Positions 1 through 64,000 of a stretch of DNA of 64,000 nucleotides are shown in pieces (position 1 is the first letter of the stretch; the number at the start of each line of letters is the position of its first letter). Made by a program: the position numbers and the translations under genes. This stretch comes from Promethearchaeota archaeon (GTDB lineage: Archaea > Asgardarchaeota > Lokiarchaeia > Sigyniarchaeales > SOKP01). The stretch covers positions 160,001-224,000 of the forward strand of contig JAHPZA010000006.1 in the NCBI GenBank assembly GCA_019058445.1, read 5' to 3'. Under the pieces are notes generated by a model. It had not been told where the DNA came from, made no database searches, and was given only the letters and a program-made list of their open reading frames with translations.

Positions 1-1
1 C

Positions 2-436
2 TTTGGATGCGATGATATTATGTATAATTTGCCTACGGCAACTATTGCTTCCAAGAAGATTTATAAAAAAGTAGGTATCAAGGATCCCATAAAAGATCTT
101 GATGTTGCTGAAATTTACGAGCCTACTTCGTGGGCTGAGCTCGCTTGGACAGAGGCGTTGGGTTTTTGCGATTTTGGTAAGGGACATACCTTATTGGATG
201 AAGGTATTAGTAAAATGGGTGGTGAAATGCCAGTAAATCCCTCAGGTGGCGTTTTAAGTACCAATCCAATTGGTGCGACTGCATTAGTTCGATTCGCAGA
301 GGCAGCTATTCAAATTATGGGAAGAGGTGGAAAAAGGCAAGTCCCAGATGCTGAAGTTGCTATGGGTATGGGATTTGGTGGTAGTTTATGGACAGAATTA
401 TGCATATTGGGCAAAGACCCAAAACCAGTGAGGTGA
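2..436 (+). CDS. Thiolase-like (SCP2-type/Ltp3-like) protein, C-terminal part; 5' end lies outside the window
   Basis: Frame open from position 2. Motifs DVAEIYEP, PVNPSGGVLSTNPIGA and RQV...GFGG of the thiolase C-terminal domain; followed by two DUF35 genes. Confidence 0.85.
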   Translation, partial: FGCDDIMYNLPTATIASKKIYKKVGIKDPIKDLDVAEIYEPTSWAELAWTEALGFCDFGKGHTLLDEGISKMGGEMPVNPSGGVLSTNPIGATALVRFAEAAIQIMGRGGKRQVPDAEVAMGMGFGGSLWTELCILGKDPKPVR

Positions 437-443
437 TTATAAA

Positions 444-956
444 ATGGTAAGACAAAAAGGAGAATTTCAAATCAGATGGAAAACCGATCTTCCCTATAGA
501 TGGGCAATCGGAAAACTTGCGGTTAAATATTTTGAAGAACTTAAAAAAAGGAAAATTATGGGGTCAAAATGTCCGAAATGTGGGAAGATGTATATGCCGC
601 CAAGAGGGGTTTGTGCTGATTGTTTTGTGGAAATGACAGTAGATGATATGGTAGAACTTTCTCGAAAAGGTACGTTAATGGGGTTCACAGTAGTGAATTA
701 TCCTTTTGTAGATCCCAATACTGGTGCGATGAGACCGTTCCCTTATGGATACGTAATTTGTCAGCTAGATGGAGCCGATACATATCTTATGCACTTTTGC
801 GATGAAATTGACCATACCAAATTCAAAATCGGACAGCGTGTTGAAGCCGTTTTTTGCGACGAGCTACCTAAGGATCATGAAAGTTATCGCCCTGAGTTAA
901 AAGGTGATATCTACGACATTCCATTTATTAGACTATTAAAAGATGAGGAGGTATAA
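444..956 (+). CDS. DUF35 family Zn-ribbon/OB-fold protein (thiolase partner)
   Basis: GSKCPKCG...PPRGVCADC zinc ribbon, LDGAD motif, RVEAVF; SD GAGGTGA upstream. Confidence 0.9.
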   Translation: MVRQKGEFQIRWKTDLPYRWAIGKLAVKYFEELKKRKIMGSKCPKCGKMYMPPRGVCADCFVEMTVDDMVELSRKGTLMGFTVVNYPFVDPNTGAMRPFPYGYVICQLDGADTYLMHFCDEIDHTKFKIGQRVEAVFCDELPKDHESYRPELKGDIYDIPFIRLLKDEEV

Positions 957-969
957 CGGAGGGATAAAA

Positions 970-1413
970 ATGAGTGATGATAAGAGAGTATTTGAGGGAA
1001 GAATCAAAGTACCATATAAGCATACTGCCGGAGCTTATGTAGAAAAGTTTTTAACCGAAATCGGCCAAAATCGCAAAATAATGGGTGTTAAGTGTCCAAA
1101 GTGCAAAAAAGTATTTGTTCCACCGAAAATGGTGTGCTTTGAGTGTTTTGAGAAGATGGAAGAGTGGGTAGAAGTCGGAAACCAAGGTACTCTTAAAGGT
1201 TTTACAGTTGTTACACATAAAACTGATGTTATGCCCTTAAAACCTCCTTTTGCCTATGGGATAATCAGACTCGATGGTGCTGATACTGATATCGTACATT
1301 TAATAAAGGAAAGTGATCCAAACAAGCTTAAAGCAGGTATGCGAGTTGAGGCTAGTTTTTATGCGAAACCAAGAAAAAGAATCCTAGATATAGAATATTT
1401 TAAACCAATCTAA
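970..1413 (+). CDS. DUF35 family Zn-ribbon/OB-fold protein
   Basis: CPKC...PPKMVCFEC and IRLDGAD. The ATG at 970 (after GAGGG) is preferred over the overlapping start at 943. Confidence 0.88.
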   Translation: MSDDKRVFEGRIKVPYKHTAGAYVEKFLTEIGQNRKIMGVKCPKCKKVFVPPKMVCFECFEKMEEWVEVGNQGTLKGFTVVTHKTDVMPLKPPFAYGIIRLDGADTDIVHLIKESDPNKLKAGMRVEASFYAKPRKRILDIEYFKPI

Positions 1414-1524
1414 TTTTTTTTTATTTTCTAATTCTATTATATATTCGAATGAAAGGTCATATCATTAAAATTGAGATCAGTTCGGAAAGATTATGTGTAA
1501 AAGGTATATTTAAATATTCTTAGT

Positions 1525-2004
1525 ATGAAAGGATATCGAATAGTAGAAAAAAAAACTCCAATAGTAGGCCCATTAAAAGATGATTATGAATTATTTGATC
1601 TTCTTGACGCTTTAAAAGAGGAGATAGTTAAATATATATGGTCAGTTTCTGATTATGAGGTTTTTACGACAGGAGTTATTATTCCTAAATTTAGAGATTT
1701 ATCTCCAAATAATTTATTTTAGATTTCAGGAAAAGGACTTTATAAAATTTCAAAGTCAATTACTAGTACTATTTGAGACGCATTTTTAGCATATTTCCCT
1801 CATGAAGCTCCATTTGAATATGTTGAAATTCCGTATTCGAAAGGGAGACCACCCTCTATCCAACATCCAAAAGCAATTATTGAGATTCAAGCTGTTGATG
1901 GGGGATATTATGAAATTTTTTCAAAAGACTCAAATGTATATAAACTCTTAAAAACACATTTTTAGGTGGAAGAAGTGTACTCACTAGAAGGGGAATATAT
2001 ATAA
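1525..2004 (+). pseudogene. Probable pseudogene (DUF2691-like) with in-frame stops
   Basis: The same frame continues past TAG 1720-1722, TGA 1774-1776 and TAG 1963-1965 with protein-like sequence (ISGKGL...AIIEIQAVDGGYYEIFSKD) to TAA 2002-2004. Family assignment is from memory of the motif. Confidence 0.6.
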
Positions 2005-2023
2005 AAAAAAAGCGATTGATAGA

Positions 2024-2803
2024 TTACTCTTTTTTAATCGTCTTTCTTAATGAGTTTTTAATTAGACCTCCCAATAAATTAGCTATATTGTATTTAATTG
2101 GATTTACTTTTACATCAAAATAAAACTTTTTGTCGTTCAAGGGTTTATAAAAATTGTAATCAGCAGTTAAGACGTCAACCATACATTCTACATCTGCAAT
2201 TGCTCTGAAAGCTGTAAATTGAATCAAATTTGAGAGACTTGGAGACCAATTACTTTTTGAAAGTTTCTTATAAAATTCTTTAGCGGCTTTAGCTACCTCT
2301 TTATGCTTCTTCTTAATAATTTTATCTTTGAGTTTAAATGGCGGAGTAATAACACCTAAAACTGTATTAGATCTAAATCCCCACGTACTAGCTACACTTT
2401 TTAAATACTCATTGACTTGTTTTAATCCCATCCCTCCTGTTGTCGATATTATCATAGCATCTTGTTTAAAAAATTGAGGACGATGACCATTATAAGCAAG
2501 TCTATCAATAAAATTTTTCATTAAAGCGGTAACATTAAACATATATACAGGAGAAGTAAATACTACTCCATTTGAGTCTAACATTTGTTTTAGTATATTA
2601 TCTCTATCATCTTTGAGAGGGCAATGCTCTTCTCCAATTCCTATACAGTTAAAACATCCAATACACCGCTTTAAATTAGATTCCCTAAGAAAAAGATAAT
2701 TAAAGTCTACATTATCGTATTTTTTTAAGTTTTCCTCAAATTGTTGAGTAATTTTGTAGGTATTACCCTTGTGAGGACTTCCCATAATTGCTAACACTTT
2801 CAT
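2024..2803 (-). CDS. NADPH-dependent FMN reductase / iron-sulfur flavoprotein family
   Basis: MKVLAIMGSP..GNT, CIGCFNC...C and SPVY...MKNFIDR motifs. Confidence 0.88.
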   Translation of the reverse strand: MKVLAIMGSPHKGNTYKITQQFEENLKKYDNVDFNYLFLRESNLKRCIGCFNCIGIGEEHCPLKDDRDNILKQMLDSNGVVFTSPVYMFNVTALMKNFIDRLAYNGHRPQFFKQDAMIISTTGGMGLKQVNEYLKSVASTWGFRSNTVLGVITPPFKLKDKIIKKKHKEVAKAAKEFYKKLSKSNWSPSLSNLIQFTAFRAIADVECMVDVLTADYNFYKPLNDKKFYFDVKVNPIKYNIANLLGGLIKNSLRKTIKKE

Positions 2804-2871
2804 ATTATCAACTAAAATTTTTTTTTTTATTAATTTTTTTTAATAGAAACAGATTTAAGAAATATTTAGTT

Positions 2872-3987
2872 TTAATCAGCTGTTAATTTTATAGGGGGCA
2901 CAAAAACATATCTCTGACCTGTTCTTTCCAAATGAATTGCTTCTTCTGGACAATGATGAGCACACACTCCGCACCCTATACATTTATCTTCGTTTACTTC
3001 TGCAACTGTATCTACTAATTCGATGGTTTCCATAGGACACATCTCAACACATGTTCCACAACCGATACAATCTTCCCTATTCACTTTCGCTAAATAGGAG
3101 GTTGATGTAAAAAATGGCGAAGCACCTCGATAATATAGTTCGAAACCCCCACAACAACACTTACAGCAGTTGCATATCGCTTCTATTTCTCTCTTAGGAT
3201 CTAAATGCACGTGAAACACGCGATGGACGAGTGCTTCATTTTCTGCCTGACGCAATATTTTTATTGTCTCCTCTTTTGAGATTGGTTGCGCAAAACCTTG
3301 TTCTACTGCGTGTTTAGCACCCTTACCTAAAAGTAAACAATTAAGCTTTTCATCAGTAACTTTACAAGGATTATCAACAAGATCTTTCTCGTGTCGGCAA
3401 TAGCAATTCGTTAACGCAATCAACTCATAATCATCAAGCAGATTAATAATATTTTCGCCAGGAATTACTTCTTCCTGTCCAACTTTAACCTCTTTCTCAA
3501 CGGGAACAACGCGGGCAGTTGGCATCTCTCTAATTTTTTTGAATTGCGAAGTTATAGCATCATAATTTTTTTGAGTTCTATCGGTCATCTCATCAAATAA
3601 TTTTTCAAATAAATGGGCTATTATTTTCTGTTTTTCTCCAGTTTCACCTTTCATCATAGTATATTCGAAAATTCCAGGGAAAGGGCCCAGGAGTCTATAA
3701 ACATCCATTCCCGTAGTTCTACTTTGAGATTTAACAAGTACCCCACCTGCTAATAACTCCTTGAGTAATCTTTTTACATCTTTTTCCTCAAATTCACCCT
3801 CTGTTCTTTCTAAAATTTGAGCCATATTCAATGAGGGTTTTCTAAAATGTAAAAGGAGTCTCGCTTGTTCTTCATTGATTAAATTTTGTAATATTTCTAT
3901 GATAATTCTATCATAATCCTTAGGAAATGGAACTGCTCCAGCTGTAGCAACTACACGGACAACTTTTTGCCATAGTTTTTCTGACAT
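2872..3987 (-). CDS. 4Fe-4S dicluster protein with N-terminal wHTH-like region and Cys cluster (paralog 1 of 3)
   Basis: CYCRH, CNCCKCCCG and two CxxCxxCxxxCP motifs. Confidence 0.85.
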   Translation of the reverse strand: MSEKLWQKVVRVVATAGAVPFPKDYDRIIIEILQNLINEEQARLLLHFRKPSLNMAQILERTEGEFEEKDVKRLLKELLAGGVLVKSQSRTTGMDVYRLLGPFPGIFEYTMMKGETGEKQKIIAHLFEKLFDEMTDRTQKNYDAITSQFKKIREMPTARVVPVEKEVKVGQEEVIPGENIINLLDDYELIALTNCYCRHEKDLVDNPCKVTDEKLNCLLLGKGAKHAVEQGFAQPISKEETIKILRQAENEALVHRVFHVHLDPKREIEAICNCCKCCCGGFELYYRGASPFFTSTSYLAKVNREDCIGCGTCVEMCPMETIELVDTVAEVNEDKCIGCGVCAHHCPEEAIHLERTGQRYVFVPPIKLTAD

Positions 3988-4187
3988 TTTTAATCATTTT
4001 TTTGAGTATGGAAATTAAGAATTAAAAAAATTTGATAACATAATAGAGTTGTGACTAAATTTGAATATCTCAATAAATTATTCTACAAACACAATGTAAC
4101 AATTACCGAATTTTCTTAGTTTTTTAAAAATAAGTGTAAATACAGAGTGTTGATATTATAAAAAGAAATTAAAAAAAAATAAAGTTA

Positions 4188-6230
4188 TTATATACTATTA
4201 CCCATTTTATAACCTCGAGCAACAGCTTCCATTACCGTTTCTGGTTTACGAGCATCTCCGATTTTCTCTACTTTAATAGTACCTAGTTGCTTGATTTCTT
4301 TATAAAGAGCATCGTTCGGTTCGACCCCGGTAGCATAATAGATATAATCTATATCACTAATTGCGTTTTCTTTACCCGAAGAGTCTGAATAATTTACATA
4401 ATTTTCGCCGATTTCAGTGACTTTTACACTTGTAAGGAATTTCACACCTAAAGCATCGCATTTATCAAGAAGTACCCATTTCGTAGTCCTTCCTAACGCA
4501 GATCCTAATTTTGGTAACATTTCAAGAACGGTAACCTTATTCCTTCCCTTATGCATCATATCTAACGCAATTTGAGGCTCTAAGGCCTTATAGAATGTAA
4601 GAAAATCAAATGCTTCACGGCTTAATGTTCCATATTTTGCAATGTATATTGCTAATTCTATACCAGTGGCTCCGCCTCCTATAATAACATTGTTCTTACC
4701 AACTGGAGCATCACCGCTTAAAGCATCATTTGCCCAATATACATTTGCTCTGTCAATACCGGGAATAGGAGGTTTTATGGGATTTGAACCAGTGGCGACA
4801 AATGCAACGTCAGGATTGAATTCTTTTACTATATCAATAGTGACATTTTGTTGGAAATGTACATTGATGCCGTATTTCTGAATCCAATAGTTATAATTAT
4901 CTATCATACGTTTAAATTCGTTTCTTCCTGGTGGAATCCAGATTATGTTTAATAACCCGCCAATTTTATCATCCTTCTCAAAAATATGAACATCATGTCC
5001 TCTAATTGCCGCTATTCTCGCAGCCTCTAATCCTCCTGCTCCTGCTCCAATAATCATAACTTTTTTCTTTTCTTTCAATGGTTTCAGTTCAGTTCGGGCT
5101 TCATTTCCCGCTCGAGCATTCCTTAAACACGTGACAGGCATCATCCTGAATACCTGGTCAAAGCATCCTTGATTGCAGCCAATACAGTTCATTATATCTC
5201 TTAATTCACCCTTTTGAGCTTTCATTGGCAGATAAGGATCAGCAATTAACCCTCTTCCAATACAAATAGCATCAGCTTTTCCGGCCATTAAAACTTGTTC
5301 GGCGAGCTCAGGGTTGTTAATTCTATTGGAAGAAAATATAGGAATAGATACACGTTTATGAATATTTTCAGCTAGGTATGTATAACATCCTTCTGGAACA
5401 TCCATTGTTAATTGTGGTGTTTTTGTTTCATGCCAACCACCTGTTACGTTGAAATAATCTAAATATTTACCTAATTCTTCTGCAATAACTACTTTTTCCT
5501 TATATGTATTGCTGCCTGGAACAAAATCATCTCCAGAAATTCGATAGCCAAGAGGGATATCGTCTACTTTAGAACGCATTAATTCAATGGTTTCAATCGG
5601 GAATCTTAAACGATTTTCAAGATCGCCCCCATATTTATCAGTTCTCTTGTTAGTTTTTGGGGAACAAAACTGATCGGTTAAATAACCAGCATTTCCGCAA
5701 ATCTCTACTGCATCGAAGCCTGCTTTCTTAGCTCTAATTGTAGCGTCGGCAAAAGCCTCTTGTTCACGCTTTATATCTTCAAGACTCATTTCCTTAGGAG
5801 TGGTCTTACTAAAATTACTATAAACTGCAGAGGGGGCAATAGGTGTTCTGCCAATTATCTGTGGGAATGCGTTTAGGCCTCAATGGTAAATCCATTTCGA
5901 GGAAGCCCCGCCATGGTATAATTGGCAACAGATCTTTACATCATCTCGAGCATTGTGTACGGCTTCAGTTAATTTCTGTAAATCAGGAATAAATTTATCG
6001 TCATCAACTGCAATCATCGATGGTAAACCCTTTGCATAAACGTCTACATAACACCCTCCTACAATTAGCATTCCAGCACCTCCCTTAGCCCTTTCAACGT
6101 AAAAATCTATCAATTTGTCAGTGATAAACCCATTTTTTGCCAAGTTGAGATGCATCGCAGGCATTATAATACGATTAGACACATCCATATCCTTTATTTT
6201 AAAAGGAGTAAATAGTTTAAAGAACTTCAT
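4188..6230 (-). CDS. fadH: 2,4-dienoyl-CoA reductase / OYE-family NADH:flavin oxidoreductase; two exons (6230-5903, 5872-4188), about 670 aa after removing a 30-nt intron
   Basis: ORF 5880-6230 (NRIIMPAM, ERAKGGAG, QLYHGG) and ORF 4188-5789 (AGFDAVEI, NKRTDKYGG, CIGCNQGC, GAGAGG) are in the same frame. Splicing gives QLYHGGAYAFPQIIGRTPIAPSA, matching the family QLxHxGxYA...P.APSA pattern. Confidence 0.85.
5873..5902 (-). other. Putative 30-nt bulge-helix-bulge (BHB) mRNA intron in the fadH-like gene
   Basis: mRNA: GCG[GGGC]UU^C CUCGAAAUGG-AUUUA-CCAUUGAG [GCCU]AA^A CGC. 4-bp central helix, two 3-nt bulges, inner and outer helices; contains the in-frame UGA. Confidence 0.85.
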
Positions 6231-6445
6231 ATCTCATACTCATTAAAAAGTTTTTTTTAACTAGAAATAAAACGGGAATTTATTAAAATTAATTGAATTT
6301 AATTTAAAATGCTTCTCTATTTAGAAATTTAAGTTTAAAAAGTAATTTATGTGCTTTGAGAAAATAAATATAAAAAGTATAAAAAATGGAGAATAAGGAA
6401 TAATTTTTTATCATTGAGCAATTATAATAATAAAATATTATACTT

Positions 6446-7285
6446 ATGGTTAGACTAAAAATGAGTAATGATGCTATATTAATTGAGGAAAATGAAGATA
6501 AAACTGTCACCACAATTAAAATGAATCGGCTCGCGAAAAAAAACGCGATCGGCTATGATATGATGGTGGGACTACTGGATGCGATTGATAAAGTTGAACG
6601 AACTAATGCGAGAGTAGTAATTATCACGGGAACTGATGATCTTTTCAGCTCTGGGATAGATCTAAACTTTTTAACGGGTCAAGACGCTGGACCTGAGGGA
6701 GTTCTTCCAGATCTAAAAGTCCCACGTAATTTTAGATACTTTGCAAATACATGGATCCATCCAATATTTACCAAAATCGAAAAAATGGAAAAGCCAGTGA
6801 TAGCTCGAATTAATGGAGTGTGCTTTGGACTGGCTTTTGAATTAGCACTCGCTTGTGATTTCCGATTCTGTTCAGAAAATGCAATATTTAGCATGCTTGA
6901 AACAAAAATAGGTATGAATCCTGATGTAGGAGGGACAATTAGGCTGGTAAGATTGGTTGGAATCCCAAATGCTAAGGATATCATCTTAACAGGAAGAAGA
7001 TTTGATGGGAACGAGGCTTATCGGTTAGGTGTGGTAAATAGGGTTGGAAAAACCCCTCAAGAGATGGATGAGATAATTAAAAATTATGTTGATGAATTAA
7101 TTGACAGTGCCCCATTAGCCGTAGGTTTGGCCAAGAAGCTTATAGATGATTGTTATGGGCAATCAACTGCTCTTGGTTTGGAATTGGAAACATTAGTGAG
7201 CTCACAATTATTACAAACCAAAGATGCGATGAGTGGTGCACTTGCCCGTTTACAAAAAACTAAAGCCAAATGGAGATGGAAATAA
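6446..7285 (+). CDS. Enoyl-CoA hydratase/isomerase (crotonase)
   Basis: FSSGIDL, KPVIARING...GLAFELALACDFR, ETKIG..PD.GG. Confidence 0.92.
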   Translation: MVRLKMSNDAILIEENEDKTVTTIKMNRLAKKNAIGYDMMVGLLDAIDKVERTNARVVIITGTDDLFSSGIDLNFLTGQDAGPEGVLPDLKVPRNFRYFANTWIHPIFTKIEKMEKPVIARINGVCFGLAFELALACDFRFCSENAIFSMLETKIGMNPDVGGTIRLVRLVGIPNAKDIILTGRRFDGNEAYRLGVVNRVGKTPQEMDEIIKNYVDELIDSAPLAVGLAKKLIDDCYGQSTALGLELETLVSSQLLQTKDAMSGALARLQKTKAKWRWK

Positions 7286-7388
7286 TTTTTTTTAATAATT
7301 TCATTCTTTTTTCTTTTTAATATTTAAGTCATTAGATTATAAAACTCATATTCAATGGTTTTTAAGATAATAATAATTCTGTATAACT

Positions 7389-8489
7389 ATGTCAGATAAG
7401 ATGTGGTATAACCTTGCCAGAAAGATTTTAAGATCTGGGGGACCTCCAGTCCCTGTTAATGAGACACTAATTGATTTACTAAAAACAGTTTTAGACGAAA
7501 ATGAAGAACAAGTGCAATTTCTTTTACAATTTAGTAAGCCCCTTAGATTAGATCAAATCAAGGAAAAGGTAGCTTTAGATAATGACACCCTAAACAAAAT
7601 GCTGGATGATTTAATGCATGTTGGACTGCTAACTGGAATTCCAAGTAGAAGTACCGGAGTTATGATATATCGTTTAGTCGCTTTTTTACCTGGTTTACTT
7701 GAATTCACGCTTATGAGAGGAGAAACTGGGGAAAAACAAAAGAAATTGGCACAAATATGGGATAAGCTATTTAAAGAAGGAGCTGAAATGCTTCAAAAGA
7801 ATTTTGAGATTGCCATGGAAGCTTATAAGAATGCTCCTGCGATTGATAGAGTTGTTCCAGTTGAAGAACAAATAGATCCACAAGAAGAGAAGATTATTCC
7901 AGTTGAAGAAGTGCATAAAATCGTTGATAGATATGATGATATTGGGGTATCTTATTGTTATTGTAGACATAGAAAAGACTTGCTTAATGATCCATGTGAG
8001 GTTGATGCCCCACGACATAATTGTTTGAGTTTTGGCAGGACAGCGAAATTTGCTATAGATTACGACTTTGCCGAGCGAATAACTAAGGAGGAAGCATTAA
8101 AGTTATTGAGAGAGGCCGAAGATTTGGGTTTGGTTCATAAGACATTTCATGTAAGAGGAAATCCAGAAATGGAAGAATTAGCGATATGTAATTGTTGTAA
8201 ATGCTGTTGCGGGAGTCTGTCTGCATATCATAAAGGTACGGGCCCCATGCACACTCTATCTTCCTATATGGCAAAAATCAATAAAGATAAGTGTGTTGGT
8301 TGCGGTACGTGTGTTGAAAAATGTCCGATGGAAGCAATTGAACTAATTAATAATGTAGCGAAGCTTAATGCTGCTAAATGTATTGGATGTGGAGTGTGCG
8401 CACATCTTTGCCCAGAAAAAGCGATAAAATTAACCAGAACTGGATTGCGGGATATATTTATCATTCCTCAGCAATCTACGGCTAATTAA
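7389..8489 (+). CDS. 4Fe-4S dicluster protein (paralog 2)
   Basis: CYCRH, CNCCKCCCG and two ferredoxin motifs; similar to 2872-3987. Confidence 0.85.
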   Translation: MSDKMWYNLARKILRSGGPPVPVNETLIDLLKTVLDENEEQVQFLLQFSKPLRLDQIKEKVALDNDTLNKMLDDLMHVGLLTGIPSRSTGVMIYRLVAFLPGLLEFTLMRGETGEKQKKLAQIWDKLFKEGAEMLQKNFEIAMEAYKNAPAIDRVVPVEEQIDPQEEKIIPVEEVHKIVDRYDDIGVSYCYCRHRKDLLNDPCEVDAPRHNCLSFGRTAKFAIDYDFAERITKEEALKLLREAEDLGLVHKTFHVRGNPEMEELAICNCCKCCCGSLSAYHKGTGPMHTLSSYMAKINKDKCVGCGTCVEKCPMEAIELINNVAKLNAAKCIGCGVCAHLCPEKAIKLTRTGLRDIFIIPQQSTAN

Positions 8490-8597
8490 TTAAATTACTA
8501 AATTTAATTCATTCTCTTTTTTACAGCTTATTAATAAAAGCAGTTTTAGAAATATCATGAATAATTTTTAAATGAAGTATTAATTTTGGGAAATATC

Positions 8598-9695
8598 ATG
8601 TCTGAAAAAGAATGGGTAAAGTTAGCAAAAAATATCATGAAGGCTGGAGAAATGCCCATGCCGATTAATGAACCTTTAATTGATTTAATTAAGGAAATGG
8701 TGAATGAGGAACAATTAAAATTTCTCCTAAATTTTAGAAAACCTTCTTATACCCTTGATCAGATTAAAGCATGGACAGAATTAGATGATGAGTCACTTAA
8801 CAAAATGCTTGCTGATTTAATGTACATAGGGATGGTGACCGGAATTCCAAGTAGGCGGACAGGAATAATGGTATATCGTTTAGTAGCATTTCTCCCTGGG
8901 ATGCTTGAGTTTACTTTAATGAGGGGTGAGACTGGCGAAAAACAAAAACGATTGGCTAAAATCTGGGAACGATTCTTTGATGAAATGAAAGCGGGGACTC
9001 AAAAATATTATGATACTATCGTGAATGTGTTTAAAAATGCGCCTCCTCTTGATAGAGTTGTTCCTATTGATGAGGAAATTGAAGTTCAAGAGGATAATGT
9101 ATATCCTTTTGAGGATGTAAAAAAAATTATAGAAAAAACTGATATTATTGGAGTTCAATATTGTTACTGCCGACATCTAAAAGATTTATTGGATGATCCA
9201 TGCAAAATAGATGCTCCACGGAGAAATTGTTTTAGTTTTGGTCGAACTGCTAAATTTTGTATAGAGCAGGGATTCTCAACAGAAATATCTAAAGAAGAGG
9301 CAATAAAATTATTAAAAGAAGCTCAAGACGCAGGTTTAGTTCATAAAGCTCTCCATAGCCGCGCAAATCCAGAATTAGAAGAAATTGGTATGTGTAATTG
9401 CTGCAAATGTTGCTGCGGAAGCCTTTCCATGTTTCACAACGGAACAGCTCCAACCTCAACTATAACATCCTACATGGCAAAAATTCATAAAGATACATGT
9501 GTTGGTTGTGGAACTTGTGTCGAAAAATGTCCTATGGAGGCAATACAATTAAATAATGGAATAGCAAAGCTTCAAGCCGCAAAATGCATAGGGTGCGGTG
9601 TGTGCGCATACCATTGTCCTGAAAAAGCTATTACATTGAATAGAACGGGACTTAGAAAAGTCTTTGTCCCTCCCCCTAGATTAGAGTCTAATTAA
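8598..9695 (+). CDS. 4Fe-4S dicluster protein (paralog 3, tandem duplicate of 7389-8489)
   Basis: Same motifs. ATG 8598 (MSEKEW) aligns with the paralog N-termini. Confidence 0.85.
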   Translation: MSEKEWVKLAKNIMKAGEMPMPINEPLIDLIKEMVNEEQLKFLLNFRKPSYTLDQIKAWTELDDESLNKMLADLMYIGMVTGIPSRRTGIMVYRLVAFLPGMLEFTLMRGETGEKQKRLAKIWERFFDEMKAGTQKYYDTIVNVFKNAPPLDRVVPIDEEIEVQEDNVYPFEDVKKIIEKTDIIGVQYCYCRHLKDLLDDPCKIDAPRRNCFSFGRTAKFCIEQGFSTEISKEEAIKLLKEAQDAGLVHKALHSRANPELEEIGMCNCCKCCCGSLSMFHNGTAPTSTITSYMAKIHKDTCVGCGTCVEKCPMEAIQLNNGIAKLQAAKCIGCGVCAYHCPEKAITLNRTGLRKVFVPPPRLESN

Positions 9696-9919
9696 TTTAT
9701 TACTTTTTTCAAATTCTTTAAGGATTTTTAATTTTTGACTCGTTATGTTTCTATAAATATAACGTAGTTTATTTTAGTAGTGTTTGGTTAAAAAACAGTT
9801 AAATATATTTAGTATAAAAATTCAAATTCTAATTAACAACATTTATTGAAAAGAAACCTAAAGTTAAGTACAATTTTGGAAAAAAATAAAATTTACAATA
9901 ATAAAATAGGAGAAAAAAA

Positions 9920-11206
9920 ATGGTTAGAGAAAAACCTACGTGGTATGAGACTCCGGCAATTCAGGATATGATGACTTCTTTAGGAGGAAAAGCGGTAAGA
10001 GGTGTAATGTCAAATTATTTCTCAGCGAATATATTAGCTGGAAAAGTGGGTTTAATCGGATTAACTGAATATTTAGAAGCAACTCTAGATCCAGAGGATA
10101 GAAGAGCTTTGATAATATGTGATGATTTCACACAAAGATATACTAAAAAGGTTACAGATCTTCTTGAAACAATAGATATGGATTATCAAATATATGCTAA
10201 GGTAATACCTGAAGTACCCTTTTATCAAATTGAAGAAACGGTTAAATTATGTGAGGAGTTTAAGCCAAAAGTTCTTATAGCAATTGGAGGAGGTAGCGTA
10301 ATGGATGCAACAAAAATCACAATGTTTGTCTATGAAAAACCTGAAGAAAATCTACTTTTAACCATCCCGATTGGCTCTATTGGTTTACGAAAAAAAATTA
10401 AATATTTAGTTGCGATACCCACTACCTCAGGTACTGGCTCTGAAGTAACCTCAGCCGCAGTCCTAACCGATACTGATAGAAATCCTCCGAAAAAAATAGA
10501 AATAATGACTAGTGAAGTAGTTCCCGATATTGCCGTATTAGATACGGATTTTGTAAAAGATATGCCTCCATTTCTCACGATGGCAACTGGTCTAGATGCT
10601 CTAGCTCATTCAGTTGGAAGTTATGTCACGAATTGGGGTACCCCCTATGTAGATGCAATGAATATTACGGCGATAAAGGAAATTATAAAATATCTTCCTC
10701 GTGCGTATAAACATGGCTCTGATTTGGAAGCCCGTGCTCACATGCAAATGGCTGCAACCATGGCAGGATTAGGATTTGGAAATTCAATTCCGGGTATTGA
10801 TCACTCTCTCGGACACAGCTTCGGAAAGGTTTTTGGAGTTCATCATGGTCTTTCTGTTGGGCTATTCACACCGTATTCTGTTGATTTTCAAAGGAAAGTT
10901 ACAGATAGGTGGATGGACTTATGTCCGATTTTTGGCGTAGAAATAAAAGGAAAACAAAAAGAGGATTTATTCAAAGAATTTATGCAATCGCTTAAAGATT
11001 TCATCCATTCTCTTGATGCTCCCACGTGTGTCAAAGATTTAAAAAATCCTGTAATAAATAAGGAAGAATATGTGGATAAGCTTGATCTTGTAGCTGACTA
11101 TGCTTTTAATGACGCAGTATCTCTCTTTTCTTATCGTACAATTACCCCCGAAATAATGAGAAAGATATTCGAATATGCTTGGGATGGTAAACCTATTGAT
11201 TTTTAA
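9920..11206 (+). CDS. Iron-containing alcohol dehydrogenase
   Basis: GGGSVMD, IPTTSGTGSE, GLDALAH and DHSLGH...HHG motifs. Confidence 0.92.
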   Translation: MVREKPTWYETPAIQDMMTSLGGKAVRGVMSNYFSANILAGKVGLIGLTEYLEATLDPEDRRALIICDDFTQRYTKKVTDLLETIDMDYQIYAKVIPEVPFYQIEETVKLCEEFKPKVLIAIGGGSVMDATKITMFVYEKPEENLLLTIPIGSIGLRKKIKYLVAIPTTSGTGSEVTSAAVLTDTDRNPPKKIEIMTSEVVPDIAVLDTDFVKDMPPFLTMATGLDALAHSVGSYVTNWGTPYVDAMNITAIKEIIKYLPRAYKHGSDLEARAHMQMAATMAGLGFGNSIPGIDHSLGHSFGKVFGVHHGLSVGLFTPYSVDFQRKVTDRWMDLCPIFGVEIKGKQKEDLFKEFMQSLKDFIHSLDAPTCVKDLKNPVINKEEYVDKLDLVADYAFNDAVSLFSYRTITPEIMRKIFEYAWDGKPIDF

Positions 11207-11230
11207 AATTAAATAAAAGGAGGAATAAAA

Positions 11231-13105
11231 ATGAGTGAAAATTTAAAAGGATATAATGGAAAGATTGCTTATGTGAATTTAAGTGAAGAGAAATTCGAGA
11301 TTAAAAATCTTGATGTTCAAATAGCAAAAGATTACTTGGGTGGTACTGGTTTAAGCGCAAAAATCATGTATGATATGCTGTCGGATGCTGATTATAATAC
11401 GTTAAAATCCGATCCTTATGCAGAGATCAATCCCTTGATATTTGCTACAGGTCCTGTCACAGGAACCGTGAGGCCTTCGTCTGGGAGGTATTCTGTATCG
11501 GCTATATCTCCACTCACAAAAATTTGGGGGGAGGGTACGTCGGGAGGTACTTTTTGCATCTCTTTGCGGAATAGTAGATTTGATGCAATAGTTATTACTG
11601 GAAAAGCAAAAAGCCCTTCTTATTTATATGTTCATGATGGAACTATTGAATTTAAGAGTGCGAGTAGTGTATGGGGAAAAGACACATATGAATCCCAAAA
11701 AGTCATTAAAAGTGAATTAAATAATGAAAAGGCAAAAGTCGCAACTATTGGAATTGCTGGGGAAAATTTAGTGAAATATGCGGGAATCATAAATGATGAG
11801 GGGAGAGCTGTAGGTAGATGCGGTATGGGCGCAATTATGGGTTCCAAGAATTTAAAAGCTATAGCAGTTCATGGTACAAATCCAGTTAAAATAGCAGATG
11901 CGGCACTTTCTAAGAAAATCTTAAATGAGGCTCAAGAGAGAGAGAAAGGAGATTTCATGAAGGCAGCTGTTTTTAATGTATTTCATCTTTACGGAACGAA
12001 TTCCTATTTAGATATTGGAATGGCATTAGGAGACACACCAGGGTATTATTTTACCAAATCCGAGTTTTATGCAGAAAAATTAACAGGAAAGACTTTGAAA
12101 GAAACATTTCCTGTTCTAAATTATGGTTGTGCGGGTTGTACATTACAATGTGGTAAAACTACAATTATCGAACATAATGGTCAAGAAATTGAAGTGGATG
12201 GTCCTGAATATGAGTCTGTTGGAGCTTTAGGAACAATGGTGGGGGTATTTGATCCGAAAAATGTAGTATTATCGAACCACATGTGTAATGTATACGGTTT
12301 TGACACTATCTCTGGAGGAGTTAGTATCTCATTTTTAATTTATTTGGTGGAAAATAATCTGGGAATCGAAAAAATCAAACAATTTTTGAAAGATATTAAA
12401 ATTGATGAAATAAGCTGGGGAAATGGAGAATTAATATTAAAATTAATTGATAAAATTGCAAAGAGAGATGATATTGGAGATTTACTGGCAGAAGGAGTGA
12501 GAGTTATGGCAGAGAAACTTGGAGTCGATCCCGAGTTAGCTGCTCATGTAAAGGGGTTAGAAATGCCGATGCATGATCCAAGAGCTTTTGATGGTCAAGC
12601 TTTAAGTTATATGACATGTTGCGTTGGAGCGAATCATGAAAAAGCGGATTGGTTTAGTGCTGAGATGGGAAATTTAGCCTATCCACCTCTACGAATTAAG
12701 GGTGGAGATTATCATAAAATTGATAGACGGGAGAGAGGTGTTAAGAATTTACAAGATCTTAGGGCAATTGATGACTCTGCGGTAAATTGTAATTTTCGGA
12801 ATCCGGATCTTGAAGATATCATCGGATATATTAATGCGGCTACTGGATTTAGTTATGATAGAAAAACACTTATGAAAGTTGGAGAACGCATTAATAACAT
12901 TAAAAGAGTTATAAATTGTAAGATGGGTATCACAAGAGCAGATGATAGACTCACTGGGATAAATACTAAAGTTTTGCCGATGGGAAAAATAGCGGGTGTA
13001 AAGCTTGATATAGAAAAGAACTTAGAACGCTATTATAAAGAGCGAGATTGGGATTGGGATACAGGAGCTCCTTCTCAAGAAAAATTAGATGAATTAGGAA
13101 TATAA
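11231..13105 (+). CDS. aor: Tungsten-dependent aldehyde:ferredoxin oxidoreductase
   Basis: GR.GMGAIMGSKNLKAI, CAGCTLQC, DGPEYE, DTIS, VKGLEMPMHDPR. Confidence 0.92.
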   Translation: MSENLKGYNGKIAYVNLSEEKFEIKNLDVQIAKDYLGGTGLSAKIMYDMLSDADYNTLKSDPYAEINPLIFATGPVTGTVRPSSGRYSVSAISPLTKIWGEGTSGGTFCISLRNSRFDAIVITGKAKSPSYLYVHDGTIEFKSASSVWGKDTYESQKVIKSELNNEKAKVATIGIAGENLVKYAGIINDEGRAVGRCGMGAIMGSKNLKAIAVHGTNPVKIADAALSKKILNEAQEREKGDFMKAAVFNVFHLYGTNSYLDIGMALGDTPGYYFTKSEFYAEKLTGKTLKETFPVLNYGCAGCTLQCGKTTIIEHNGQEIEVDGPEYESVGALGTMVGVFDPKNVVLSNHMCNVYGFDTISGGVSISFLIYLVENNLGIEKIKQFLKDIKIDEISWGNGELILKLIDKIAKRDDIGDLLAEGVRVMAEKLGVDPELAAHVKGLEMPMHDPRAFDGQALSYMTCCVGANHEKADWFSAEMGNLAYPPLRIKGGDYHKIDRRERGVKNLQDLRAIDDSAVNCNFRNPDLEDIIGYINAATGFSYDRKTLMKVGERINNIKRVINCKMGITRADDRLTGINTKVLPMGKIAGVKLDIEKNLERYYKERDWDWDTGAPSQEKLDELGI

Positions 13106-13200
13106 ACTTCTCAATATTTTTTTTTATTATTTATTTTTTTTTAAGATCTCTTTACTATACCCTTAAAATACTACATTCTACATAAAAAAAAAGAAAAAAA

Positions 13201-14388
13201 TTAAGTTAAAGTTAGATCTAAATGTATATCTGTAAGCGGATAGGAGATACAAGGATGGATAAATCCATAATTTTGGTCTATTTCACGAATAGTAACTTCG
13301 GGAGGCACGAAAACTTTACCAGAAACCATTTTTGTTCTACATAAAGCACATTGCCCTGAACGACACCCGTTTTCAATCATCAATCTTAGATCTTTCTGCC
13401 TTTCAATACTATTTAGGAGAGGTTCTATGCTAGAGGCCTCAAATGAAATCTGTTCTTTCTGACCCTGTGAGAGAAAGTCAAGGGTTACTTTGACTTTTTT
13501 AGAACCATCGATATCATTTGGCCAACCCATTACTTTTGTTATATCGTCAGGAACTCCAAATGCCTCATATTTTATACGATGAATAGGAATGTTTAGCGCA
13601 TTAAGTTCTCCTTCAATAAATTGATACATATTCAAGCTTCCAACAACATAAAAATATTTACCTTCAATGTTGCCAATAAAATTTAAGATTTCATTTTTAG
13701 TGATGAATCCACAGGCGCCCTTCCAATCTGATTCTGGCTCCGAAAGGATAAATTTCAGTTTTATATTTGAACGACGTGTTGCTATATCTTCAAGTTCTTT
13801 CCGAAATAAAATATCTTTTTCAGTTAAACATCCAAAAATTAAATACACGTTTAATGGTAAAGTGCGCTCAGTGATATCTCTTAACATCGATATAAAAGGA
13901 GTAATACCACACCCCCCAGCGATGAACACCAGATTCTGTCCGTGAAATAGAGTGTTATAAAAAAATTCTCCTAAGGGTCCTGTAGCCTCCAAGTTATCTC
14001 CAACTTTTAAATTTTCCAAAAGATATGGGCTAACAAAACCACCCTCTTTCTTTTTAATTCCTAATTCGTAATAGGCGAGATTATTTGGAGAGGAGACGAG
14101 TGAGTATGGCCGAGAGGTTCTTACTCCATTAATTTCTGCTGTAAGTCCAATATATTGTCCAGCTCGAAACGGAGATAGCAACTTCTTAGGATTTGCTGAG
14201 GTTAAACGGTATACCTTTGTATCCCATGAAAGTTCTTCTATATCACTCACTTGTAATACTAATTTCTCAGGATGAAGTCGCTCGCATAGATTTTCCAGAC
14301 CATCGTAATACCATGGGGTCTGCAAAGTTTGTTCTCGCTGTTTTTTAGCTTTTTCCGCGTTTTGATATTTTTTGATATCTTTCATCAT
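13201..14388 (-). CDS. FAD/NAD-binding oxidoreductase with C-terminal 2Fe-2S domain (PaaE/Hcr-like)
   Basis: FRAGQY, RPYSLVSSP, AGGCGITPF, CRSGQCALC...C. Confidence 0.88.
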   Translation of the reverse strand: MMKDIKKYQNAEKAKKQREQTLQTPWYYDGLENLCERLHPEKLVLQVSDIEELSWDTKVYRLTSANPKKLLSPFRAGQYIGLTAEINGVRTSRPYSLVSSPNNLAYYELGIKKKEGGFVSPYLLENLKVGDNLEATGPLGEFFYNTLFHGQNLVFIAGGCGITPFISMLRDITERTLPLNVYLIFGCLTEKDILFRKELEDIATRRSNIKLKFILSEPESDWKGACGFITKNEILNFIGNIEGKYFYVVGSLNMYQFIEGELNALNIPIHRIKYEAFGVPDDITKVMGWPNDIDGSKKVKVTLDFLSQGQKEQISFEASSIEPLLNSIERQKDLRLMIENGCRSGQCALCRTKMVSGKVFVPPEVTIREIDQNYGFIHPCISYPLTDIHLDLTLT

Positions 14389-14391
14389 CGT

Positions 14392-15945
14392 TTACCACTT
14401 CCCCTCCTTTTTATCTTTGAAATACATTCCAGCTGCAATTCTGCCACCTAGAATAGAAGTTGAAAAACCGCCTCCCATATTTGTCCATGCTCCCACTTGA
14501 TATAGCCCGGGAACTGCTCCCCTTGATTTTAAACGCAACATTGGCCCATTATCAACATCCTGAGTGGTTCCATAAATTGCACCCTCTATATTTTTAGAAT
14601 AACGGTAGTAAGTTAGAGGGGTTGCTGCTTCTGCAACCTCAATATAATCGCGAATATTGGGCGAAATAGTATCTTCAACTAATTTTATCATTCCATCAGC
14701 AATTTCGTCCTTTACACGAAAATATTGGTCAGCGGATATGCCTTGCCAAAGTTTCCCCATTTGAAGTGTAGTTAAAACTAATTGAGTTGTTCCCGGTGGA
14801 GATATATCCTCATAAATATGGTTATAACAGGCCGCCACCATATATTTAGGGGGCTCTAATTTCCTAAACGTATCAAATGCTTCATTTTGATCATAAGTGG
14901 TATTAATAAATGCCTCATGGGAAGTAAGCCCAAGTTCTTTATATGACGCATTCAATCCTATATATACTGAAAACCCAGATGGTCCGATTTCAGGTGCATA
15001 AATACTCTTCTTATAACTGTCAGGCACAACTTCAGGAGGAAGCATTTTCATTGCAGTGCAAATCGGATTTACATTTGATACAATTGCTTTACATTTGTAT
15101 ATATCGCCATTCAAAAGGTCTACTCCGCAAACATGGCCATTATCAACGAGAATTCGGTTAACAAGAGCATTATATCTTACTTCACCGCCTAATTCTTCAA
15201 ACGCCTCGACCATCGCTGTAGTGAGTGAATGAGATCTTCCAATGGGAAATGCTGCACCCCATCTCAAAAAGAATATGAGCATTGCAATATAAACATACGC
15301 ATTAGCTCTATCAGGAGGGACTCCCACGTACCCCCACATCTGTGATATTACAGCTATGAGCTTTTTATCTGTAAAAAACTTTTCATATAACTCTGAAAGT
15401 GTAAGACCTGATACTCGAGGGAGCCAAGGATGTTCCTTTAATACTTCTTGAGGTGAAAACCTGCCCCCTTTGGATGCGATATACTCAATTCCTGCTAAAA
15501 CAGCTTTACACATCTCCATAAATTCTTCTATTCCTTGTTTTTCATGAGGGAAAAGCTCTATTAATTTGTCAGTATATTCCTGTATGCCAAACGGTAGTAT
15601 CACATCATATCCATCATAATAGATACTCCGGTACATTTCAGGAACTTGTTTAAACTTAAGCTTATGAGGTACTACACCTAATCTTTCTAAATACCTGTAG
15701 AGCCCTCCTCTATCTTCTTCAGTGCCAATATCGCTTAGTTCGTGCAAAGCACCCTCGAATTCAAATCTCCCCCTTACAAATGAAGTCGCAAATCCTCCCG
15801 GTACATTATGTTTTTCTAGTAGTAATACTTTCTCTCCAGCTAAGGCAATTTGGCAAGCTGCTCCTAGCCCTCCCAATCCAGCACCAATAACAATTACCGG
15901 ATAACTCGAAATTACTTTATTTTCATTAAAATTACTTGATACCAT
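14392..15945 (-). CDS. Phytoene desaturase / retinol-saturase-like FAD-dependent oxidoreductase
   Basis: GAGLGGL, EKHNVPGG.ATSF.RG.F.FE, ATPLTY.RY...GAIYG, GLYQVG. Confidence 0.85.
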   Translation of the reverse strand: MVSSNFNENKVISSYPVIVIGAGLGGLGAACQIALAGEKVLLLEKHNVPGGFATSFVRGRFEFEGALHELSDIGTEEDRGGLYRYLERLGVVPHKLKFKQVPEMYRSIYYDGYDVILPFGIQEYTDKLIELFPHEKQGIEEFMEMCKAVLAGIEYIASKGGRFSPQEVLKEHPWLPRVSGLTLSELYEKFFTDKKLIAVISQMWGYVGVPPDRANAYVYIAMLIFFLRWGAAFPIGRSHSLTTAMVEAFEELGGEVRYNALVNRILVDNGHVCGVDLLNGDIYKCKAIVSNVNPICTAMKMLPPEVVPDSYKKSIYAPEIGPSGFSVYIGLNASYKELGLTSHEAFINTTYDQNEAFDTFRKLEPPKYMVAACYNHIYEDISPPGTTQLVLTTLQMGKLWQGISADQYFRVKDEIADGMIKLVEDTISPNIRDYIEVAEAATPLTYYRYSKNIEGAIYGTTQDVDNGPMLRLKSRGAVPGLYQVGAWTNMGGGFSTSILGGRIAAGMYFKDKKEGKW

Positions 15946-16177
15946 AAGAATTAACCTTCTCAGATTACTTTTAAAATTTTTTTTTTCTCTTGTGTTTTTA
16001 TTGATTAGATCAAATTCTATCTATGCCGAAATTTAGTAGACTTAGTATATTCTTAACCTTTTTAAAGAAATAAAAGATTTATAAGTGTCTATACCGAAGA
16101 GAATATAACCAAAATTTAAAATAAGAAATATAATTTTACTTAAAAATTTCAACTAAAAACGACAAAAATTAAAAAAA

Positions 16178-16786
16178 ATGATTAAAATGGATAAAACTCA
16201 AAAAAAAATAATATTCTTCGTGCTTCTCATTGTTTTTGTTATTACCTTTCTTATTCATCTCGGAATGATATACCCTTTTATTAGATATGTACTTCGGCAG
16301 GAAGCTATGATTGAATTCATTTATATGATAATTTTTATTATAGCGTTTATCATCATAACTGGATGCTCTATCCCTATAGTTAATTTTCTTGAGGTTCGGA
16401 AAGCTTGGTTAATATATATGCCTTTTTTGTTAATCAATTTAGGATTAGCTTTGATAATGTCTTCATATCTATTATTTCTTATTTCAGCGGTAACTTTAGG
16501 TATAGGGTTTGCAGGAACATTATTCATAATTAATTTTGCATTGAACTTTAATGAAGAGGGAGATAAAACAAGAATTCAAAGCTGTGTTTATGCGCTTATA
16601 TTAAGTCTTTTGATCGGATTTATACTGATTGGATTAAGTTGGATGGGACTTGGAATTAATCTATTTGCATCTGAAACAGATGTTATATCACCGGGGGAGA
16701 TTTTAAGAATAAGACTTCTAATGATGATCTTTCCAGCATCCGCCATATTAATTGGAATAATAGTGGTTTTAATGGAGAAAGGTTAG
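16178..16786 (+). CDS. Multi-pass membrane protein (MFS-fragment-like), unknown function
   Basis: About 6 hydrophobic segments in 202 aa. Confidence 0.65.
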   Translation: MIKMDKTQKKIIFFVLLIVFVITFLIHLGMIYPFIRYVLRQEAMIEFIYMIIFIIAFIIITGCSIPIVNFLEVRKAWLIYMPFLLINLGLALIMSSYLLFLISAVTLGIGFAGTLFIINFALNFNEEGDKTRIQSCVYALILSLLIGFILIGLSWMGLGINLFASETDVISPGEILRIRLLMMIFPASAILIGIIVVLMEKG

Positions 16787-16890
16787 GAAAAGTAAATTCA
16801 ACATTTTAGAAGAAAAATTTTTTTTTCCCCTATTGGGGAGTGTTTAGTTAAAATCACTGTAAGTGAGGCATTAGAATTAATTGTAAGAGT

Positions 16891-17706
16891 TTAACGTCCT
16901 ACAAATACAGGATCTCTTTTTTCTTTAAGAGCATCCATCGATTCCCTAAAATCTTTTGATGCAAAGAGTTTTCTTAGTGCCTTATTTTCTAAATCGAGTG
17001 TTTTACTTAATATATCACTGAAATAGGCATGCATTGTTTTCTTCATTAATTTTATTGAAAGACTCGGCCCCTTAGGAGGGATAAGTCGAAGCGCTTGCTC
17101 TCTTGCATACGGGATTAATTCATCAGCAGGAAGTACTTTATTAATAAGTCCAAGTTCATAAGCTTCTTGAGCGTGTACTTGCTTGCCGAAATAACAGATT
17201 TCTTTCGCTTTTTGAAAGCCAATTAGAAAAGGAAGAACAAAATTAAGTGCAAATTCAGGCACTATAGCTCTCCTGCTAAAATAAAATCCCAGCCATGCCT
17301 CTTGTGCCATATAAATTAAATCGGAACATGCTAACGGCATAGTAACACCACCTCCTATTGCCATTCCATTAATCGCGCTAATCACGGGTTTATCAAAATT
17401 CCACATTTTCAAGCATAATTTCTTCTGTGCTATATCCATAAGGTCAATCTCGGGAAATTTCTGCATTTTATGAAACATTTCCTTTTTAAAATATCCTCCA
17501 GAGGTAAACGCGTCCCCTTTTGGATCCCCAGTCATAATTAAAACTTTCGCATTTTTATCTTTTTCCATGTCTTCGATGACAGTATAAATTTCTAAAAAGG
17601 TAATGTATGTGACTGCATTCCGTATTTCAGGTCTACTCAGAGTGACCGTACAAATCCCATTTTCTTCCTTTTCATATTTTATATCTTCAAAATCTTCAAT
17701 TTGCAT
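16891..17706 (-). CDS. Enoyl-CoA hydratase/isomerase
   Basis: AFTSGG, KPVISAINGMAIGGG, AQEAYELGLINKV. Confidence 0.92.
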   Translation of the reverse strand: MQIEDFEDIKYEKEENGICTVTLSRPEIRNAVTYITFLEIYTVIEDMEKDKNAKVLIMTGDPKGDAFTSGGYFKKEMFHKMQKFPEIDLMDIAQKKLCLKMWNFDKPVISAINGMAIGGGVTMPLACSDLIYMAQEAWLGFYFSRRAIVPEFALNFVLPFLIGFQKAKEICYFGKQVHAQEAYELGLINKVLPADELIPYAREQALRLIPPKGPSLSIKLMKKTMHAYFSDILSKTLDLENKALRKLFASKDFRESMDALKEKRDPVFVGR

Positions 17707-17855
17707 TGTTTTTTGCCATTTCTTAATTATTTCAAGTTAATAATTCAAGTCTAAGTAAATTTAATTTATAAACTCAAATTATTTTATTTTCCAAATTAAT
17801 ATAATTATAAAAAAATAATATGAAAAAAAAAATAACCGATTTATCGATTTTTCTA

Positions 17856-19544
17856 CTATTCTTGTCTAAGTTCCTTTTTCAAAACCTTTCCAACCAAACT
17901 TAACGGTAATTCTTCCTTAAACTCATAGATCTTGGGAACTTCGTATTTTGAAAGATGTTCTTGAGCATATTGTTTTATACTTTCCTTTACTGCTTCTGAT
18001 GCCTCAACTCCCTCTTTCAATTGAACTACTGCCTTTACAATTTCGGCACCAGGTCTGTCTGGATTAGGGACACCTATAATTGCTATTAATTGAATGTCAG
18101 GATGTTTTGTCATTATATCTTCAACGTGTACACTATATACTTTAAATCCACTGACAATTAACATATCCTTTGTACGATCGACAATAGTTAAATAACCTTC
18201 CTCATCAAAGACACCTACATCCCCTGTATGAAGCCATCCATCGATGTATGTTTTCGCCGTAGCTTCTGGTTTTTTATAATATCGTTTAGTAATCTGCGGA
18301 CCTTTTAAGCATACTTCGCCGGGCTGTCCAACTGGTACTTCTTCCCCCGTTTCTACATCTACAAGTTTGAAGTCAGTATCGGGGAGAGGTAGACCTACAG
18401 TTCCAATTTTTTTCTTCCCTAAAGCGGGATTTACTGATACTAAAACTGCAGATTCCGTCATTCCATAAACTTCAACGAATTTATTCTCTGAGTGGAAATC
18501 TTTTTCAAAGTCTCTAACTGCTTCAGCTGGAAAAGGGGCTGCCCCAGAAATATATAAATTTATATTATCTAGAGTTTCAGGTGGTATTTTTTTAGCCTTA
18601 GGATTATCCTGAATCATTAAAAATAAAGTAGGGACGTTTCCAAATACTGTTGGCTTTTTATCAATTATTTCTTTTATCATGTGGTTAGTGTCTCTCGGAT
18701 TAGCGATGATGATATGTGATGCTCCGATATAGGTTAAGAATAAACCAACGAATAATCCTGCTAAATGAAAGTATGGAAATGCCGAAATAACTATATCTGT
18801 TCCGTGTTTTCTGTTAAGCCATGTATTGAACTGAATACTATTCGCACATAAATTAGCATGTGTAATTTCAGTTCCTTTAGGGCGTCCAGTAGTTCCTCCA
18901 GTGTATTGTATTAACATTAAATCTTTATGAGGATCCATCGAAACTGGTTTTACATCGATTTCCGTATCGATAGCTTCTTGGAAAGGCACAACTTTTTTGC
19001 CTGGATATGGAACCATTTTTCCTTTTGGAATTTTTCCTAGTAGTTTCGCTATCCCTACTATAAACCCCGGGAGATTCATCATCTCAGCTATATTTGTAGG
19101 AATTATAACTTCGAGCTTTGGAATTTTATCTAAAATGTTTCCAATTATCTTTTCATGGACGATATCCATTGTAACAAGAAATTTTGCATCTGAATCATTT
19201 ATCTGATATGCAATTTCATCAGCACTCATAAGAGGTGAACATCCTGATGACACTCCTCCCGCTATATATGTCCCATAAAGTGCGATTAAATACTGCGGGC
19301 AGTTTGGGATATTCATTGCTACAACATCTCCCTTTTTCAATCCATTTTTTTGCAAAAAGGTGGCAAATTTCCGAGAAAGCTCTAATACTTCCCTATATGT
19401 CAGCACATTCTTCATAAAATAAAATGCTACTCTGTCCGGAAAGGCTTCCATAGCCCGTGTTAAAATTGTCCCAAAATCTTCATATTTATAGGTAAGGCTC
19501 TCAGGAACATGTTTATCATATGATTTTAACCAAATTTTTTCCAT
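17856..19544 (-). CDS. Long-chain acyl-CoA synthetase (AMP-forming)
   Basis: YTGGTTGRPKG, YGMTE, WLHTGD, DRTKD, GKVLK. Confidence 0.93.
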   Translation of the reverse strand: MEKIWLKSYDKHVPESLTYKYEDFGTILTRAMEAFPDRVAFYFMKNVLTYREVLELSRKFATFLQKNGLKKGDVVAMNIPNCPQYLIALYGTYIAGGVSSGCSPLMSADEIAYQINDSDAKFLVTMDIVHEKIIGNILDKIPKLEVIIPTNIAEMMNLPGFIVGIAKLLGKIPKGKMVPYPGKKVVPFQEAIDTEIDVKPVSMDPHKDLMLIQYTGGTTGRPKGTEITHANLCANSIQFNTWLNRKHGTDIVISAFPYFHLAGLFVGLFLTYIGASHIIIANPRDTNHMIKEIIDKKPTVFGNVPTLFLMIQDNPKAKKIPPETLDNINLYISGAAPFPAEAVRDFEKDFHSENKFVEVYGMTESAVLVSVNPALGKKKIGTVGLPLPDTDFKLVDVETGEEVPVGQPGEVCLKGPQITKRYYKKPEATAKTYIDGWLHTGDVGVFDEEGYLTIVDRTKDMLIVSGFKVYSVHVEDIMTKHPDIQLIAIIGVPNPDRPGAEIVKAVVQLKEGVEASEAVKESIKQYAQEHLSKYEVPKIYEFKEELPLSLVGKVLKKELRQE

Positions 19545-19694
19545 TTAACTCACTATTTTCAAAATTAATTTGTTAATTATTTATTTTGCTTTAGTGGAAT
19601 TTAATACTTTTCAAAATCTTGAATTAAATTATTCATTCTAATTAGAGAAAATAATAAAAAAAAGAGATTTAAAATTTAGAAATCTTTACATTAG

Positions 19695-20210
19695 CTATTT
19701 TTCTTGTTCCTTTTTGTTAAGTTCAACTGCCGGATCTTCAAGAGCATCATAATAATCGATATCAAACCACGAACCCGTCCTTTCTTTTGCCCATACAGCT
19801 TTTACTGGCATTCCAATATAGACAGAATGAAAATCAATATCTTTCGGCATATTATGAAGCCAAATTGTGTCGGCTCCATCTTGACGAACTGCAATAACGG
19901 GTAATGGTCTTTCACGATTTTTATCATCAGCCTCATAAGTGGCGGAGCCAGTAGCTATAGTTCCAGTCTCTGGCAAACGAACCCATTGATCTGGCATTAC
20001 TAAGCATCGTCCACATATTAATCTCGGGGGAAATGAGACTGTATTGCACGACCGGCATTTTAATCCTAAACAAACTCCATCTTTTAGCCCTTTAAGAAAG
20101 ACTTTTGTTCTCGACAAATTAAATTTATATTTATAATTCATTAAATACCAGTTTCCATGCAAGGTTCTTGTCTTTTTATATTGCTTTTTAATATAGTCTG
20201 GTAGTGGCAT
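19695..20210 (-). CDS. DUF35 family Zn-ribbon/OB-fold protein
   Basis: CRSC...PPRLICGRC, QDGAD, VKAVW. Confidence 0.88.
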   Translation of the reverse strand: MPLPDYIKKQYKKTRTLHGNWYLMNYKYKFNLSRTKVFLKGLKDGVCLGLKCRSCNTVSFPPRLICGRCLVMPDQWVRLPETGTIATGSATYEADDKNRERPLPVIAVRQDGADTIWLHNMPKDIDFHSVYIGMPVKAVWAKERTGSWFDIDYYDALEDPAVELNKKEQEK

Positions 20211-20218
20211 TCTTTATT

Positions 20219-21463
20219 TCACCTCCATTTTCTCTGTGGTTCATCGGACATCACCACATGAGTTATTAAATTGATAGAACCGCCCCAACCATGTCCTAAA
20301 GCAGTGTGAACTGTTTTTGGTACTTGGTTGCCAGCTTTTCCCATAATTTGTAGAGCAGCTTCAGCTGGCCGTTCCATAGCAGAAGCTCCAATCGCATTTG
20401 TCGAATTGACGCCGCCAGAACAGTTCACAGGTAATTCTCCATTAAGCGCAGTAACTCCATTCCGATATGCTTCTGGAGCCTGATTTTCTTCAAAAAGCCC
20501 AATTCTTTCAACCCACATCAATTCTTGATTTGGGAATGGAGAATAAACTTCCGCATAATCAATTTCCTTATTGGGAAATGAAATACCTGCTTGTCCATAT
20601 GCCACCTCAGCTGATTTCATCGCTCCCAGTTGTTCGCACGGATCAGTTTGGCCTGCACCTGCACAATCTATCCCTATAATGGCCGATTCATTGCTGTAAC
20701 TCGCAACACCATTGATATAGACGGGAATGTCCGCTATTTGCTTCGCTTTTTCTTCAGTTGTAATTAACATCGCGCAAGCACCATCAGAGGCAGGACATAC
20801 CATTCCAAATCTCAGAGGAAAAGAGATATATGGTGTGTCGAGTACATCCTCTATGGTAATCGTAGGCATTTTTAAATGCGTCCACCAATTTTTTGCAGCA
20901 TTTCTTCTATTTTGGACAACAACGCGGGCTAGATCCTCTTCAGTTGCCCGACTACGCCTCATATAATTCATAGCTTGATAAGAAGCTACTCCAATTGCAG
21001 CTCCGGAACCCATATTTGATCTCATCCTCTCAATGGTATAGCCTAAATCAGAAAAAATAGAAAATTCTCCTAATGCTACAGATGCTAAACCTACTGTGGT
21101 ATCCCCACATGATTGCTGCTCGAAACCGATGCATAAAACCATGTCGTATAATCCTGAGGCTACACTGTAATAACCAGCTATTGTAACAGAACCTCCTGTA
21201 GTTCCGCCTGTGGTAACCCGGAGCAACGGTTTATTTTTAGAGGCCATGTGATCTCCCATCCATAATTCTGGCATATTCGCCCCTTCAAATGCGGGCATAT
21301 TACCATTGACAACCGCATCTATGTCCTTCCAATCGATATTTGCTTTTGTAATACAATCCTCAACCGCTTCATTGACCAATTCTGCCATGTTCACATCAGA
21401 ACGTTTAGATGCGTGTTCACAAAACCCACAGCTTATTATTGCTGGTTGTACTTTATGTGCCAT
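20219..21463 (-). CDS. Thiolase-like protein, Ltp3-like (lacks the canonical N-terminal catalytic Cys)
   Basis: RVTTGGTTGG, CPASDGACA, VNCSGGVNSTNAIGA. Confidence 0.85.
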   Translation of the reverse strand: MAHKVQPAIISCGFCEHASKRSDVNMAELVNEAVEDCITKANIDWKDIDAVVNGNMPAFEGANMPELWMGDHMASKNKPLLRVTTGGTTGGSVTIAGYYSVASGLYDMVLCIGFEQQSCGDTTVGLASVALGEFSIFSDLGYTIERMRSNMGSGAAIGVASYQAMNYMRRSRATEEDLARVVVQNRRNAAKNWWTHLKMPTITIEDVLDTPYISFPLRFGMVCPASDGACAMLITTEEKAKQIADIPVYINGVASYSNESAIIGIDCAGAGQTDPCEQLGAMKSAEVAYGQAGISFPNKEIDYAEVYSPFPNQELMWVERIGLFEENQAPEAYRNGVTALNGELPVNCSGGVNSTNAIGASAMERPAEAALQIMGKAGNQVPKTVHTALGHGWGGSINLITHVVMSDEPQRKWR

Positions 21464-21466
21464 TTT

Positions 21467-22606
21467 TTAACCACCTCCCTCCAATACAAATAATATACTA
21501 TTTTGAGCACAAAAACCCACCTGTCCAGAAGCAATTGCTTTCTTGGCACCGGAAACTTGATACTCATCTGCTTCCCCTCGAAGTTGCTTCGCAGCTTCTA
21601 CTATTCTTGTCAGTCCACAAGCACAAGGAGTAAATGCACTCATCGCCCCTCCAGAAGGATTTAATGCTGATCCTGAATCAAGCAACGTCGCTCCTTTTCC
21701 ATTTTCAGCCAATTTTGCTGCCTCTGCTAATATTAATTCTTCACACGATGTATGTCCAAAGAGTTCTGCTACATCAATTTCAGATTTAGGATCACTTATT
21801 CCAGCCATTTTATACGCTTTTTCGGCCGCTTTTTCCATTGAAACGCTTTTGCTTAAATCTCTATCACCTAAATAATAGGTCTCCTGACATTGTCCCATCC
21901 CGGTGATCCACACGGGGGTATCCGTAATTTTTAAACTTTGTCTCTCAGGAGCTAAAATCATCGCAGTTGCCCCATCACATGGGATAGGATACATCAATTC
22001 CCTTAAGGGACTGCTTAAAACCTCAGAATTTAACACATCTTGCACAGAGATATCCGATTTTTTCACATCTGGTAAAGCTAAAGGATTTTTCGCAGAATTC
22101 TTATAACCTTGTACTGCAACCTTCGCAATTTCTTCTTCGCTCACGCCAAATGCTTTCATATAAGCCCTCATTTGCATTCCTCCAGCAGTATATGAGTTTA
22201 TCAAACTTATGGTTCTATCAAAAGTAGGATCTAATTCCAAGATTCTCACTGGCTCATATAAATAGCATGATGGCATGCTAAATCCATATATCATCGCTAA
22301 TTTATGGTTACCTGATAATATTCTATACTGCCCGTAAGCTGCGGCATGCGCTCCATCCATTTCGACTTTAGTCTCGTCCTTCATATAAGCCCCCCCTGCT
22401 TCTACTTTAAAGCAGTTCGAAATAGTTTTTCCATCATAGTAATCGTTCGTGCACGTTACTACAGTGGTAATATCTTTTCTTTTTAAACCAGCAGAATCCA
22501 AGGCTCCCCTCACTGCAGAGTAAATGGCTTCATAGGGACTCATCATCATATCCAGTTCAGGTTTTAGTTGACAATACCCAACAATTCCTACTCGTTCCAT
22601 CTTCAT
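21467..22606 (-). CDS. Thiolase-like protein, Ltp4-like
   Basis: DYYDGKTIS, VEMDGAHA, DGATA, DVAEL, NPSGG. Confidence 0.85.
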   Translation of the reverse strand: MKMERVGIVGYCQLKPELDMMMSPYEAIYSAVRGALDSAGLKRKDITTVVTCTNDYYDGKTISNCFKVEAGGAYMKDETKVEMDGAHAAAYGQYRILSGNHKLAMIYGFSMPSCYLYEPVRILELDPTFDRTISLINSYTAGGMQMRAYMKAFGVSEEEIAKVAVQGYKNSAKNPLALPDVKKSDISVQDVLNSEVLSSPLRELMYPIPCDGATAMILAPERQSLKITDTPVWITGMGQCQETYYLGDRDLSKSVSMEKAAEKAYKMAGISDPKSEIDVAELFGHTSCEELILAEAAKLAENGKGATLLDSGSALNPSGGAMSAFTPCACGLTRIVEAAKQLRGEADEYQVSGAKKAIASGQVGFCAQNSILFVLEGGG

Positions 22607-23082
22607 CCACCTCCCACCGGTTCAAAACCCGCAATATCGTTGGGATGACCTTTAACATTTTTCGCCCATACAACTTTCACCTTCATCCCTTCTTTTAGAG
22701 AATCTGGACTTATGTTTATGATCGGCGCTATTATGCCTGTATCAGCTCCATCAATTTGAATCAATCCCACCATAATGGGTTCCTTTGCCTTTCTTGCTCT
22801 ACGCTCTGTAACATTATAATTAGATACTGTGAAATTTTTTAGTACTCCATTTTCAGGTAATTCCACGAATTCCTCAGCCTTAGCAAAACAGTCACCACAT
22901 CGATTTCTTGGTGGCAAAAACACACGCTGGCACTTGGAACATTTGCTGCCTATAAATTGTTTGTTTTGCAAACCGTCATAGAATTTATCCATTACAATTC
23001 CTACCCAAAAATCAAACTCAGCACGCACCATGCCTCGTTTCACATAAACATCTTGTTCATCTTCAAGATTTAATTTTGAAAT
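22603..23082 (-). CDS. DUF35 family Zn-ribbon/OB-fold protein; probable ATT start at 23082 (ORF track starts at 23043)
   Basis: CSKC...PPRNRCGDC, IDGAD. The frame is open upstream to an ATT that has SD GGTGA 6 nt before it. Confidence 0.85.
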   Translation of the reverse strand: MSKLNLEDEQDVYVKRGMVRAEFDFWVGIVMDKFYDGLQNKQFIGSKCSKCQRVFLPPRNRCGDCFAKAEEFVELPENGVLKNFTVSNYNVTERRARKAKEPIMVGLIQIDGADTGIIAPIINISPDSLKEGMKVKVVWAKNVKGHPNDIAGFEPVGGG

Positions 23083-23267
23083 CGTTCTTCACCCAATATT
23101 TTTTTTTTAGTTTTAATTTAAATTTTAATTATTAATTAATTGGATATCATTATAAATATAAGTTTCAATAAGATATTCAAAAATTTTCAATTACTTAGTT
23201 TGCGAATTGTCAGTAAAAAAGAGAGAAAAAAATAAATTCGCTTTGCTCTTCTAGGAACGTAAATTCT

Positions 23268-23384
23268 TTAAGGAGAACCCTCGCCACAACCTGGAATACT
23301 GACTCCAGCGCTGGCAAGACTCAGTCCATAAGCTAAGGTAAGCATGACCGCTAAAGCGACAATAGTTTTTTTGTGAACATTCAT
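23268..23384 (-). CDS. Small 38-aa putative secreted peptide precursor (not in the ORF track)
   Basis: MNVHKKTIVALAVMLTLAYGLSLASA|GVSIPGCGEGSP: basic N-region, hydrophobic core, ASA cleavage motif. GC-richer than its flanks; T-run downstream. Confidence 0.65.
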   Translation of the reverse strand: MNVHKKTIVALAVMLTLAYGLSLASAGVSIPGCGEGSP

Positions 23385-23493
23385 TTTAGTAACCTACTTA
23401 GAGTTTATAATCATTCGATATTACAAGTAGTATTTACTAATTTATATCCGCTTATTTAAATAACACGAATTTAGAAATTTAGCGAATTAAAAT

Positions 23494-24540
23494 TTATAAT
23501 AATTTTTTCAAAACCACACCTATTTTTTTGATAGCATATTGAATATCATCTTCATTGATTCCGTAATGGGTGACAAAACGAATTCTATGCTTATCGATAT
23601 TAAAGGCCATAACCCCCTCATTGCCGAGAGTTCGTACGACTTTCCCGATTCGAATACCTTCAGGCACAGATATTATCAAAATATTTGTATCAGGGTTTAA
23701 AATTTTTACAGATGAATTAAAACTTGCAATTCCCTCGGCAAGTAATTTCGCATTTTTATGATCCTCTTCGAGTCTTTGAATCCATTTTGGTTCGAGAGCA
23801 ACCAAACCAAATGAGGCAATGATTCCAGCTTGTCTCATGCCTCCTCCTACCATTTTTCTATATTTTCTTGCTTCCGAGATAAAACTTTTAGAACCTGCGA
23901 CTAAAGATCCAACGGGGCACGAAAGTCCCTTTGATAGGCAAAACATAAGGCTATCAACATGCTTAGTGATTTCGGTAACATTCACGCCTAGCCCGATAGC
24001 CGCATTAAATACTCTTGCGCCATCCAAATGGAATTTTAAACCATTTTTGTCTGCAAATTGCTTCATTTCTCTTAAAACTTCAGGTTTAATTATCGCTCCT
24101 CCATGATAGTTATGCGTGTTTTCAGAAGTTAGTAGAGTTATCTTTTGTTCTTTAGCTCTGTTTTTATCGATTATATTTTGAAGCTCATCAATAGAAGGAG
24201 CGCCCCTATTAGAAGAATAGAGATTAACCTTTAATTCTGCAATTTTCGTAGCGCTACTTAATTCATTTTGGTAAATATGACATTGCTCTTCAATTAGGAT
24301 TTCTTCACCACGATTGGTATGAGATAGCATTGCGACGAGGTTAGCTTGTGTACCAGATGTAACATACACCGCCGTTTCCTTTCCGACTATTTTTGCTGCT
24401 TTCTCTTCCAATTTATTAACACTCGGGTCTTCTCCAAAGACATCATCCCCAATGTGTGAATTATCTAAAGATTTGAGCATTTCCCACATTTCAGGAGATG
24501 GTTTTGTAAACGTATCAGACCGCAAATCGACTACTTTCAT
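23494..24540 (-). CDS. ltaE: Low-specificity L-threonine aldolase
   Basis: DLRSDT, GDDVFGEDP, SGTQAN, ENTHN, HLDGAR, CLSKGL, GGGMRQAG. Start at MKVV. Confidence 0.92.
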   Translation of the reverse strand: MKVVDLRSDTFTKPSPEMWEMLKSLDNSHIGDDVFGEDPSVNKLEEKAAKIVGKETAVYVTSGTQANLVAMLSHTNRGEEILIEEQCHIYQNELSSATKIAELKVNLYSSNRGAPSIDELQNIIDKNRAKEQKITLLTSENTHNYHGGAIIKPEVLREMKQFADKNGLKFHLDGARVFNAAIGLGVNVTEITKHVDSLMFCLSKGLSCPVGSLVAGSKSFISEARKYRKMVGGGMRQAGIIASFGLVALEPKWIQRLEEDHKNAKLLAEGIASFNSSVKILNPDTNILIISVPEGIRIGKVVRTLGNEGVMAFNIDKHRIRFVTHYGINEDDIQYAIKKIGVVLKKLL

Positions 24541-24590
24541 ATAGTATCCCAATAAATAATCCTTAAGTGAGCTATAAAGTGAATAAAGGA

Positions 24591-25175
24591 TTAAAAATTA
24601 TATGATGGCAAAAACTCATAGAGTACATCTTCTTCTAAATTTAAAAGAAATTCAGGGGAAATTGTTTTGAGAGGTATTTTTTCTGTCCTTGTAAGGGTAA
24701 TTTTTTCGGTGTCTAACGCTCCATCATACCAATGCTTTAAAAGCCCGATTCTTGAGATTTTTTTGGTATTTAGTAAGCTACGAAGAAAATCCAGCCATCT
24801 CTTTGTTTCATTTTCTTTTTCCTTAGGAGTAAGTTTTTTCCTTAATGTTGAAGAACCTTCCCTTTGCAGTTTTTCTTTTATCCATTGATCAATTTGCTCA
24901 TCCGTCCATTTTTTCTTTTTTAAGTTGCGCACTTTTTGAGAATTAAGTAAATTTTGATATTCCTGTAGATTATTTGAAGACCCTAAAACAGTATCACAGT
25001 CGCAATAGTCTTTTGTTGCTCGCAAATATAGCTCTCCAGAACGAAGCTGAGACAGAATGGATTCATTCTCTATAGGATTAAAGGCCATGTTATATTCATT
25101 AAATATATTGTCTAATTCTTCTAACACAACGCCTTTAGGAAGGGTTGCAGTTATATAAAAACACATATTAACCAT
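24591..25175 (-). CDS. Hypothetical protein (MCFY...YCDC)
   Basis: 194-aa ORF overlapping the upstream gene by 8 nt. Confidence 0.65.
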   Translation of the reverse strand: MVNMCFYITATLPKGVVLEELDNIFNEYNMAFNPIENESILSQLRSGELYLRATKDYCDCDTVLGSSNNLQEYQNLLNSQKVRNLKKKKWTDEQIDQWIKEKLQREGSSTLRKKLTPKEKENETKRWLDFLRSLLNTKKISRIGLLKHWYDGALDTEKITLTRTEKIPLKTISPEFLLNLEEDVLYEFLPSYNF

Positions 25176-25584
25176 TAATTTTACTAGATATTTTACTTTT
25201 TCTTAATTTTTGATAGAGGCAGCGAAGGTTTTTCGCAGAATTTAAATCGGTAGGATCTAGCTCTAAGACCCGGTTATATGCCTCTTCAGCTCTTTTATAA
25301 TCCCCTTTATCATAATAAATAATCGCAAGGCGCCTCCATACGGTTGGGTTGAAATTAGACTTTAATGCTTGCTCATATTCATTTTGATCTAAAAGGATTC
25401 TCTTAACATCACGTCTTACTAATTTGGTATAGCAGCCACAGCAATAAAACTGTAGAGAAGGATGATTCCAGAGCTTTTTTAATTTAATTTCGTCAAAAAC
25501 TTGATTTACTTCTTTAAATTCATCAAAATTCAATAGTTTTTTACAGGCCCAACAATATTTTTTAGAGATAATCATCTTCAACAA
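25168..25584 (-). CDS. Zn-finger plus single TPR protein
   Basis: CWAC...CCGC followed by a TPR (WRRLAIIYYDKGDYKRAEEAYNRVLELDP). Confidence 0.75.
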   Translation of the reverse strand: MLKMIISKKYCWACKKLLNFDEFKEVNQVFDEIKLKKLWNHPSLQFYCCGCYTKLVRRDVKRILLDQNEYEQALKSNFNPTVWRRLAIIYYDKGDYKRAEEAYNRVLELDPTDLNSAKNLRCLYQKLRKSKISSKING

Positions 25585-25644
25585 TAATTAATCAGTGATT
25601 ATAAGATGATAATTCCTTTATATAACATCTTAGTAATGTGAACT

Positions 25645-26826
25645 TTATTTCTGAAATTTTTCCTTAATCGCTTTTTGTTCTTCCCGGGCTTTAAATGGTT
25701 TAGAGGGTTTAGACATATCGAGTGTGCTATCGCACGCCCAACATACGTTTTCCAAATTAGTTAAAGCATTATAACATCTTTCACAATATGAAGTTTTACA
25801 ATTTCTGCAAACAAAGTTAATTCCTATAACTTCCCCCTTACATACCAAGCATATCTTTTTTTCTTTTGAGACAATTACTTCTTCTTCGGTTAATTTTTGA
25901 GGTCTAGTAAAACCTTTAAAGATATCTTCTGGTTCCTTTTCCATTGTTTTCTCAAAGGATACTCTTGAAATAGTGCTTTTAGCCTTTTTCATTTGAACGA
26001 TCCCAAATATTATTAGTATAGAGTATAATGGGATAAATAATAGAATATAAAATTTGGTAGAAACCGGAATAGGGGTGGAGATTAAACTTAAAATAACAAA
26101 TATCATTGACCCATGAAAAAGAATAAGAATTATCCAATGAAAAACTGAATTTAATCTAATAAAGGTATCTAGTTTAATAAAGAGTGGTATAAGAAGTAAT
26201 GTTCCGCAAACGAGCATTACCGTTGGTATAATAGAAGGATGAATTCCGATGTAATATACAGTACTTATAAAAATAAAGGAAGAAAAACCAAAATTAGAGC
26301 CAGTTATAATAAACACTGAAATAATTCTAAGTTCTCTGCTTGATTTAATAGAAAGCTTTATACCAGCATAATTAATTATGTATACATTAAAAAGGAAGGC
26401 AATTGCTATGAAAGTTGAGTCTACAATCATAAAATATAAACCAATCATATTGATTACTGATAATAAATATTTTGTAGATTTAAAGACTCGCTCAAATAGA
26501 AATACGAAAATTGTTGCTCCTATTACCCAGCTCAGTGAGGCAAGATGAAAAAAAATATTCGAGAACATACTCTCATCTGCAATTGCATAAAAACTATGTC
26601 CGACATAATGGCCCTCTACGAAATAAATTGCTAAAAAATAAAAAATGAAATTTAATGTTATCGCAAATATAAACATCATCCCAAATCCATATAATATTAA
26701 TTTTTCATTACGATTCTCATTCTTATAAGCCCGATTCAAGTAAAGTAAGCCTATTAATAGCGTCATAAATATTACTATTATCCACAATGCTCGTTCTAAA
26801 GGATCAAATATTAAAGCTTCGTTCAT
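25645..26826 (-). CDS. Polytopic membrane protein with C-terminal Cys8 RING-like zinc finger
   Basis: About 9 TM segments, then CLVC-x10-CRNC-x4-CERC-x10-CWAC. Confidence 0.75.
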   Translation of the reverse strand: MNEALIFDPLERALWIIVIFMTLLIGLLYLNRAYKNENRNEKLILYGFGMMFIFAITLNFIFYFLAIYFVEGHYVGHSFYAIADESMFSNIFFHLASLSWVIGATIFVFLFERVFKSTKYLLSVINMIGLYFMIVDSTFIAIAFLFNVYIINYAGIKLSIKSSRELRIISVFIITGSNFGFSSFIFISTVYYIGIHPSIIPTVMLVCGTLLLIPLFIKLDTFIRLNSVFHWIILILFHGSMIFVILSLISTPIPVSTKFYILLFIPLYSILIIFGIVQMKKAKSTISRVSFEKTMEKEPEDIFKGFTRPQKLTEEEVIVSKEKKICLVCKGEVIGINFVCRNCKTSYCERCYNALTNLENVCWACDSTLDMSKPSKPFKAREEQKAIKEKFQK

Positions 26827-27076
26827 TTGGCATCAACATTAAATTTCTAATAAATATTAATCTACATAAATGTAATTAATAGTATTCTTAGGAATTTTTA
26901 ATTTATAAATTTTAATTTTGTTTAGTCGTGAAGGAATATTCTAAAAATCTAATTGAGATAATCTTTTTTTCAATTAATAGAATAACTTCTAGAACTAAAA
27001 TAGAAAACATATCAAATTATATGTCATTTTCTATGAAATTATCTCAATAAAGAGAATAAAATAAAAAAAATAGTAA

Positions 27077-27445
27077 TTAAGTTTTAATAATGATTGTAAT
27101 TGCTCTCGTAAGACGGATAACGTCCATAACTTTTCCTTGCTCTACGATGATTTGTTCTCGACTTATTGCGTGGGTAAAATCTCCTTTTCCTTCACATATT
27201 CGTACGATAGCATTCGGATCTCCAGACATAACAATCTCTGCATTTGGGAGTGTTCCATCCACAATTTTTCCTTTCTTCTCCTTAATTTCTAAATAAAAGG
27301 GATCTTCATTCTCCAGATTAAATTGAAAAGTCATATCCCAGTTTACATCCTTGCCAGCAACGTTAGTAACAAATACCGTTTGTGCCTTAGGATTTCCATT
27401 TAAACCTTCAATAACTTTTGTTAAATTTTCTTTTGCAGCTCCCAT
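27077..27445 (-). CDS. SCP2 sterol/lipid-binding domain protein
   Basis: FQFNL...FYLEI..GKIVDG...AEIV...G..D pattern of the SCP2 fold; in an operon with thiolase/DUF35. Confidence 0.75.
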   Translation of the reverse strand: MGAAKENLTKVIEGLNGNPKAQTVFVTNVAGKDVNWDMTFQFNLENEDPFYLEIKEKKGKIVDGTLPNAEIVMSGDPNAIVRICEGKGDFTHAISREQIIVEQGKVMDVIRLTRAITIIIKT

Positions 27446-27447
27446 TT

Positions 27448-27951
27448 TTAAGCACCTCCCTCGTATTCTGGTTTAGCAATCCATCTTTCATACTCATCTT
27501 CAGGTACAAAAAAGAAATCCGTCATTTTACCTTCTCTGTTTTTGGAAAATACCGCTTTAACTCTTCGTCCTTTTTTAACTTTTGAGGGAACTAGATTTTC
27601 TGAAAATATTCCTTGAAATAAAGCAGTGTCAGCTCCATCTAATTTTATAAAACCTATAGAATAGGGTACCGATTTTATAAACGCAGAAGTTGTATACCAA
27701 ACGATAGTGCTAACCTCAATCGTTCCTGTTTGTTTCATTTCAATCCATTCGGTAGGCGAATAACATTCTGAGCAATTAATTCTTGGAGGCATCCATATTT
27801 TCCCGCAATTTGAATTAGTGCATTTAGTTCCTAACAACTTTTTATTGTTCATGACCTCAATAAAGAACTTAGATTGTCCTCCCATCGTGTATTTATAGTT
27901 AATTTTAATTATATCCCTTATTTCATGTGATTGAAAATCTTGCTTGCTCAT
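27448..27951 (-). CDS. DUF35 family Zn-ribbon/OB-fold protein
   Basis: CTNSNCG...PPRINCSEC, KLDGAD, RVKAVF. Confidence 0.88.
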   Translation of the reverse strand: MSKQDFQSHEIRDIIKINYKYTMGGQSKFFIEVMNNKKLLGTKCTNSNCGKIWMPPRINCSECYSPTEWIEMKQTGTIEVSTIVWYTTSAFIKSVPYSIGFIKLDGADTALFQGIFSENLVPSKVKKGRRVKAVFSKNREGKMTDFFFVPEDEYERWIAKPEYEGGA

Positions 27952-29275
27952 GGTTGTTTCAATCCCTCCTCATTCGTCATTACAATAATCGCAGCATATG
28001 CTGCTCCAGGACCTCCAATTGAGTGCGCTATAGCCCTGCCTTTTTCAATTGTTACTTGGTGCTTACCAGCATCTTCTCGAAGTTGTAGTGCTGCTTCTCC
28101 TGTGCTCATAATCCCTGTAGCACCTACAGCGTGACCGCATCCAATCAATCCTCCTGATGGGCAACATGGTACTTCACCATTAATCCATGGCCCTTCTCCT
28201 GGTTTTTCAAAGCTATTTTCAATCCAAGGACCTCCTTCTCCAAAAGGAACAAATCCCAATTCTTCATACGATATAACCTCTTGCCCGCTAAATGCATCAT
28301 GCAGTTCTGCTAAGTCAACTTGTTGCTTTATTTTATTATAATCAAGTCCTGCCATTTTATAAGCTACTTTAGCTGCATTAATATTTGAATATAATCTTCC
28401 CATATCTTCTCTATTACCTATAAAACAGTCAGTATTCGCCGCACCTACACCCGTAATCCAAATTGGTTTTTCAATACCTAATTCCTTAACTTTTTCTTCT
28501 GGTGCTAGAATTAAGGCCGCTGATGCTTCTGAGTAAAGACAACAATCTAACATTTTAAAAGGATAACAAATAATCCTCGAATTCAAGACATCTTCAATTG
28601 TTAAATCCATCGGAGACTGCGCTTTAGGATTAAGCATTGCGTTTCCATGGTTTTTAACGCTAACAATAGCCAAAATTAACTAAACGTTAAAATTTTAAGC
28701 CATATGCTCTTCAGTTGGATTTCCAAATTCCTCAAAATGAGCATTAACCATAGAAACGTAAGAACTAGCTGCCATCATCCCCATAGGATACTCATAAGTC
28801 AAATCTGCTGAATATGCGATGGCATTGAGCACTTCTGGTGTTGTTGTACCTGTTTAAACTTATTAGGGATATCCTAATTGATTTGTTCATCGTAACAATC
28901 GTTACATTTTTCCAGACCAAGACATAGGCATAGGTCTGACAACCCAGAAGCAACTTCAGCATAAGCCATCCTTACAGTATAGCCGCCTGTAGCACCTCCT
29001 GAGGCAATCCGGGTACCTGGCTTATCATTCATCCCGATGTAACTATTAGTAAAAATATCCGGCATGAATTGCCGTTCAAACAGCTCGTTATAAATCCCAT
29101 ACACTGTTGATTCCAAGTCTTTGTGCGTAATTTGTGCTCCGTTCTTATTGGCATCGTCAAGCGCCAATTTTGTCGCGTCATAAGCCAGCTCAAAATAGGT
29201 CTTATCCAAATATCTTGCTCTAAAAGGTGTTATTCCTACACCTATTATCGCTACTTTTCTCACTTTATTTTTCAC
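27948..29275 (-). CDS. Thiolase-like protein in three exons (29275-28883, 28853-28696, 28665-27948), 422 aa after removing two introns
   Basis: N-terminal ORF (VAIIGVG.TPF...GLEK), a 158-nt middle exon (TGTTTPEVLNAIAYSAD...PTEEHMA) and a C-terminal ORF (VSVKNH.NA..NPKA, AELHDAF, PSGGLIGCGHAVGATG). Exons total 1269 nt = 423 codons. Confidence 0.85.
28666..28695 (-). other. Putative 30-nt BHB mRNA intron (thiolase intron 2)
   Basis: AU[GGCU]UA^A AAUUUUAAC-GUUUA-GUUAAUUUU [GGCU]AU^U GU. Contains in-frame UAA and UAG; splicing gives EEHMAYVSVKNH. Confidence 0.75.
28854..28882 (-). other. Putative 29-nt BHB/BHL mRNA intron (thiolase intron 1)
   Basis: [GAAC]AA^A UCAAUUAGG-AUAUC-CCUAAUAA [GUUU]AA^A CAGG. 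Frameshifting and stop-containing; splicing gives DCYDEQTGTTTPEV. Confidence 0.78.
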
Positions 29276-29353
29276 TCAATATTTTTTAGATTTTTTTGAA
29301 TATATTATAGATATAGATTTAATTTGTCTTTAATCATATTTTAAAATTGTTAA
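29196..29353. repeat. Repeat copy 1: thiolase 5' end plus divergent promoter region
   Basis: taggtcttatccaaatatcttgctctaaaaggtgttattcctacacctattatcgctacttttctcac...atatagatttaat...tattttaaaattgttaat. Confidence 0.85.
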
Positions 29354-29475
29354 TCTTAATTTTGAATTATTAGGTTTGATTCAATAAGAATAGTATAAAT
29401 AATTTTTATATATTAACATAAGTTTTAGATTACTATGGATAATCCAGTTATTATATTTTAAAAAGAGACTTTTCT

Positions 29476-30144
29476 ATGGAAAACTCGGGTGATCAATATT
29501 CCGTTAAATATTCTGTTAAATATATTCTTATTCATTTTGGCTTAATATTAACAATAATTGTTGTTTTATATATAATAAGTGATATTTATCGATGGGGGCT
29601 GGATCCATACCAATTCTTAGGTTATGCTTTTTTATCAACTTTGGCTTTAGTTATCTTATTCGTTGGTATTTATCATATTCACGCTGAAAGAAATAAAATA
29701 GATTTCTTCGAAATTACATCCCCTAAAACTTTTATCAATATAATTTTAAGAAAAAGTTGGCTATTTGCAATTATTTGCATTCCAGTTGGAATATTTTTTA
29801 TATCAATCAATTTATTATCAAGTTTTTTATTTGGTTTCGAGCTTATTCGGTTATCATATGATCTGTGGTTCTTCATCATTTTAATTACTGGAATAATGGA
29901 ATTAATAAACGGTTGTCTTATATTAAAATTCAAGTCGTTCAATGTTAATTTAAATATTATTGCTTATTTATTGAATATATTAACATTGCTTTGGTACCTT
30001 ATTATATGTGGTTTTGGGATGCTATTTTATTCATTATTAGTATTTTTTCATTTCTTTTTTGTAGTACTGATTTATCAATTTATATTTAGTGTTTTGAAAA
30101 TTCTCAAAAATAAGGATCTTCTTAATAATTTTTCATTATTATAA
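29476..30144 (+). CDS. Multi-pass membrane protein; an in-frame zinc ribbon follows the TAA stop (to 30228)
   Basis: About 6 TM segments; after the stop the frame reads ICKNCGYKSLGPFEICSNCRIKQNKEN. Confidence 0.65.
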   Translation: MENSGDQYSVKYSVKYILIHFGLILTIIVVLYIISDIYRWGLDPYQFLGYAFLSTLALVILFVGIYHIHAERNKIDFFEITSPKTFINIILRKSWLFAIICIPVGIFFISINLLSSFLFGFELIRLSYDLWFFIILITGIMELINGCLILKFKSFNVNLNIIAYLLNILTLLWYLIICGFGMLFYSLLVFFHFFFVVLIYQFIFSVLKILKNKDLLNNFSLL

Positions 30145-30263
30145 ATTTGTAAAAACTGTGGATATAAATCATTGGGTCCTTTTGAAATCTGTTCCAATTG
30201 CAGGATTAAACAAAATAAAGAAAATTAAACAAAAGTAGTAAAGTAAGATAAATCATTTCAAAT

Positions 30264-30417
30264 TAGGTCTTATCTAAATATCTTGCTCTAAAAGGTGTTA
30301 TTCCTACACCTATTATCGCTACTTTTCTCACGTTTTTTCACTTAATTTTATTCGTATTTTTTTATATATTATAAATATAGATTTAATGTTTATTTGCTAA
30401 TATTTTAAAATTGTTAA
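30264..30417. repeat. Repeat copy 2: near-identical thiolase 5' fragment plus promoter
   Basis: About 68 bp almost identical to 29196-29263, followed by a diverged copy of the promoter. Confidence 0.85.
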
Positions 30418-30688
30418 TATTTCCTCAAATGATGGTTTATTAATTATAAGTAGAAATTTAGAACGATTGGAATAAAATGTAAATTATGAATAATCCGCGT
30501 TTTAATTTGTCTTGAATTGTATTTCAAAATGTTAAAATGTCTTAAAGTATGAATTTCAAATAAGTAAAAATCTTATTTTATATAACTAAATGTTTAATAA
30601 TAGCAAAATAGATAAGAATAAATATAAATGCACAAAAAAATTGTTCTTTCTAAATTGCTACTAAGAGAAATTACGATCAGTAAAAGAT

Positions 30689-31540
30689 TTGGTGAAAACT
30701 TTGGAATTAGGGTTTGGTTCATTTGGTCATTTTATGGAATTTGCCTTTACACAAAAGTTTGATAACGGAATAGATTTATTGTTAAAATCTACTGAGGCAG
30801 GTCTACTATTTGCCGAAGAAAATAATATTAAGATTTGTGAAATATTTTTTGATCCAGCAGATATATTTATAGAAGAGAATAAAGAGAAGTTTATTGATTT
30901 ATGCAATTCATTCTCAGTTAAAAAACAGATTCATGCCCCTCTTATTGATGTGTGCTTGTGTTCAACAAATCCATTTATTTCTAATACCACGCTGGATTTA
31001 TTTATCGAAATAAGTAAGATATGTGATAAAGTTGATGCCCAAGTCTTTAATATTTGTCCAGGAAGCTCCTTCCTCGCGAATTTTGATTCAATTAAAGCTT
31101 TCAATAGAAAAAGATTGATTGAGAGCACAACCAAATTGTTAGACGCGACTTCCAATTTAAACGTGAAAATTTGCATGGAACACATGCCGAATGCGTTTGG
31201 AATGAAAATGTTATTGTACTTGGAAGAAATTGAACAGTTTTTTTCTGAATTAAACAGAGAGGACATATTTATGACATGGGATACAAGCCATTCTTGGACT
31301 TGTGACATTGACCTTGAAATGTTTTGGGAAAAATTTCATAATATTATTAAAAATATTCATCTTTCTGATAATAATAACAAAAGAAGGGATGAGCATCCCG
31401 CTTTAGGTTCTGGAAAAGTAGATTTCGAAGAAATTTTTAATTTAATTCAAAAATACAACTATGATTGTAGCTTAATAGTAGAAGTTAGCTTTGCACGGGA
31501 TTTACCTAAAAGTCTAGCCTTTATAACAAAATTCTTATAA
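30689..31540 (+). CDS. Sugar phosphate isomerase/epimerase (xylose isomerase-like TIM barrel)
   Basis: IHAP, EHMP, WDTSH, IHLSDN...DEHPALGSG.VD, VEV. Confidence 0.85.
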   Translation: MVKTLELGFGSFGHFMEFAFTQKFDNGIDLLLKSTEAGLLFAEENNIKICEIFFDPADIFIEENKEKFIDLCNSFSVKKQIHAPLIDVCLCSTNPFISNTTLDLFIEISKICDKVDAQVFNICPGSSFLANFDSIKAFNRKRLIESTTKLLDATSNLNVKICMEHMPNAFGMKMLLYLEEIEQFFSELNREDIFMTWDTSHSWTCDIDLEMFWEKFHNIIKNIHLSDNNNKRRDEHPALGSGKVDFEEIFNLIQKYNYDCSLIVEVSFARDLPKSLAFITKFL

Positions 31541-31610
31541 ATTATTGGTAAAGATTCAATTTTACTCTAAAATAAAACAGAAACAAAAATAGATCTTAAT
31601 TCCCTCACTA

Positions 31611-31731
31611 ATTATCGCTACTTTTCTCACTTTATATTCACATAAGCTGTTTTGATTTATTTATATTATAAGATATAGATTTAATTTGTCTTAACTCATA
31701 TTTTAAAATTTTCGATAGAAATTTTGAAATT
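31611..31731. repeat. Repeat copy 3: shorter thiolase 5' fragment plus promoter
   Basis: attatcgctacttttctcacttta...agatatagatttaatttgtctt...catattttaaaatt matches copy 1. Confidence 0.8.
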
Positions 31732-31851
31732 GCTTCTTGAATTTTCTATGAAAATCATTTCTGAAAATAGAACTTTTATATATTTCAAAGATTAATGATA
31801 TAACGTTAAGTTAAATTATCAAATTGTTATTTAAATTATTAGTGAATTAAA

Positions 31852-33189
31852 ATGGCAAGACAAAAGGTTATTTTACCTGAGGAGGGAATTCCCCGAGATA
31901 AGCTTCTTAAAATAATGAAAGAAGCAAGTAAAGAGGATGCGAATTGGAAGGATGGAAAAACGTGGGGGTTGGTAAATCGTGCTAGTGATGAGCATACTGA
32001 TCTGCTCAAAGAAGTATTTACCATGTTTTTTTCTGAAAACGCTTTAAGTCCATTCGTCTTTCCTAGTCTAAAAAAATTTGAATCAGAAGTAGTGTCGATG
32101 ACTATTGATTTATTAGGGGGAAATCGGAGAGCTTGTGGAAGTATGACTTCAGGGGGTACTGAAAGCATTTTACTCGCTGTAAAAACCTATAGAGATTGGG
32201 CACGTGAAAAGTTTCCAGAAATAATTGAGCCTGAAATGCTTTTACCTGGCTCAGCACATCCTTCTTTTGACAAGGCAGCTAAATATTTCGACGTTAAACC
32301 CATATATGTTCCTATTGATGACAAATCATATAGAGCAGACGTTAAGGCTATGAAAGATAAAATATCAGAAAATACCATTCTAATTGTGGGATCTGCGCCC
32401 GATTACCCTCGGGGAGTTGTAGATCCGATTACTGAACTTGGAGCTTTAGCGAAGCAAAGTGGTATAGGAATGCACGTTGATGCGTGTCTAGGGGGATATA
32501 TGCTACCCTTTGTTAGAAAATTAGGATATAAAATTCCAGATTTCGATTTTTCAGTGCCTGGGGTCACCTCAATTTCTGCAGACATACATAAGTATGGATA
32601 TGGGGCTAAAGGCTCATCGACAATCTTATATCGAAAAGATGAGTTGTTGAAATATCAATACTGTGCAACTGTTGATTGGTCAGGGGGAATTTACGCATCT
32701 CCTGCCATGCAGGGCAGTCGATCAGCTGGAACGATCGCTGCAGCATGGGCGGCCTTAAATGCATTAGGAGAGAGCGGCTATTTAAAACTGGCAAAAGTAG
32801 TGATGGATACGACTAAAAGATTAATCAAGGGAATCGAAGAGATTCCCGAATTATACGTATTAGGAAAGCCTGACATGAGTGTGTATTCTTTTACATCAGA
32901 CAAATTTCATATATATAATATAGCGGACGCCATGGAAAGACGAGGCTGGCATTTAGACCGTCTACAATTTCCTCCAGCAATTCATATGACTGTAAACCCG
33001 CCTAATTCTAAAGTTATAGAACCATTTTTAAAAGATCTCAACGAAAGCGTTGAAGAGGTCATTAACAATCCCGAAAAAAAAGCAGATCGTCAGTCAGCAT
33101 TGTATGAAATGATAGCAACAGCACCCGATCGGGAATCAGTAAAAGATTTTGTACTTGATTTTCTAAAAGATCTTTATAAGGCTAAATGA
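31852..33189 (+). CDS. Sphingosine-1-phosphate lyase-like PLP-dependent decarboxylase/lyase
   Basis: TSGGTESILLA, AHPSFDKA, GSAP.YP.G..DPI, HVDACLGG, SADIHKYGY. Confidence 0.85.
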   Translation: MARQKVILPEEGIPRDKLLKIMKEASKEDANWKDGKTWGLVNRASDEHTDLLKEVFTMFFSENALSPFVFPSLKKFESEVVSMTIDLLGGNRRACGSMTSGGTESILLAVKTYRDWAREKFPEIIEPEMLLPGSAHPSFDKAAKYFDVKPIYVPIDDKSYRADVKAMKDKISENTILIVGSAPDYPRGVVDPITELGALAKQSGIGMHVDACLGGYMLPFVRKLGYKIPDFDFSVPGVTSISADIHKYGYGAKGSSTILYRKDELLKYQYCATVDWSGGIYASPAMQGSRSAGTIAAAWAALNALGESGYLKLAKVVMDTTKRLIKGIEEIPELYVLGKPDMSVYSFTSDKFHIYNIADAMERRGWHLDRLQFPPAIHMTVNPPNSKVIEPFLKDLNESVEEVINNPEKKADRQSALYEMIATAPDRESVKDFVLDFLKDLYKAK

Positions 33190-33420
33190 TTCCTTTACAG
33201 AATTGATTACACTTAGAATTAGTATAATAATTTAAATAATAATTTTTACTAAATTGTTAAAGTTTCTTTTGAATTACAAACGAACGAAAAACAAAAAATA
33301 AACCAAGATTTAAATACAGTTTTAATTGCTATAAAAGCATAATTTTAATAGATATTTATTATATCGATTTAAAAACGGAATTTTAGCACTAAAGGATAAA
33401 GGTTTAAGGGGATATTAAAA

Positions 33421-34548
33421 GTGGCAAGTACGGTAATTGTTGAATTACAAATATATGGTGGAGTTTTAGGGGTTATCGCATGTTTAGTCATGGTTTATGT
33501 TTGTGCTACGAAGCGTCGAGAATTATATCTTTGGTGCGTTGCTTATATTGCTACAGTTATAGGGCAGATTATAGTAGCGATTACCAATTCTCTAAATTCG
33601 GGACAGGATCTTATAGGTAATATTTTTTATGTAGCAGGAGTTACAATAATTTTCATAGCTATTCTAAAAGAATATTCTGAAATATTTCTTAAAGAAAAAA
33701 TGCACTTCTTAAAAAGAAATATAACTATGGCAGCTGTCGCTGTGAGTCCAATCGTGATTGGACTAGAAATTTTTATAGTAATTATGTGTATACTAGGAGC
33801 TGTCTTACTCTTTCGAATTTACTTATATAAAAGAACACCTACGCATGCTTTTTTATGTATCCTTCTCTTGGCGGGTTTCATGACAATAATGTTTACTGTA
33901 CTTGATTCAATTGAAGTAGAGAATATGAGAATTTTCGGCCAAGCGAGCACGATCTTTTTTGATACCTTATTATTGTCAACTGCATGTGTAGCACTTGTTG
34001 AGCAAAAGATTACTAAGACATCATCAGCATTAACAAATGTAATTTCTACTGCTTCAGAGGCAAGTATTAACGTGTCAAATATCGCTACGGAATTAGCGGC
34101 AAGCGCAAGTGAGGTAAACGCCTCCTCCGAAGAGATCGCTTCGACAGTTCAAAACGTCAATCAAGAAGCTCTCACTATCCAAACTTATTCTGATGACTTA
34201 CGGAATGTGATGCAATTAATTAGAAATATTTCAGACCAAACCAATTTATTAGCGTTGAATGCGAGCATTGAAGCAGGCAGGGCAGGTGAGCTTGGAAGAG
34301 GCTTCGCAGTGGTAGCTAATGAAGTTCGTAAATTAGCCGAAGAATCAAAGAAAGCAGTGATGGACACGGGAGAAAAGATTGACGTGATTATAAATAAAAT
34401 TCAAACTACAACAGATGCAATGGAAGGTATAAATGCTTCTACTGAGGAACAAACGGCCTCTATGGAAGAAATTACTTCAACCGCAAATAGATTAGGTACA
34501 TTAGCGGAGGATCTCAAGGATCAATTAACAAATTATGACGAGAATTAA
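33421..34548 (+). CDS. Methyl-accepting chemotaxis-like protein with 6-TM sensor
   Basis: [33 protein letters not shown]. Confidence 0.92.
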
Positions 34549-34827
34549 ATATAATTATATATAGAATTTCAAACAAAAACAAATCACTAAGAAGAATAAT
34601 TAAAATCTTTCTTCTAATGGAAAAAAATTTTCTTTTATTTTTACTAATCTTTTTTTAGATTTTTTTCTAATTAATAACGGAGCGATTTCTTTAGCAGATA
34701 GAGCAAAAATTACTAGAAAAATTAATGATTTTAAGTATGTCTACTAACATATCATGGATAATTTTAAATATTAGGAGTTTTACTATATTAAAAATTTATA
34801 TAAAAAACTGTTAAAAGGAGATCAAAA

Positions 34828-35622
34828 ATAGCTGAAATATACCCTGAATTAAGCATAATCGAAGTAGTCCTAGTTATAGCCGCATCAATAATGATGGCGA
34901 TTGTTTATCAAAAGCGACGCGATTTAATTTTTTGGCTTCTTACATATATTACTTTAACAATCGGGGTGGTTATTAGCGCCATAACGGATATAACAAATCC
35001 AGGAGGGGTAGGACATTTTATTAGCAGAATTTTTTACGTAAGTGCGTCATTAATTTTATTCATTGGAGTATTTAAGGAATATTATGAAACATTTTTAAAA
35101 GAAAAGAATGAGAATAATAAAGCTAAACTTGTATTAAGCACAGTTATTGTTGCTATTCCTCTTATTGTTATTTTAGAAATTTTCATAATTATTTGCTGTG
35201 GAATTTGCGCAGCTATGTTACTTCGAATTTCCTTTAAGAAAAAAACATTTACTCATGCGTTCTTAAGTCTATCTATTTTTAATGTGCTACTCAGTTTAAT
35301 TTTAACCGTTATAGAAACTATTGGAGTTGAAGGGATGACCCTATATAGTCTTGGTATGAATATAATCTTCTTTACAACTCTTTTAATTACTGCTATTGTT
35401 GCATTGTTGGATCAGAAAGTTATTGACGCTTCAAATGAAAAAGACTATTTGAAAGATAAATATTCGCATGAACTAGGTAATATTCTCCATACAATTTCTA
35501 TGACTTATGACCTGATTAATGTTAAAGATAATTCTGAAATTAACCTAAATGACTTAGATAAATTAATAAAACTTAAAATAAAAGAAGCTTCAGATCTGGT
35601 AAGATTTATTCGTGGTCTATAG
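34828..35622 (+). CDS. 6-TM sensor (MCP-paralogous) fused to a HisKA-like helix without an ATPase domain; probable ATA start
   Basis: ATA-AEIYPELSII aligns with [11 protein letters not shown] of 35870; SD AAGGAG; C-terminal YSHELGNIL. Confidence 0.7.
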   Translation: MAEIYPELSIIEVVLVIAASIMMAIVYQKRRDLIFWLLTYITLTIGVVISAITDITNPGGVGHFISRIFYVSASLILFIGVFKEYYETFLKEKNENNKAKLVLSTVIVAIPLIVILEIFIIICCGICAAMLLRISFKKKTFTHAFLSLSIFNVLLSLILTVIETIGVEGMTLYSLGMNIIFFTTLLITAIVALLDQKVIDASNEKDYLKDKYSHELGNILHTISMTYDLINVKDNSEINLNDLDKLIKLKIKEASDLVRFIRGL

Positions 35623-35869
35623 CTCTGTAAAATTCAATTTCTCGAATAAAACAAGGTCTTTTACTAATTTCATCCAAATCACTTTGCCATAATGTGTTAC
35701 TCTCATTTCTGATCAGCACGAAATAGTAGAAAAAAAATTAACTTTAAAAGGTATTATTTTAGCTAGAAATTCTAAATTAGAAAAGTTATCTTACTCGGAT
35801 AACAATTTTTCTATTAAATTTTTGTTTCAAATTATTATTTTAATTAATCATTTGAAGGGGATATAAAAA

Positions 35870-37003
35870 GTGGCAGAACCATATCCAGAATTAAGTATAC
35901 TTATTGCAATTTTAGGAGTTTCTGCATCACTCATTATGACATTAGTCTATCTTAAAAGGCGCGAACTATTGCTAATGTTTATAGCTTATATTATCACGGC
36001 AATTGGAGTAGTAATTAGCGTTGCTAGTGAGTTAACAGATCCAGGGGGCCCTGGACATTTAGTTAGTAGAATATTTTACATGATAGCAATTATAGCATTG
36101 TTTATTTCGGTTTTTAAGGAATATTACGCCGAATTCATTAATCAAAAAATCGATAAAAATCTAGTTAAATATACAATGATTGCTGCTGCTACTACATTCA
36201 GTCCTGCTGTAATAAGTTTAGAATTAATGGTCATAATATTTAGCGGAACAAGTGCGATGATGTTATTAAGGTTATATTGGAAAAAAAGAAATGCGGCCCA
36301 TGCTTTTTTATGTTTTTCTTTGTTAACTGTATTACTTTACTTAATTTTACTAGTTATCGAATCATTTGGAGTTGAAGAGATAAGATTACTTGCTCAAGGT
36401 GTAAATATAATCTTTTTTACAATGCTTTTAGTTTCAGCTGTAGTAGCTTTATTAGATCAAAGAATCATGAACTCAATGGATTCTTTAAAAAATGTAATTA
36501 GTGTTGCCTCAGACACAAGCGTTAATGTTTCAAACATCGCTACGGAATTGGCAGCAAGTGCGAGTGAGGTAAACGCCTCATCCGAAGAAATCGCCTCGAC
36601 AGTTCAGAATGTCAACCAAGAAGCTTTAACCATTCAAAATTATTCTGATGATTTACGCAATGTAATGCAATTAATTAGAAATATTTCTGATCAAACTAAT
36701 CTACTCGCATTAAATGCCAGCATCGAAGCAGGAAGGGCAGGAGAGTTAGGACGAGGCTTTGCAGTGGTAGCTGATGAGGTTCGCAAACTAGCCGAAGAAT
36801 CGAAGAAAGCAGTCATGGATACTGGAAACAAAATCGATGTCATAATCGAAAAAATTCGCTCCACAACTGAATCAATGGAGGGAATAAATGCTTCCACTGA
36901 AGAACAGACTGCCTCTATGGAAGAGATCACTTCAACCGCAAATAGGTTAGGCACATTAGCAGAGGATCTAAAAGATCAATTAATTAATTATGAAGAAAAC
37001 TAA
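35870..37003 (+). CDS. Methyl-accepting chemotaxis-like protein with 6-TM sensor
   Basis: MCP hairpin motif; C-terminus nearly identical to 33421-34548. Confidence 0.92.
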
Positions 37004-37049
37004 AGATATATCTTAATTAATTTACTTTTAATTTTTTTATTTTCATTTC

Positions 37050-40000
37050 TTATCTTTTGTTCAATCTTATAGTAAATGTAGTTCCCTTATTTCTCCCCTC
37101 AGATTTTACCAAAATTTCACCGTTGTGTAGATCAACAATATGTTTTGAGATAAATAAACCGAGACCTGAACCTTCAATATCTACATCTAATCCCTTACCA
37201 TACCGCTCTATTTTGCCAAATTTTTCAAATAATTTTTTCTTTTCCTCGTCGGTCAAGCCAACTCCGGTATCTTTTATCTGAATTTCAATATATTCCGGAT
37301 TTTCATTTGTACTTATAAATATCATACCTTCTGTTGGAGTATTCTTTATAGCATTTGATATTATATTAGTGAGAACCTGTTCAAGACGTAATTTATCGAC
37401 TTTATGATAAATTTTATCAGGCAAATTTAATTTTAAGGTGAGTTGTCGACTACTTATTAAATAAATCATCTCCTCAACGCATTCATTGATTAGTTCCACA
37501 AGATTTTCCATATTTAAATTTAATTTTAATTTTTGGATTGTTATTTTTGATACATCTAATAAATTCTCAATCAACGACTTTAATCTAAAACATCCCTTAT
37601 AAATGGTTTGAATCAGTTGTGTAATATTTCCATCAAATTTATTCTCATATTGTTTTAAAAGAATTTCAGATGCCATATAAGTAGAGGTTAAAGGAGTCTT
37701 TAACTCATGAGAGACACGTGTAATTATATCTTCCCTCATTTCATCAAGTTCCTTTAATTTTTTTATTTCTTCGAGTATAAGTCTTTCTGCTTCTTTCTTT
37801 TCTGTAATATCTATTATAACCTCAATTGCTTTATTAGTTGTTCCATCAGCATTAGGAATCGGAGCAGAAAAGATTTCATAATTCCTATTATCAACAGCAG
37901 ATTGTTCTATATGTTCAATAGTATTAGTGTTTATCGATTTCATTACAGGACAAACTTCACACGGCTCCTTTGACTCCATATATTTTTCATAACATAATTT
38001 ACCAATAAAATCTCCAAATCTTTCCTTCATTGTTTCATTCATATATTGAACTTTATAGTCATCTCCAATTATATCAATACCTAATCCTGCACTCGTTAAA
38101 CCATCAATTATTGCTTTTAATTTATCTCTCTCTGTTTTTAATGCTTTTTCTGCCTGCTTACGTTCAGTAATATCTACAATCATAGAACGTGATTGAATGA
38201 TGTTTCCCTCTTGATCTAAAATGGGATTTACAGTTAAACTTATCCAAACAAGCTCATCATTTTTTTTTTTCATTTGGAGTTCTTCATCTTGAATAAGTTC
38301 GCCTTTTAAAAATCGTTTAAAAAGTTGTTTAGCTTTAGCTAATCCATTATCATTATCAGCATATAAATCAAAAATATTTTTATTTACTAACTCTTCTTTT
38401 GAATATCCTAAAAGTCTTACTGCTGCTTTATTACAAAGCTGAATTGTTTTATCAACCCCTATTGAAAAATAGGCATTTGGAGCTTCTTCATAAAGATCTT
38501 GATATAATCGTTCAGATTCTTTCAATTTTTGTTCTACTTTCTTTTGTTCTGTTATATCTCGACAGATTGAATGAAAATAAGTTTTATCTTTTAGTACCAT
38601 AGTTCTTATTCTAACAAAGATATTCCTAATATATCCATTTTTGGTTCTGAAAGTTGTTTCAAAGTCATCAAATCCTTTATTTTTAATAATGTTAATATGC
38701 TTAATCATATCATCCTTGTCTTCACTTGCTTCATAATCTGAAAGTTTTAGTTTAGTGAATTCTTCTTCAGTATATCCTAAAATTCGACAGAGACTCTTGT
38801 TAAATTCAATTGCTTGTAAACTGTCTGGATCTAGTATCATTACTCCATCTGGAGATTGTTCAAATAACATTCGATATCTTTCTTCTGAATCTCTTAATTT
38901 TTGATCCAGTTTCATTTTTTCTGTCATGTCTTGGTATACTGCAACTATTTCTCCCGAAGGTATTTTGTATACATAATTTTCCCTCCACCCTTGAATTCGT
39001 TGATCTTCATATAAAGTAATGGGATGATGTTCTGGAACTCCCGTCTTCCAAACCCTTTTAAATACGTCAAGGAGTCCAAACTCATGAACTCCGGGAAACA
39101 TTTCGCATATTGTTTTACCTAGTAATTCATCTCGTGTTATTTGATCTGCCTTTTCAGCTGCTTTATTGTAGTCCCTAAACATAAAATCAGTTCCATCTTT
39201 GACAGCTTGATAAACAGCAACACATTCATTTAAATTTTCAACCAATTCTCGATATCTCTCTTCTGAATCGGTCAATTCTTGAAAATATAACCAATTACTT
39301 AATGAGTCACTAATTCGATGAGAAATCTCAGTAAATAATTCCTTTTCATACTCACTCCAAACACGAGGATATGAACATTGATGAATCCCAAATTCCCAAG
39401 GAGCACCAATTTTTGGATGAATAGCTACAGTTAGCATTGATTTGATATTAAATTGATCCCATGTTTCTCCTTTAGGGAAATCAAAAGCTTTTCCCGGTCC
39501 AAAAGCAATAGGACCATTGGAATCCAATAGATACCGAGTAATTTGAAGAACCTCAGGTCTCATTGGCAATCTTTTTCCGATCGAAAAGATACCTGGATAT
39601 TCTGGCTTAGTTGCTTCCATGGGAACTTCAAAACAATCTGCTTCAAGTTCTAATGGATACCTCAAGAAAGCTCTATCACAGTCAAAAACAAAAAGAATAG
39701 CATTTAGGAGAAAATTCAAAAGTTCTTCAAGGGTATGAATACTGTTAATTGAAGAATTAATGTATTGCAGATCATTAAGAAATCTAATATATTTTTTATC
39801 GCTCTCTGCAATCTCTTGTTCTCTCTTTTTTAATAAGCCCCACATGCTTTCCATGAATAAGGTTAGTTGTCTAACGTCATTCTGATCGTAGGGATTATCT
39901 TTATTACCAACACCTAATATCGCTACAATCTTTTCTCCATCAAATACTGGAATACTCATGTGCCTTATTACAGGAAAATGTCCTTCTGGGTAACCCTTTT

Positions 40001-40766
40001 TATTAGAGATATTTTGATAATCATTATGTATTACAGGTTTTCTCATTCGAAACGCGTCTGCCCATATTCCAGCATCTTCAATTGGATAATGCGTAACTTC
40101 CTCCGAATAGCATTGGTTCATAACATTTTTTGACCATAAATATAATTGAATAGTATTCTGATCTTCATTAACAAAATGAAGGTATCCTACTTTGCTATTG
40201 GTCAATCTAACACATTCTTCTAAAGCAAACTCTGTAATATCCTTTTTTGAAGCACTTTTCATCTGACTAAGTTTTAATAAACTATTAAGTCGTTCTTCAT
40301 CTAATTTTAGAGCATTAATTGTATTTTTAAGTTTAGTAATATCATGAAATATTTTCAATTTAGAGATTGTACCATCAATGTTTTTCAAAGGTGTTTCAGT
40401 AATATCATAGATTTTTTGATTAATATCAAAATATTTTTCTGATCTAATTGTTTTTCCCTCAAGAATATCTGACATCTTACACCATGGGCAAGGTTCTGAA
40501 CGTTCATAAGTATATTCATAACACTTCTTATTCTTTGGAGAACCAAATTCTTTTATCATTATTGGATTTACATATTCGATATTATAGGATTGATCTACAA
40601 TATAAATCCCATCCATTATTGAATTTAAAATATTAATAAGATTATCTCTCTCATTATTTATTTTTACTTCTGATTCTTTTGATATTTCTTCAGTTTCTTT
40701 ATTCTCAGTTATGTCTGCAATCTTCTTTAAAAAAGACCCAGTATTTACTTCTGGATGTTTAGACAT
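37050..40766 (-). CDS. Cytoplasmic multi-PAS/GAF sensor histidine kinase
   Basis: Several PAS (DIT.RK) and two GAF domains; SHELKTPLT H-box, NAIK, DTGVG, GSGLGL. Confidence 0.93.
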   Translation of the reverse strand: MSKHPEVNTGSFLKKIADITENKETEEISKESEVKINNERDNLINILNSIMDGIYIVDQSYNIEYVNPIMIKEFGSPKNKKCYEYTYERSEPCPWCKMSDILEGKTIRSEKYFDINQKIYDITETPLKNIDGTISKLKIFHDITKLKNTINALKLDEERLNSLLKLSQMKSASKKDITEFALEECVRLTNSKVGYLHFVNEDQNTIQLYLWSKNVMNQCYSEEVTHYPIEDAGIWADAFRMRKPVIHNDYQNISNKKGYPEGHFPVIRHMSIPVFDGEKIVAILGVGNKDNPYDQNDVRQLTLFMESMWGLLKKREQEIAESDKKYIRFLNDLQYINSSINSIHTLEELLNFLLNAILFVFDCDRAFLRYPLELEADCFEVPMEATKPEYPGIFSIGKRLPMRPEVLQITRYLLDSNGPIAFGPGKAFDFPKGETWDQFNIKSMLTVAIHPKIGAPWEFGIHQCSYPRVWSEYEKELFTEISHRISDSLSNWLYFQELTDSEERYRELVENLNECVAVYQAVKDGTDFMFRDYNKAAEKADQITRDELLGKTICEMFPGVHEFGLLDVFKRVWKTGVPEHHPITLYEDQRIQGWRENYVYKIPSGEIVAVYQDMTEKMKLDQKLRDSEERYRMLFEQSPDGVMILDPDSLQAIEFNKSLCRILGYTEEEFTKLKLSDYEASEDKDDMIKHINIIKNKGFDDFETTFRTKNGYIRNIFVRIRTMVLKDKTYFHSICRDITEQKKVEQKLKESERLYQDLYEEAPNAYFSIGVDKTIQLCNKAAVRLLGYSKEELVNKNIFDLYADNDNGLAKAKQLFKRFLKGELIQDEELQMKKKNDELVWISLTVNPILDQEGNIIQSRSMIVDITERKQAEKALKTERDKLKAIIDGLTSAGLGIDIIGDDYKVQYMNETMKERFGDFIGKLCYEKYMESKEPCEVCPVMKSINTNTIEHIEQSAVDNRNYEIFSAPIPNADGTTNKAIEVIIDITEKKEAERLILEEIKKLKELDEMREDIITRVSHELKTPLTSTYMASEILLKQYENKFDGNITQLIQTIYKGCFRLKSLIENLLDVSKITIQKLKLNLNMENLVELINECVEEMIYLISSRQLTLKLNLPDKIYHKVDKLRLEQVLTNIISNAIKNTPTEGMIFISTNENPEYIEIQIKDTGVGLTDEEKKKLFEKFGKIERYGKGLDVDIEGSGLGLFISKHIVDLHNGEILVKSEGRNKGTTFTIRLNKR

Positions 40767-41397
40767 TTTTATCCTCTCTTTTTAAAAACAGATGGTTGAA
40801 ATCTTCAATTCTTTTTAACTTTATTATCTTATAAAAAAAAATTATTGATATTTCTGATCATTACCTTCAAAAAACAAGAATTATATAAGGTTTTGGATAG
40901 AAATGTTAAATCTAAAAAATAATTCAGTTAAAATAATTTGAGTTAAAAATTGTATATTTCATTAAAAAATATGAGTTAAAATATTTTAAATTTTAAACCT
41001 AAGCACTAATACAAAATCTAAGTACAAAACATTAGAATTTTCTTAAAAAAAGTAATTAATTAGATCCTCATAAGAAAAATATGGATATAGTTTTAAAATC
41101 AAATATACTCGCAAAAAATGAGTAAATATAGTGAATTATTAAATCAAAAAAAAGGATTAATTATATAATTCAGTAAAAAAATTATCTTAATTAGATTTAA
41201 AGGAAGGTAGATTCTCATCCTTTTTTATTTTCTTAATCATATCTAGGTTTTTCCAAATAATGTCACAGCTATTGTTTATTGAATTGAAAATTTTAAGCAA
41301 TTTATTCAACATATCTTCAAAACTACGAGAGTAATTAGTATTTCAATTAAAATTAAAAAAAAAATTTCATAAGAAAAATCTTTTTTAAGTCAATAAA

Positions 41398-42243
41398 TTA
41401 TTTTTCATTTTTCATAATTAAGGAATTTTTTAAATCTTCAGAGAGGGTTCCTAATCTGTTTGCAGTGGCAGATATTTCTTCCATAGAAGCCGTTTGCTCT
41501 TCTGTAGATGCACTAATCCCTTCCATTGAACCTGTCGCTCCTTGAATCTTATTAATAATTCTATCTATTCTCTGACCTGTATTCATGATGGCATTTTTTG
41601 ATTCTTCGGCCAATTTGCGAACCTCATCAGCGACCACTGCGAAGCCTCGCCCATGTTCTCCTGCCCTTCCTGCTTCGATGCTGGCATTTAATGCGAGTAA
41701 ATTAGTTTGATCAGAAATATCTGTAATTAATTTCATTATATTACGTAAATCATCTGTGGAAGCCATGACTTCTTGAGTATCGCGAGAAATTTCTGAAACT
41801 GTTGAGGCGATTTCTTCGGATGAGGCGTTTACTTCACTGGCACTTGCAGCTAATTCTGTTGCGATATTTGCAACGTTTATAGAACTTTCTGTTGATTTTA
41901 TTATTAAATTCTCTAAAGTAGAGTTAGTTCTAACAATGATCTTGCAGGTGTATTCTATTAGTAAAATTACTACAACAATGCCAATAGAATATAATATTAT
42001 TGCAGATATCCACGAATTGTTGAAAGTTACCCCTTGAAGAAACGTTATAAATGAGATAAACACTAAGGACGCACTCATTAAGAACGCAACTTTATAATGC
42101 AGTTGACGGATATCTCTATTAAATCGAAAATAAAAATATAAGGCAAAGAAGATCATACATATACTTAATAACAAAAAGTTTAGGTTATTGTGATACCCTG
42201 CGCTGTTCCATAATTCATTATCTTGAAAGATTATTTTTATCAC
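41398..42243 (-). CDS. Methyl-accepting chemotaxis-like protein (3 TM)
   Basis: MCP hairpin motif. Confidence 0.9.
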
Positions 42244-42678
42244 CTTTTGAGTCTTTTCTGAATTTACATTCTATCAATTTTGTTTTATAAAAGACATTTT
42301 TAATTGTAATCAATAGTGTAGAAAATGATATTTTTGTGTATAATTAAAAATAATATCACTTTTTATTAGTAGTAATTTAATTCATATTTAAAAGTATTTT
42401 TTTTTAAGATTAAACGTGTTATTGTAAATAAAACCTATACTAAATTTCAATTCTTAAAGAATAATGGAAACACTTAAAAATAAATATCATTTTTACTCAT
42501 ATATAAAATCGTGGCTTTGCACATAAAGTCAGGATTATACACTCTAGATAGAAAATCACCTTTCTTTCACATTTAAGGGGAAGGCCCCATTTTTTTAAAG
42601 TTTATTTAAATATAAGAAAATTTAAATATATGTAAAATCGATTTAATATGTATAAAAAGAAGTAATAATCTAGAATGG

Positions 42679-43578
42679 GTGAGAATTATTTCCGATAAGA
42701 CAAAGATATCAGAAGAAGTTAAAAAAAAATATGAAGAAGAAACGGGGAAAAAGGCATATTGGCATGGTCAACTTACTAAAAGTTTTAAAAAATGGCAGAG
42801 AGGTGAAAAAGTATATTATATTAATCAAGAACGAGTCTCTTTGTATGTTCCGGAAGGTGTAAAAGACCAATGGGAAAAATTTGCCAAGCACACTAAATTT
42901 AAGACAATTTCGGCCTTAGTTAGAGAAGCTCTGGATTTTTTTATTAAGCTTTATTCAAAACTTAATATTGATCAGAAAGAGGGCTTTGATATTCTTTCAG
43001 GTCTTTCTTATGAATTTAAAGAACCACTAACTTTGATTAAAGTCAACTTACAGATTTTAAAAAAGGTTTATAGTAAAAGTTTAAATGAAGATGTTGTTCA
43101 GATTATTAATTCTGTTTTGGAGTATTACCAAATCCTTGAAAATAAGATTATAGATTATTTAGATCGACCCAAAATCGAACAAACTAAAGAAATTAAAGCT
43201 GAAAATATACAATATGACATTTTTCTTGTAGAGGATGATAATGAAACGCGCAAAGTTCTAACAAACTATTTTAAAACTTTAAATATTTCTTGTAAAGGTA
43301 TTGCTGAGGGATTCAGTGTATTTAATGAGTTGAAAATTAATGTTCCCAGATTAATACTTCTGGATATTTTATTACCAGACATGAGTGGGGATGATATATT
43401 AAGGGATCTTAATTCAGATAAAAATTATAGCAAAATTCCAGTATACTTCATTACAGCAATACCCGAACATAAAGTAAAAAAAATGGCTGAAGAACTGGGA
43501 GCGACAGGATACATTTTAAAACCCTTTAACTTAAGTGACTTCGATGAAATAATTCAATATTTAAAAAATGAAAAATAA
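42679..43578 (+). CDS. Response regulator with N-terminal RHH-like and degenerate HisKA-like segments
   Basis: RVSLYVP...ISALVREAL; SYEFKEPLT; REC domain LVEDD...LLDILLPD...KPF. Confidence 0.8.
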   Translation: MRIISDKTKISEEVKKKYEEETGKKAYWHGQLTKSFKKWQRGEKVYYINQERVSLYVPEGVKDQWEKFAKHTKFKTISALVREALDFFIKLYSKLNIDQKEGFDILSGLSYEFKEPLTLIKVNLQILKKVYSKSLNEDVVQIINSVLEYYQILENKIIDYLDRPKIEQTKEIKAENIQYDIFLVEDDNETRKVLTNYFKTLNISCKGIAEGFSVFNELKINVPRLILLDILLPDMSGDDILRDLNSDKNYSKIPVYFITAIPEHKVKKMAEELGATGYILKPFNLSDFDEIIQYLKNEK

Positions 43579-43667
43579 AACTTATTTAAAATCAGTTTTG
43601 GCTAATATATTAACTGCTTGCTCAATTTAATCTAAATTTACTTATGAAATCCGAGTTCTAAAATAAT

Positions 43668-44081
43668 CTAGAAGTGATGATGATGGTCATGATCATCATC
43701 GGCATCAGTATGTATCTTCCCAACTCCAAAACCTTTACCCTGCCCAGGAGCACAAAGACTTTCCCCTCCTTCCAACGTTCCATCGATAATTTTCTGAATA
43801 ACATTATCAACCTTTCCTGTTACGCCCATAATTACCTCTATCCCGTATTGCTGAAAAAATCCTACTGCTCGATGTCCCATACCCCCGGTAATTATATGAG
43901 ATGCTCCTTGCTCATTAATAAACTGAGGAATACTACCTACGCTATGTCCCGGATTAGGAAGAACTTCTTTAGCTACTACCTTATTATCCTCAAAGCTTAC
44001 AAAAGTAAATTCTGGTGCCCTTCCAAAATGAGGACAGACTTCATTTGACTCTGTACTTATAGCAACTTTCATTTTAATCAC
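43668..44081 (-). CDS. NifB/NifX family (FeMo-cofactor-binding-like) protein with His-rich tail
   Basis: PHFGRAP.F, IITGGMG; C-terminal DHDHHHH. Confidence 0.88.
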   Translation of the reverse strand: MIKMKVAISTESNEVCPHFGRAPEFTFVSFEDNKVVAKEVLPNPGHSVGSIPQFINEQGASHIITGGMGHRAVGFFQQYGIEVIMGVTGKVDNVIQKIIDGTLEGGESLCAPGQGKGFGVGKIHTDADDDHDHHHHF

Positions 44082-44136
44082 TCTTTTTTTTATTAGTCCC
44101 TAATAAATTATATGAATTTTAATATTTTAAATTTTA

Positions 44137-44150
44137 TGAATAATTATTCA
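44137..44150. promoter_or_regulatory. Palindromic operator TGAATAATTATTCA
   Basis: Perfect 14-bp palindrome between the divergent NifB/X genes. Confidence 0.7.
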
Positions 44151-44204
44151 AATTTAAATTTGATAATTAATTATTATAATACAAAAGAAAATGGAATTTA
44201 AAAA

Positions 44205-44585
44205 ATGAATAAAGTTATTGGGATTCCTTCAGATGGTCCTGAATTATCGGATAATATTTCTGAACATTTTGGACATGCAAAATATTTTGTTGGAATTGAA
44301 ATAGATATGAATAATAATTATATCAAGTTATTTTCTCTGCGCAATGACGGCCATGCGAGTTGCATGGAGCCTGTTATGAATATGAAAAATAGAAAAGTAA
44401 CGGATATGATTATCGGAGGTATCGGAGGCCGCCCTTACATGGGATTTCTGCAAGTTGGCATTAATCTCTATCAAGGGATATATGGAACACTAAAGGATAA
44501 TGTTGAGTGTTTATTAGGGGGTAAATTAAAACCATTAGCTGGAGCGAGCTGTGGAGATAATTCCCCTCATCAGCATAATCAATAA
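44205..44585 (+). CDS. NifB/NifX family protein
   Basis: SEHFGHAKYF, IIGGIG. Confidence 0.88.
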   Translation: MNKVIGIPSDGPELSDNISEHFGHAKYFVGIEIDMNNNYIKLFSLRNDGHASCMEPVMNMKNRKVTDMIIGGIGGRPYMGFLQVGINLYQGIYGTLKDNVECLLGGKLKPLAGASCGDNSPHQHNQ

Positions 44586-44636
44586 TAATAAAATGAAAAT
44601 ACAACACAAAAAGCAAAAAAAAGAGGTTAGAAAAAA

Positions 44637-45107
44637 ATGGTAATAGTGGCTGTACCATCTTTCGGAGATGGTGGATTAAATTCATTCATGAACCCTCGAT
44701 TTGGACGTTGTGACACATTTACGTTTATAACAATCGAGAACAACTCCATTAAGGAAGTAAAAGCGGTAAGTAATATGGCGGCAAATGCTATGGGAGGCGC
44801 TGGGATTCAAGCAGTTCAGACGATAGGAAACTATGGGGCTACGGAAGTAATTGTGGGAAACTTAGGACCTAATGCGGCTCAATCATTAGCGGCGTCTAAT
44901 TTTAAGATTCATCAAGCCCCTAATGAACAACTAACTATAAAAAATCTGATTGAATTATATATTGAAGGCAAATTACAAACAATCAGCGGAGCTACTGTAG
45001 CATCTCATTATGGAATGAGTGGTAGCGGCAGAGGAATGGGTGGTGGCGGAGGCCGAGGTATGGGAGGCGGACGCGGCATGGGAGGAGGTCAAGGTCGTCG
45101 GTTCTAA
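44637..45107 (+). CDS. NifB/NifX family protein with GRGMGG repeat tail
   Basis: RFGRCDTF, GAGIQA, GNLGPNA. Confidence 0.88.
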   Translation: MVIVAVPSFGDGGLNSFMNPRFGRCDTFTFITIENNSIKEVKAVSNMAANAMGGAGIQAVQTIGNYGATEVIVGNLGPNAAQSLAASNFKIHQAPNEQLTIKNLIELYIEGKLQTISGATVASHYGMSGSGRGMGGGGGRGMGGGRGMGGGQGRRF

Positions 45108-45143
45108 TGGAATGTCTTTAAAATTAAGTAATATTTAAATTTA

Positions 45144-46079
45144 GTGTCGCGGAAAAAAATGGAAAAAAGACCAAAAGTGATATGTGTTACCGGAGGTAAG
45201 GGTGGTACTGGGAAAACTTTGGTTGCAGTAAATATCGCTACGATGTTTAAGAATGAGGGTAAAAAAGTTTTATTAATTGATGGAGATGTAGAAAATCCTA
45301 ACACTTATTTATTGTTAGGTGGCACACTCGAAAATAAAGAAGCGGTTCCTTTTTTTAAGCCGAAAATAAATGAGGAAAAATGTACGAAATGTGGTTTATG
45401 TGCTGAAAATTGTGCTCCTCATGCACTATTGCACATAAAAGATGCCTATCCAGTTCCAATATTAGCAGTGTGTTCTGGTTGTAGATTATGTTATAAAATT
45501 TGTCCAGTCGGTGCAATTGAAGAAGATTATACCACAGTTGGTTGGACCTATTCTACGAAATTAAACGATATTTCGCTTTTAGTGGGAGAGCTAAAGCCCA
45601 CTGAAGCACGTTCAGCATCAATAGTAGAAGTCCTTATGGAAAAACTTACTAAAATTATGGAAGAGGAGCCTACTAAATACGAGATAGTCATTTTAGATAC
45701 GGCTCCTGGTGCTCATTGTGATGTCGAATTACTTATTGGTATGGCAGATAAGGTAATTCCGGTAACGGAACCTACCAAATTTGGAAAATTGGATCTGCTC
45801 AGGATCATAGAGCTGATTAAGCTATTAAACAAAGATTTTCGAGCAATTATAAATAGATCCTCATTATTGGGATATAGAGATCAATTTTTAAAGGAATTAG
45901 AAGAGAGCAATATAGAGATGTTGGGTGATATCCCCTTAGATGATGATATCGTAAATTCCTATTGTTTAGGGAAACCGCTCATGGATGATACAAGTGAATT
46001 TAAAGGGGGAGCAGGATATAACTCATTTCAAAAAATATTTGAAAATTTAGAACTATGGTTGAATTCAAAGGGGGATTAA
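45144..46079 (+). CDS. MinD/ParA-family P-loop ATPase with inserted 4Fe-4S ferredoxin domain
   Basis: GGKGGTGKT, DGDVENPN, two CxxCxxCxxxC motifs, VTEPT. Confidence 0.9.
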   Translation: MSRKKMEKRPKVICVTGGKGGTGKTLVAVNIATMFKNEGKKVLLIDGDVENPNTYLLLGGTLENKEAVPFFKPKINEEKCTKCGLCAENCAPHALLHIKDAYPVPILAVCSGCRLCYKICPVGAIEEDYTTVGWTYSTKLNDISLLVGELKPTEARSASIVEVLMEKLTKIMEEEPTKYEIVILDTAPGAHCDVELLIGMADKVIPVTEPTKFGKLDLLRIIELIKLLNKDFRAIINRSSLLGYRDQFLKELEESNIEMLGDIPLDDDIVNSYCLGKPLMDDTSEFKGGAGYNSFQKIFENLELWLNSKGD

Positions 46080-46081
46080 GA

Positions 46082-47020
46082 ATGGATAAGCAAAAAAGAA
46101 GTGTTGGAATTATTTCAGGCAAAGGAGGTGTAGGAAAGACGTCACTTACGGCATCATTAACGAATTTAACAAAGGATGACCTTGAAATTAATTCAATCGT
46201 ATTAGATTGCGATGTTGATGCTCCAAATTTAGCGTTAATTCTCCCAGTTGAATCAAATGAACAAGTAGAAACTATTGATACCTACACGACTTTAAAAGCT
46301 ACGTTCATTGAAGATAAATGTGTTCATTGCAAACAATGTATCGATGAGAAGTTTTGTGAATTTCACGCTTTAAAGTGGGATGAGGAAAATCAAATTCCAG
46401 AAGTTGATTATTTAGCCTGTGAAGGTTGTGGAGCTTGTAAAGTTTTATGTCCGGAACATGCATTTACCATAAATACGGTAAAAAGCGGTGAGATGATTCA
46501 TTACTTATCAGATATTGGAGTTCCTCTCATCTATGGGAAAACCAGACTCGGTAGTACCACGTCAGGCAAATTAGTTTCAGACGTAAAGGAATTTGCATCA
46601 AAAATCGATAATTTTGACAACTACAACTTGATTTTAATCGATGGGCCTCCTGGTATTGGATGTCCGGTGATAGCTACGGTTTCAGGATTGGATTTCATAA
46701 TTGCCATAACTGAACCAACCCCCTCTGGTCTGCATGATCTAATTCGAGCTATTGAGGTTGTACAGCAATTTAAAATCCCTTTTGGAATTGTGATTAATAA
46801 ATATGACTTGAAAAGTCCATTTCAAGACCAATTCAAAAAATTTATCGACGATACTGGTTATAATATTTTAGGAAGAATTCCTTATGATTTAGCAATTCCT
46901 AAGGCAATGTCATTTGCAAAAACTGTCGTAGAACATGCCCCAGATTCTAAAGCAAGCTTAGCAATTAAAGAGATTTATAACAATCTGAAGAATCTGTTAT
47001 GGAATGATACGACTCAATAA
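46082..47020 (+). CDS. MinD/ParA-family P-loop ATPase with 4Fe-4S domain
   Basis: SGKGGVGKT, DCDVDAPNL, CEGCGAC, DGPPGIGCP. ATG 46082 preferred. Confidence 0.9.
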   Translation: MDKQKRSVGIISGKGGVGKTSLTASLTNLTKDDLEINSIVLDCDVDAPNLALILPVESNEQVETIDTYTTLKATFIEDKCVHCKQCIDEKFCEFHALKWDEENQIPEVDYLACEGCGACKVLCPEHAFTINTVKSGEMIHYLSDIGVPLIYGKTRLGSTTSGKLVSDVKEFASKIDNFDNYNLILIDGPPGIGCPVIATVSGLDFIIAITEPTPSGLHDLIRAIEVVQQFKIPFGIVINKYDLKSPFQDQFKKFIDDTGYNILGRIPYDLAIPKAMSFAKTVVEHAPDSKASLAIKEIYNNLKNLLWNDTTQ

Positions 47021-47032
47021 TTTTTTTTCTTT

Positions 47033-47452
47033 TTATATAATTTCTCGTTCAAAATAGTAGACATTTTCTGAATCACATTTCACACATTTCACTTTTTTTC
47101 CTCTTGATGCCGATCTATCTTCCCAGATATGATCACAGTTCCAGCATCCATATCCAATGAAACTAAGCTTATAATCAATATTACCACCATGTACCCTGAT
47201 TTCTTTCCCTTCGATTAACGCTTGAGTTATTTTTTGGTGAGAAATTTCAAGGATGCGCGAAAATGTGGGCTGACTTATCCCCATACTATCTGCTGCTCTT
47301 TCTTGAGTTAATTTACTATAATGTTTAAGGCGCATGGCCTCGAACTCTGCGAGCGTTAACACAATACAGTTCTCCATTTGAGGGTGAGTACCTGTAAAAT
47401 ACGCATTATTAGGTGGCTTAAATACCCATCTTCGACGAGTCCTTCTTCCCAT
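47033..47452 (-). CDS. DUF134 family HTH protein with C-terminal Zn ribbon
   Basis: EFEAMRL...TQERAADSMGISQPTFSRIL; CWNC...CVKC. Confidence 0.88.
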   Translation of the reverse strand: MGRRTRRRWVFKPPNNAYFTGTHPQMENCIVLTLAEFEAMRLKHYSKLTQERAADSMGISQPTFSRILEISHQKITQALIEGKEIRVHGGNIDYKLSFIGYGCWNCDHIWEDRSASRGKKVKCVKCDSENVYYFEREII

Positions 47453-47634
47453 ACTAAATCATTTGAAAATTGTCTACTATCTATCTTTAATTATATCTTA
47501 CACTTGTTAATAATAATTATTCAAAATTAATAAAAAAGTTGTCCTTTAAAACTTCTTCCTAAAAAAGATATTTTGAGGGACTCTTTTGGTTTTCATTCTA
47601 AAAGTAAAAAGTATAAAAAAAAAAGAAAATAATT

Positions 47635-48135
47635 TTATTTTCTTATTTGTACTTTAGGTTTAATTTCCGATGCTCCTCCGAAGTTGGTAATAACTGGACA
47701 ATGAGTTAATACTTTATCCATTAACTCATTAATTTTTTCTTCTGGCGCATCTGCTTTAATTCTTATTACTGGTTCGAGTTTGTCATAACCGGGTAATTTT
47801 GAATCATCAATTCCAAAAATAGCACCGAGATTGATATGACCTCGGGAGAAAACTTCAAGTTCCTCAAGCTTGATATCCATTATTTTTGCCCAAAATTTGG
47901 TTACTGCAATAATACAGGCTCCAATTGATCCCAATATTGCTAAAAGTGGAGAGGGCCCCTCATCGGTTCCGTCTAATCCTCCAGGAGCATCTATTGTCAT
48001 TACATGTGGTTTTGCTCCCATCGTTACCTTGCATTGCATTCCCTTATCAAGCATTTCACATTTTACATTGAAATTCTTCTCTCCTGCATTCCAATCAGCC
48101 TTTATGGCTTCATAGGTTTCTTTAAAACTTGGCAT
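47635..48135 (-). CDS. OsmC-like protein
   Basis: IDAP..LDGTDEGPSP...GAC...HCPV. Confidence 0.85.
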   Translation of the reverse strand: MPSFKETYEAIKADWNAGEKNFNVKCEMLDKGMQCKVTMGAKPHVMTIDAPGGLDGTDEGPSPLLAILGSIGACIIAVTKFWAKIMDIKLEELEVFSRGHINLGAIFGIDDSKLPGYDKLEPVIRIKADAPEEKINELMDKVLTHCPVITNFGGASEIKPKVQIRK

Positions 48136-48227
48136 ATTTTTTCACTTTTCTTGTTTTTAAAGAGTTTTACTAATTAAGAATATTTATTCTTAATAATTTA
48201 TTAAAATGAATTTTGATATTTAAATAT

Positions 48228-48243
48228 ATGAATAATTATTCAT
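48228..48243. promoter_or_regulatory. Palindromic operator ATGAATAATTATTCAT upstream of the osmC-like gene
   Basis: Perfect 16-bp palindrome immediately upstream of the minus-strand TTTAAATA box. Confidence 0.7.
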
Positions 48244-48409
48244 TTCCATTTTATGTAAGACAAAGCTAAGGTAGCCTTCATTTTTATATGAATTAAGGAT
48301 CAGATTATTACTTAATTACTCAGAGAATTGTAAAGAAAAATCAATAAATTAAGGGTGTAATCAAATATCATAAAAATTTTCTTAGATTATTCAAAATAAG
48401 TTCTGATAA

Positions 48410-50842
48410 TTATTTCTTAATTCTTAATCTATTTCTCTCGATTAAATTTCTTATTTCTTCAATTAAGGCTTCTGATAATTCAGTCTGACTAATACCAAAA
48501 GTTTCTAATTTAGTAAGATTTCCTAAATCTTCAATGTGAGAAATTGGATTTGTGCTTATACTTAAGTTTCTTAAATTTGAGAGTTTTTCAAGCCCATTTA
48601 TTTGTTTAATATTATTGTCTGAGAGATTTAAATTCTCAAGATTAATCAGATTCTCAACATTTATTTTAATTATCTTAGTTCTCCTTATCATTAGACTCTT
48701 TAAACTTACTAGATACCTAAGTCCAATAATTTTAGATAAATTGTTACCAACTAAACTAAGATGTTTTAAATACCGAAGTGATTTGAAAATTTTAAAAGTT
48801 CTCAAGTTATTACTGTTTATTGATAAAGAGGATAAATTAGGAAATAGCTCAAAAATCTTCTTTTCAAGATAGTCTATATTATTTATTGATAAATAGATAA
48901 TCTTTCCATTTAGGGATCTAAATTTAAAACTATATTGTGTTCTTCTCGCTCCATATTTTAAAAATTCTAATCCTATTGCCTCTTCCAATGATAGAAAATA
49001 GTCTTTTAAGTTTTTATTAACAAATTTAAGAGCTTTATTTTTATCTCTTAACTCACATTTTATATGATATAAATCGCAAAAAAAATTCCAGAGTTTATTA
49101 AATTTAGAATTTATTTCTGATAATGTATATTGTTTTCGGCCAATTGTATTATCTTCCTTAATATCTTCTACAAAAGGTTTATAAGAGTATGTTTCAAGAT
49201 GAGTATCCCCCAGAACAATGTGAGCGGACCAATTAGGGGCCTCTGTTGTCCTTTTATATCGAGAACTTAAATTCGATGGTATTTCACTAACTAAATTATC
49301 TAACATTTCGATATGATGTCCTTTGATGTCTTCAGGAATTTCTTCAATCTCATTATTATTTAACGTTAATACAGCTAATTTAGTCATTTCTTTTATTGCT
49401 TCAGGGATTTTTTTTATATAATTATTATCTAAATGTAGATGTCCAACAGAGGTAAGATTTCTAATTGAGTCCGGAATTTCCGAAATTCTATTATTGCTCA
49501 GCGAAAGCCAACTTAGTGAGTTAAGATTGCCTAGACAAGCTGGTATAAATTCAATTTCATTATTGTCAAAACTTAAATGATTTAAAAATTTAAACTTACA
49601 AATAAATTCGGGTATAATTTTGAGGGAATTATTACTTAAAGCCAACTCTGTAAGCATATGAAGGTTCTTTAAAGACATTGGCAAATTTTTGATTTTATTT
49701 CCACTAAAATTTAATTTTTTTAATGTTTTAAGATTTCCAATCCATTCTGGAATTTCTTTTAAGATATTCCCTCCAAAATTTAAAATTTCAAGAGATTTAA
49801 GCGATTTAATTTTTTCTGGAATTTTATCTATAAGATTCCCACCGATGTCCAGATTTATTATTGATTTAATATTGCTAATTGATTCTGGAATTTCCTGAAT
49901 TTGGTTGCCACTTAAATTTAAACTCCTTAAATTAATAAGGTTTCCTATAGATTCTGGAATCTTTGCGATTTTATTTTCAAGAAGAATCAACTCCTTAAGT
50001 GATGTGAGTTTTCCAATCGATTCTGGAATTACGCCAATATTATTTGTAAATATTTCGAATTTTTCAAGAGAAATGAGCCCACCTATTGATTCCGGGATGG
50101 TTCGAATCCTATTTATCCCTAGGAATAGATACTTCAATTTCTTTAACTCTCCAATTGATTCTGGAATCATCTCTAAGGTACAACCTATCATGGAGATCTC
50201 CTCTAAATGATTTAATTGCCCGATACTTTCGGGAATAAAATGAAACTCGTATTGATCGCTGTGAGGCGCAAAATAAAAGCCTGTTATGTGCCCATCACGG
50301 CTTAACTTGTAATCGTACCACCCATCTTTAAATCGGAGGTCCTCATCACAAGTAGCTTTTTCCAATTTGCTCCCGTAGGCTTTTTCCATTAAAACCAGTA
50401 CAAACGCATCATCATAGAAAAGCCCATCATCTACATACTCTTGGATGCTTCCCTCTATTCTTGAGTAAAGTTCTTCTTTATAACCATCAAGTAAAGGATT
50501 TTTTGACCTCCAAATTAGATCAAATACCATAACAGGAAAATAATCTCTGCGATCAAGCGATTTTATCAGGGACAAGAACTTTTTAGGGAAATCTCTAAGC
50601 AGCCATTTTACGGTACGGATTCTTATTGCGGTATTCCAGTCTGTTAAAAATGTTTTTTCCAAGAATTTAAAAATCTCTTCATTTTTAACACCTAAACTTT
50701 CTAAAATCTTGAAAGCATCTTCTCTGAGATATTCATTAGGTTTATTTTCGATGATATGGATTAATGAATTAATTAACGCTTCCTTGTCCAACTTACCTTC
50801 TTGAAAACGTTTTAAAATCTCAGCTGGATTTATTATTGTCAT
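48410..50842 (-). CDS. Leucine-rich repeat protein (two LRR blocks)
   Basis: Repeated IPESIGxLxxLxxLxLxxN units and C-terminal SDS22-like LRRs. Confidence 0.92.
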   Translation of the reverse strand: MTIINPAEILKRFQEGKLDKEALINSLIHIIENKPNEYLREDAFKILESLGVKNEEIFKFLEKTFLTDWNTAIRIRTVKWLLRDFPKKFLSLIKSLDRRDYFPVMVFDLIWRSKNPLLDGYKEELYSRIEGSIQEYVDDGLFYDDAFVLVLMEKAYGSKLEKATCDEDLRFKDGWYDYKLSRDGHITGFYFAPHSDQYEFHFIPESIGQLNHLEEISMIGCTLEMIPESIGELKKLKYLFLGINRIRTIPESIGGLISLEKFEIFTNNIGVIPESIGKLTSLKELILLENKIAKIPESIGNLINLRSLNLSGNQIQEIPESISNIKSIINLDIGGNLIDKIPEKIKSLKSLEILNFGGNILKEIPEWIGNLKTLKKLNFSGNKIKNLPMSLKNLHMLTELALSNNSLKIIPEFICKFKFLNHLSFDNNEIEFIPACLGNLNSLSWLSLSNNRISEIPDSIRNLTSVGHLHLDNNYIKKIPEAIKEMTKLAVLTLNNNEIEEIPEDIKGHHIEMLDNLVSEIPSNLSSRYKRTTEAPNWSAHIVLGDTHLETYSYKPFVEDIKEDNTIGRKQYTLSEINSKFNKLWNFFCDLYHIKCELRDKNKALKFVNKNLKDYFLSLEEAIGLEFLKYGARRTQYSFKFRSLNGKIIYLSINNIDYLEKKIFELFPNLSSLSINSNNLRTFKIFKSLRYLKHLSLVGNNLSKIIGLRYLVSLKSLMIRRTKIIKINVENLINLENLNLSDNNIKQINGLEKLSNLRNLSISTNPISHIEDLGNLTKLETFGISQTELSEALIEEIRNLIERNRLRIKK

Positions 50843-51087
50843 CTATTATAAAATTATAAACCTAAATATTTAAATCTCTCTAATTTTACTCAAGATTTTT
50901 CAAAGATATATATGCTTTCTATCTAAAATCTTTCGAGATTTTTACTTAGCGTTAAATACCATGAATCTATACTCTTTTCCTCGTACATTTTTCGGTGTTA
51001 GATTTTTGAATGATTATGCGAAATTTTTAATCTGATGTTTAATTCATGTTAAATATACTTAAATGATTTGAAAAAGGTTGAATAGGA

Positions 51088-51939
51088 ATGGGAAATGAAG
51101 AAGTCACAGAAGAATCGGTAAAGAAGGCAATGTTAGATGAGCGAATGCAAAATATCAAAACAAATATGGAAAAAATTAAACATAAAATCGTCATTATATC
51201 TGGGAAAGGAGGAGTTGGAAAGACTACTGTAGCCGTAAATCTTGCCATGAGCTTAGCCAGCGTTGGTTTAAGAGTAGGGATATTAGATGTTGATATCACG
51301 GGACCTAACGTAATAAAGATGTTAGGAATAAGTCCTGAATTAAAACCAAGTGTCGATGCCGAAGCGAAAAAATTTTATCCGGTTATTGGTCCGTTAAACA
51401 TGAAGGTAATGAGCATGGCATTGTTAACATTAAATCCAGACGAGCCGGTTATTTGGAGAGGGCCAATGAAAATGGGAGTGGTTCGACAATTTTTAGGCGA
51501 TGCGGTATGGGATGAGTTGGATTACTTGATATGTGATTTACCACCAGGTACGTCTGATGAAACCTTGGATATTTTGCAATTAATTCCAGATGAGAATGTA
51601 ATTGTAGTCACTACCCCTCAAGAAGTCGCCTTAATGGATGCTCGTAAAACTATCAAAATGTCAATGGTCATGGAAAGAAACGTGCTCGGAATAATTGAAA
51701 ACATGTCTGGATTTAAATGTCCTCACTGTGGTAAATATATTGATCTTTATCCTCCTGGTGGTGCTGAAAAGGCTGCGAAAGATTTTAAAGTGCTTTTATT
51801 AGGAAAAATACCTTTTGAAGTGGAGCTGGGAATCCAAGGAGATAGAGGGTTACCATTTGTAATTAAAAATCCAGATAGTGAAAGTGCAAAAGCGTTCAAG
51901 CAAGTTGTAAAACAGATTCAGGAAATAGTGGAAAATTAA
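51088..51939 (+). CDS. mrp: Mrp/NBP35 (ApbC) Fe-S carrier ATPase
   Basis: SGKGGVGKTT, VIWRGP, DLPPGT, TTPQ, ENMS.F.CPHCG. Confidence 0.92.
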   Translation: MGNEEVTEESVKKAMLDERMQNIKTNMEKIKHKIVIISGKGGVGKTTVAVNLAMSLASVGLRVGILDVDITGPNVIKMLGISPELKPSVDAEAKKFYPVIGPLNMKVMSMALLTLNPDEPVIWRGPMKMGVVRQFLGDAVWDELDYLICDLPPGTSDETLDILQLIPDENVIVVTTPQEVALMDARKTIKMSMVMERNVLGIIENMSGFKCPHCGKYIDLYPPGGAEKAAKDFKVLLLGKIPFEVELGIQGDRGLPFVIKNPDSESAKAFKQVVKQIQEIVEN

Positions 51940-52008
51940 TTATATATGCATTCTTTTCATTCACAAATAATCAATAGATTAAAGAATGCCTAAAAAGTTC
52001 AAGATTTC

Positions 52009-52449
52009 ATGTCTGAAGAGGATTTTGATGAGTTTGTAAAAAAACTTCAAAAAGAAATAATCAATAAAGAATTAGAGGATTATAATGAGTACGTTGTCAA
52101 TTTATTTCATAATCCAAAAAATTGGGGCAAACCTCCTGACGAAGAGATAACTACTTGGCATGCTTATGAAGGTCCTTGTGGAGATACAATGCAATTCTTC
52201 TTAAAAATAAGTAATGATATCATTGAAAAAGCCAGTTTTATTACAGACGGATGTGGAGCGACAGTGGCTGCTGGAAGCCAAACTACACTCATGATTGAGG
52301 GAAAGTCTATTGATTTTGCTGAAAGCTTAGTTCCAGAGGACATTGACAAAGCCTTAAAAGGATTACCCGATGATCATAAACATTGCGCAGAATTGGCTAT
52401 AAGAACTTTACATCGTTCTATAGAAAATTACAAATCTAAGTGGTTGTAG
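52009..52449 (+). CDS. IscU/NifU-like Fe-S scaffold
   Basis: GPCGD, DGCGA, KHCA. Confidence 0.88.
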   Translation: MSEEDFDEFVKKLQKEIINKELEDYNEYVVNLFHNPKNWGKPPDEEITTWHAYEGPCGDTMQFFLKISNDIIEKASFITDGCGATVAAGSQTTLMIEGKSIDFAESLVPEDIDKALKGLPDDHKHCAELAIRTLHRSIENYKSKWL

Positions 52450-52547
52450 TTGAACCAATATAACTGGTTTTTTTTCTATTAAAGTAATATTGGATCATTT
52501 AGTAAGAAAATTTTTTAAATTCACCTAACTTTTTCATAAAGCTAACG

Positions 52548-53486
52548 ATGAAATACGTATATGGTCCTGTACCGAGTAGAAGATTAGGAAAATCCTTAGG
52601 CATTGACCTTCTTCCATCAAAAACGTGTAATTTCCAATGCGTCTATTGTCAGTTAGGGAAAACAACACATTTTACGAACACACGGACGAATTTTTTTCCA
52701 AAGGAAGAAGTTATGGGTGAAATCAGAACAGCTATTAATCAATTTGAAAGTGAAACGGATTATATTACGTTTGTAGGGAGTGGAGAACCTACCTTATATA
52801 AAGATCTTGAAGATTTGATTGTATTTACGAAAGAAGTATCAAAAAGGCCTATATGCGTTATTACTAATGGTGCATTATTATATGATCCGGAGGTTCGCAA
52901 TGCCCTCATGCTTGCTGATGTTGTCTTACCAAGTTTAGATGCGGGGAATGAAAAACTATTTATTAAAATCAACAGACCTCACCCCTCTATTAAATTTGAT
53001 GAGATGATTCAAGGATTTCAAGATTTCCGGAAGAAATTCAAGGGGAAATTTTGGATTGAAGTCATGCTAATGAAAGGGATTAATGATTCTAAAAGCCAGT
53101 TATTAGAATTAAAAGAAAAAATCGATGTATTAATGCCAGATAGGATTGATATAAATGTACCTATACGACCCCCCGCAGAAAAATGGGTCGAGCTTCCAGA
53201 TAAGAACATTTTATCACTACTGAATGAGGTTTTCGGAGAATATTCAGACATTCACTTTCCCGAGATGGGAAAATTTTATTTATATTCTACGGATTTTGAA
53301 AAAGAATTCCTTTCCATCATCGAAAGGCATCCCATGAGACAGGATCAAATTATAGAAACCTTTCGCTCTCAGAGTCTAAACCAAGAAGAAATTATTCAGC
53401 GCTTAAAAGCTCTTGAAGAGCAAAAAAAAATTGAAAACATATTCTATAACAACCAGATCTTTTGGAGGTTACGAGTTAAAAAATGA
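52548..53486 (+). CDS. Radical SAM protein (TYW1-like)
   Basis: YGPVPSRRLG.SLG, CNFQCVYC, GSGEPTL. Confidence 0.88.
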   Translation: MKYVYGPVPSRRLGKSLGIDLLPSKTCNFQCVYCQLGKTTHFTNTRTNFFPKEEVMGEIRTAINQFESETDYITFVGSGEPTLYKDLEDLIVFTKEVSKRPICVITNGALLYDPEVRNALMLADVVLPSLDAGNEKLFIKINRPHPSIKFDEMIQGFQDFRKKFKGKFWIEVMLMKGINDSKSQLLELKEKIDVLMPDRIDINVPIRPPAEKWVELPDKNILSLLNEVFGEYSDIHFPEMGKFYLYSTDFEKEFLSIIERHPMRQDQIIETFRSQSLNQEEIIQRLKALEEQKKIENIFYNNQIFWRLRVKK

Positions 53487-53879
53487 TTATTCCGCACTGG
53501 ATTTACCCAAAAGTACACCTTGAAGTGACTCTAATATTTCAGGGGTGATATGATGTTCTATTCCGCAACTTACTTCTTCCACCAACGAGGCATCTTTGAT
53601 TTTTAAAACTGTTGAAAAGAAGCTTTTCAGAACATTATAACAATCCACTTTATCTTGAGCGATAACTTTACCTTTGTCGGTTAGCCGTAATGCTTTCCTT
53701 GGATTCCAAATAATTAATCCATTTTCTTTTAATTTATACAACATACCGGTAACAGATGAAGGTTTAACTTTCATAAAATCCGAGATTTCGTGGTTTGAGC
53801 ACCAACCACCCTTATTCTTTTTTGAAATATAATATATCGCTTTTAGATAATCTTCGGAACTTTCATTTAAATTACTCAT
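53487..53879 (-). CDS. DtxR/MntR family metal-dependent regulator
   Basis: EDYLKAIY, VKPSSVT.ML.KL, IEHH. Confidence 0.88.
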   Translation of the reverse strand: MSNLNESSEDYLKAIYYISKKNKGGWCSNHEISDFMKVKPSSVTGMLYKLKENGLIIWNPRKALRLTDKGKVIAQDKVDCYNVLKSFFSTVLKIKDASLVEEVSCGIEHHITPEILESLQGVLLGKSSAE

Positions 53880-53927
53880 ACGTTTTCAAAATCCCTCCCT
53901 GTGAAATAAAAAATAAAAAAAAAAGAT

Positions 53928-54326
53928 TCATTCCGTTTTTTCTAATTCCTCAATTCTTTTGGAGATATCGTCTAATGCGCTTCGGATATTTCCCAACTCT
54001 GACTCTAAAAAGGTTTTTTCCTGTTTAAGCATTGTCAGTTGAGATTCAGGTGTCTGAGGGGTGAGAATGGCAGGGGGTGGATTCATATATGGGGCATATA
54101 TCGGAGGAGTATACCCCCAGAATCCACCATATCCCCTGCCTCTGCCTCTGCGCCAAGCTAAACCTCTTCCATATCCTATTCCACGCCCCCATCCTCTCCC
54201 AAGTCCCATCCCTGGTCCTTTAGTATATCCGGGGGTATCATATCCCGCACAATAGCCTAATCCTCTGCCTGTCATAGGACCATATCCTCCAGGTCCGGTT
54301 CCATCGCCTCTTGGCATGTTTTTCAC
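53928..54326 (-). CDS. DUF5320 family Gly/Arg-rich protein
   Basis: MPRGDGTGP.G.GPMTGRGLGYCAG; coiled-coil C-terminus. Confidence 0.88.
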   Translation of the reverse strand: MKNMPRGDGTGPGGYGPMTGRGLGYCAGYDTPGYTKGPGMGLGRGWGRGIGYGRGLAWRRGRGRGYGGFWGYTPPIYAPYMNPPPAILTPQTPESQLTMLKQEKTFLESELGNIRSALDDISKRIEELEKTE

Positions 54327-54399
54327 ATCATCTCTTTTTTTATTTTTTTTAATTTTGAATTCTCTAATATAATAAAAGTAACTTAAGTATATAAAAGTA

Positions 54400-54532
54400 A
54401 TGAATAATTATTCATAACAGAAAGGGCTTTATTTTTTATTATTTCAATGTCATTTTAGCGTGAATGATTATTCATTAGGTTTTTATGTTGTGTAAGTTTA
54501 TAGGATATATTAAGATACTGAATTACTATTCA
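54400..54532. promoter_or_regulatory. Three operator copies (54400-54415 perfect; 54461-54474; 54519-54532) between the DUF5320 gene and cdhA
   Basis: ATGAATAATTATTCAT, TGAATGATTATTCA, TGAATTACTATTCA. Confidence 0.7.
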
Positions 54533-54571
54533 TAGTAAATATAAAAAAACAATAAAATTGGAAGGATAAAA

Positions 54572-56920
54572 TTGAGCAAAAAAGGCGCTAAAATTAAGAT
54601 TGATTCCTATAAAGGCCCACTTGGTTCAATAAAAGGGTTTGAATTCACTACTGGACATGTAAGCATGGGAGATGAAACCGAATGGGAACCAATGGGTCCC
54701 CACCCTAAACCTCATATTCCAACACTAAGACCATGGTTCTTTAAATTAATGGAACGATACAAACCTTATTATATGCCAATCTGTGATATGTGTTGCTTAT
54801 GTACTTACGGAAAGTGTAATTTATCTAAAGGCAGGACTGGAGCTTGTGGCATTAATATGGAAACTCAACAAGGGAGGATAGTGGAAATTGCTTGTTGTAT
54901 AGGTGCGTCATGCCATAGTGCTCATGGAGATCATTTATTACATTGGCTTAAGGAAAAATATGGGAATGTTCCAATAAATTTTGGAAATAACATTGAGGTT
55001 GAAATGCCTTGTACTCGATTAATCGTAGGACTCAAACCGCAAAATTTAGAAGACCTTGAAACAGCTATGGAATGGGTTCACTATACGATCACACACTTAT
55101 TAGCAGCCGGGCATACAGGACAAGAATCGAGTTATCTGGACTTTGAGGCTAAAAGCTTTTTAGCTGGATTAGCTGATGCAGTGGGAATGGAAATAGCAGA
55201 TGCAGTGCAAATTGCAGCCTATGGTTTTCCAATGGGGAATCCTGACGTTCCTATTGTAGAATTAGGAATGGGTACATTGGATACAGATAATAAAGCGACC
55301 ATTTTAATGGTTGGCCATAATGTCGCTCCAGGAATCGAATTAGTGGATTATTTAAGGGAGAAGGGATTAGTAGATAAAGTCGATGTAGGTGCAATATGCT
55401 GTACTGCTCTTGATTTAACAAGATATTTCGATGGAGCAAAGGTGGTAGGGTCTCTTTCCCGTCAAATGCATTTTATTCGTTCTGGATTGGCAGATGTAGT
55501 AATGGTTGATGAGCAATGTGTGAATTTAAGATGTTATGAGCAAGCCCAACTTGTAAACGCACCATTTATAGCCACAAATGAAAAAAATATGAACGGGTTA
55601 CCTGATAGAACCGAGGATCCAGTAGAGGTAATTGTTGATGATTTAGTTAGCGGCAAGGCTAAGGGAGTTCTCATCCTAAATCCGATAAAAGCTGGAGCAG
55701 TTGCGGTTGAAACAGCAATTAAGGTTAGACCTCTGAGAAAACAGAAAAGTGCGGTTCCTGACGAGCAAGGATGCATAGATATGGCAATGTACTGTAATGG
55801 TTGCGGAAATTGCCAACGAAATTGTCCAAATGATTTACCACTCGTCGAAGGGATAAAATTAGTCAAGGAAGGCGACTTTTCAGTATTGGCAGAAGCTTTC
55901 GATAGCTGTTTAGACTGCGGCAGATGTGAAGCGGAATGCATGAAAAACGTTTCTCCTTTGACGCTTATTATGTATGCTGGTCGCGAAAAAATTAGAAATG
56001 AAAAGTTTAATTTACGGGTGGGTCGAGGTCCGATCCAAGACACTGAAATTAGAAATGTAGGTGCCCCTATCGTATTAGGAGAAATTCCAGGTATCGTGGC
56101 AATAATAGGTTGTGCAAATTACGGTAAAGAGATTCAAGAACTATATTTAATGGCAGAAGAATTTTGCAATAGAAATTATATTGTAGTAGTTTCTGGTTGC
56201 GGAGCGATGGATATTGGTCTTGTAAAAGATGATGATGGGAAAACTTTGTATGATAGATATCCGGGAGATTTTGCGAGAGGAGGCTTAGTTAATGTTGGTT
56301 CTTGCGTGTCAAATCCCCATATTAATGGTGCTGCGTGCAAAGTCGCAAATATCTTTGCTAGAAGACCATTGAGGGGTAATTTCGAAGAAATAGCAGATTA
56401 TATATTAAATAGAGTTGGAGCATGTGGAGTTGCATGGGGAGCGATGAGTCAGAAAGCCGCGAGTATTGCAAGTAGTTGTAATAGTATGGGAATCCCTGCT
56501 GTCATTGGGCCTCATGCTGCCGAATACCGAAGAATGTATATCGGTAGGGCAGATGATGAAGACACATGGAAAGTATGGAATGCTCGAGACGGTACCTCTG
56601 GACATGTAGTTGGTCCTGGACCAGAACATCTCTTAACTACAGCCGAGAGCATTGAGCAAGCTATTTGTTTAGTGGCAAAAATGTGTCTAAGACCTGCAGA
56701 TAATACCAAAGGTAGGATGATAAAATTATCTCATTGGATCGATTTAGAACGGAAATATAAAGGGGTAGCCTTTCCAAATGATTTGGAAAAATTCATTCGC
56801 GTGGAGGCAGATATACCAATTAGCATGAAAACGGAAATTCAAGAATTTCTGAAATCAAAAAATTGGAAACCAAAAGAAATTATCGATCCAACTCTACTTG
56901 AACGACTTTGTCACAAATAA
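54572..56920 (+). CDS. cdhA: CO dehydrogenase/acetyl-CoA synthase alpha subunit
   Basis: CDMCCLCTYGKC...GACG, GHN, ICCTA, DEQC, two ferredoxin motifs, GSCVSN, WGAMSQKA. Confidence 0.95.
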   Translation: MSKKGAKIKIDSYKGPLGSIKGFEFTTGHVSMGDETEWEPMGPHPKPHIPTLRPWFFKLMERYKPYYMPICDMCCLCTYGKCNLSKGRTGACGINMETQQGRIVEIACCIGASCHSAHGDHLLHWLKEKYGNVPINFGNNIEVEMPCTRLIVGLKPQNLEDLETAMEWVHYTITHLLAAGHTGQESSYLDFEAKSFLAGLADAVGMEIADAVQIAAYGFPMGNPDVPIVELGMGTLDTDNKATILMVGHNVAPGIELVDYLREKGLVDKVDVGAICCTALDLTRYFDGAKVVGSLSRQMHFIRSGLADVVMVDEQCVNLRCYEQAQLVNAPFIATNEKNMNGLPDRTEDPVEVIVDDLVSGKAKGVLILNPIKAGAVAVETAIKVRPLRKQKSAVPDEQGCIDMAMYCNGCGNCQRNCPNDLPLVEGIKLVKEGDFSVLAEAFDSCLDCGRCEAECMKNVSPLTLIMYAGREKIRNEKFNLRVGRGPIQDTEIRNVGAPIVLGEIPGIVAIIGCANYGKEIQELYLMAEEFCNRNYIVVVSGCGAMDIGLVKDDDGKTLYDRYPGDFARGGLVNVGSCVSNPHINGAACKVANIFARRPLRGNFEEIADYILNRVGACGVAWGAMSQKAASIASSCNSMGIPAVIGPHAAEYRRMYIGRADDEDTWKVWNARDGTSGHVVGPGPEHLLTTAESIEQAICLVAKMCLRPADNTKGRMIKLSHWIDLERKYKGVAFPNDLEKFIRVEADIPISMKTEIQEFLKSKNWKPKEIIDPTLLERLCHK

Positions 56921-57138
56921 GCCTAGCATTACTCATAATTTCAAAAATTATACCATAAATTTTTTCTCTTTTTTTTCTACTTATTAGTACGAATAATTTA
57001 ACAGAAAAGTAAGTTTAAATAAAAGTTCTCTTGCTAGAATGATATTATTTCAAAAGAATGGAAAAAAAAGGGGATTTATTAGGAATACCTTAATTTTTCA
57101 CACATTTTAATTAAAATGCATTTTATATAGTGATATGA

Positions 57139-58263
57139 ATGGTAGAATCACCAAATTTAGGATTAAGTATTCTTTCTACGGTTATAGGAATTACAGCAGC
57201 AATTATCTTGACTTTCGTCTGTACGAGGCGTAAAGATTTAAAAGTTTGGCTTGCGGCATATTATGCTGTTGCTATTGGGCTATTGGCGAGTGCTATTGGA
57301 ACCGCTTTAAATCCTGGGGCTCATAATATATTAAGTAATGTGTTCTATTCTCTTGCAATTGTCATTATTTTCATTGCGATAGTGAAAGAGTATCGTCAAA
57401 CGTTCATGGAAAACAAAGTAGATAAAAATAAGTTTAAACAAGCTTTACCTGCTGCAGTTGTCATCAATCCAGTCATATTGGGCATGGAGATCTTCATAAT
57501 CACATTTTGTGTGATTGGGGCCGTTTTACTTTTGCGAATTTATTTACATAAAAGAACTCCTACTCATGCGTTTCTATTTTTAGTTTTACTTTCAGCTTTC
57601 TCTACATTGATGGTCACCGTGATTAGAACTTTTGGAGTAGAGGGTATTAGAGTATTTGGGCAAGGTATTACGATTTTTTTTGACACGATACTTTTAGTGA
57701 CTGCTATAGTTGCCCTTATTGAGCAAAAAATTACAAAAACCTCCATGGCATTGAGAAATGTCATTGATACTGCTACAAAAGCAAGTATCAATGTATCAAA
57801 TATAGCAACTGAATTAGCAGCGAGTGCCAGCGAAGTGAACTCCTCTTCCGAGGAAATTTCTATGACAGTTCAAGAAATTAATCGTGATGCGGCTCAAGTA
57901 ACTACTTCTACAAGTGATTTGAATAACATTATGCAGCTCATCAGAAACGTTGCGGAGCAGACGAATTTATTAGCATTAAATGCTGCTATAGAAGCAGGAA
58001 GAGCAGGAGAATATGGACGGGGATTTGCAGTGGTCGCAGATGAAGTAAGAAAACTTGCCGAAGAATCTAAAAAAGCAGTTGCGGATACGGGCGATAAATT
58101 TAATCTCATTGTGAAAAATATTCAAGCAACATCGACCTCTATGGAAGGAATTAGTGCTTCAACGGAAGAACAGACTGCTTCAATGGAAGAGATTTCAGCT
58201 ACTGCCAATAGACTGGGCAATTTAGCTGAAGATTTGAAAAACTCCTTGAAAAAACAGATATAA
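57139..58263 (+). CDS. Methyl-accepting chemotaxis-like protein with 6-TM sensor
   Basis: MCP hairpin motif; paralog of 33421. Confidence 0.92.
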
Positions 58264-58446
58264 TTCTACTATTTATTCTACTTTTCTCCAATTTTTTTAT
58301 ATAAATCACTCATTTTTCAATTTCTCAATTAGCTAAGTTAGATCTAGTAATTAAGAACCAAATCTAGGTATGAATATTAGAGTTTTTTTAGTGTCCAACA
58401 TAAGTATTAACTATAATTATTATGGTTGAAAAAGTGAAATTATATT

Positions 58447-59469
58447 ATGATTAAAACAAAAATAACTGAAATGTTTGGGATTAAATATCCCATTGTAAGT
58501 GCTCCTATGGGTCCATTCTACACAACAGAATTAACAATTGCTGTGGCTGAAGCAGGAGGTCTGGGAACTTTAAGTCATGTTACGTTAATGGGAAAAAATT
58601 CAGTAACTGATATGAAAGCACAGCTTGAACATGTATTAGAGCATACCGACAAGCCCTTTGGAGTAAATATAAGGACTGCAAGGGTTCAAACCGATCATAA
58701 AATATTGCTAAATCAAATTGCGAAATGGCGCAAGGATAATCCAAAATTGCGGGAACAATTAATTTATGGAGTTACCAGTGCCGGAGGATCTAGAACTGCC
58801 AGTAAAATATGGAAAAAGAAAGCACCTGATCTACATCACTTTCATGTAGCACCTGCTTTGTGGTTGGTTGATAAAGTAGTTGCTGCGGGATGTGATGGGA
58901 TTGTTGCTACGGGAACTGAAGGAGGAGGTCATCAAAGTTATGAAGGTATTAGCACTCTTGTGTTAATCCAGCAAGTAGCGCAAAAGTATCCCGAAAAACC
59001 CTTAATAGCATGCGGCGGGTTTGCTACTCCTGAGGGCGTGGCATCGGGTTTGGCCATGGGTGCAGATGCAGTTGCGATGGGTACCCGATTTATTGCTTCA
59101 AATCAAAGCGAATTTCACCCTAATTATAAAGCACTTATTCCTCCTGCAACGGCGAGAGATACTCTGCTTACAACAGGAGGGTTTGGACCAATAAGATTAT
59201 TAAAAAATAAATATTGCCTTGAACACGGTAAAGTTATTTCGAAAGAGGAAAAAATAAAACAAGAATTAGCATATGATTTAGATGGCTTTTTAGAAGACTT
59301 ACATAAATACATGATCGTTTATACTGAAGGGGACGTTGAAAATGGTGCGATTCCGGTAGGACAAACGGTGGGATTGATTGACTCGTTAATGGATGTAGAT
59401 GATATAATTACAAGTTTCACAAAAGAAGCGGAAAGTATACTAAAGAATCTTTGCTCTAAAATTTCTTAA
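58447..59469 (+). CDS. Nitronate monooxygenase / FabK-like enoyl reductase family
   Basis: YPIVSAPM, AEAGGLG, GTEGGGH, GADAVAMGTRF, GQ.VG. Confidence 0.9.
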   Translation: MIKTKITEMFGIKYPIVSAPMGPFYTTELTIAVAEAGGLGTLSHVTLMGKNSVTDMKAQLEHVLEHTDKPFGVNIRTARVQTDHKILLNQIAKWRKDNPKLREQLIYGVTSAGGSRTASKIWKKKAPDLHHFHVAPALWLVDKVVAAGCDGIVATGTEGGGHQSYEGISTLVLIQQVAQKYPEKPLIACGGFATPEGVASGLAMGADAVAMGTRFIASNQSEFHPNYKALIPPATARDTLLTTGGFGPIRLLKNKYCLEHGKVISKEEKIKQELAYDLDGFLEDLHKYMIVYTEGDVENGAIPVGQTVGLIDSLMDVDDIITSFTKEAESILKNLCSKIS

Positions 59470-59574
59470 TTTTTTTTTTCTATTTATAATTCATGAAGTA
59501 ATAATTAATTTTAAATGTAAAACTTCCATATTGTCTTCAATAGAATTCTAATTATTCATTTCATGTAGATAAAA

Positions 59575-60228
59575 ATGGAACCTATCACCCTTTATATTAC
59601 GATAATATTTTTTGTTTATTGCACTATTTTTTTCTTCCATATCCTATGGAAGTCAAGAAAAATAGACTGGGAACTGAAGTATTACTATTTTGGAATAGCC
59701 TCGTATATAATTTTGTTTGTTATTTCTCAGTCGATGTTTGTAATAAATGAATTGCTTTATACAGGAGGCTCTGGGGTACCTCAGGAGTATTATATAATAT
59801 ACATAATTGCAAATTTTATTGGACAAATGGCGATATTCGGAATAATTGTGGTCGTAGAAAAATATGTGTATAATAAAATGCACTATATCCCATCAGTAAT
59901 TACGTTAATTTCGGCAATTTTAATTTTAGTATTACCTAGGATTAATGACGTAAGCCTTATGATAATCTATATTTTAATTGGCGCTGTTGTAGGAGCTTTA
60001 ATACCCATTATTTATTTCCGAACAGGGTTTCAAGTAAGTGGAAAACCACGCAATAAAAGCTTTATTATTGGCTGTGGTTTAATTATATTTATCCTCGGAG
60101 TCCTATTAAACACATATTTCTTATTAGAACTCATCCCTATATTAGCTATTATTGCTCCTATTGTGCAATTCATTGGAATGGCAATTTTCCATTATGGGCT
60201 TCTCTTATATTATGAATTAGGAGAGTAA
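59575..60228 (+). CDS. 7-TM membrane protein, unknown function
   Basis: About 7 hydrophobic segments in 217 aa. Confidence 0.7.
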   Translation: MEPITLYITIIFFVYCTIFFFHILWKSRKIDWELKYYYFGIASYIILFVISQSMFVINELLYTGGSGVPQEYYIIYIIANFIGQMAIFGIIVVVEKYVYNKMHYIPSVITLISAILILVLPRINDVSLMIIYILIGAVVGALIPIIYFRTGFQVSGKPRNKSFIIGCGLIIFILGVLLNTYFLLELIPILAIIAPIVQFIGMAIFHYGLLLYYELGE

Positions 60229-60340
60229 AGGCAAATAAATTAAAAATGATTAATATTTTTTTTCCAACTATTTTTGAAATAGTATACATTACCTATCTCA
60301 TAAGCATTGATGATTATACTGGATTTAAAAATTCTAAATC

Positions 60341-60604
60341 ATGAACTCCGCTTCTAAAAACTTGCAGGAAAAATTTAAGGAATTATCCAATATTACTTAT
60401 ACTGCGGTAACAGATTTCTCAAAATGTATATCATGTGGTACATGTGTGAAATATTGTCCCTTAAAAATAAGAGTTTTTAATTCTGAGGGAAAAGCTATTA
60501 CAATAAAAACCAGTAAATCATGCGGAGGTTGTTCCGTTTGTTTTAAACGTTGTCGTCAAAATGCTATAAGTTTACTCCCCATTAATAGAAAATCTAAAAT
60601 ATAA
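60341..60604 (+). CDS. 2x[4Fe-4S] ferredoxin
   Basis: CISCGTCVKYCP and CGGCSVCFKRC. Confidence 0.88.
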   Translation: MNSASKNLQEKFKELSNITYTAVTDFSKCISCGTCVKYCPLKIRVFNSEGKAITIKTSKSCGGCSVCFKRCRQNAISLLPINRKSKI

Positions 60605-60649
60605 GTAAAAAAAAAATAAAAAATATTTACAATATAATTTTAATTTTGA

Positions 60650-62440
60650 TTATTCTTCTAATTTTCTCAATTCCCGTCTTAAAATCTTTCCCACTAAAGT
60701 TTTGGGCAGCTCATCGATAATTTCTATTTCTCTAGGGTATTTATACGGACTTATATTCGCTTGACACCATTCCATAAGATCTTCTTTAGTGACTGTTTCT
60801 TTATATTCGTCTTTTAAGGAGATATATGCCTTAATGGTTTGTCCAGTCCCTTCAGGGTGAGGAATACCGATAACACCGACTTCATTAACAGCTTCATTCA
60901 TATATATTAAATTCTCTACTTCTGCTGGAAAAACTCCATGACCTTTGTACTTAATCATATCTCGCTTTCTATCTTTGATCATTAGATATCCTTCTTTATC
61001 AAAACATCCTATATCTGCAGTGTATAACCATGTACGACCTTTATCATCTTTTCTCAATGCATATTTTGTATCTTCTTCTTTACCCAAATACCCAAGCATG
61101 ATCTGGGGACCACAAGCACAAATCTCACCAAGGTATTTTGGATCGTCAGTATTATCATCAGGGCATTTGGGTAAAATTGTTTTGCCATCATCAATGTCTA
61201 CAATTTTAACTAGAGAATCTGACATGGGAAAGCCTACAGTTCTTGGTTTTGACCTGTCAAAAGTCCCACAACACAAATTTGGACTTGTTTCACTTAGTCC
61301 ATATCCTTCTATTATAAGTGCGCCAGTTATATCTTCGAATTTCTTTTTAACTTCGGGAGGCAGAGATGCTCCTCCACTTATACATGCTTTTAATGTGGTT
61401 AATTTTCCTTTGTATTTCAAAGAATCAGGATCCTGATTTATTAAATTCCAAAGTGTCGGCACTCCAGGAATGAATGTTGCCTCTTCTTTCATTAACAATT
61501 TTAAGATTTTTGATTTCTTTTCAGGAGGAGCTGGAAAGAGTATTAATTTATAAGCATTTGAAATTCCTAGATTCATCCCTGAAGATATGCCAAAGACATG
61601 GGCAAAAGGTACAACTAAACCCACACCACCTTTTCCATGGAGATCCTTAACTTCTGGCAATTGATTTTCAAGCCACGCAACACCTTGTTCTGCATTTGCA
61701 GCCATATTAAAATGAGATAGCATTACGCCTTTAGGTACTCCTGTAGTTCCTCCTGTATAAATTAGTGTGGCAACATCTTTCTTCGGATCAATGTCAACTT
61801 TTGGTACTTTGATGGGATCCCCCATATTTAAAATGTCTTGAAATTTATGAAAATCAATAAACCCAACTTTAGTGGGCCATTCTTTCATTCGGGGAACTTT
61901 TCCTAAAGCAGTTCCCAGTTTCGCTTTCATTTTTGGTAAGTATTCACCAATACCCGTTAAGATAATATGCTCAAGTGTCTTCATCTTACTCAAATCTTTA
62001 TCGAGTAAGTATTCTTTATAAAGAAAATCCAAAATAATTAACACTTTGCTGCTTGAATCATTTATCTGATAGGCAATTTCTACAAATTTATGTAGTGGAA
62101 TAATTGGGTTTACTGTTGCTCCTAATCGTTGAATCGCATAAAAAGCCATAATAAATTGAGGTATATTTGGAGTATCAATAGCTACTACATCTCCTTTCTT
62201 TACTCCTAATTTAGCAAGCCCCGTCGCAAACTGATCGGCTGCAATATCTAATTCTTTATAGGTCATTCTAAATCCTTCAAAATAAATAGCTTGCGAATCG
62301 GGATACAATTCTGCCGAATTTCTTAAAAGACTCCCTAAAGTTTTTACTTTATAATCTATATGTTTGGGCACTCCTTTAGGCCAATATTCATACCAATAGC
62401 GCTTAACTTCATCATCTTCTTCTTGGATTCCTTCTTGCAT
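60650..62440 (-). CDS. Long-chain acyl-CoA synthetase
   Basis: YTGGTTGVPKG, GYGLSE, DRKRD, GKILRR. Confidence 0.93.
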   Translation of the reverse strand: MQEGIQEEDDEVKRYWYEYWPKGVPKHIDYKVKTLGSLLRNSAELYPDSQAIYFEGFRMTYKELDIAADQFATGLAKLGVKKGDVVAIDTPNIPQFIMAFYAIQRLGATVNPIIPLHKFVEIAYQINDSSSKVLIILDFLYKEYLLDKDLSKMKTLEHIILTGIGEYLPKMKAKLGTALGKVPRMKEWPTKVGFIDFHKFQDILNMGDPIKVPKVDIDPKKDVATLIYTGGTTGVPKGVMLSHFNMAANAEQGVAWLENQLPEVKDLHGKGGVGLVVPFAHVFGISSGMNLGISNAYKLILFPAPPEKKSKILKLLMKEEATFIPGVPTLWNLINQDPDSLKYKGKLTTLKACISGGASLPPEVKKKFEDITGALIIEGYGLSETSPNLCCGTFDRSKPRTVGFPMSDSLVKIVDIDDGKTILPKCPDDNTDDPKYLGEICACGPQIMLGYLGKEEDTKYALRKDDKGRTWLYTADIGCFDKEGYLMIKDRKRDMIKYKGHGVFPAEVENLIYMNEAVNEVGVIGIPHPEGTGQTIKAYISLKDEYKETVTKEDLMEWCQANISPYKYPREIEIIDELPKTLVGKILRRELRKLEE

Positions 62441-62566
62441 CTTTTTATATCAACTCATATTAAATTGTCAATTAATATAATTGATAAGTTTCTATTTAAA
62501 ACTTTTAATGCAAAGAGAGTTTCTCTCAAAATAAAAAAAAATTGTAAAAATAAAAAGTAAATTGTT

Positions 62567-64000
62567 TTATTTTCCATATTTTTCCTTGTATAATGGATCT
62601 GCTTCCTGTAACGCTCTTCTCTGAACTTTGCCGATTAGGTTTTTAGGGACCTCTTCTATAAATTCAATAAGTTTTGGTACTTTCCAGTAAGTCATATTTT
62701 TATTAGCCCATTCTCTTATATTTTCTTCGGTAATTTTACCAACATAATCTGGTTTAATAGCAATCCATGCTTTTGCTATTTCTCCCACTTCTTCATCGGG
62801 TAAGCCTGCCACTGCTACTTCTAAAACCGCTTCATGCTTCATGAGTAGAGTTTCAATTTCTGTGGGAAAAACAGAGCGACCAGCGACTTTAATTAGTTGT
62901 TTCTTTCTATCACGAATTGAAACACAGCCATCCTCTCTCATGAATCCAATATCACCTGTACGGACCCATGTACGTCCATCCCATACTTTTAACGTATCAG
63001 CAGTAGCTTCTGGTTTATTTAAATACCCTTTCATAACCTGAGGCCCACATACACAGATTTCTCCCGTGTGTTCCTCTCCATATTTCGAACCAGGTAATCC
63101 ATCAGCAATGGGACCAGCCTTAAAATCGTCAGGATCAAAAATTGCCCAATCTGTACCGGGTATAGGCATTCCAACAGTACCAACTGGATTATCACCAAAT
63201 AAACTATTCGCACTAGAAACGCAAGTAGTCTCAGTTAACCCATAACCCTCTACCACTCTACCTCCTGTTCTTTCTTGAAATTTTTCTTGAACAGGTCGGT
63301 GCAATGGACCTGCTCCTGAGACACATAATCTCATTTTTCCCGATAGATTTGGATATGGACTAAGATCTGGAAAATCGGCAATTCTTTTAAAAAGAATTTC
63401 AGCTCCAGGATAAGCAAAACCTTGTGGTGCAGGCATGTCATTTATTACTTGAAGTAATTCATCGGTAGGAGGTGGTCTTGTGAATAATAGCATCCAACCA
63501 CCAGAAGTAATCGCTGCATTCATAACAGCTGTTATCGCAAAAGCATGAAACATAGGCAACACACCTATAACTCCCATCCCAGGCTGCTCCCCTCCAAATA
63601 TTAATCTTACTTGTACGGCATTACATACAATGTTAAAGTGAGTTAATATTGTCGCCTTAGGAACTCCTGTCGTACCTCCTGTCATTATATAAGTTCCAGT
63701 GTCTTCTACAGGATTAATATTCACGTCGGGGACGTCAGGCTCATTCGTTAAAAGCTCATAGAAATTATACGAGGGCTCGAAATCGATTTTTCCCTTACGA
63801 ATCTTACGTGTCTTTCTGGCTATATGATCTTTAAAGCTTTTGGTACCACTTACTAAATCCGCTACATTTGTATAGATTATCATTTCGATGTCAGTTTTAT
63901 CTATAATTGGTTTGACTAATATTTCATACATGGCTTCTAGTGTGATTATAGCCTTAGCTCCTGTAGTCTCTATGTGGTGTAAAACTTCAATAGGTTTATA
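62567..64000 (-). CDS. Long-chain acyl-CoA synthetase; 5' end lies outside the window
   Basis: Frame open to the window edge (YKPIEVLHH...); TGGTTGVPK, GYGLTE, RTGD, GKVQRR. Confidence 0.92.
   Translation of the reverse strand, partial: YKPIEVLHHIETTGAKAIITLEAMYEILVKPIIDKTDIEMIIYTNVADLVSGTKSFKDHIARKTRKIRKGKIDFEPSYNFYELLTNEPDVPDVNINPVEDTGTYIMTGGTTGVPKATILTHFNIVCNAVQVRLIFGGEQPGMGVIGVLPMFHAFAITAVMNAAITSGGWMLLFTRPPPTDELLQVINDMPAPQGFAYPGAEILFKRIADFPDLSPYPNLSGKMRLCVSGAGPLHRPVQEKFQERTGGRVVEGYGLTETTCVSSANSLFGDNPVGTVGMPIPGTDWAIFDPDDFKAGPIADGLPGSKYGEEHTGEICVCGPQVMKGYLNKPEATADTLKVWDGRTWVRTGDIGFMREDGCVSIRDRKKQLIKVAGRSVFPTEIETLLMKHEAVLEVAVAGLPDEEVGEIAKAWIAIKPDYVGKITEENIREWANKNMTYWKVPKLIEFIEEVPKNLIGKVQRRALQEADPLYKEKYGK

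What the first reader, a model, noticed from the sequence alone, without database searches (positions are those of the whole stretch)
5873..28882. Candidate system: small BHB (tRNA-endonuclease-type) introns in metabolic mRNAs of an Asgard-like archaeon
Seen: three insertions of 30, 29 and 30 nt (5873-5902, 28854-28882, 28666-28695) interrupt two lipid-catabolism genes. They differ in sequence but share one architecture: a 4-bp central helix, a 3-nt bulge on each strand, and a 22-23 nt inner hairpin with a 5-nt loop (AUUUA, AUAUC, GUUUA). All carry in-frame stops. Cutting after the 2nd nt of each bulge restores the frame in 3 of 3 cases, giving full-length proteins of 670 and 422 aa. Established: archaeal EndA cuts BHB motifs at exactly these positions and RtcB ligates. 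Such introns are typical of tRNA/rRNA; the classic protein-gene example is crenarchaeal cbf5. Inference: this lineage may splice many ordinary mRNAs, so genes annotated as pseudogenes may be intact. Splicing could also gate beta-oxidation post-transcriptionally, loosely analogous to RtcB-ligated XBP1 splicing in eukaryotes.
Basis: partly seen in the sequence, partly recalled or inferred. Interest (0 to 1): 0.96.

Follow-up and report, generated by a model that had tools for sequence, protein, structure and literature searches.

The report
Tiny tRNA-type introns inside Asgard protein genes
Two ordinary metabolic genes of a Promethearchaeota (Asgard) archaeon are each interrupted by 29-30 base inserts shaped like the motif the archaeal tRNA-splicing enzyme cuts, so this lineage very probably splices ordinary messenger RNAs, which was previously known for essentially one archaeal gene.

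Summary
All three inserts lie on the minus strand at the stated coordinates. Each folds as a canonical bulge-helix-bulge (BHB) motif. Cutting after the second base of each bulge gives proteins of 670 and 422 aa that align without gaps to intron-less orthologs.

- **Relatives:** thiolase orthologs carry 29-34 nt inserts in four neighbourhoods of the gene, and many relatives carry none. All 13 instances give full-length ORFs after BHB-guided excision.
- **Structure:** across 16 independent inserts the 4-bp central helix is 97% paired, against 28-36% when the register is slid.
- **Selection:** exons of intron-bearing genes give dN/dS of 0.025-0.045. Shared introns differ at 7-13% of positions while third codon positions differ at 37-47%.
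- **Essential gene:** single-copy EF-2 is interrupted in three genomes.
- **Enzymes:** an EndA catalytic subunit and RtcB are encoded and intact.

Pseudogene, assembly-artefact and ribosome-hopping explanations are effectively excluded. Splicing itself is inferred; I had no RNA data. The idea that splicing gates beta-oxidation is unsupported.

I found no report of multiple mRNA BHB introns in Asgard archaea. First readers of this scan noted the same kind of insert in other windows of this genome; I re-found four of those genes independently. I could not obtain a clean genome-wide count.

The parts
4188..5872 (-). Gene 1 exon 2. The gene is a 2,4-dienoyl-CoA reductase-like flavoenzyme (Oxidored_FMN + Pyr_redox_2). 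This exon includes the stop codon.
   Evidence: The public gene call is a truncated 533-aa ORF.
5873..5902 (-). Intron I1, 30 nt, phase 1, with an in-frame TGA.
   Evidence: It is exactly 10 extra codons relative to 21 aligned orthologs. It was not found in 30 relatives or about 55 other species. BHB scores are 4/4 central, 2/2 inner closing and 3/3 outer pairs.
5869..5911 (-). Full BHB motif of I1. Outer helix 5911-5909 with 5871-5869. Central helix 5908-5905 with 5878-5875. Bulges 5904-5902 and 5874-5872. Hairpin 5901-5879.
5903..6230 (-). Gene 1 exon 1, starting at the ATG at 6230.
27948..28665 (-). Thiolase exon 3, including the stop codon.
28666..28695 (-). Intron I3 (site C), 30 nt, phase 2, carrying TAA and TAG. 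Central helix 28701-28698 with 28671-28668.
   Evidence: The junction is gapless and gives EEHMA-Y-VSVKNH. An orthologous intron occurs in JGI contigs L002-L004 and in relative G008, with 2-4 differences.
28696..28853 (-). Thiolase exon 2, 52.7 codons.
28854..28882 (-). Intron I2 (site A), 29 nt, phase 0, shifts the frame. Central helix 28888-28885 with 28859-28856. No outer helix, so this is a relaxed HBh' form.
   Evidence: The junction is gapless and gives CYDEQ|TGTTTPE. An orthologous intron in same-genus relative G002 differs at 2 of 29 bases, and one of those changes adds an inner closing pair.
28883..29275 (-). Thiolase exon 1, with the ORF start GTG at 29275. The true start codon was not determined.
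27448..27951 (-). OB-fold (ChsH2_C / DUF35-type) partner gene immediately downstream of the thiolase, overlapping it by 4 nt.
   Evidence: The same gene order is seen in relatives.

Best explanation
The three inserts are archaeal BHB introns located in pre-mRNAs.

In the transcript, four exon bases just upstream of the 5' junction pair with four bases near the 3' end of the insert. This 4-bp helix is flanked on opposite strands by two 3-nt, A-rich bulges. A 22-23 nt intron hairpin closes the inner side, and in I1 and I3 an exon-exon helix closes the outer side.

The genome's splicing endonuclease (EndA) cuts after the second base of each bulge. RtcB then joins the exons and probably circularises the 29-30 nt intron. 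This restores the reading frames of a 670-aa dienoyl-CoA-reductase-like enzyme and a 422-aa thiolase.

Shown here: the architecture, the exact restoration of conserved protein sequence, intron presence and absence among relatives, selection on exons and introns, and the presence of both enzymes.

Inferred: the cleavage and ligation themselves.

The introns most likely are tolerated insertions that persist where the local sequence lets the RNA be spliced. They are probably not regulators of the pathway.
For: 1. Removing exactly the BHB-defined segment gives gapless alignment to 20-21 intron-less orthologs at all three junctions. For I1 only one cut register restores the conserved Tyr; shifting by one base gives Ser or Asn.

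2. Thiolase orthologs in relatives and metagenome contigs carry 29-34 nt inserts in four neighbourhoods, called sites A to D here. At least nine species carry none. In L002 the BHB-defined cut restores the conserved DMTYEYPMG, whereas the aligner's arbitrary gap placement did not. All 13 intron instances in 8 loci give ORFs of 413-422 aa, or 397 aa for one gene cut by a contig end.

3. In 16 independent introns the central helix is 62/64 paired, against 28-36% in slid registers. Inner closing pairs are 81% against 19-41%, and outer pairs 65% against 31-54%. Bulges are 67% A.

4. dN/dS is 0.025-0.045 between orthologs that share an intron, with dS above 1. It is 0.045 for gene 1, and 0.08 and 0.04 for its two exons separately.

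5. Shared introns differ at 7-13% of bases while third codon positions differ at 37-47%. Observed changes keep or add pairs, for example U-A to U-G and U.U to U-A or A-U.

6. EF-2 gives one match in each of 21 genomes. It carries a BHB insert in the window's own genome (G000), in G006 six bases downstream, and in G012 inside the P-loop AHIDHGK|TT. A single Pfam domain spans the insert in EF-2, an acyl-CoA ligase and a Sir2 gene.

7. An EndA catalytic subunit of 202 aa (E 3e-24 to M. jannaschii EndA) and an intact RtcB are encoded.

8. Published analysis assigns Asgard archaea an (alpha-beta)2 EndA with the L1 loop associated with broad specificity (PMC5829648). Asgard tRNA genes are unusually rich in introns (PMC11291895; preprint 10.64898/2026.10.13.758758).
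Against: No transcript, circular-intron or proteome data were available, so splicing has not been observed.

I2 lacks an outer helix and has a weak inner helix base. Two verified sites have only 3 of 4 central pairs. Cleavage of such relaxed motifs depends on an EndA specificity that has not been measured for this lineage.

Only one EndA subunit was detected by Pfam; a beta subunit was not identified.

Loose BHB patterns are frequent by chance in this genome. For about seven of the 16 introns the register was chosen by maximising pairing rather than fixed by a peptide constraint.
Confidence: 0.85

Rival explanations
1. The genes are decaying pseudogenes and the inserts are random insertion scars that happen to fold.
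For: Each insert carries stops or shifts the frame. MFE z-scores of the regions are unremarkable. Loose BHB patterns are common by chance.
Against: dN/dS is 0.025-0.045 with dS above 1 between intron-sharing orthologs. There are no other lesions in any of 8 interrupted thiolase loci. Excision restores conserved residues exactly. Single-copy EF-2 is interrupted in three genomes. The introns are more conserved than synonymous sites.
Confidence: 0.02
2. The ribosome bypasses the inserts by translational hopping, as at T4 gene 60 or the mitochondrial byp elements of Magnusiomyces (both recalled from my own knowledge), without any RNA cutting.
For: The size of 29-34 nt, the hairpin and the in-frame stop right after the take-off region resemble bypass elements.
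Against: Junctions fall inside codons. I1 is phase 1 and rebuilds TAC (Tyr) from T|AC. I3 is phase 2 and rebuilds TAT from TA|T. Hopping cannot assemble a codon from two places. No matching take-off and landing codons are present at I1 or I2 (read). The conserved feature is a 4-bp helix with two 3-nt bulges in EndA register, which hopping does not require.
Confidence: 0.03
3. The inserts are spliced as described, but their main role is regulatory: splicing efficiency gates acyl-CoA or beta-oxidation enzyme production.
For: Both window genes lie in a cluster with an enoyl-CoA hydratase, an acyl-CoA synthetase and three thiolase/OB-fold sets. Two acyl-CoA ligase paralogs elsewhere are also interrupted.
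Against: The same kind of insert sits in EF-2, Sir2 and a ChlD-type gene. I1 was found in none of about 85 orthologs from other genomes. Thiolase introns differ in position and presence even within one genus. No conserved sequence beyond the splice motif was seen.
Confidence: 0.08
4. The inserts are removed from the RNA, but by a nuclease or ligase pair other than EndA and RtcB, or at the DNA level, or they are assembly artefacts.
For: No direct link to EndA was tested. Only the alpha subunit was found.
Against: The register and polarity are exactly those of EndA substrates. Orthologous inserts occur in independent assemblies from JGI, ENA, NCBI and the genome collection, which excludes an artefact. 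A 30-nt insert is far too small for a self-splicing intron. The intron sequences are single-copy in the genome.
Confidence: 0.03

Closest known systems
BHB intron in the cbf5 pre-mRNA of Crenarchaeota (Desulfurococcales and Sulfolobales; PMC2738675)
   Same: A protein-coding gene is interrupted by a short insert that folds with exon sequence into a BHB motif and is removed by the tRNA-splicing endonuclease and a ligase. Gain and loss between related species is also shared.
   Different: cbf5 is a single gene of RNA metabolism. Here many unrelated genes are hit, up to three introns per gene occur in relatives, the introns are a narrow 29-34 nt class, positions turn over within one genus, and the host is an Asgard lineage.
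[quoted passage not shown]
   Same: The motif, the predicted enzymes, the repeated lineage-specific gains, the lack of shared intron sequence families (here), and the use of relaxed motifs are all the same.
   Different: The host RNA is an mRNA, so the outer and central helices must be built from coding sequence and the cut must preserve the reading frame. Neither paper reports protein-gene introns.
HAC1/XBP1 unconventional mRNA splicing in eukaryotes (IRE1 cleavage; ligation by RtcB in animals). Recalled from my own knowledge.
   Same: It is non-spliceosomal, protein-catalysed excision of a small mRNA segment at paired stem-loop sites, followed by RNA ligase joining that restores or changes the frame.
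   Different: The nuclease and motif differ (IRE1, two 7-nt loops). It acts on a single regulated substrate and is stress-gated. No evidence of regulation was found here.
Translational bypass elements (T4 gene 60; byps in Magnusiomyces mitochondria). Recalled from my own knowledge.
   Same: These are short hairpin-containing inserts with stops inside otherwise intact genes.
   Different: Bypass needs matched take-off and landing codons and cannot rebuild split codons. Both features were tested here and not met.
SOS splicing of DNA transposons from animal mRNAs (PMC12779559; abstract seen)
   Same: An inserted element is excised from mRNAs independently of the spliceosome after its base-paired ends are recognised, which rescues interrupted genes.
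   Different: The hosts are animals, the trigger is transposon inverted repeats, and the elements are multi-copy. Here the inserts are single-copy and in BHB register.

Membership tests
Archaeal BHB (EndA-type) intron | Two 3-nt bulges on opposite strands separated by a 4-bp helix, in the canonical polarity (each bulge 3' of its helix segment). | tested here: met
   I1, I2 and I3 all have 4/4 central pairs. Of the 17 sites tabulated, 15 have 4/4 and 2 have 3/4. In the set of 16 independent introns, 62/64 cells are paired against 28-36% in slid registers.
Archaeal BHB (EndA-type) intron | Flanking helices on both sides of the motif (hBHBh'), each of at least about 2 bp. | tested here: inconclusive
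   The inner helix is closed by 2 bp in I1 and I3, and by 1 bp in I2. The outer helix has 3 bp in I1, 2 bp in I3 and none in I2. Over 16 introns the inner closing pairs are 81% and the outer pairs 65%. I2 is a relaxed HBh' form.
Archaeal BHB (EndA-type) intron | Cleavage after the second bulge base on each strand yields correctly joined exons. | tested here: met
   Three of three window junctions and all 13 thiolase-family instances restore full-length proteins co-linear with orthologs.
Archaeal BHB (EndA-type) intron | The host encodes the splicing endonuclease and an RtcB-type ligase. | tested here: met
   EndA N- and C-terminal domains lie in one 202-aa ORF at contig C9:770313-770921. RtcB is at C1:114713-116020 with no internal stops. 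A beta subunit was not identified.
Archaeal BHB (EndA-type) intron | Spliced RNA and excised, usually circular, intron observed; cleavage by EndA in vitro. | not testable with these tools
   No transcriptome data were available. No protein identical to a spliced product turned up among the database hits.
Translational bypass element | Matching take-off and landing codons, with the junction at codon boundaries. | tested here: not met
   I1 is phase 1 and I3 is phase 2, and both rebuild a conserved Tyr codon across the junction. No cognate landing codon is present.
Miniature transposable element (MITE or IS remnant) | Multiple related copies in the genome, with terminal inverted repeats and target-site duplication. 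| tested here: not met
   Each own-genome intron matches only itself, and introns taken from relatives match only their ortholog or nothing. Other hits are chance 13-21-mers, apart from one 18-nt exact match (E 0.001) that I did not examine. No consistent target duplication was seen in the 17 junctions.
Group I or group II self-splicing intron | A catalytic RNA core of hundreds of nucleotides. | tested here: not met
   The inserts are 29-34 nt. There is no Rfam family match in the window.

The most novel reading that the evidence does not exclude
A Promethearchaeia lineage, and several of its relatives, may maintain a genome-wide and evolutionarily mobile population of EndA/RtcB-spliced micro-introns in ordinary and essential mRNAs.

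These introns are gained, lost and shifted by a few bases between close relatives. One example is EF-2 in G000 versus G006: the two introns share most positions by eye and sit 6 nt apart.

This would be a prokaryotic precedent, in the closest relatives of eukaryotes, for routine mRNA splicing and intron turnover. It would also mean that many fragmented genes in Asgard MAGs are intact.
Probability: 0.6. Interest if true: 0.92.

Novelty: new variant of a known kind. Interest (0 to 1): 0.85.

Why it matters
Protein-catalysed BHB splicing is textbook for archaeal tRNA and rRNA. For mRNA it rests essentially on one gene, cbf5.

Here the same motif interrupts metabolic genes and the essential EF-2 gene in an Asgard lineage. 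Presence and absence vary between close relatives, and there is clear selection on both exons and introns.

If RNA data confirm it, several things follow:
- Routine mRNA splicing exists in the archaeal group closest to eukaryotes.
- Intron gain, loss and position shift can be studied in a compact genome.
- Gene callers are systematically truncating or splitting genes in Asgard MAGs, which distorts metabolic reconstructions and pseudogene counts.

It also gives a direct test bed: short, defined substrates for Asgard EndA.

Tried and rejected
1. **Loose genome-wide scans.** I scanned for a BHB pattern plus bridging of two open frames, with mirror-motif and shifted controls, a Shine-Dalgarno filter and a codon-usage filter. 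There was no usable excess. Noise from gene junctions and spurious AT-rich ORFs swamps the signal. Only under strict criteria is there a small excess at 30 nt (8 against 2). I therefore give no genome-wide count.

2. **Paralog-based, motif-free census**. It has low sensitivity. It found 23 split pairs, of which four imply an insert of 29-30 nt, and I1 was also recovered with an implied 42 nt. It missed the thiolase.

3. **A false positive in the window.** The pair 45144-46079 and 46055-47020 looked like a 29-nt split gene. It is two complete tandem CbiA/ParA-Fer4 genes.

4. **MAFFT alignment of 11 introns** for the count of structure pairs. The aligner broke the structural register, so I did the pair counts by script instead.

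5. **Search for a spliced product.** I looked for a database protein identical to a spliced product as a proxy for cDNA. None appeared among the cluster representatives.

6. **A flavin-reductase-like gene** at contig C10:5858-5887. The Pfam match starts after the insert, so it is inconclusive.

7. **ARAGORN on the genome**. It returned 23 mostly doubtful tRNAs and was not useful for comparing intron sizes.

8. **Literature searches**. I found no report of multiple mRNA BHB introns in Asgard archaea. The library is incomplete, so this is not proof of absence.
Full report
**What is there.** The window is contig C6:160001-224000 of a 4.6-Mb, 10-contig genome with about 31% GC. Its closest named relatives are Promethearchaeota / Promethearchaeia MAGs, that is Asgard archaea.

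Both genes lie on the minus strand. Gene 1 (4188-6230) carries Oxidored_FMN and Pyr_redox_2 domains, and some database sources name its orthologs 2,4-dienoyl-CoA reductase. Gene 2 (27948-29275) is a thiolase followed by its OB-fold (ChsH2_C / DUF35-type) partner.

The neighbourhood also holds an enoyl-CoA hydratase, an acyl-CoA synthetase and two further thiolase/OB-fold sets. An acyl-CoA metabolism context is therefore fair. The specific label "lipid catabolism" remains an inference.

**The inserts.** Each has the layout of a canonical hBHBh' motif:

- four exon bases
- a 3-nt bulge that contains the 5' cut
- a 22-23 nt hairpin with a 5-nt loop
- four intron bases that pair with those four exon bases
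- a second 3-nt bulge that contains the 3' cut

I checked the polarity against the tRNA case, in which the anticodon-side exon bases form the central helix with the 3' part of the intron. The polarity here is the correct one.

I1 also has a 3-bp exon-exon outer helix and I3 a shorter one. I2 has none and its inner helix base is weak, so it is a relaxed form.

**Is it an insert, and is the cut exact?** A read-through translation of gene 1 has exactly ten extra codons relative to 21 orthologs of 669-670 aa. The BHB-defined excision gives GGA-Y-AFPQ, which is the ortholog consensus. Of 30 offsets tested, only this one does so. Moving the cuts by one base gives Ser or Asn instead of Tyr.

The spliced thiolase (422 aa) aligns without gaps across both junctions to 20 homologs.

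**Relatives.** Among 30 related genomes and several metagenome contigs, thiolase orthologs carry 29-34 nt inserts in four neighbourhoods of the gene, near residues 131, 152, 183 and 311 (sites A to D). At least nine species have none.

- The site A intron is shared with a same-genus genome (2 of 29 bases differ).
- The site C intron is shared with three JGI contigs and another same-genus genome (2-4 of 30 differ).
- Other lineages have unrelated intron sequences 3-8 nt away from these positions, or at the same position (site D).

In each case the BHB register predicts the cut that restores the conserved peptide. In contig L002 it yields DMTYEYPMG, where the aligner's arbitrary gap placement gave a non-conserved residue. 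All 13 instances give full-length ORFs after excision.

I1 was found in no other genome, among 30 relatives and about 55 further species. It is therefore either a recent gain or a survivor found only here.

**Statistics.** At the 17 sites tabulated the central helix has 4 of 4 pairs in 15 and 3 of 4 in 2. At other offsets, 4 of 4 occurs at 1.6%.

For the nine independent introns whose register is fixed by a peptide constraint, my rough joint chance for the central helix alone is about 1e-11. This figure is my own arithmetic from the frequencies.

Over 16 independent introns, pairing in register compares with slid registers as follows:

| Helix | In register | Slid registers |
|---|---|---|
| Central (4 bp) | 97% | 28-36% |
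| Inner closing (2 bp) | 81% | 19-41% |
| Outer (3 bp) | 65% | 31-54% |

For about seven of these 16 introns the register was picked by best pairing, which inflates the figure somewhat.

**Selection.**

- dN/dS between thiolase genes that share an intron is 0.025-0.045, with dS above 1.
- For gene 1 against its two closest orthologs dN/dS is 0.045. Its two exons separately give 0.08 and 0.04.
- Shared introns differ at 7-13% of bases. The surrounding exons differ at 15-21% overall and at 37-47% at third codon positions. The intron sequence is therefore itself constrained.
- Observed intron changes keep or create pairs.

**Scope in this genome.** A motif-free census based on paralogs found four further genes whose two halves are separated by an implied 29-30 nt. 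These are two acyl-CoA ligase paralogs, a Sir2 gene and EF-2. My in-frame scan added a ChlD-type gene.

A single Pfam domain spans the insert in EF-2, one ligase and Sir2.

EF-2 gives one match in each of 21 genomes. It is interrupted in three of them: in G000, in G006 six bases downstream by an intron that shares most positions with the G000 intron by eye, and in G012 inside the P-loop. An essential single-copy gene cannot be a pseudogene, so removal of the insert must be efficient.

First readers of this scan had flagged EF-2, the ChlD-type gene and the ligases, together with further genes, in other windows of this genome. I re-found those four genes independently. I did not test the others.

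I could not get a clean total. Loose BHB patterns are too common by chance in this AT-rich genome. My guess is tens of introns.

**Machinery and context.** The genome encodes an EndA catalytic subunit and an intact RtcB. Only 16 tRNA matches reach Rfam's threshold in a genome that is 92.6% complete, and many of those are 100-138 nt long. This suggests heavily interrupted tRNA genes, as reported for other Asgard classes.

Asgard EndA is described as (alpha-beta)2 with the L1 loop that is linked to broad specificity.

The intron sequences are single-copy in the genome, and the window has no Rfam match.

**Verdict.** The inserts are real, non-random and almost certainly removed from the RNA at BHB-defined bonds. 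The mechanism is a known one used on an unusual class of substrates and at an unusual scale.

Pseudogene, artefact, transposon-copy and ribosome-hopping readings fail specific tests. The regulatory gating idea is not supported. What is missing is direct RNA evidence.

Noticed in passing
Own genome, whole (for example C2:114737-114874 and C1:129711-129812): Only 16 tRNA matches reach Rfam's gathering score in a genome that is 92.6% complete, and many are 100-138 nt long. ARAGORN finds 23 tRNAs, mostly doubtful. The tRNA genes are probably heavily interrupted by non-canonical introns.
   Followed up: partly
EF-2 loci L124 (G000), L128 (G006) and L135 (G012): The EF-2 introns of G000 and G006 share most positions by eye but sit 6 nt apart, next to the near-repeat hexamers ACAGAT and TCAGAT. 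Thiolase introns of different lineages likewise sit 3-8 nt apart. This looks like intron sliding or repeated use of splice-competent spots.
   Followed up: partly
Own genome: C4:158207-158209(-), C10:552017-552019(+), C3:330819-330821(+), C10:650299-650301(+), C3:482797-482799(+), C10:33981-33983(-): Six gene pairs supported by paralogs are separated by a single in-frame stop with no extra bases. These may be pseudogenes, recoded stops or sequencing errors. Stop identities are mixed.
   Followed up: no
window 45144-47020 (+): Two tandem paralogous CbiA/ParA P-loop plus 4Fe-4S genes overlap by 25 nt in different frames. They mimic a split gene but each is complete.
   Followed up: yes
window 16891-29275 (-): Three thiolase / OB-fold (ChsH2-type) gene sets lie together with an enoyl-CoA hydratase and an acyl-CoA synthetase. 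Only one of the three thiolases is interrupted.
   Followed up: partly
Own genome C1:27020-27126 and C9:655982-656074: ARAGORN calls a tRNA-SeC (tca) and a tRNA-Pyl (cta), each with an intron. Both also reach the Rfam tRNA threshold. I did not check for Sec or Pyl machinery.
   Followed up: no
All 16 independent introns: Lengths fall in a narrow set: 30 nt in nine, 29 nt in five and 34 nt in two. Both bulges are about 67% A. I have no explanation for the narrow size class.
   Followed up: no

What the first reader, a model, noticed from the sequence alone, without database searches (positions are those of the whole stretch)
5873..5902. Textbook BHB intron in the FadH-like 2,4-dienoyl-CoA reductase
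The minus-strand RNA forms outer helix GCG/CGC, central helix GGGC/GCCU, bulges UUC and AAA, and inner stems CUC/GAG plus AAUGG/CCAUU. Canonical cleavage removes 30 nt including the UGA and builds a Tyr codon from both exons (U|AC). The result, HGGAYAFPQ, matches the OYE/FadH QLxHxGxYA motif.
Basis: partly seen in the sequence, partly recalled or inferred. Interest (0 to 1): 0.9.

Follow-up and report, generated by a model that had tools for sequence, protein, structure and literature searches.

The report
tRNA-type mini-intron in Asgard reductase gene
A 30-base insert shaped like the introns archaea cut out of tRNAs splits a fatty-acid reductase gene of a Loki-type Asgard archaeon, so its mRNA almost certainly has to be spliced, which papers report for only one archaeal coding sequence (cbf5).

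Summary

- **The insert.** The minus-strand gene 6230..4188 is a full-length FadH-type 2,4-dienoyl-CoA reductase with one in-frame TGA. More than 100 Asgard homologues are 669-670 aa and lack exactly the 10 codons at 5873-5902. Removing those 30 nt rebuilds a split Tyr codon (T|AC) and the invariant HGGAY[A/T]FPQ.
- **The fold.** The homology-defined ends fall on the canonical cut sites of a bulge-helix-bulge motif. The chance of that motif at fixed ends is about 1e-4.
- **Other alleles.** Three more alleles carry an intron at the same nucleotide. They are a ~96%-identical strain and two distant orthologues with 31- and 34-nt introns. One central-helix pair changes compensatorily (G-C to U-A). 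dN/dS is 0.05-0.07, the same as for intronless pairs.
- **Machinery and context.** EndA and RtcB are encoded. Four other inserts in this genome (thiolase x2, ChlD-like, EF-2 paralogue) show the same register.
- **Limits.** No RNA evidence was found, so splicing is inferred. Structure-only genome scans show no enrichment, so such introns number tens at most.
- **Earlier scan notes.** They report the same kind of mRNA intron in other Asgard genomes. In the papers I could search, only cbf5 (coding) and one Haloferax 5'UTR are documented.

The parts
5903..6230 (-). Exon 1 of the FadH-like 2,4-dienoyl-CoA reductase (codons 1-109 plus the first base of the Tyr codon)
   Evidence: ORF 5880..6230. Aligns to residues 1-109 of 669-670-aa homologues. 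Pfam Oxidored_FMN.
5873..5902 (-). 30-nt BHB-type intron containing the in-frame TGA (5882-5880)
   Evidence: Absent from all intronless orthologues at exactly these bases. Ends coincide with canonical BHB cut sites. Unique sequence in the genome.
4188..5872 (-). Exon 2 (last two bases of the Tyr codon to the stop codon)
   Evidence: Same frame as exon 1 after removing the 30 nt. The 27 conserved codons at 5870-5790 precede the first possible start codon (ATG 5789), so they can only be translated when joined to exon 1.
5909..5911 (-). Outer helix h, 5' strand (GCG, exon 1); pairs with 5869-5871
   Evidence: Identical in the L044, L125 and L160 alleles.
5905..5908 (-). Central 4-bp helix H, 5' strand (GGGC, exon 1); pairs with 5875-5878
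   Evidence: In L044 it is GUGC paired with GCAU, a compensatory change.
5902..5904 (-). 5' bulge UU|C; cut between 5903 and 5902
   Evidence: The cut position equals the homology boundary.
5879..5901 (-). Inner helix h' (CUC/GAG) plus hairpin AAUGG-AUUUA-CCAUU
   Evidence: The hairpin core matches the L125 intron at 14 of 16 positions (counted by eye).
5875..5878 (-). Central helix H, 3' strand (GCCU, intron)
5872..5874 (-). 3' bulge AA|A; cut between 5873 and 5872
   Evidence: The cut position equals the homology boundary. This bulge appears in the MFE fold of the window and L044 alleles; the L125 MFE fold also has a 3-nt 3' bulge but uses a different register on the 5' side. The only intron substitution in strain L160 lies here (A to U).
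5869..5871 (-). Outer helix h, 3' strand (CGC, exon 2)

Best explanation
Bases 5873-5902 (minus strand) are a bulge-helix-bulge (tRNA-type) micro-intron inside the coding sequence of a FadH-like 2,4-dienoyl-CoA reductase of a Loki-type Asgard archaeon.

Proposed mechanism:
1. In the pre-mRNA, exon 1 (GCG GGGC UU) and exon 2 (A CGC) pair with each other and with the 3' end of the intron (GCCU AA). This forms outer helix / 4-bp helix / two 3-nt bulges / inner hairpin.
2. The archaeal splicing endonuclease EndA cuts after the second base of each bulge.
3. RtcB joins the exons and rebuilds a Tyr codon (U|AC), giving an mRNA for a normal 670-aa enzyme.
4. Unspliced RNA would end translation at the intron's UGA after 116 residues.

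Shown here: the insert, its exact ends, the fold's register, its persistence at the same nucleotide in other lineages under purifying selection, and the enzymes' genes.

Inferred: that cleavage and ligation happen in vivo.
For: 1. Read-through gives 680 aa. The 120 best homologues listed (73-84% identity) are almost all 669-670 aa, and the 15 aligned lack exactly 10 residues.
2. Orthologue DNA reads CAT GGN GGN GCN TAY GCN. The window has GCT T[30 nt]AC GCA, and no alternative boundary is possible.
3. Those boundaries are the canonical BHB cut sites. The strict motif has probability about 1e-4 per fixed pair of ends.
4. At homology-defined ends of 10 intron alleles from 5 sites, the 4-bp helix in the EndA register is complete in 9 and 3 of 4 in one. 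The mirror register gives 0 of 10. Background P = 0.025.
5. Same-site alleles:
   - L160: about 96% nt identity, same intron, its one change lies in the 3' bulge.
   - L044: 31 nt, frameshifting, central helix GUGC/GCAU against GGGC/GCCU, a compensatory change.
   - L125: 34 nt, homologous hairpin, inner helix UUG/CAA against CUC/GAG in the register that bulges G632; the fixed-register score is 2 bp with U-G as first pair.
6. dN/dS is 0.046 (window-L044) and 0.067 (L044-L125), against 0.042-0.044 for window-intronless pairs. There is no other lesion in 670 codons.
7. The 27 conserved codons between the intron and the first start codon cannot be translated unless joined to exon 1.
8. EndA (202 aa, both Pfam domains) and RtcB are encoded. 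Asgard EndA is reported as the broad-specificity (alpha-beta)2 type (PMC5829648).
9. An identical split gene appears in a second assembly, Logan SRR14802574, with 0 mismatches in 6350 nt.
Against: - No RNA-derived sequence lacking the 30 nt was found in the protein collections.
- The BHB conformer is 2.6 kcal/mol above the MFE, which pairs the 5' bulge. Fold energy is not exceptional (z = -1.3).
- Genome-wide, BHB motifs are no commoner than a mirror-geometry control, so structure alone does not single out the site.
- The L125 allele has a C-A mismatch in the central helix.
- None of 160 other species representatives of the class has the insert, and on the gene tree the intron-bearing alleles need at least 2 gains or losses. 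The history is therefore patchy and part of it could be recent.
- Only one EndA subunit was detected by Pfam; no beta subunit was found with the two Pfam EndA families searched.
Confidence: 0.88

Rival explanations
1. The gene is a pseudogene inactivated by a small hairpin-forming insertion, and nothing removes the insert.
For: There is an in-frame TGA. The insert is absent from all 160 other species representatives searched. No RNA evidence for removal was found.
Against: - Inserts sit at the identical nucleotide in four alleles from at least three diverged lineages, and both exons are intact in each.
- dN/dS is 0.05-0.07 with saturated synonymous sites, equal to intronless pairs.
- The ends match BHB cut sites (P about 1e-4).
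- A compensatory change occurs in the central helix.
Confidence: 0.05
2. UGA is read as selenocysteine (or otherwise read through), giving a 680-aa enzyme with a 10-residue insertion.
For: The 30 nt keep the frame and hold a single UGA. ARAGORN calls a tRNA-SeC candidate at C1:27020-27126.
Against: - None of the 15 homologues aligned has any residues at this place, let alone Cys or Sec, and nearly all of the 120 listed are 669-670 aa.
- The insertion would split the conserved HxGxY motif next to the FMN site.
- The same-site introns in L044 (31 nt, TAA) and L125 (34 nt, TGA) shift the frame, so read-through cannot rescue them.
Confidence: 0.02
3. The gene is split and works as two polypeptides: 116 aa plus 533 aa starting from ATG 5789.
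For: Gene callers report two ORFs, in three independent assemblies.
Against: - The stretch 5870-5790 has no start codon, yet matches the orthologues' AFPQIIGRTPIAPSAVYSNFSKTTP almost residue for residue.
- The split would delete invariant residues.
- The Tyr codon is divided between the two pieces.
Confidence: 0.02
4. The insert is an assembly or sequencing artefact, or is skipped by the ribosome (translational bypass).
For: None specific. Hairpins can cause assembly errors, and phage T4 gene 60 bypasses 50 nt.
Against: - The same insert is found in a Logan assembly (identical) and in an ENA assembly of a ~96%-identical strain.
- Bypass cannot join a split codon (T|AC), and there are no matched take-off and landing codons (read).
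Confidence: 0.02

Closest known systems
cbf5 pre-mRNA intron of Crenarchaeota (Watanabe 2002; Yoshinari 2006; Yokobori 2009, PMC2738675)
   Same: A BHB motif at the exon-intron junctions inside a protein-coding sequence, presumed EndA cleavage and ligation, and lineage-specific presence and loss.
   Different: - A different gene (a metabolic FadH-like reductase) and a different phylum (Asgard).
- Only 30 nt long, and in frame with a stop codon.
- It is one of several such introns in the same genome.
- Splicing is not yet shown experimentally.
BHB intron in the 5'UTR of Haloferax volcanii HVO_1309 mRNA (PMC7714728)
   Same: An mRNA substrate of the archaeal splicing endonuclease.
   Different: That intron lies in an untranslated leader. 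Here the intron interrupts a codon in an active-site motif, so splicing is obligatory for a functional protein.
BHB introns of archaeal tRNA genes, very abundant in some Asgard lineages (PMC11291895; bioRxiv 10.64898/2026.10.13.758758)
   Same: Same motif geometry, same cut positions and same enzymes, with repeated gains and a patchy distribution.
   Different: The host RNA is an mRNA. [quoted passage not shown]
IRE1/RtcB unconventional splicing of HAC1/XBP1 mRNA in eukaryotes
   Same: A small mRNA intron (26 nt in XBP1) removed by a protein endonuclease and joined by RtcB without a spliceosome.
   Different: A different endonuclease and a different RNA motif (twin stem-loops). It is stress-regulated and shifts the frame. 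No regulation is known here.

Membership tests
Archaeal BHB (EndA-type) intron | [quoted passage not shown] | tested here: met
   GGGC/GCCU lies between bulges UUC and AAA. The conformer is -11.7 kcal/mol against an MFE of -14.3.
Archaeal BHB (EndA-type) intron | Flanking helices h (exon-exon) and h' (intron) | tested here: met
   h is GCG/CGC (3 bp). h' is CUC/GAG plus a 5-bp hairpin.
Archaeal BHB (EndA-type) intron | Cuts inside the bulges yield a precise, functional junction | tested here: met
   The junction GCT T|AC GCA equals the orthologues' GCN TAY GCN, and the product HGGAYAFPQ equals the family consensus.
Archaeal BHB (EndA-type) intron | Splicing endonuclease and RNA ligase encoded by the organism | tested here: met
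   EndA is at C9:770346-770843 (PF02778 and PF01974, 202-aa ORF). RtcB is at C1:114713-116020.
Archaeal BHB (EndA-type) intron | Structure kept across diverged alleles (covariation) | tested here: met
   - One compensatory central-helix pair (G-C to U-A) in L044.
- Inner-helix changes in L125 that keep pairing.
- The single change in L160 lies in a bulge.
- L125 has one central-helix mismatch.
- The sample is small, four alleles.
Archaeal BHB (EndA-type) intron | Excision shown at RNA level | not testable with these tools
   No near-identical protein lacking the 10 residues was found in the collections. No transcriptome is available here.
Selenoprotein gene (UGA = Sec) | UGA aligned with Cys or Sec in homologues | tested here: not met
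   Homologues have a 10-residue gap there. The same-site inserts in L044 and L125 shift the frame.
FadH-type 2,4-dienoyl-CoA reductase (OYE FMN domain + Fe-S + FAD/NADPH domain) | Full-length domain architecture and similarity to E. coli FadH | tested here: met
   - Pfam Oxidored_FMN at 5-341 and Pyr_redox_2 at 389-654.
- An intronless homologue (84% identical) matches 1PS9 at E = 6.7e-103 over residues 5-641.
- Substrate specificity was not tested.
Self-splicing group I/II intron or intein | Ribozyme core of hundreds of nucleotides, or an in-frame protein-splicing domain | tested here: not met
   The insert is only 30 nt and contains a stop codon.

The most novel reading that the evidence does not exclude
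The intron is one member of an evolutionarily active population of EndA-spliced micro-introns in the protein-coding genes of this Loki-type genus.
- The introns are gained, lost and even slide between neighbouring sites among congeneric species.
- The exon codons are co-opted as half of the splicing motif.
- This would make the lineage a living prokaryotic model of intron gain and loss in mRNAs on the archaeal side of eukaryogenesis, possibly with splicing used to gate expression of lipid-catabolism genes.
Probability: 0.55. Interest if true: 0.88.

Novelty: new member of a known kind. Interest (0 to 1): 0.8.

Why it matters
- **Rarity in the literature.** Papers I could search describe endonuclease-type splicing inside an archaeal coding sequence for one gene only, cbf5 in Crenarchaeota. 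A 2020 study states this explicitly (PMC7714728).
- **What is new here.** An ordinary metabolic gene of an Asgard archaeon needs the same treatment. It is not alone in its genome: thiolase (two introns), a ChlD-like chelatase subunit and an EF-2 paralogue are also split.
- **Annotation.** Gene callers split or truncate such genes. This one is recorded as 116-aa and 533-aa proteins in public collections. Metabolic reconstructions of Asgard genomes may therefore wrongly score pathways as broken.
- **Evolution.** The introns differ between congeneric species. That offers a tractable case of intron gain, loss and sliding in mRNAs of the closest prokaryotic relatives of eukaryotes.

Tried and rejected
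1. **Structure-only census of the genome.** Strict and relaxed BHB motifs, with and without an ORF-healing criterion, were no commoner than a mirror-geometry control (85,015 against 84,715 hits; 358 against 359; 43 against 48). The only hint was an excess at L = 30 with long inner stems (98 against about 65). I use this as a null density, not as evidence against the site.
2. **Pattern scans.** Exon1-N{26,36}-exon2 searched in genome contigs and metagenome contigs returned only random bacterial hits.
3. **ARAGORN tRNA introns as a positive control for the cut-site register.** Most calls were dubious. Only tRNA-Tyr and tRNA-Ala fitted at zero shift. I dropped this as a control.
4. **Paralogue-based boundary for the second thiolase intron.** It gave 28675-28704 with no BHB.
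5. **G052 match with a stop.** It is a plain in-frame TAA with no insert.
6. **Short fragments P0125, P0131 and P0135.** These are deletions or a tandem duplication, not introns.
7. **fadD-like insert at C6:862873-862902.** I found no canonical BHB that restores the frame. It remains unresolved.
8. **Repeat-family or MITE origin.** The intron sequences are unique in the genome.
9. **Search for RNA-derived spliced products.** I looked for near-identical proteins lacking the 10 residues and found none.

Full report
**What is at the site**

On the minus strand an ORF starts at 6230 and stops at a TGA at 5882-5880. The same frame stays open from the next codon to 4188. Read through, it gives 680 residues with Pfam Oxidored_FMN (5-341) and Pyr_redox_2 (389-654). 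An 84%-identical intronless homologue matches E. coli 2,4-dienoyl-CoA reductase FadH (1PS9) at E = 6.7e-103 over its full length. Neighbouring genes are an enoyl-CoA hydratase and ferredoxin-domain proteins.

**The insert is real and its ends are exact**

- The best 120 homologues (Loki-, Hermod-, Hod- and Thor-archaeal, 73-84% identity) are almost all 669-670 aa.
- In alignment A1 the window carries exactly 10 extra residues where all others read HGGAY[A/T]FPQ.
- At DNA level the orthologues read CAT GGN GGN GCN TAY GCN TTY. The window reads GCT T, then 30 nt, then AC GCA TTC.
- The bases on either side of each end differ, so the boundaries cannot be slid. The insert is 5902..5873 and it splits a Tyr codon as T|AC.

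**The fold**

The RNA reads GCG-GGGC-UUC-CUC-GA-AAUGG-AUUUA-CCAUU-GAG-GCCU-AAA-CGC. This is the canonical arrangement: outer helix, 4-bp helix, 3-nt bulge and inner helix on the 5' strand, then inner helix, 4-bp helix, 3-nt bulge and outer helix on the 3' strand. Cutting after the second bulge base on each strand gives exactly the homology-defined ends.

I measured how often such a motif (3 + 4 + 3 pairs, G-U allowed) arises. There are 85,015 hits in 8.0e8 (start, length) pairs of this genome, a density of 1.06e-4. A mirror-geometry control gives 84,715. The coincidence at fixed ends is therefore about 1 in 10,000.

The fold energy by itself is unremarkable (z = -1.3). The MFE pairs UUC with GAG, and the BHB conformer lies 2.6 kcal/mol higher. 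The enzyme would have to capture that conformer.

**Comparative evidence at this site**

None of 160 other species representatives of the class has an interruption here. Short N-terminal fragments in the protein collection led to further alleles:

| Allele | Source | Intron | Notes |
|---|---|---|---|
| L160 | ENA ERZ23498358 | same 30 nt | About 96% nt identity to the window. Its single intron difference lies in the 3' bulge (AAA to AUA). |
| L044 | GCA_030620005.1 | 31 nt at the same T\|AC | 81% aa identity. Has a TAA and shifts the frame. Central helix GUGC/GCAU instead of GGGC/GCCU: a synonymous exon change matched by an intron change. Nine-bp inner stem. |
| L125 | ENA ERZ23498365 | 34 nt at the same place | Hairpin core matches the window's at 14 of 16 positions (my count). 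Inner helix UUG/CAA against CUC/GAG if G632 is bulged; the fixed-register score gives 2 bp. Six-bp outer helix. One C-A mismatch in the central helix. |

- A Logan assembly (SRR14802574) is identical to the window over 6350 nt.
- dN/dS is 0.046 (window-L044) and 0.067 (L044-L125), with synonymous sites saturated. Window against intronless orthologues gives 0.042-0.044.
- On a gene tree L044 and L125 are sisters, while the window groups with intronless congeners. At least two gains or losses are needed.

**Why not the rivals**

- **Pseudogene.** It does not fit identical-site inserts in several lineages with intact exons and strong purifying selection.
- **Sec or read-through.** It would place 10 residues where no homologue has any, and it cannot rescue the frameshifting alleles. 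ARAGORN does call a tRNA-SeC candidate, so the machinery may exist.
- **Two-polypeptide split.** It cannot explain 27 conserved codons (5870-5790) that precede the first available start codon.
- **Artefact.** It is excluded by three independent assemblies.
- **Bypass.** It cannot join a split codon.

**Machinery**

EndA (202 aa, N- and C-terminal Pfam domains) and RtcB are encoded. Asgard EndA is described as the (alpha-beta)2 type with the L1 loop that widens specificity (PMC5829648). I did not find a beta subunit with Pfam.

**Context in the same genome**

Structure-only scans show no excess of BHB motifs over the mirror control, so these introns are few. Homology finds more of them:

- **Thiolase, window 27948-29275.** It has a 29-nt insert at 28854-28882, shared with G002 and absent from six of the eight other orthologues aligned. 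It has a 30-nt insert at 28666-28695, shared with G008 with four differences: two in unpaired positions, one that keeps a pair as U-G and one that creates a new pair. The G005 orthologue has three inserts.
- **ChlD-like gene, C9:269043-269072.** Nine relatives lack exactly these 30 nt, which interrupt MNPEE|GELRPQ.
- **EF-2 paralogue, C10:684116-684145.** G006 carries a related intron 6 nt further on. Its 3' helix strand has changed from CUGU to CUGA, matching the new exon partner.

Across 10 alleles at these five sites the central helix in the EndA register is complete in nine and 3 of 4 in one. The mirror register gives none. Background is 0.025. For the four G000 sites with unambiguous ends this amounts to about 4e-7.

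Paralogue tblastn also shows stop-containing inserts of about 10 aa in an acetyl-CoA synthetase and a fadD-like gene. I did not resolve those.

**Literature and earlier scan notes**

- The library holds cbf5 as the one coding-sequence precedent (PMC2738675; PMC7714728 says so explicitly).
- It also holds a Haloferax 5'UTR case, and papers on abundant tRNA introns in Asgard (PMC11291895; bioRxiv 10.64898/2026.10.13.758758).
- I found none on Asgard mRNA introns.
- This scan's earlier notes report the same kind of intron in other Asgard genomes. Some cite RNA-derived contigs. I did not test those.

**Verdict**

This is a genuine BHB-type micro-intron in an Asgard metabolic gene, almost certainly removed by EndA and RtcB (confidence 0.88). 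Splicing itself remains inferred.

Noticed in passing
window 28854-28882 and 28666-28695 (minus strand; thiolase-like gene 27948-29275): The gene has two more micro-introns.
- A 29-nt insert after YDEQ is shared with G002 (2 differences) and absent from six of the eight other orthologues aligned. Its outer helix is missing and its ends are ambiguous by -2 to +1.
- A 30-nt insert inside MAY|VSVKN (TA|T) is shared with G008 (4 differences: two in unpaired positions, one U-G wobble, one new pair), with central helix GGCU/GGCU.

   Followed up: yes
G000 C9:269043-269072 (minus): A 30-nt strict BHB insert with a TAG splits MNPEE|GELRPQ of a ChlI/ChlD-type chelatase subunit. Nine relatives lack exactly these bases. 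More distant relatives (G025, G030, G031, and G008 elsewhere in the gene) also show single stops in this gene.
   Followed up: partly
G000 C10:684116-684145 (minus); L153 (G006): The EF-2 paralogue carries a 30-nt BHB intron (9-bp inner stem). In G006 a related intron sits 6 nt downstream, after UCAGAU instead of ACAGAU. Its 3' helix strand has changed from CUGU to CUGA, which looks like intron sliding with compensation. G012 shows stops in both EF-2 paralogues.
   Followed up: partly
L136 (G005, same genus), thiolase orthologue: It has three inserts in one gene: at the two window sites and a third of about 34 nt inside TYE|YPMG.
   Followed up: no
G000 C10:621765-621900 (minus); C6:862873-862902 (minus); C9:775864-775893 (minus): Paralogue alignments show stop-containing inserts of about 10 aa in an acetyl-CoA synthetase (inside GEPIN|PEAW and DTYWQ|TETGG), a fadD-like ligase and another gene. 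I could not find a frame-restoring canonical BHB for the fadD-like insert.
   Followed up: partly
whole genome G000: ARAGORN finds only 33 tRNA genes in 4.6 Mb (92.6% complete). Nineteen are called with introns, and many of those calls are dubious. This suggests many tRNA genes carry non-canonical or multiple introns. There is a tRNA-SeC call at C1:27020-27126.
   Followed up: no
L069 (G052:C512, contig end): A FadH-like homologue reads QLYHSGRY*RPF, with an in-frame TAA replacing one codon and no insert. It could be a nonsense mutation, a sequencing error or recoding.
   Followed up: no
L045, L127 (JGI Ga0366832 / Ga0366824) and L126: FadH orthologues on metagenome contigs carry frameshifting deletions that begin within a few codons of the intron site. 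One has a 37-nt tandem duplication upstream. These may be assembly errors or real decay.
   Followed up: no

What the first reader, a model, noticed from the sequence alone, without database searches (positions are those of the whole stretch)
28854..28882. Frameshifting 29-nt intron 1 in the thiolase-like gene
Central helix GAAC/GUUU, AAA bulges on both strands and inner stem AUUAGG/CCUAAU; the outer helix is relaxed (BHL-like). Removing exactly 29 nt at the canonical sites joins DEQ to TGTTTPEV and brings the otherwise unannotated 158-nt middle exon into frame. Because the length is not a multiple of 3, stop read-through cannot explain it.
Basis: partly seen in the sequence, partly recalled or inferred. 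Interest (0 to 1): 0.85.

Follow-up and report, generated by a model that had tools for sequence, protein, structure and literature searches.

The report
tRNA-type mini-intron in Asgard thiolase gene
A 29-base hairpin insert with the shape cut by the archaeal tRNA-splicing enzyme splits a lipid-metabolism (thiolase-family) gene of an Asgard archaeon, and comparison with 93 related genes shows the gene stays under selection, so its mRNA is very probably cut and rejoined, which has been published for only one archaeal protein gene (cbf5).

Summary

- **The insert.** Window 28854-28882 (minus strand) is a 29-nt insertion in an SCP2/DUF35-type thiolase gene. Intron-free orthologs read straight across DEQ|TGT.
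- **The motif.** An inner 6-bp hairpin is present. There is no outer helix, so the motif is a relaxed HBh' type.
- **Census.** A motif-free census of 94 orthologs found 32 inserts. All are 28-35 nt and fall into 13 families. At the ortholog-defined cuts, 10 families have 4/4 helix pairs and 3 have 3/4. The background rate of 4/4 is 1.2%.
- **Covariation.** Four other sequences share intron 1. Three of them carry a compensatory exon/intron change, GAGC/GCUU.
- **Selection.** dN/dS against another intron-bearing ortholog is 0.025 at dS about 1.5, yet the intron differs at only 2 of 29 bases.
- **Second intron.** A 30-nt intron (28666-28695) is also canonical.
- **Machinery.** RtcB is present. 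Congeners have an (alpha-beta)2 EndA with the crenarchaeal loop. This assembly shows only the non-catalytic subunit.
- **Elsewhere.** EF-2 and other genes of this genome carry similar inserts. Earlier follow-ups in this scan reported the same on other Asgard genomes.

The parts
28883..29275 (-). Exon 1 of the thiolase-family gene (393 nt, 131 codons, ends ...CYDEQ)
   Evidence: ORF list and translation. Thiolase_N match. Aligns to residues 1-131 of the orthologs.
28854..28882 (-). Intron 1: 29-nt BHB-type (HBh') micro-intron that shifts the frame and carries an in-frame TAG
   Evidence: Absent from intron-free orthologs exactly at these bounds. Same-site homologues occur in L008, L038, L044 and L048.
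28885..28888 (-). Central helix H, exon strand (GAAC)
   Evidence: Pairs 4/4 with 28856-28859. Becomes GAGC where the intron strand becomes GCUU.
28882..28884 (-). 5' bulge AAA; predicted cut between 28883 and 28882
   Evidence: Canonical BHB rule, cut after the 2nd bulge base. It matches the ortholog-defined boundary.
28862..28878 (-). Inner hairpin h' (AUUAGG / CCUAAU, loop AUAUC), plus the closing pair U28881-A28860
   Evidence: Predicted by RNAfold. 97% of cells are paired across the 5 homologues.
28856..28859 (-). Central helix H, intron strand (GUUU)
28853..28855 (-). 3' bulge AAA (not closed by an outer helix); predicted cut between 28854 and 28853
28696..28853 (-). Exon 2 (158 nt; TGTTTPEV...EEHMA plus the first two bases of a Tyr codon)
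   Evidence: Aligns to the orthologs at 90-96% identity, contiguous with exons 1 and 3.
28666..28695 (-). Intron 2: 30-nt in-frame BHB intron carrying TAA and TAG. H is GGCU/GGCU (2 G-C + 2 G.U), bulges UAA and AUU
   Evidence: Only one cut position is consistent with the orthologs, and it has 4/4 helix pairs. Shared with L014. Related 29-nt introns sit at the same site in L060, L076 and L104. Splicing gives MAYVSVK, as in the orthologs.
27948..28665 (-). Exon 3 (718 nt including the stop). The three exons total 1269 nt = 422 codons plus stop
   Evidence: Thiolase_C_1 match. Ortholog alignment. PDB relatives are SCP2-thiolase, BbsB and the archaeal acetoacetyl-CoA thiolase.
27448..27951 (-). 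Downstream DUF35/OB-fold partner gene (overlaps the thiolase stop); same operon
   Evidence: OB_ChsH2_C match.
27077..27445 (-). Downstream stand-alone SCP2 gene; same operon
   Evidence: SCP2 match.

Best explanation
Window 28854-28882 is an archaeal bulge-helix-bulge (tRNA-type) micro-intron inside the mRNA of a thiolase-family gene.

Proposed mechanism:
1. In the transcript, the last exon-1 bases GAAC pair with GUUU near the 3' end of the insert. This forms the 4-bp central helix.
2. A 6-bp intron hairpin stacks on one side of that helix. Each splice site lies in an AAA triplet next to the helix.
3. The splicing endonuclease EndA cuts after the second A of each triplet. [quoted passage not shown]
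4. RtcB joins the exons to give GAA CAA|ACA GGT, which restores the frame.
5. A second, 30-nt intron (28666-28695) is removed the same way, and a 422-residue protein is made.

Shown here: the insert boundaries, the motif, its conservation and covariation, purifying selection on the interrupted gene, and the presence of RtcB and, in congeners, of both EndA subunits.

Inferred: actual cleavage and ligation of this mRNA.
For: 1. Boundaries. Nine of 13 orthologs from related genomes are uninterrupted.

2. Census without any motif. In 94 orthologs, all 32 inserts of 8 nt or more are 28-35 nt long and fall at about 8 sites. In 13 independent insert families, the ortholog-defined cut positions show 4/4 central-helix pairs in 10 and 3/4 in 3. 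Neighbouring non-equivalent positions show 4/4 in only 1.2% of cases. Removing every insert at the BHB-rule cuts gives full-length CDSs with no stops and junction peptides identical to the intron-free genes.

3. Covariation. Intron 1 occurs in 5 sequences. The window and L008 have GAAC/GUUU. L038, L044 and L048 have GAGC/GCUU, which combines a synonymous exon change with an intron change and keeps the pair.

4. Selection. dN/dS between the window gene and other intron-bearing orthologs is 0.025-0.044 with dS of 1.1-1.6. Intron 1 differs from that of L008 at only 2 of 29 bases: one in the hairpin loop and one at an internal-loop position. The nearest other copy of the gene in the genome is only 43% identical.

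5. Recoding is excluded by the frames. TAG lies in the exon-1 frame and three TAA codons lie in the exon-2 frame inside the insert.

6. Machinery. An intact RtcB is present. All 9 congeners searched have the catalytic paralogue and 8 also have the second one. The catalytic one is most similar to the Aeropyrum pernix alpha subunit, including the loop segment. Published work assigns Asgard EndA to the (alpha-beta)2 type with the L1 loop (PMC5829648).

7. Same kind of insert in an essential gene. The main EF-2 gene of this genome has a 30-nt insert with a stop and a perfect BHB. Most relatives have an intact gene of about 750 aa.
Against: - No RNA evidence. The spliced junction was not found in metagenome contigs, and no near-identical full-length protein is in the protein collection.
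- The outer helix is missing, and free-energy folding alone does not predict the 4-bp helix (z = -1.1).
- The catalytic EndA alpha subunit was not found in this assembly by Pfam or tblastn. The assembly is 92.6% complete.
- The covariation is one pair and probably one evolutionary event (59 of 500 shuffles reach the score).
- A genome-wide motif scan showed no excess over a decoy, so the genome-wide load is not quantified.
Confidence: 0.85

Rival explanations
1. Pseudogene: the 29-nt and 30-nt inserts are unremoved lesions in a dead gene.
For: Three separate ORFs as encoded. No transcript data. The genome has many thiolase paralogues that might cover the function.
Against: - dN/dS is 0.025-0.044 across saturated synonymous divergence between lineages that share the inserts.
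- There are no other lesions.
- Every one of the 32 inserts in 94 orthologs is 28-35 nt, and removing them restores intact CDSs.
- The inserts evolve far more slowly than synonymous sites.
- The downstream operon partners are intact.
- EF-2 carries the same kind of insert.
Confidence: 0.04
2. Translational recoding: ribosomes bypass the insert (gene-60-type hop), or frameshift through it.
For: For intron 2, GCU followed by UAA, a hairpin and a second GCU 30 nt downstream look superficially like take-off and landing codons.
Against: - Intron 1 has no matching landing codon. CAA would have to land on UAA.
- The three inserts of L006 have none either.
- Stops in both relevant frames rule out a single frameshift.
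- The BHB rule explains all 13 insert families with one mechanism.
Confidence: 0.04
3. The insert is removed at the RNA level, but not by EndA/RtcB. Candidates are another endonuclease acting on the hairpin or an unknown ligase. Alternatively, cells rely on intron-free alleles that coexist in the population.
For: - The EndA alpha subunit was not found in this assembly.
- The outer helix is missing.
- Sister sequences with and without the intron are very close in the gene tree.
Against: - The cut positions coincide with the EndA rule (2 nt into each 3-nt bulge, 4-bp spacer) in 10 of 13 families. The other three keep 3 of 4 helix pairs.
- The alpha subunit is present in all 9 congeners, so its absence here is most simply an assembly gap.
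Confidence: 0.05
4. Split gene: three polypeptides (133, 45 and 241 aa) assemble into a working enzyme.
For: Each ORF has a possible GTG or TTG start.
Against: - The break points differ between close relatives and fall inside folded domains.
- Exon 2 would have to start 7 codons inside its coding sequence.
- Intron-free orthologs are single chains.
Confidence: 0.02

Closest known systems
BHB intron in the cbf5 pre-mRNA of Crenarchaeota (Watanabe 2002; Yoshinari 2006; Yokobori 2009, PMC2738675)
   Same: A short intron in a protein-coding mRNA with a bulge-helix-bulge motif made from exon and intron bases. It is linked to a hetero-oligomeric EndA, and presence or absence varies among relatives.
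   Different: - A different gene and a different phylum (Asgard).
- Two introns in one CDS here, and up to four in one ortholog (L104).
- At least 13 insert families at about 8 sites within one gene family.
- A narrow 28-35-nt size class.
- Similar inserts in other genes of the same genome, including EF-2.
- Splicing is not yet shown by RNA.
Non-canonical and multiple tRNA introns of Asgard archaea (PMC11291895; bioRxiv 10.64898/2026.10.13.758758) and Thermoproteales
   Same: The same motif, the same presumed enzymes, many independent gains, and relaxed motifs tolerated. In this genome ARAGORN recognises only 23 tRNA genes, 19 of them with introns.
   Different: The host is an mRNA, so the reading frame must be restored to the base. 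The exon half of the motif is coding sequence constrained by the protein.
HBh' relaxed motifs cleaved by (alpha-beta)2 EndA with the crenarchaeal specific loop (PMC3241643, PMC5829648)
   Same: The central helix, one well-formed bulge and the inner helix are present, and the outer helix is absent. The congeners' alpha subunit aligns without gaps through the loop segment of the A. pernix alpha subunit.
   Different: The enzyme of this lineage has not been assayed, and the alpha subunit was not found in this assembly.
IRE1/RtcB splicing of HAC1/XBP1 mRNA, and SOS splicing of transposon hairpins from animal mRNAs (PMC12779559)
   Same: Spliceosome-independent removal of a short structured insert from an mRNA, followed by RtcB ligation.
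   Different: A different endonuclease and a different recognition logic. This is an analogy only.

Membership tests
Archaeal BHB intron (EndA substrate) | 4-bp central helix formed by exon-1 positions -6..-3 and intron positions -6..-3 | tested here: met
   GAAC/GUUU, 4/4 pairs with one G.U. Compensatory GAGC/GCUU in three homologues.
Archaeal BHB intron (EndA substrate) | Two 3-nt bulges on opposite strands, each cut after its 2nd base, giving a functional exon junction | tested here: met
   AAA and AAA. The predicted cuts equal the ortholog-defined boundaries and restore DEQ|TGT.
Archaeal BHB intron (EndA substrate) | Inner helix h' directly after the 5' bulge | tested here: met
   U-A closing pair, a small internal loop, then a 6-bp stem. 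The four homologues have 2 bp, a 1-nt bulge, then 6 bp.
Archaeal BHB intron (EndA substrate) | Outer helix h closing the 3' bulge (strict hBHBh') | tested here: not met
   Zero contiguous pairs in all five homologues. The motif is therefore the relaxed HBh' form, not the strict form.
Archaeal BHB intron (EndA substrate) | Genome encodes a splicing endonuclease able to cut relaxed motifs | tested here: inconclusive
   - This genome has only a paralogue with F and S at the catalytic Tyr and His positions.
- The alpha subunit was not found by tblastn.
- The alpha subunit is present in all 9 congeners and 8 also have the second paralogue; the loop segment is present in the alpha subunits examined.
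Archaeal BHB intron (EndA substrate) | RtcB-type 3'-phosphate RNA ligase present | tested here: met
   Intact 492-aa ORF, 574 bits to PF01139.
Archaeal BHB intron (EndA substrate) | Spliced RNA and/or a circular intron observed | not testable with these tools
   No transcript data. The junction string is absent from metagenome contigs.
Programmed translational bypass (T4 gene 60 type) | Matching take-off and landing codons flanking the gap | tested here: not met
   CAA versus UAA for intron 1. No match for the L006 inserts.
Self-splicing group I/II intron or any Rfam family | Match to a curated RNA family | tested here: not met
   No Rfam match at E <= 1 in 28500-29100. 29 nt is far too short.
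Repeated mobile element (MITE-like) | Further copies in the genome | tested here: not met
   The best other blastn-short match in the 4.6-Mb genome is 14 nt.

The most novel reading that the evidence does not exclude
This Asgard lineage runs routine, genome-wide mRNA splicing by the tRNA machinery (EndA plus RtcB). Introns of about 30 nt are gained, precisely lost and perhaps transferred at many sites of ordinary protein genes. That includes essential ones such as EF-2, and up to four introns per gene. The closest prokaryotic relatives of eukaryotes would then already have mosaic protein-coding genes whose expression depends on an RNA cut-and-join step.
Probability: 0.6. Interest if true: 0.9.

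Novelty: new variant of a known kind. Interest (0 to 1): 0.8.

Why it matters
Published archaeal mRNA splicing rests on one gene, cbf5, in Crenarchaeota. Here one metabolic gene family alone shows at least 13 independent tRNA-type micro-intron families. Their boundaries are exact, the host gene stays under strong purifying selection, and the organism belongs to the archaeal group closest to eukaryotes.

If RNA data confirm this, three things follow:
- Gene callers systematically break or truncate genes in these genomes.
- EndA/RtcB has a much wider substrate range than tRNA and rRNA.
- How introns spread and are precisely lost in a prokaryote becomes testable. Sister sequences with and without intron 1 differ by only about 0.1 substitutions per site.

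Tried and rejected
1. Genome-wide scan for a 4-bp helix plus ORF-merging, with and without a hairpin-energy filter. There was no excess over a parallel-pairing decoy at any length. Adjacent same-strand genes swamp the signal, and real hairpins also feed the decoy. It cannot be used to count introns. Only individually convincing hits were kept.

2. Paralogue-based, motif-free search (all ORFs of 180 aa or more by tblastn against the genome). It gave 47 loci with stop-containing inserts, but boundaries against 30-45% identical paralogues are too fuzzy. BHB candidates did not outnumber decoys there.

3. My first boundaries for intron 2 (MA|IVS) gave no canonical helix. The boundaries 28666-28695, from a first-reader note, give GGCU/GGCU and MAYVS as in the orthologs, so I adopted them after testing.

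4. Free-energy folding of 53 nt does not recover the central helix.

5. The junction string was not found in metagenome contigs. The protein search found no full-length relative above 92% identity. There is therefore no transcript-like record.

6. Rfam gave nothing. There are no other genomic copies of either intron.

7. The L013, L080 and L105 inserts at site 435 and the site-451 inserts have only 3 of 4 helix pairs. I kept them as relaxed cases rather than forcing other cuts.

Full report
**What is in the sequence.** The gene lies on the minus strand and is encoded as three ORFs:
- 29275-28874: 133 aa, weak Thiolase_N match.
- 28832-28695: 45 aa.
- 28673-27948: 241 aa, Thiolase_C_1 match.

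It is followed by a DUF35/OB-fold gene and a stand-alone SCP2 gene. The closest solved relatives are SCP2-thiolases, the BbsB thiolase subunit and the archaeal acetoacetyl-CoA thiolase that works with a DUF35 partner.

The minus strand reads ...GAT GAA CAA, then 29 nt (28882-28854), then ACA GGT ACA.... The exon-1 frame meets TAG two codons into the insert. The exon-2 frame contains three TAA codons inside the insert. Neither read-through nor a single frameshift can therefore join the exons.

The window is G000:C6:160001-224000 of a 4.6-Mb, 10-contig, 34% G+C assembly. The nearest named homologues come from Hermodarchaeota/Promethearchaeota MAGs, so this is an Asgard archaeon.

**Ortholog test.** The 241-aa piece finds orthologs at 85-91% identity in 13 of 30 related genomes. 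Nine of these are uninterrupted ORFs of 415-434 aa. The nearest other copy in this genome is only 43% identical, so no intron-free duplicate exists.

**Motif-free census.** I added 80 metagenomic orthologs and aligned all 94 genes. I then listed every insertion of 8 nt or more relative to an intron-free reference, without using any structural rule.
- There are 32 insertions. All are 28-35 nt long.
- They sit at about eight sites (reference nt 370, 375, 435, 448, 451, 525, 532/533 and 915).
- They form 13 sequence families.

For each family I took only the cut positions that give the ortholog sequence. I then asked whether exon positions -6..-3 pair with intron positions -6..-3.
- Ten families have 4/4 pairs and three have 3/4.
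- At neighbouring non-equivalent positions, 4/4 occurs in 3 of 246 cases (1.2%).
- For the window's intron 1, four cut positions are equivalent. Shuffled introns reach 4/4 in 0.7% of trials.
- Removing all inserts at the BHB-rule cuts yields full-length CDSs with no stops and with junction peptides identical to the intron-free genes. L038 could not be judged because its extracted region included unrelated sequence.

**Anatomy of intron 1.**
- Central helix: GAAC (28888-28885) pairs with GUUU (28859-28856).
- 5' bulge: AAA (28884-28882), cut after 28883.
- Inner helix: U28881-A28860, a small internal loop, then AUUAGG/CCUAAU with loop AUAUC.
- 3' triplet: AAA (28855-28853), cut after 28854.
- No outer helix.

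This is the relaxed HBh' form rather than strict hBHBh'. RNAfold alone predicts only the inner hairpin (z = -1.1). That is a weakness, although a 4-bp helix between two bulges is not expected to win on free energy.

**Conservation and covariation.** Intron 1 is shared by the window, L008 (congener G002) and three metagenome contigs. The window and L008 have GAAC/GUUU. L038, L044 and L048 have GAGC/GCUU. This is a synonymous GAA-to-GAG change in the exon matched by U-to-C in the intron. The pair count gives 98% of cells paired, against 25-55% when partners are slid. There is one doubly changed pair, and 59 of 500 shuffles reach the covariation score. I read this as one supportive event, not as statistical proof.

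**Selection.**
- Between the window and L008, dS is 1.47 and dN/dS is 0.025. Against L014, L044 and L048, dN/dS is 0.025-0.044.
- The intron differs from that of L008 at only 2 of 29 bases: one in the hairpin loop and one at an internal-loop position.
- The gene has therefore stayed under strong purifying selection while carrying the insert, and the insert itself is constrained.

**Gain and loss.**
- In a tree of the spliced genes, all tested intron-1 carriers fall in one 10-member clade (SH-aLRT 96). That clade also holds intron-free members, including close sisters: L044 with L047, and L048 with L110.
- The intron has therefore been precisely lost, or gained, several times on short branches.
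- The near-identical site-915 intron occurs in two separate clades.

**Intron 2.** My first guess at its bounds failed. The bounds 28666-28695 give a helix GGCU/GGCU (two G-C and two G.U pairs) and bulges UAA and AUU. The inner stem is 9 positions long with two U-U mismatches, and splicing yields MAYVSVK as in the orthologs. The intron is shared with L014. Of the four differences between the two copies, one turns a U-A stem pair into U.G and the others lie in the loop or the U-U internal loop. The gene is thus three exons of 393, 158 and 718 nt, together 422 codons plus the stop.

**Machinery.**
- RtcB is intact.
- Pfam finds one EndA-family ORF in this genome. Aligned to the M. jannaschii enzyme, it has F and S where the catalytic Tyr and His sit and keeps only the Lys. 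The triad identity is from my own knowledge; the alignment is. It therefore looks like the structural subunit.
- Eight of the nine congeners have two paralogues.
- In the three congener copies examined (L023, L025, L031) the stronger paralogue carries Y, H and K. The L023 copy is most similar to the A. pernix catalytic alpha subunit and aligns without gaps through its specific-loop segment.
- This agrees with the published assignment of Asgard EndA to the (alpha-beta)2 type with the L1 loop (PMC5829648).
- That alpha gene is not found in this assembly by tblastn. The assembly is 92.6% complete, so I treat this as a probable gap, but it is unresolved.
- ARAGORN recognises only 23 tRNA genes here, 19 with introns. 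This fits the heavily interrupted Asgard tRNA genes described in PMC11291895 and bioRxiv 10.64898/2026.10.13.758758.

**Other genes.** Two attempts to count such introns genome-wide failed: a motif scan and a paralogue-based search. Individual hits are convincing by motif and by the conserved peptide that removal restores:
- EF-2 (C10:684116-684145).
- Acetyl-CoA synthetase (C10:622214-622245).
- A ChlI/ChlD-type chelatase (C9:269043-269072).
- A Sir2-type protein (C9:775863-775892).
- A CODH/ACS-like gene (C6:396802-396833).
- The FadH-like reductase in this window (5873-5902).

The EF-2 ortholog is an intact frame of about 750 aa in most relatives but only 689 aa here. An essential gene thus carries the same kind of insert.

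**Rivals.**
- A pseudogene is contradicted by the selection data and by the exact, size-restricted inserts.
- Translational hopping lacks matching codons for intron 1 and for the L006 inserts.
- A MITE-like repeat is excluded, and so is any Rfam family.
- Removal by another enzyme, or reliance on intron-free alleles, cannot be excluded without RNA.

**Comparison with what is known.** The full-text library yields only the crenarchaeal cbf5 intron as a published BHB intron in an archaeal coding sequence (PMC2738675). Asgard papers describe tRNA introns only. Earlier follow-ups in this scan reported the same phenomenon in several other Asgard genomes. Those are unchecked AI notes, not independent evidence.

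**Verdict.** The case is a new variant of a known kind and is of high interest, pending RNA proof.

Noticed in passing
window 28666-28695 (minus strand): Second BHB intron in the same gene. It is 30 nt, in frame, and carries TAA and TAG. The helix is GGCU/GGCU. It is shared with L014 (G008), and related 29-nt introns occur at the same site in three metagenome contigs.
   Followed up: yes
window 5873-5902 (minus strand) = G000:C6:165873-165902: A 30-nt insert in a FadH/old-yellow-enzyme-like reductase. Helix GGGC/GCCU, bulges UUC and AAA, inner hairpin present. Removal joins ...QLYHGGA to (Y)AFPQIIG.
   Followed up: partly
G000:C10:684116-684145 (minus strand; locus L115/L116): The main EF-2 gene has a 30-nt insert with an in-frame stop in the switch-I region, with a perfect BHB (ACAG/CUGU, 9-bp hairpin). 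Most relatives have an intact EF-2 frame of about 750 aa. A 36%-identical paralogue and a partial 97-98% identical copy of the C-terminal third also exist.
   Followed up: partly
G000:C10:622214-622245, C9:269043-269072, C9:775863-775892, C6:396802-396833, C10:5858-5887: Further 30-32-nt BHB-shaped inserts. Removing them restores conserved motifs in acetyl-CoA synthetase, a ChlI/ChlD chelatase, a Sir2-type protein and a CODH/ACS-like gene; the fifth gene (C10:5858-5887) was not identified and has only the BHB shape.
   Followed up: partly
G000:C9:770595-770843 (L001) and the whole genome: The only EndA-family gene found in this assembly has F and S at the catalytic Tyr and His positions, so it is beta-like. 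The catalytic alpha paralogue, present in all 9 congeners searched, is not found.
   Followed up: partly
window 29180-29357, 30248-30421, 31599-31719: The thiolase 5' end (about the first 25 codons) plus its upstream AT-rich promoter region is repeated three times, about 1.07 and 1.3 kb apart (61-93% identity). Each copy precedes a different plus-strand gene.
   Followed up: partly
orthologous loci L045, L046, L061, L062, L091, L104 (reference nt 915): A nearly identical 30-nt intron with a strict hBHBh' motif (5-bp outer helix) sits at the same site in two separate clades of the gene tree. This suggests either transfer between alleles or very strong constraint.
   Followed up: partly
whole genome G000: ARAGORN finds only 23 tRNA genes in 4.6 Mb, 19 of them with introns. 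Most tRNA genes are probably too interrupted to be recognised.
   Followed up: no
window 28883-29275 (exon 1): The position of the thiolase nucleophilic Cys reads GGATGG, with no Cys. The enzyme may be an Ltp2/SCP2-type thiolase-like protein rather than a true thiolase (not analysed further).
   Followed up: no

What the first reader, a model, noticed from the sequence alone, without database searches (positions are those of the whole stretch)
28666..28695. Second intron in the same thiolase mRNA, flanked by a direct repeat that also forms its central helix
The central helix is GGCU paired with GGCU (two G-U pairs), with bulges UAA and AUU and a symmetric inner stem AA/UU plus UUAAC/GUUAA. The insert is flanked by a TGGCT direct repeat, which may be the footprint of how it was gained (target duplication or reverse splicing; inference). 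Splicing predicts TEEHMAYVSVKNH, with the same spacing as the window paralogs TEEDLARVVVQNR and SEEEIAKVAVQGY. This would be a two-intron archaeal mRNA.
Basis: partly seen in the sequence, partly recalled or inferred. Interest (0 to 1): 0.82.

Follow-up and report, generated by a model that had tools for sequence, protein, structure and literature searches.

The report
tRNA-type intron in Asgard thiolase gene
A 30-base insert with two stop codons in a thiolase-like gene of an Asgard archaeon has the shape and boundaries of a tRNA-type (bulge-helix-bulge) intron. It is conserved in five related sequences, so the mRNA very probably has to be spliced twice, which published work shows for only one archaeal protein-coding sequence (cbf5).

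Summary
Window 28695..28666 (minus strand) is a 30-nt in-frame insert carrying TAA and TAG. It splits an otherwise intact thiolase-like gene that also carries a 29-nt insert at 28882..28854.

The BHB-intron reading is well supported by comparison, though no RNA was seen:
- **Boundaries.** Eleven related genomes have the gene without this insert. Cutting after the second base of each bulge gives M-A-Y-V-S-V, as in the closest intron-less orthologue (TAC, Tyr).
- **Second lineage.** Four more versions of the same insert exist. In the most distant one the bulge bases differ and the cut gives Leu, as in that lineage's intron-less kin. Repeat deletion or ribosome hopping would give Ile in both lineages.
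- **Constraint.** The insert differs at 7-13% of positions where four-fold synonymous sites differ at 50-66%. The gene has dN/dS of about 0.03-0.05.
- **Generality.** Eight independent 29-34-nt inserts in this orthologue group all have a BHB at the frame-restoring position (six with 4/4 helix pairs, two with 3/4).
- **Enzymes.** EndA and RtcB are encoded in the genome.

One caveat: energy folding does not predict the 3' bulge.

This scan has noted such introns on other Asgard DNA. I found no paper in the searchable library describing them.

The parts
28883..29275 (-). Exon 1 of the thiolase-like gene (N-terminal thiolase domain; the start codon is uncertain, GTG at 29275 opens the frame)
   Evidence: ORF list; Pfam Thiolase_N; collinear with orthologues
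28854..28882 (-). Intron 1, 29 nt, shifts the frame and contains TAG. H is GAAC/GUUU, the bulges are AAA/AAA, the inner hairpin is AUUAGG/CCUAAU
   Evidence: Absent from 8 of the 12 first-aligned orthologues. The 4/4 helix sits at the only shift that gives D-E-Q-T-G-T. In L025 the helix is GAGC/GCUU and the stem UUUGG/CCAAA, which are compensatory changes
28696..28853 (-). Exon 2 (52 and 2/3 codons, ...TGTTTPEVLNAIAYSADLTYEYPMGMMAASSYVSMVNAHFEEFGNPTEEHMA + UA)
28666..28695 (-). Intron 2 (the finding), 30 nt, in frame, with TAA and TAG. The predicted cuts lie between 28696|28695 and 28666|28665
28698..28701 (-). Exon strand of central helix H (GGCU). Its last base is the third position of the Ala codon
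   Evidence: Invariant in all 5 versions of the intron. Every intron carrier keeps GCT, while 14 of 15 intron-less orthologues use GCA, GCC or GCG
28668..28671 (-). Intron strand of central helix H (GGCU)
   Evidence: Invariant in all 5 versions
28672..28694 (-). Inner hairpin h' (AA UU UUAAC GUUUA GUUAA UU UU)
   Evidence: 88.9% of cells are paired across the 5 versions. One pair switches A-U to U-A, two switch to G.U, and L025 has a perfect 9-bp stem
27948..28665 (-). Exon 3 (U + 238 codons + stop; thiolase C-terminal domain)
   Evidence: ORF list; Pfam Thiolase_C_1, 3.7e-24,
27448..27951 (-). Downstream gene overlapping the stop codon: DUF35/OB-fold protein (OB_ChsH2_C), the usual partner of thiolase-like proteins
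   Evidence: the same neighbour is present on metagenome contig L022

Best explanation
Window 28695..28666 (minus strand) is a 30-nt bulge-helix-bulge intron in the pre-mRNA of a functional thiolase-like gene of an Asgard archaeon (Hermodarchaeota/Promethearchaeota MAG).

Proposed mechanism:
1. The last bases of exon 2 (GGCU) pair with the last bases of the intron (GGCU) to form the 4-bp helix H.
2. UAA bulges on the 5' strand and AUU bulges on the 3' strand.
3. A 9-position intron hairpin stacks on H.
4. The splicing endonuclease EndA cuts after the second base of each bulge (GGCUUA|A ... GGCUAU|U).
5. RtcB joins the exons, giving GCU UAU GUU (M-A-Y-V-S-V).
6. Together with the 29-nt intron 1, this yields one open frame of 422 codons.

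What is shown: the anatomy, the absence of the insert from orthologues, the fit of the junction, the conservation, the selection on the gene, and the presence of the enzymes.

What is inferred: that the RNA is actually cut and ligated, and that EndA is the enzyme.
For: 1. **The gene is otherwise intact and under purifying selection.** Removing both inserts gives a complete 422-codon frame. dN/dS is 0.03-0.05 against the three closest orthologues, at dS 1.1-1.5.

2. **Orthologues lack the insert at exactly this point.** Eleven related genomes have the gene without this insert.

3. **The BHB cut predicts the right residue in two lineages.** In the G000/G008/L022 clade it gives UA+U = Tyr, and intron-less G002 has TAC. 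In the L025/L029 lineage the bulges are UUA and AUA, giving UU+A = Leu. Its intron-less sisters L014, L016 and L017 have CTT (Leu). By my estimate from codon degeneracy, non-coding bases would spell both clade residues by chance about 0.3% of the time.

4. **The same intron recurs in independent assemblies.** There are five distinct versions (G000, G008, three JGI samples, one ENA contig, two further JGI contigs, one further MAG). H and the bulge lengths are invariant. 93% of cells are paired, against 16-48% for slid controls. Changes fall in the loop or mismatch positions, or keep the pairs.

5. **The intron is conserved above synonymous sites.** It differs at 2-4 of 30 positions where four-fold sites differ at 50-66% (Fisher p = 1e-4 to 7e-8). 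All carriers keep the Ala codon GCU that H needs.

6. **The pattern is general in this gene.** Eight independent 29-34-nt inserts in this orthologue group are unrelated in sequence and lie at different sites. Each has a 4-bp helix with 3-nt bulges at a shift that restores the orthologue protein.
   - Six of eight have 4/4 pairs; the other two have 3/4.
   - The background is 1 in 79 off-target shifts.
   - The mirrored geometry gives 0 in 25.
   - My rough joint probability is about 1e-6.

7. **Intron 1 of the same gene shows compensatory changes.** In H an A-U pair becomes G-C, and the stem also compensates.

8. **The machinery is present.** The genome encodes EndA (TIGR00324, 3e-25) and RtcB (2.6e-172). 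19 of about 23 tRNA genes that ARAGORN detects carry introns.

9. **Other genes of this genome carry similar inserts.** These ~30-nt BHB-bounded inserts restore continuity with paralogues. They include two acyl-CoA ligase paralogues, two EF-2-like genes and window 5873-5902.

10. **Cleavage position is established.** Cleavage between the second and third bulge residues is established for the cbf5 mRNA intron (PMC2738675).
Against: - No RNA evidence: no spliced transcript was seen.
- Energy folding does not predict the BHB.
  - In the 81-nt context z = -1.04.
  - In the 60-nt context the MFE is -9.4 to -11.1 kcal/mol, against -2.1 to -5.7 for the BHB conformer.
  - In four of the five versions (not G008) the MFE pairs the first two bases of the 3' bulge with the AU of the AUG codon. 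In G000 it also absorbs most of the 5' bulge.
- The outer exon-exon helix h is only 2 bp (U.G, A-U), so this is a relaxed motif.
- Covariation within intron 2 alone is not significant. One pair changes on both sides, and 151 of 500 shuffles reach the score with only five sequences.
- Only one EndA-like gene was detected. The heterotetrameric or epsilon-type enzymes known for relaxed specificity could not be confirmed.
- Ile is not impossible at the junction: 1 of about 60 homologues has it.
Confidence: 0.8

Rival explanations
1. Programmed translational bypassing. The ribosome takes off at the Ala codon GCU (followed by UAA and a hairpin) and lands on the identical GCU 30 nt downstream, as in phage T4 gene 60 or the mitochondrial 'byps' of Magnusiomyces. 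The mRNA is not spliced and the product reads M-A-I-V-S-V.
For: There are matching GCU codons 30 nt apart. In four of the five versions a stop codon directly follows the first GCU, and a stem-loop follows it. Ile occurs once among about 60 homologues.
Against: - In the L025/L029 version the codon after the take-off site is UUA, not a stop.
- The model predicts Ile in both lineages. Intron-less kin have Tyr or Leu, and the bases that would be skipped spell exactly those residues.
- As read from the sequences printed, the other seven inserts of the same orthologue group have no matching take-off and landing codons. Several of them shift the frame.
- The GCU/GCU identity is forced by helix H.
Confidence: 0.05
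2. Dead gene or neutral insertion scar. The 30 nt is a small insertion or duplication that inactivated the gene. Nothing removes it.
For: There are two in-frame stops and a second disrupting insert in the same gene. The flanking 5-nt direct repeat resembles slippage or duplication. The region upstream shows rearrangement, with the 5' end of the gene present three times.
Against: - dN/dS is 0.03-0.05 with no other lesion.
- The same insert has been kept in five diverged versions, through dS above 1.
- The insert itself is far better conserved than four-fold synonymous sites.
- The downstream partner gene is intact.
- The same architecture occurs in eight independent inserts.
Confidence: 0.05
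3. The insert is removed from the RNA (or skipped) by a mechanism other than EndA/RtcB, for example an unknown nuclease and ligase pair that recognises the hairpin. The BHB-like geometry would be incidental to that mechanism.
For: The BHB is not the predicted minimum-energy fold and helix h is minimal. Only one EndA subunit was found. No enzyme assay is available.
Against: The exact 4-bp helix and 3-nt bulge geometry sits at the frame-restoring position in 8 of 8 inserts, while the mirrored geometry gives 0 of 25. That is what EndA specificity predicts. EndA-dependent splicing of an mRNA with a relaxed BHB is established for cbf5 (PMC2738675, PMC10485636).
Confidence: 0.08
4. Assembly or sequencing artefact.
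For: The genome is a MAG at 92.6% completeness and 4.3% contamination.
Against: The same insert occurs at the same site in independent assemblies from several projects and samples, with sequence differences.
Confidence: 0.01

Closest known systems
cbf5 pre-mRNA intron of Crenarchaeota (Desulfurococcales, Sulfolobales; Watanabe 2002, Yokobori 2009, PMC2738675)
   Same: It is a short intron inside a protein-coding sequence. It is bounded by a relaxed BHB and cut between the second and third bulge residues by the tRNA splicing endonuclease, and the exons are then ligated. It shows gain and loss among related species.
   Different: The phylum differs (Asgard) and so does the gene (thiolase-like metabolic gene). 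There are two introns in one mRNA here and three in a congener, at variable positions in the same gene. It appears to be part of a wider set of such inserts in this genome.
HVO_1309 5'-UTR BHB intron of Haloferax volcanii (PMC7714728; PMC10485636)
   Same: An mRNA substrate of archaeal EndA other than cbf5.
   Different: That intron lies in the 5' UTR and does not interrupt a reading frame. It is a single case in its genome.
Non-canonical and multiple BHB introns of archaeal tRNA genes, including the heavily interrupted tRNA genes of Asgard archaea (Marck and Grosjean 2003; PMC11291895; bioRxiv 10.64898/2026.10.13.758758)
   Same: The motif and size class are the same, and presumably the enzymes. 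There are many positions, repeated gains, and several introns per gene.
   Different: The host RNA is an mRNA. It has no tRNA body to hold the exon helix. The constraint on the junction is a codon rather than a tRNA position.
Translational bypass elements (T4 gene 60; mitochondrial byps)
   Same: A short insert with stops and a hairpin between identical codons. The gene is nevertheless functional.
   Different: The product predicted by hopping (Ile) does not fit the orthologues. The stop after the take-off codon is not conserved. The sister inserts lack matched codons.

Membership tests
Archaeal BHB intron (EndA substrate) | [quoted passage not shown] | tested here: met
   GGCU/GGCU pairs at 4/4 (two of them G.U), with bulges UAA and AUU. 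This is invariant in the 5 versions.
Archaeal BHB intron (EndA substrate) | Cutting after the second base of each bulge gives a functional junction | tested here: met
   The cut gives M-A-Y-V-S-V at orthologue length, and Leu in the L025/L029 lineage. Each matches the intron-less kin of its clade.
Archaeal BHB intron (EndA substrate) | Flanking helices h' (intron) and h (exon-exon), as in the strict hBHBh' form | tested here: inconclusive
   h' is present: 2+5 bp here and a perfect 9 bp in L025. h is only 2 bp (U.G, A-U). This is a relaxed form.
Archaeal BHB intron (EndA substrate) | The BHB is the thermodynamically favoured local fold | tested here: not met
   The MFE is -9.4 to -11.1 kcal/mol, against -2.1 to -5.7 for the BHB conformer. 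In four of the five versions (not G008) the 3' bulge is paired in the MFE. This is not a strict defining feature, because enzyme binding is known to select relaxed motifs.
Archaeal BHB intron (EndA substrate) | The structure is conserved in homologous introns | tested here: met
   93% of cells are paired against 16-48% for slid controls. The intron differs at 7-13% of positions against 50-66% at four-fold sites. Covariation proper is weak: one pair, 151 of 500 shuffles.
Archaeal BHB intron (EndA substrate) | The host encodes the splicing endonuclease and the RtcB ligase | tested here: met
   EndA at C9:770310-770921 (PF01974 2.7e-18; TIGR00324 3e-25). RtcB at C1:114713-116020 (2.6e-172). The subunit type is not resolved.
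Archaeal BHB intron (EndA substrate) | Excision and exon ligation observed in RNA | not testable with these tools
   No spliced form was identifiable. No near-identical full-length protein appeared among the homologues.
cbf5 intron family | Located in cbf5 at the codon of the catalytic Asp | tested here: not met
   The host gene is thiolase-like (Thiolase_N, Thiolase_C_1). It works like a cbf5 intron but is not a member of that family.
Programmed translational bypass | Identical take-off and landing codons flank the gap | tested here: met
   GCU at 28700-28698 and GCU at 28670-28668.
Programmed translational bypass | The bypass product agrees with homologues, and the signals are conserved | tested here: not met
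   The model predicts Ile, but the clades have Tyr or Leu. The codon after the take-off site is UUA in L025. The other inserts lack matched codons.
Self-splicing group I/II intron or any described RNA family | Match to a curated RNA family; a ribozyme-sized core | tested here: not met
   No Rfam match at E up to 1 in 27900-29400. Thirty nt is far below ribozyme size (established knowledge).

The most novel reading that the evidence does not exclude
Asgard archaea of this lineage maintain a dynamic population of EndA-type introns inside ordinary protein-coding genes.

- There are several per gene: two here and three in a congener.
- They sit at many different positions in the same gene across species.
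- Some are old enough to be shared by lineages whose synonymous sites are saturated, and sister lineages have lost them precisely.

This would be a protein-enzyme-based mRNA splicing regime, with intron gain and loss, in the closest prokaryotic relatives of eukaryotes. Expression of metabolic genes would depend on the tRNA splicing machinery and could be regulated through it.
Probability: 0.6. Interest if true: 0.9.

Novelty: new variant of a known kind. Interest (0 to 1): 0.78.

Why it matters
In the literature I could search, EndA-dependent splicing of an archaeal coding sequence is documented only for cbf5 in Crenarchaeota, plus one 5'-UTR case in Haloferax (PMC7714728, PMC10485636).

Here a metabolic gene of an Asgard archaeon needs two such splices. 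Its orthologues carry up to three, at other positions.

If confirmed at the RNA level, three things follow:
- mRNA splicing is routine in the archaeal lineage nearest to eukaryotes.
- Gene callers systematically split or truncate such genes. Public databases hold the 241-aa fragment, and one call that reads TAG as Gln.
- This orthologue group becomes a compact natural system for studying intron gain, precise loss and junction constraints.

It also makes one question directly testable: can the tRNA endonuclease support a genome-wide intron population?

Tried and rejected
**1. Minimum-energy folding as a test.** The region is not unusually stable (z = -1.04). The BHB is not the MFE. This stays as a caveat, not as a refutation.

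**2. Genome-wide scan for BHB motifs whose removal merges two open frames.**
- There was no excess over the opposite-strand control: 269 vs 240 and 13386 vs 13520.
- In a 31% GC genome, intergenic hairpins and chance frames swamp the signal.
- Requiring a paralogue alignment to run across the junction gave 31 vs 20 loci. The excess was confined to 29-34 nt (19 vs 5).
- This is a lower bound, not a census.

**3. Paralogue split-HSP census.** It found only 8 loci, four of them clear BHB inserts. The paralogues are too divergent for this to be sensitive.

**4. Covariation statistics on intron 2.** Five sequences are too few: 151 of 500 shuffles reach the observed score.

**5. TGGCT repeat as an insertion footprint.** Rejected.

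**6. Mobile-element or MITE origin.** There is no second copy of either intron in the genome beyond short AT-rich chance matches.

**7. Alternative genetic code.** Rejected. The 10 codons are absent from orthologues, and both TAA and TAG occur within them. One public gene call on L025 reads TAG as Gln and so carries the insert as LNFNNQLKLA. I take this to be an artefact of the caller.

**8. Search for a spliced, RNA-derived copy.** No homologue is 99% or more identical to any spliced product.

**9. Second EndA subunit.** Not found with PF01974, PF02778 or tBLASTn.

**10. Rfam.** No match.
Full report
**What is there**

The window is G000:C6:160001-224000 of a 4.6-Mb, 31% GC genome. Protein names and a congeneric contig title place it in the Asgard archaea (Candidatus Hermodarchaeota / Promethearchaeota MAGs).

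On the minus strand, 29275..27948 holds a thiolase-like gene in three open pieces: 133, 45 and 241 codons. It is followed by a DUF35/OB-fold gene.

The piece boundaries are two short inserts. One is 29 nt at 28882..28854 and shifts the frame. The other is the finding, 30 nt at 28695..28666. It is in frame and carries TAA and TAG.

- GGCU (28701-28698) and GGCU (28671-28668) can pair, with two G.U pairs.
- UAA and AUU are left as 3-nt bulges on opposite strands, each 3' of its helix strand. This is the canonical BHB orientation.
- The 23 nt between them form AA/UU plus UUAAC/GUUAA around a 5-nt loop.
- TGGCT is repeated.

**Orthologues**

A search of 40 related genomes found an orthologue at 85-91% identity in 17 of them. 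I aligned 17 orthologous loci plus the window's own.

Eleven are uninterrupted at every site. The other seven, counting the window's own, carry 29-34-nt inserts at eight independent site-and-sequence combinations:
- site N (G037)
- site A (G000, G002)
- site A' (G005)
- site B (G023, G017)
- site B' (G005)
- site C (G023)
- site D' (G005)
- site D (G000, G008)

Removing them at the positions given below restores a complete 415-428-codon frame in every case. This includes three inserts in G005.

**Test of the BHB geometry without using it to define the inserts**

For each insert I took the gap length from the alignment and slid the deletion from -6 to +6. For each shift I asked two questions:
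- Which shifts reproduce the orthologue protein?
- Where do the four bases before each cut pair with each other?

In six of eight events a 4/4 helix with 3-nt bulges falls on a protein-compatible shift. In the other two the helix is 3/4.

Among shifts that do not restore the protein, 4/4 occurs once in 79. The mirrored geometry (bulge 5' of the helix strand) never gives 4/4 at a compatible shift (0 of 25).

There are 1-6 compatible shifts per event and the per-shift background is about 3%. My rough estimate for six or more hits out of eight is about 1e-6.

The bulges are A-rich: AAA, AAU, AUA, UAA and similar. Cleavage between the second and third bulge residues is the established rule for the cbf5 mRNA intron (PMC2738675).

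**Intron 2 itself**

At this single locus the motif alone is weak evidence. Of 230 possible in-frame, stop-free deletions, 7 have a 4/4 helix. Only the proposed one has the orthologue length.

The decisive points are comparative.

*(a) Recurrence.* The same insert at the same site exists in five distinct versions:
- G000
- G008 (= JBHLLE010000270.1, Hermodarchaeota)
- metagenome contigs L022/L023
- metagenome contig L024
- L025/L026/L027/L029, a lineage only about 84% identical in protein

*(b) Invariance and pairing.* H and both bulge lengths never vary. Across the structure 93% of cells are paired, against 16-48% when the partner is slid. One stem pair switches A-U to U-A, and two switch to G.U. 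The U.U mismatches seen in G000 are U-A pairs in L025, which has a perfect 9-bp stem. With five sequences the covariation score is not significant (151 of 500 shuffles), and I do not lean on it.

*(c) Constraint on the intron.* It differs at 2-4 of 30 positions between genes whose four-fold synonymous sites differ at 50-66% (Fisher p = 1e-4 to 7e-8). The insert is therefore under constraint and is not a scar.

*(d) Constraint on the exon strand.* All carriers keep Ala = GCU, the exon strand of H. Fourteen of 15 intron-less orthologues use GCA, GCC or GCG.

*(e) The junction codon.* In G000, G008 and L022, UA from the 5' bulge plus U from the 3' bulge make UAU (Tyr). G002, the intron-less sister of G000 in the gene tree, has TAC. 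In L025/L029 the bulges are UUA and AUA, which make UUA (Leu). That lineage's intron-less sisters (G017, G016, G021) have CTT (Leu). Deletion between the repeats, or ribosome hopping, would give ATT or ATA (Ile) in both lineages. None of the 15 intron-less orthologues aligned here has Ile, and only 1 of about 60 database homologues does.

**The gene is alive**

Against the three closest orthologues, dN/dS is 0.026-0.046 at dS 1.1-1.5. There is no lesion other than the two inserts.

Intron 1 is shared with G002 and with L025/L029. In L025 its helix H is GAGC/GCUU instead of GAAC/GUUU, so an A-U pair has become G-C. The exon side of that change is a synonymous Glu codon change. Its stem is UUUGG/CCAAA instead of UUAGG/CCUAA.

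**Machinery and context**

The genome encodes:
- one EndA (203-codon frame, N- and C-terminal domains, TIGR00324 3e-25)
- RtcB

No second EndA subunit was found, so the enzyme type is unresolved.

ARAGORN detects only about 23 tRNA genes, 19 of them with introns. This fits published reports of heavily interrupted Asgard tRNA genes (PMC11291895; bioRxiv 10.64898/2026.10.13.758758).

Elsewhere in the genome, ~30-nt BHB-bounded inserts restore continuity with paralogues in:
- two acyl-CoA ligase paralogues
- two EF-2-like genes
- window 5873-5902
- others

The excess over the opposite-strand control is confined to 29-34 nt (19 vs 5). This is a lower bound.

**Rivals**

*Translational bypass* is the most interesting rival for this particular insert, because identical GCU codons flank it and a stop follows the first. 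It fails on four counts:
- the junction residue
- the L025 version, where UUA follows the take-off codon
- the other inserts, which have no matched codons
- the GCU identity, which is simply what helix H requires

*A dead gene* is contradicted by selection on both the gene and the insert.

*An artefact* is excluded by the independent assemblies.

*A non-EndA removal mechanism* cannot be excluded without biochemistry.

**Caveats**

- No RNA was seen.
- Nearest-neighbour folding prefers a structure that keeps H and the inner stem in four of the five versions (not G008). That structure pairs the first two bases of the 3' bulge with the AU of AUG, and in G000 it also absorbs the 5' bulge. The BHB conformer is 5-8 kcal/mol worse.
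- The exon-exon helix is 2 bp, so this is a relaxed motif.

**The direct repeat**

TGGCT/TGGCT is real, but it is not a footprint:
- GGCU is its own G.U-tolerant complement, so the intron strand of H necessarily repeats the exon strand. The extra T is one base in an AT-rich genome.
- A target duplication would imply an ancestral Ile, which the orthologues do not support.
- The other inserts show no such repeat.
- Neither intron has another copy in the genome.

**Distribution**

In the gene tree, intron D is present in G008, L022 and G000 but not in G002, which groups with G000 (UFBoot 89). It is also present in L029 but not in L029's three sisters. Supports are moderate. The pattern suggests several precise losses or transfer between lineages. 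I leave this open.

**Literature and earlier notes**

In the library searched, EndA-spliced mRNAs are cbf5 (Crenarchaeota) and the 5' UTR of HVO_1309 (PMC2738675, PMC7714728, PMC10485636). I found no paper describing BHB introns in Asgard coding sequences.

This scan has noted the same kind of insert many times, in this genome and in other Asgard genomes. One follow-up on another genome reported an RNA-derived contig lacking the intron. Those notes are leads that I did not use as evidence. Where they concern this genome I re-tested them.

**Verdict**

The BHB-intron and two-intron reading is supported at about 0.8. The insertion-footprint idea is not supported. This is a new variant of a known kind, and interest is high.

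Noticed in passing
window 29150-29400, 30258-30421, 31599-31728 (minus strand): The 5' end of the thiolase-like gene, with its upstream region, is present three times (87.5% over 168 nt and 81% over 136 nt). Different plus-strand genes lie between the copies. This looks like serial insertion or duplication at this spot.
   Followed up: partly
window 28854-28882 (minus strand): This is intron 1 of the same gene: 29 nt, frame-shifting, H GAAC/GUUU, bulges AAA/AAA. It is shared with G002 and with L025/L029, where helix H and the stem carry compensatory changes.
   Followed up: yes
L005 (G005), L010 (G023), L014 (G017), L015 (G037), L022-L024: Orthologues of the gene carry other 29-34-nt BHB-bounded inserts at six further sites. 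G005 has three in one gene. The site B inserts of G023 and G017 share their BHB core but have unrelated hairpins.
   Followed up: yes
window 28985-29015 region of exon 1 (protein motif RIASGGATGG): The thiolase-like protein has Gly-Gly-Ala-Thr-Gly-Gly where thiolases carry the nucleophilic Cys, and it is followed by a DUF35/OB_ChsH2_C gene. It may be an Ltp2/ChsH2-like aldolase or a scaffold rather than a true thiolase.
   Followed up: no
G000 C10:684116-684145 and C4:384841-384869: Two EF-2-like genes each carry a ~30-nt insert with a strong BHB (ACAG ata ... CUGU agu; AUGG uau ... CCAU aaa). A third EF-2 gene, at C9:663619-665790, is uninterrupted.
   Followed up: partly
G000 C6:877181-877209 and C6:862879-862908: Two acyl-CoA ligase paralogues are interrupted at nearly the same protein position (GWTQ.L.P|(D/N)PR) by unrelated 29-nt and 30-nt BHB inserts.
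   Followed up: partly
whole genome G000: ARAGORN finds only about 23 tRNA genes in 4.6 Mb, 19 of them with introns. Many tRNA genes are probably too interrupted to be detected.
   Followed up: no
L025 (ENA contig k141_367396), protein P0029: A public gene call reads TAG as Gln on this contig. It therefore translates intron 2 as the 10-residue insertion LNFNNQLKLA. This shows how such introns distort database proteins.
   Followed up: partly
window 50103-50133 and 57871-57903 (minus strand): Two further candidate BHB inserts (31 and 33 nt) in this window restore continuity with paralogues in my junction test. I did not inspect them individually.
   Followed up: no
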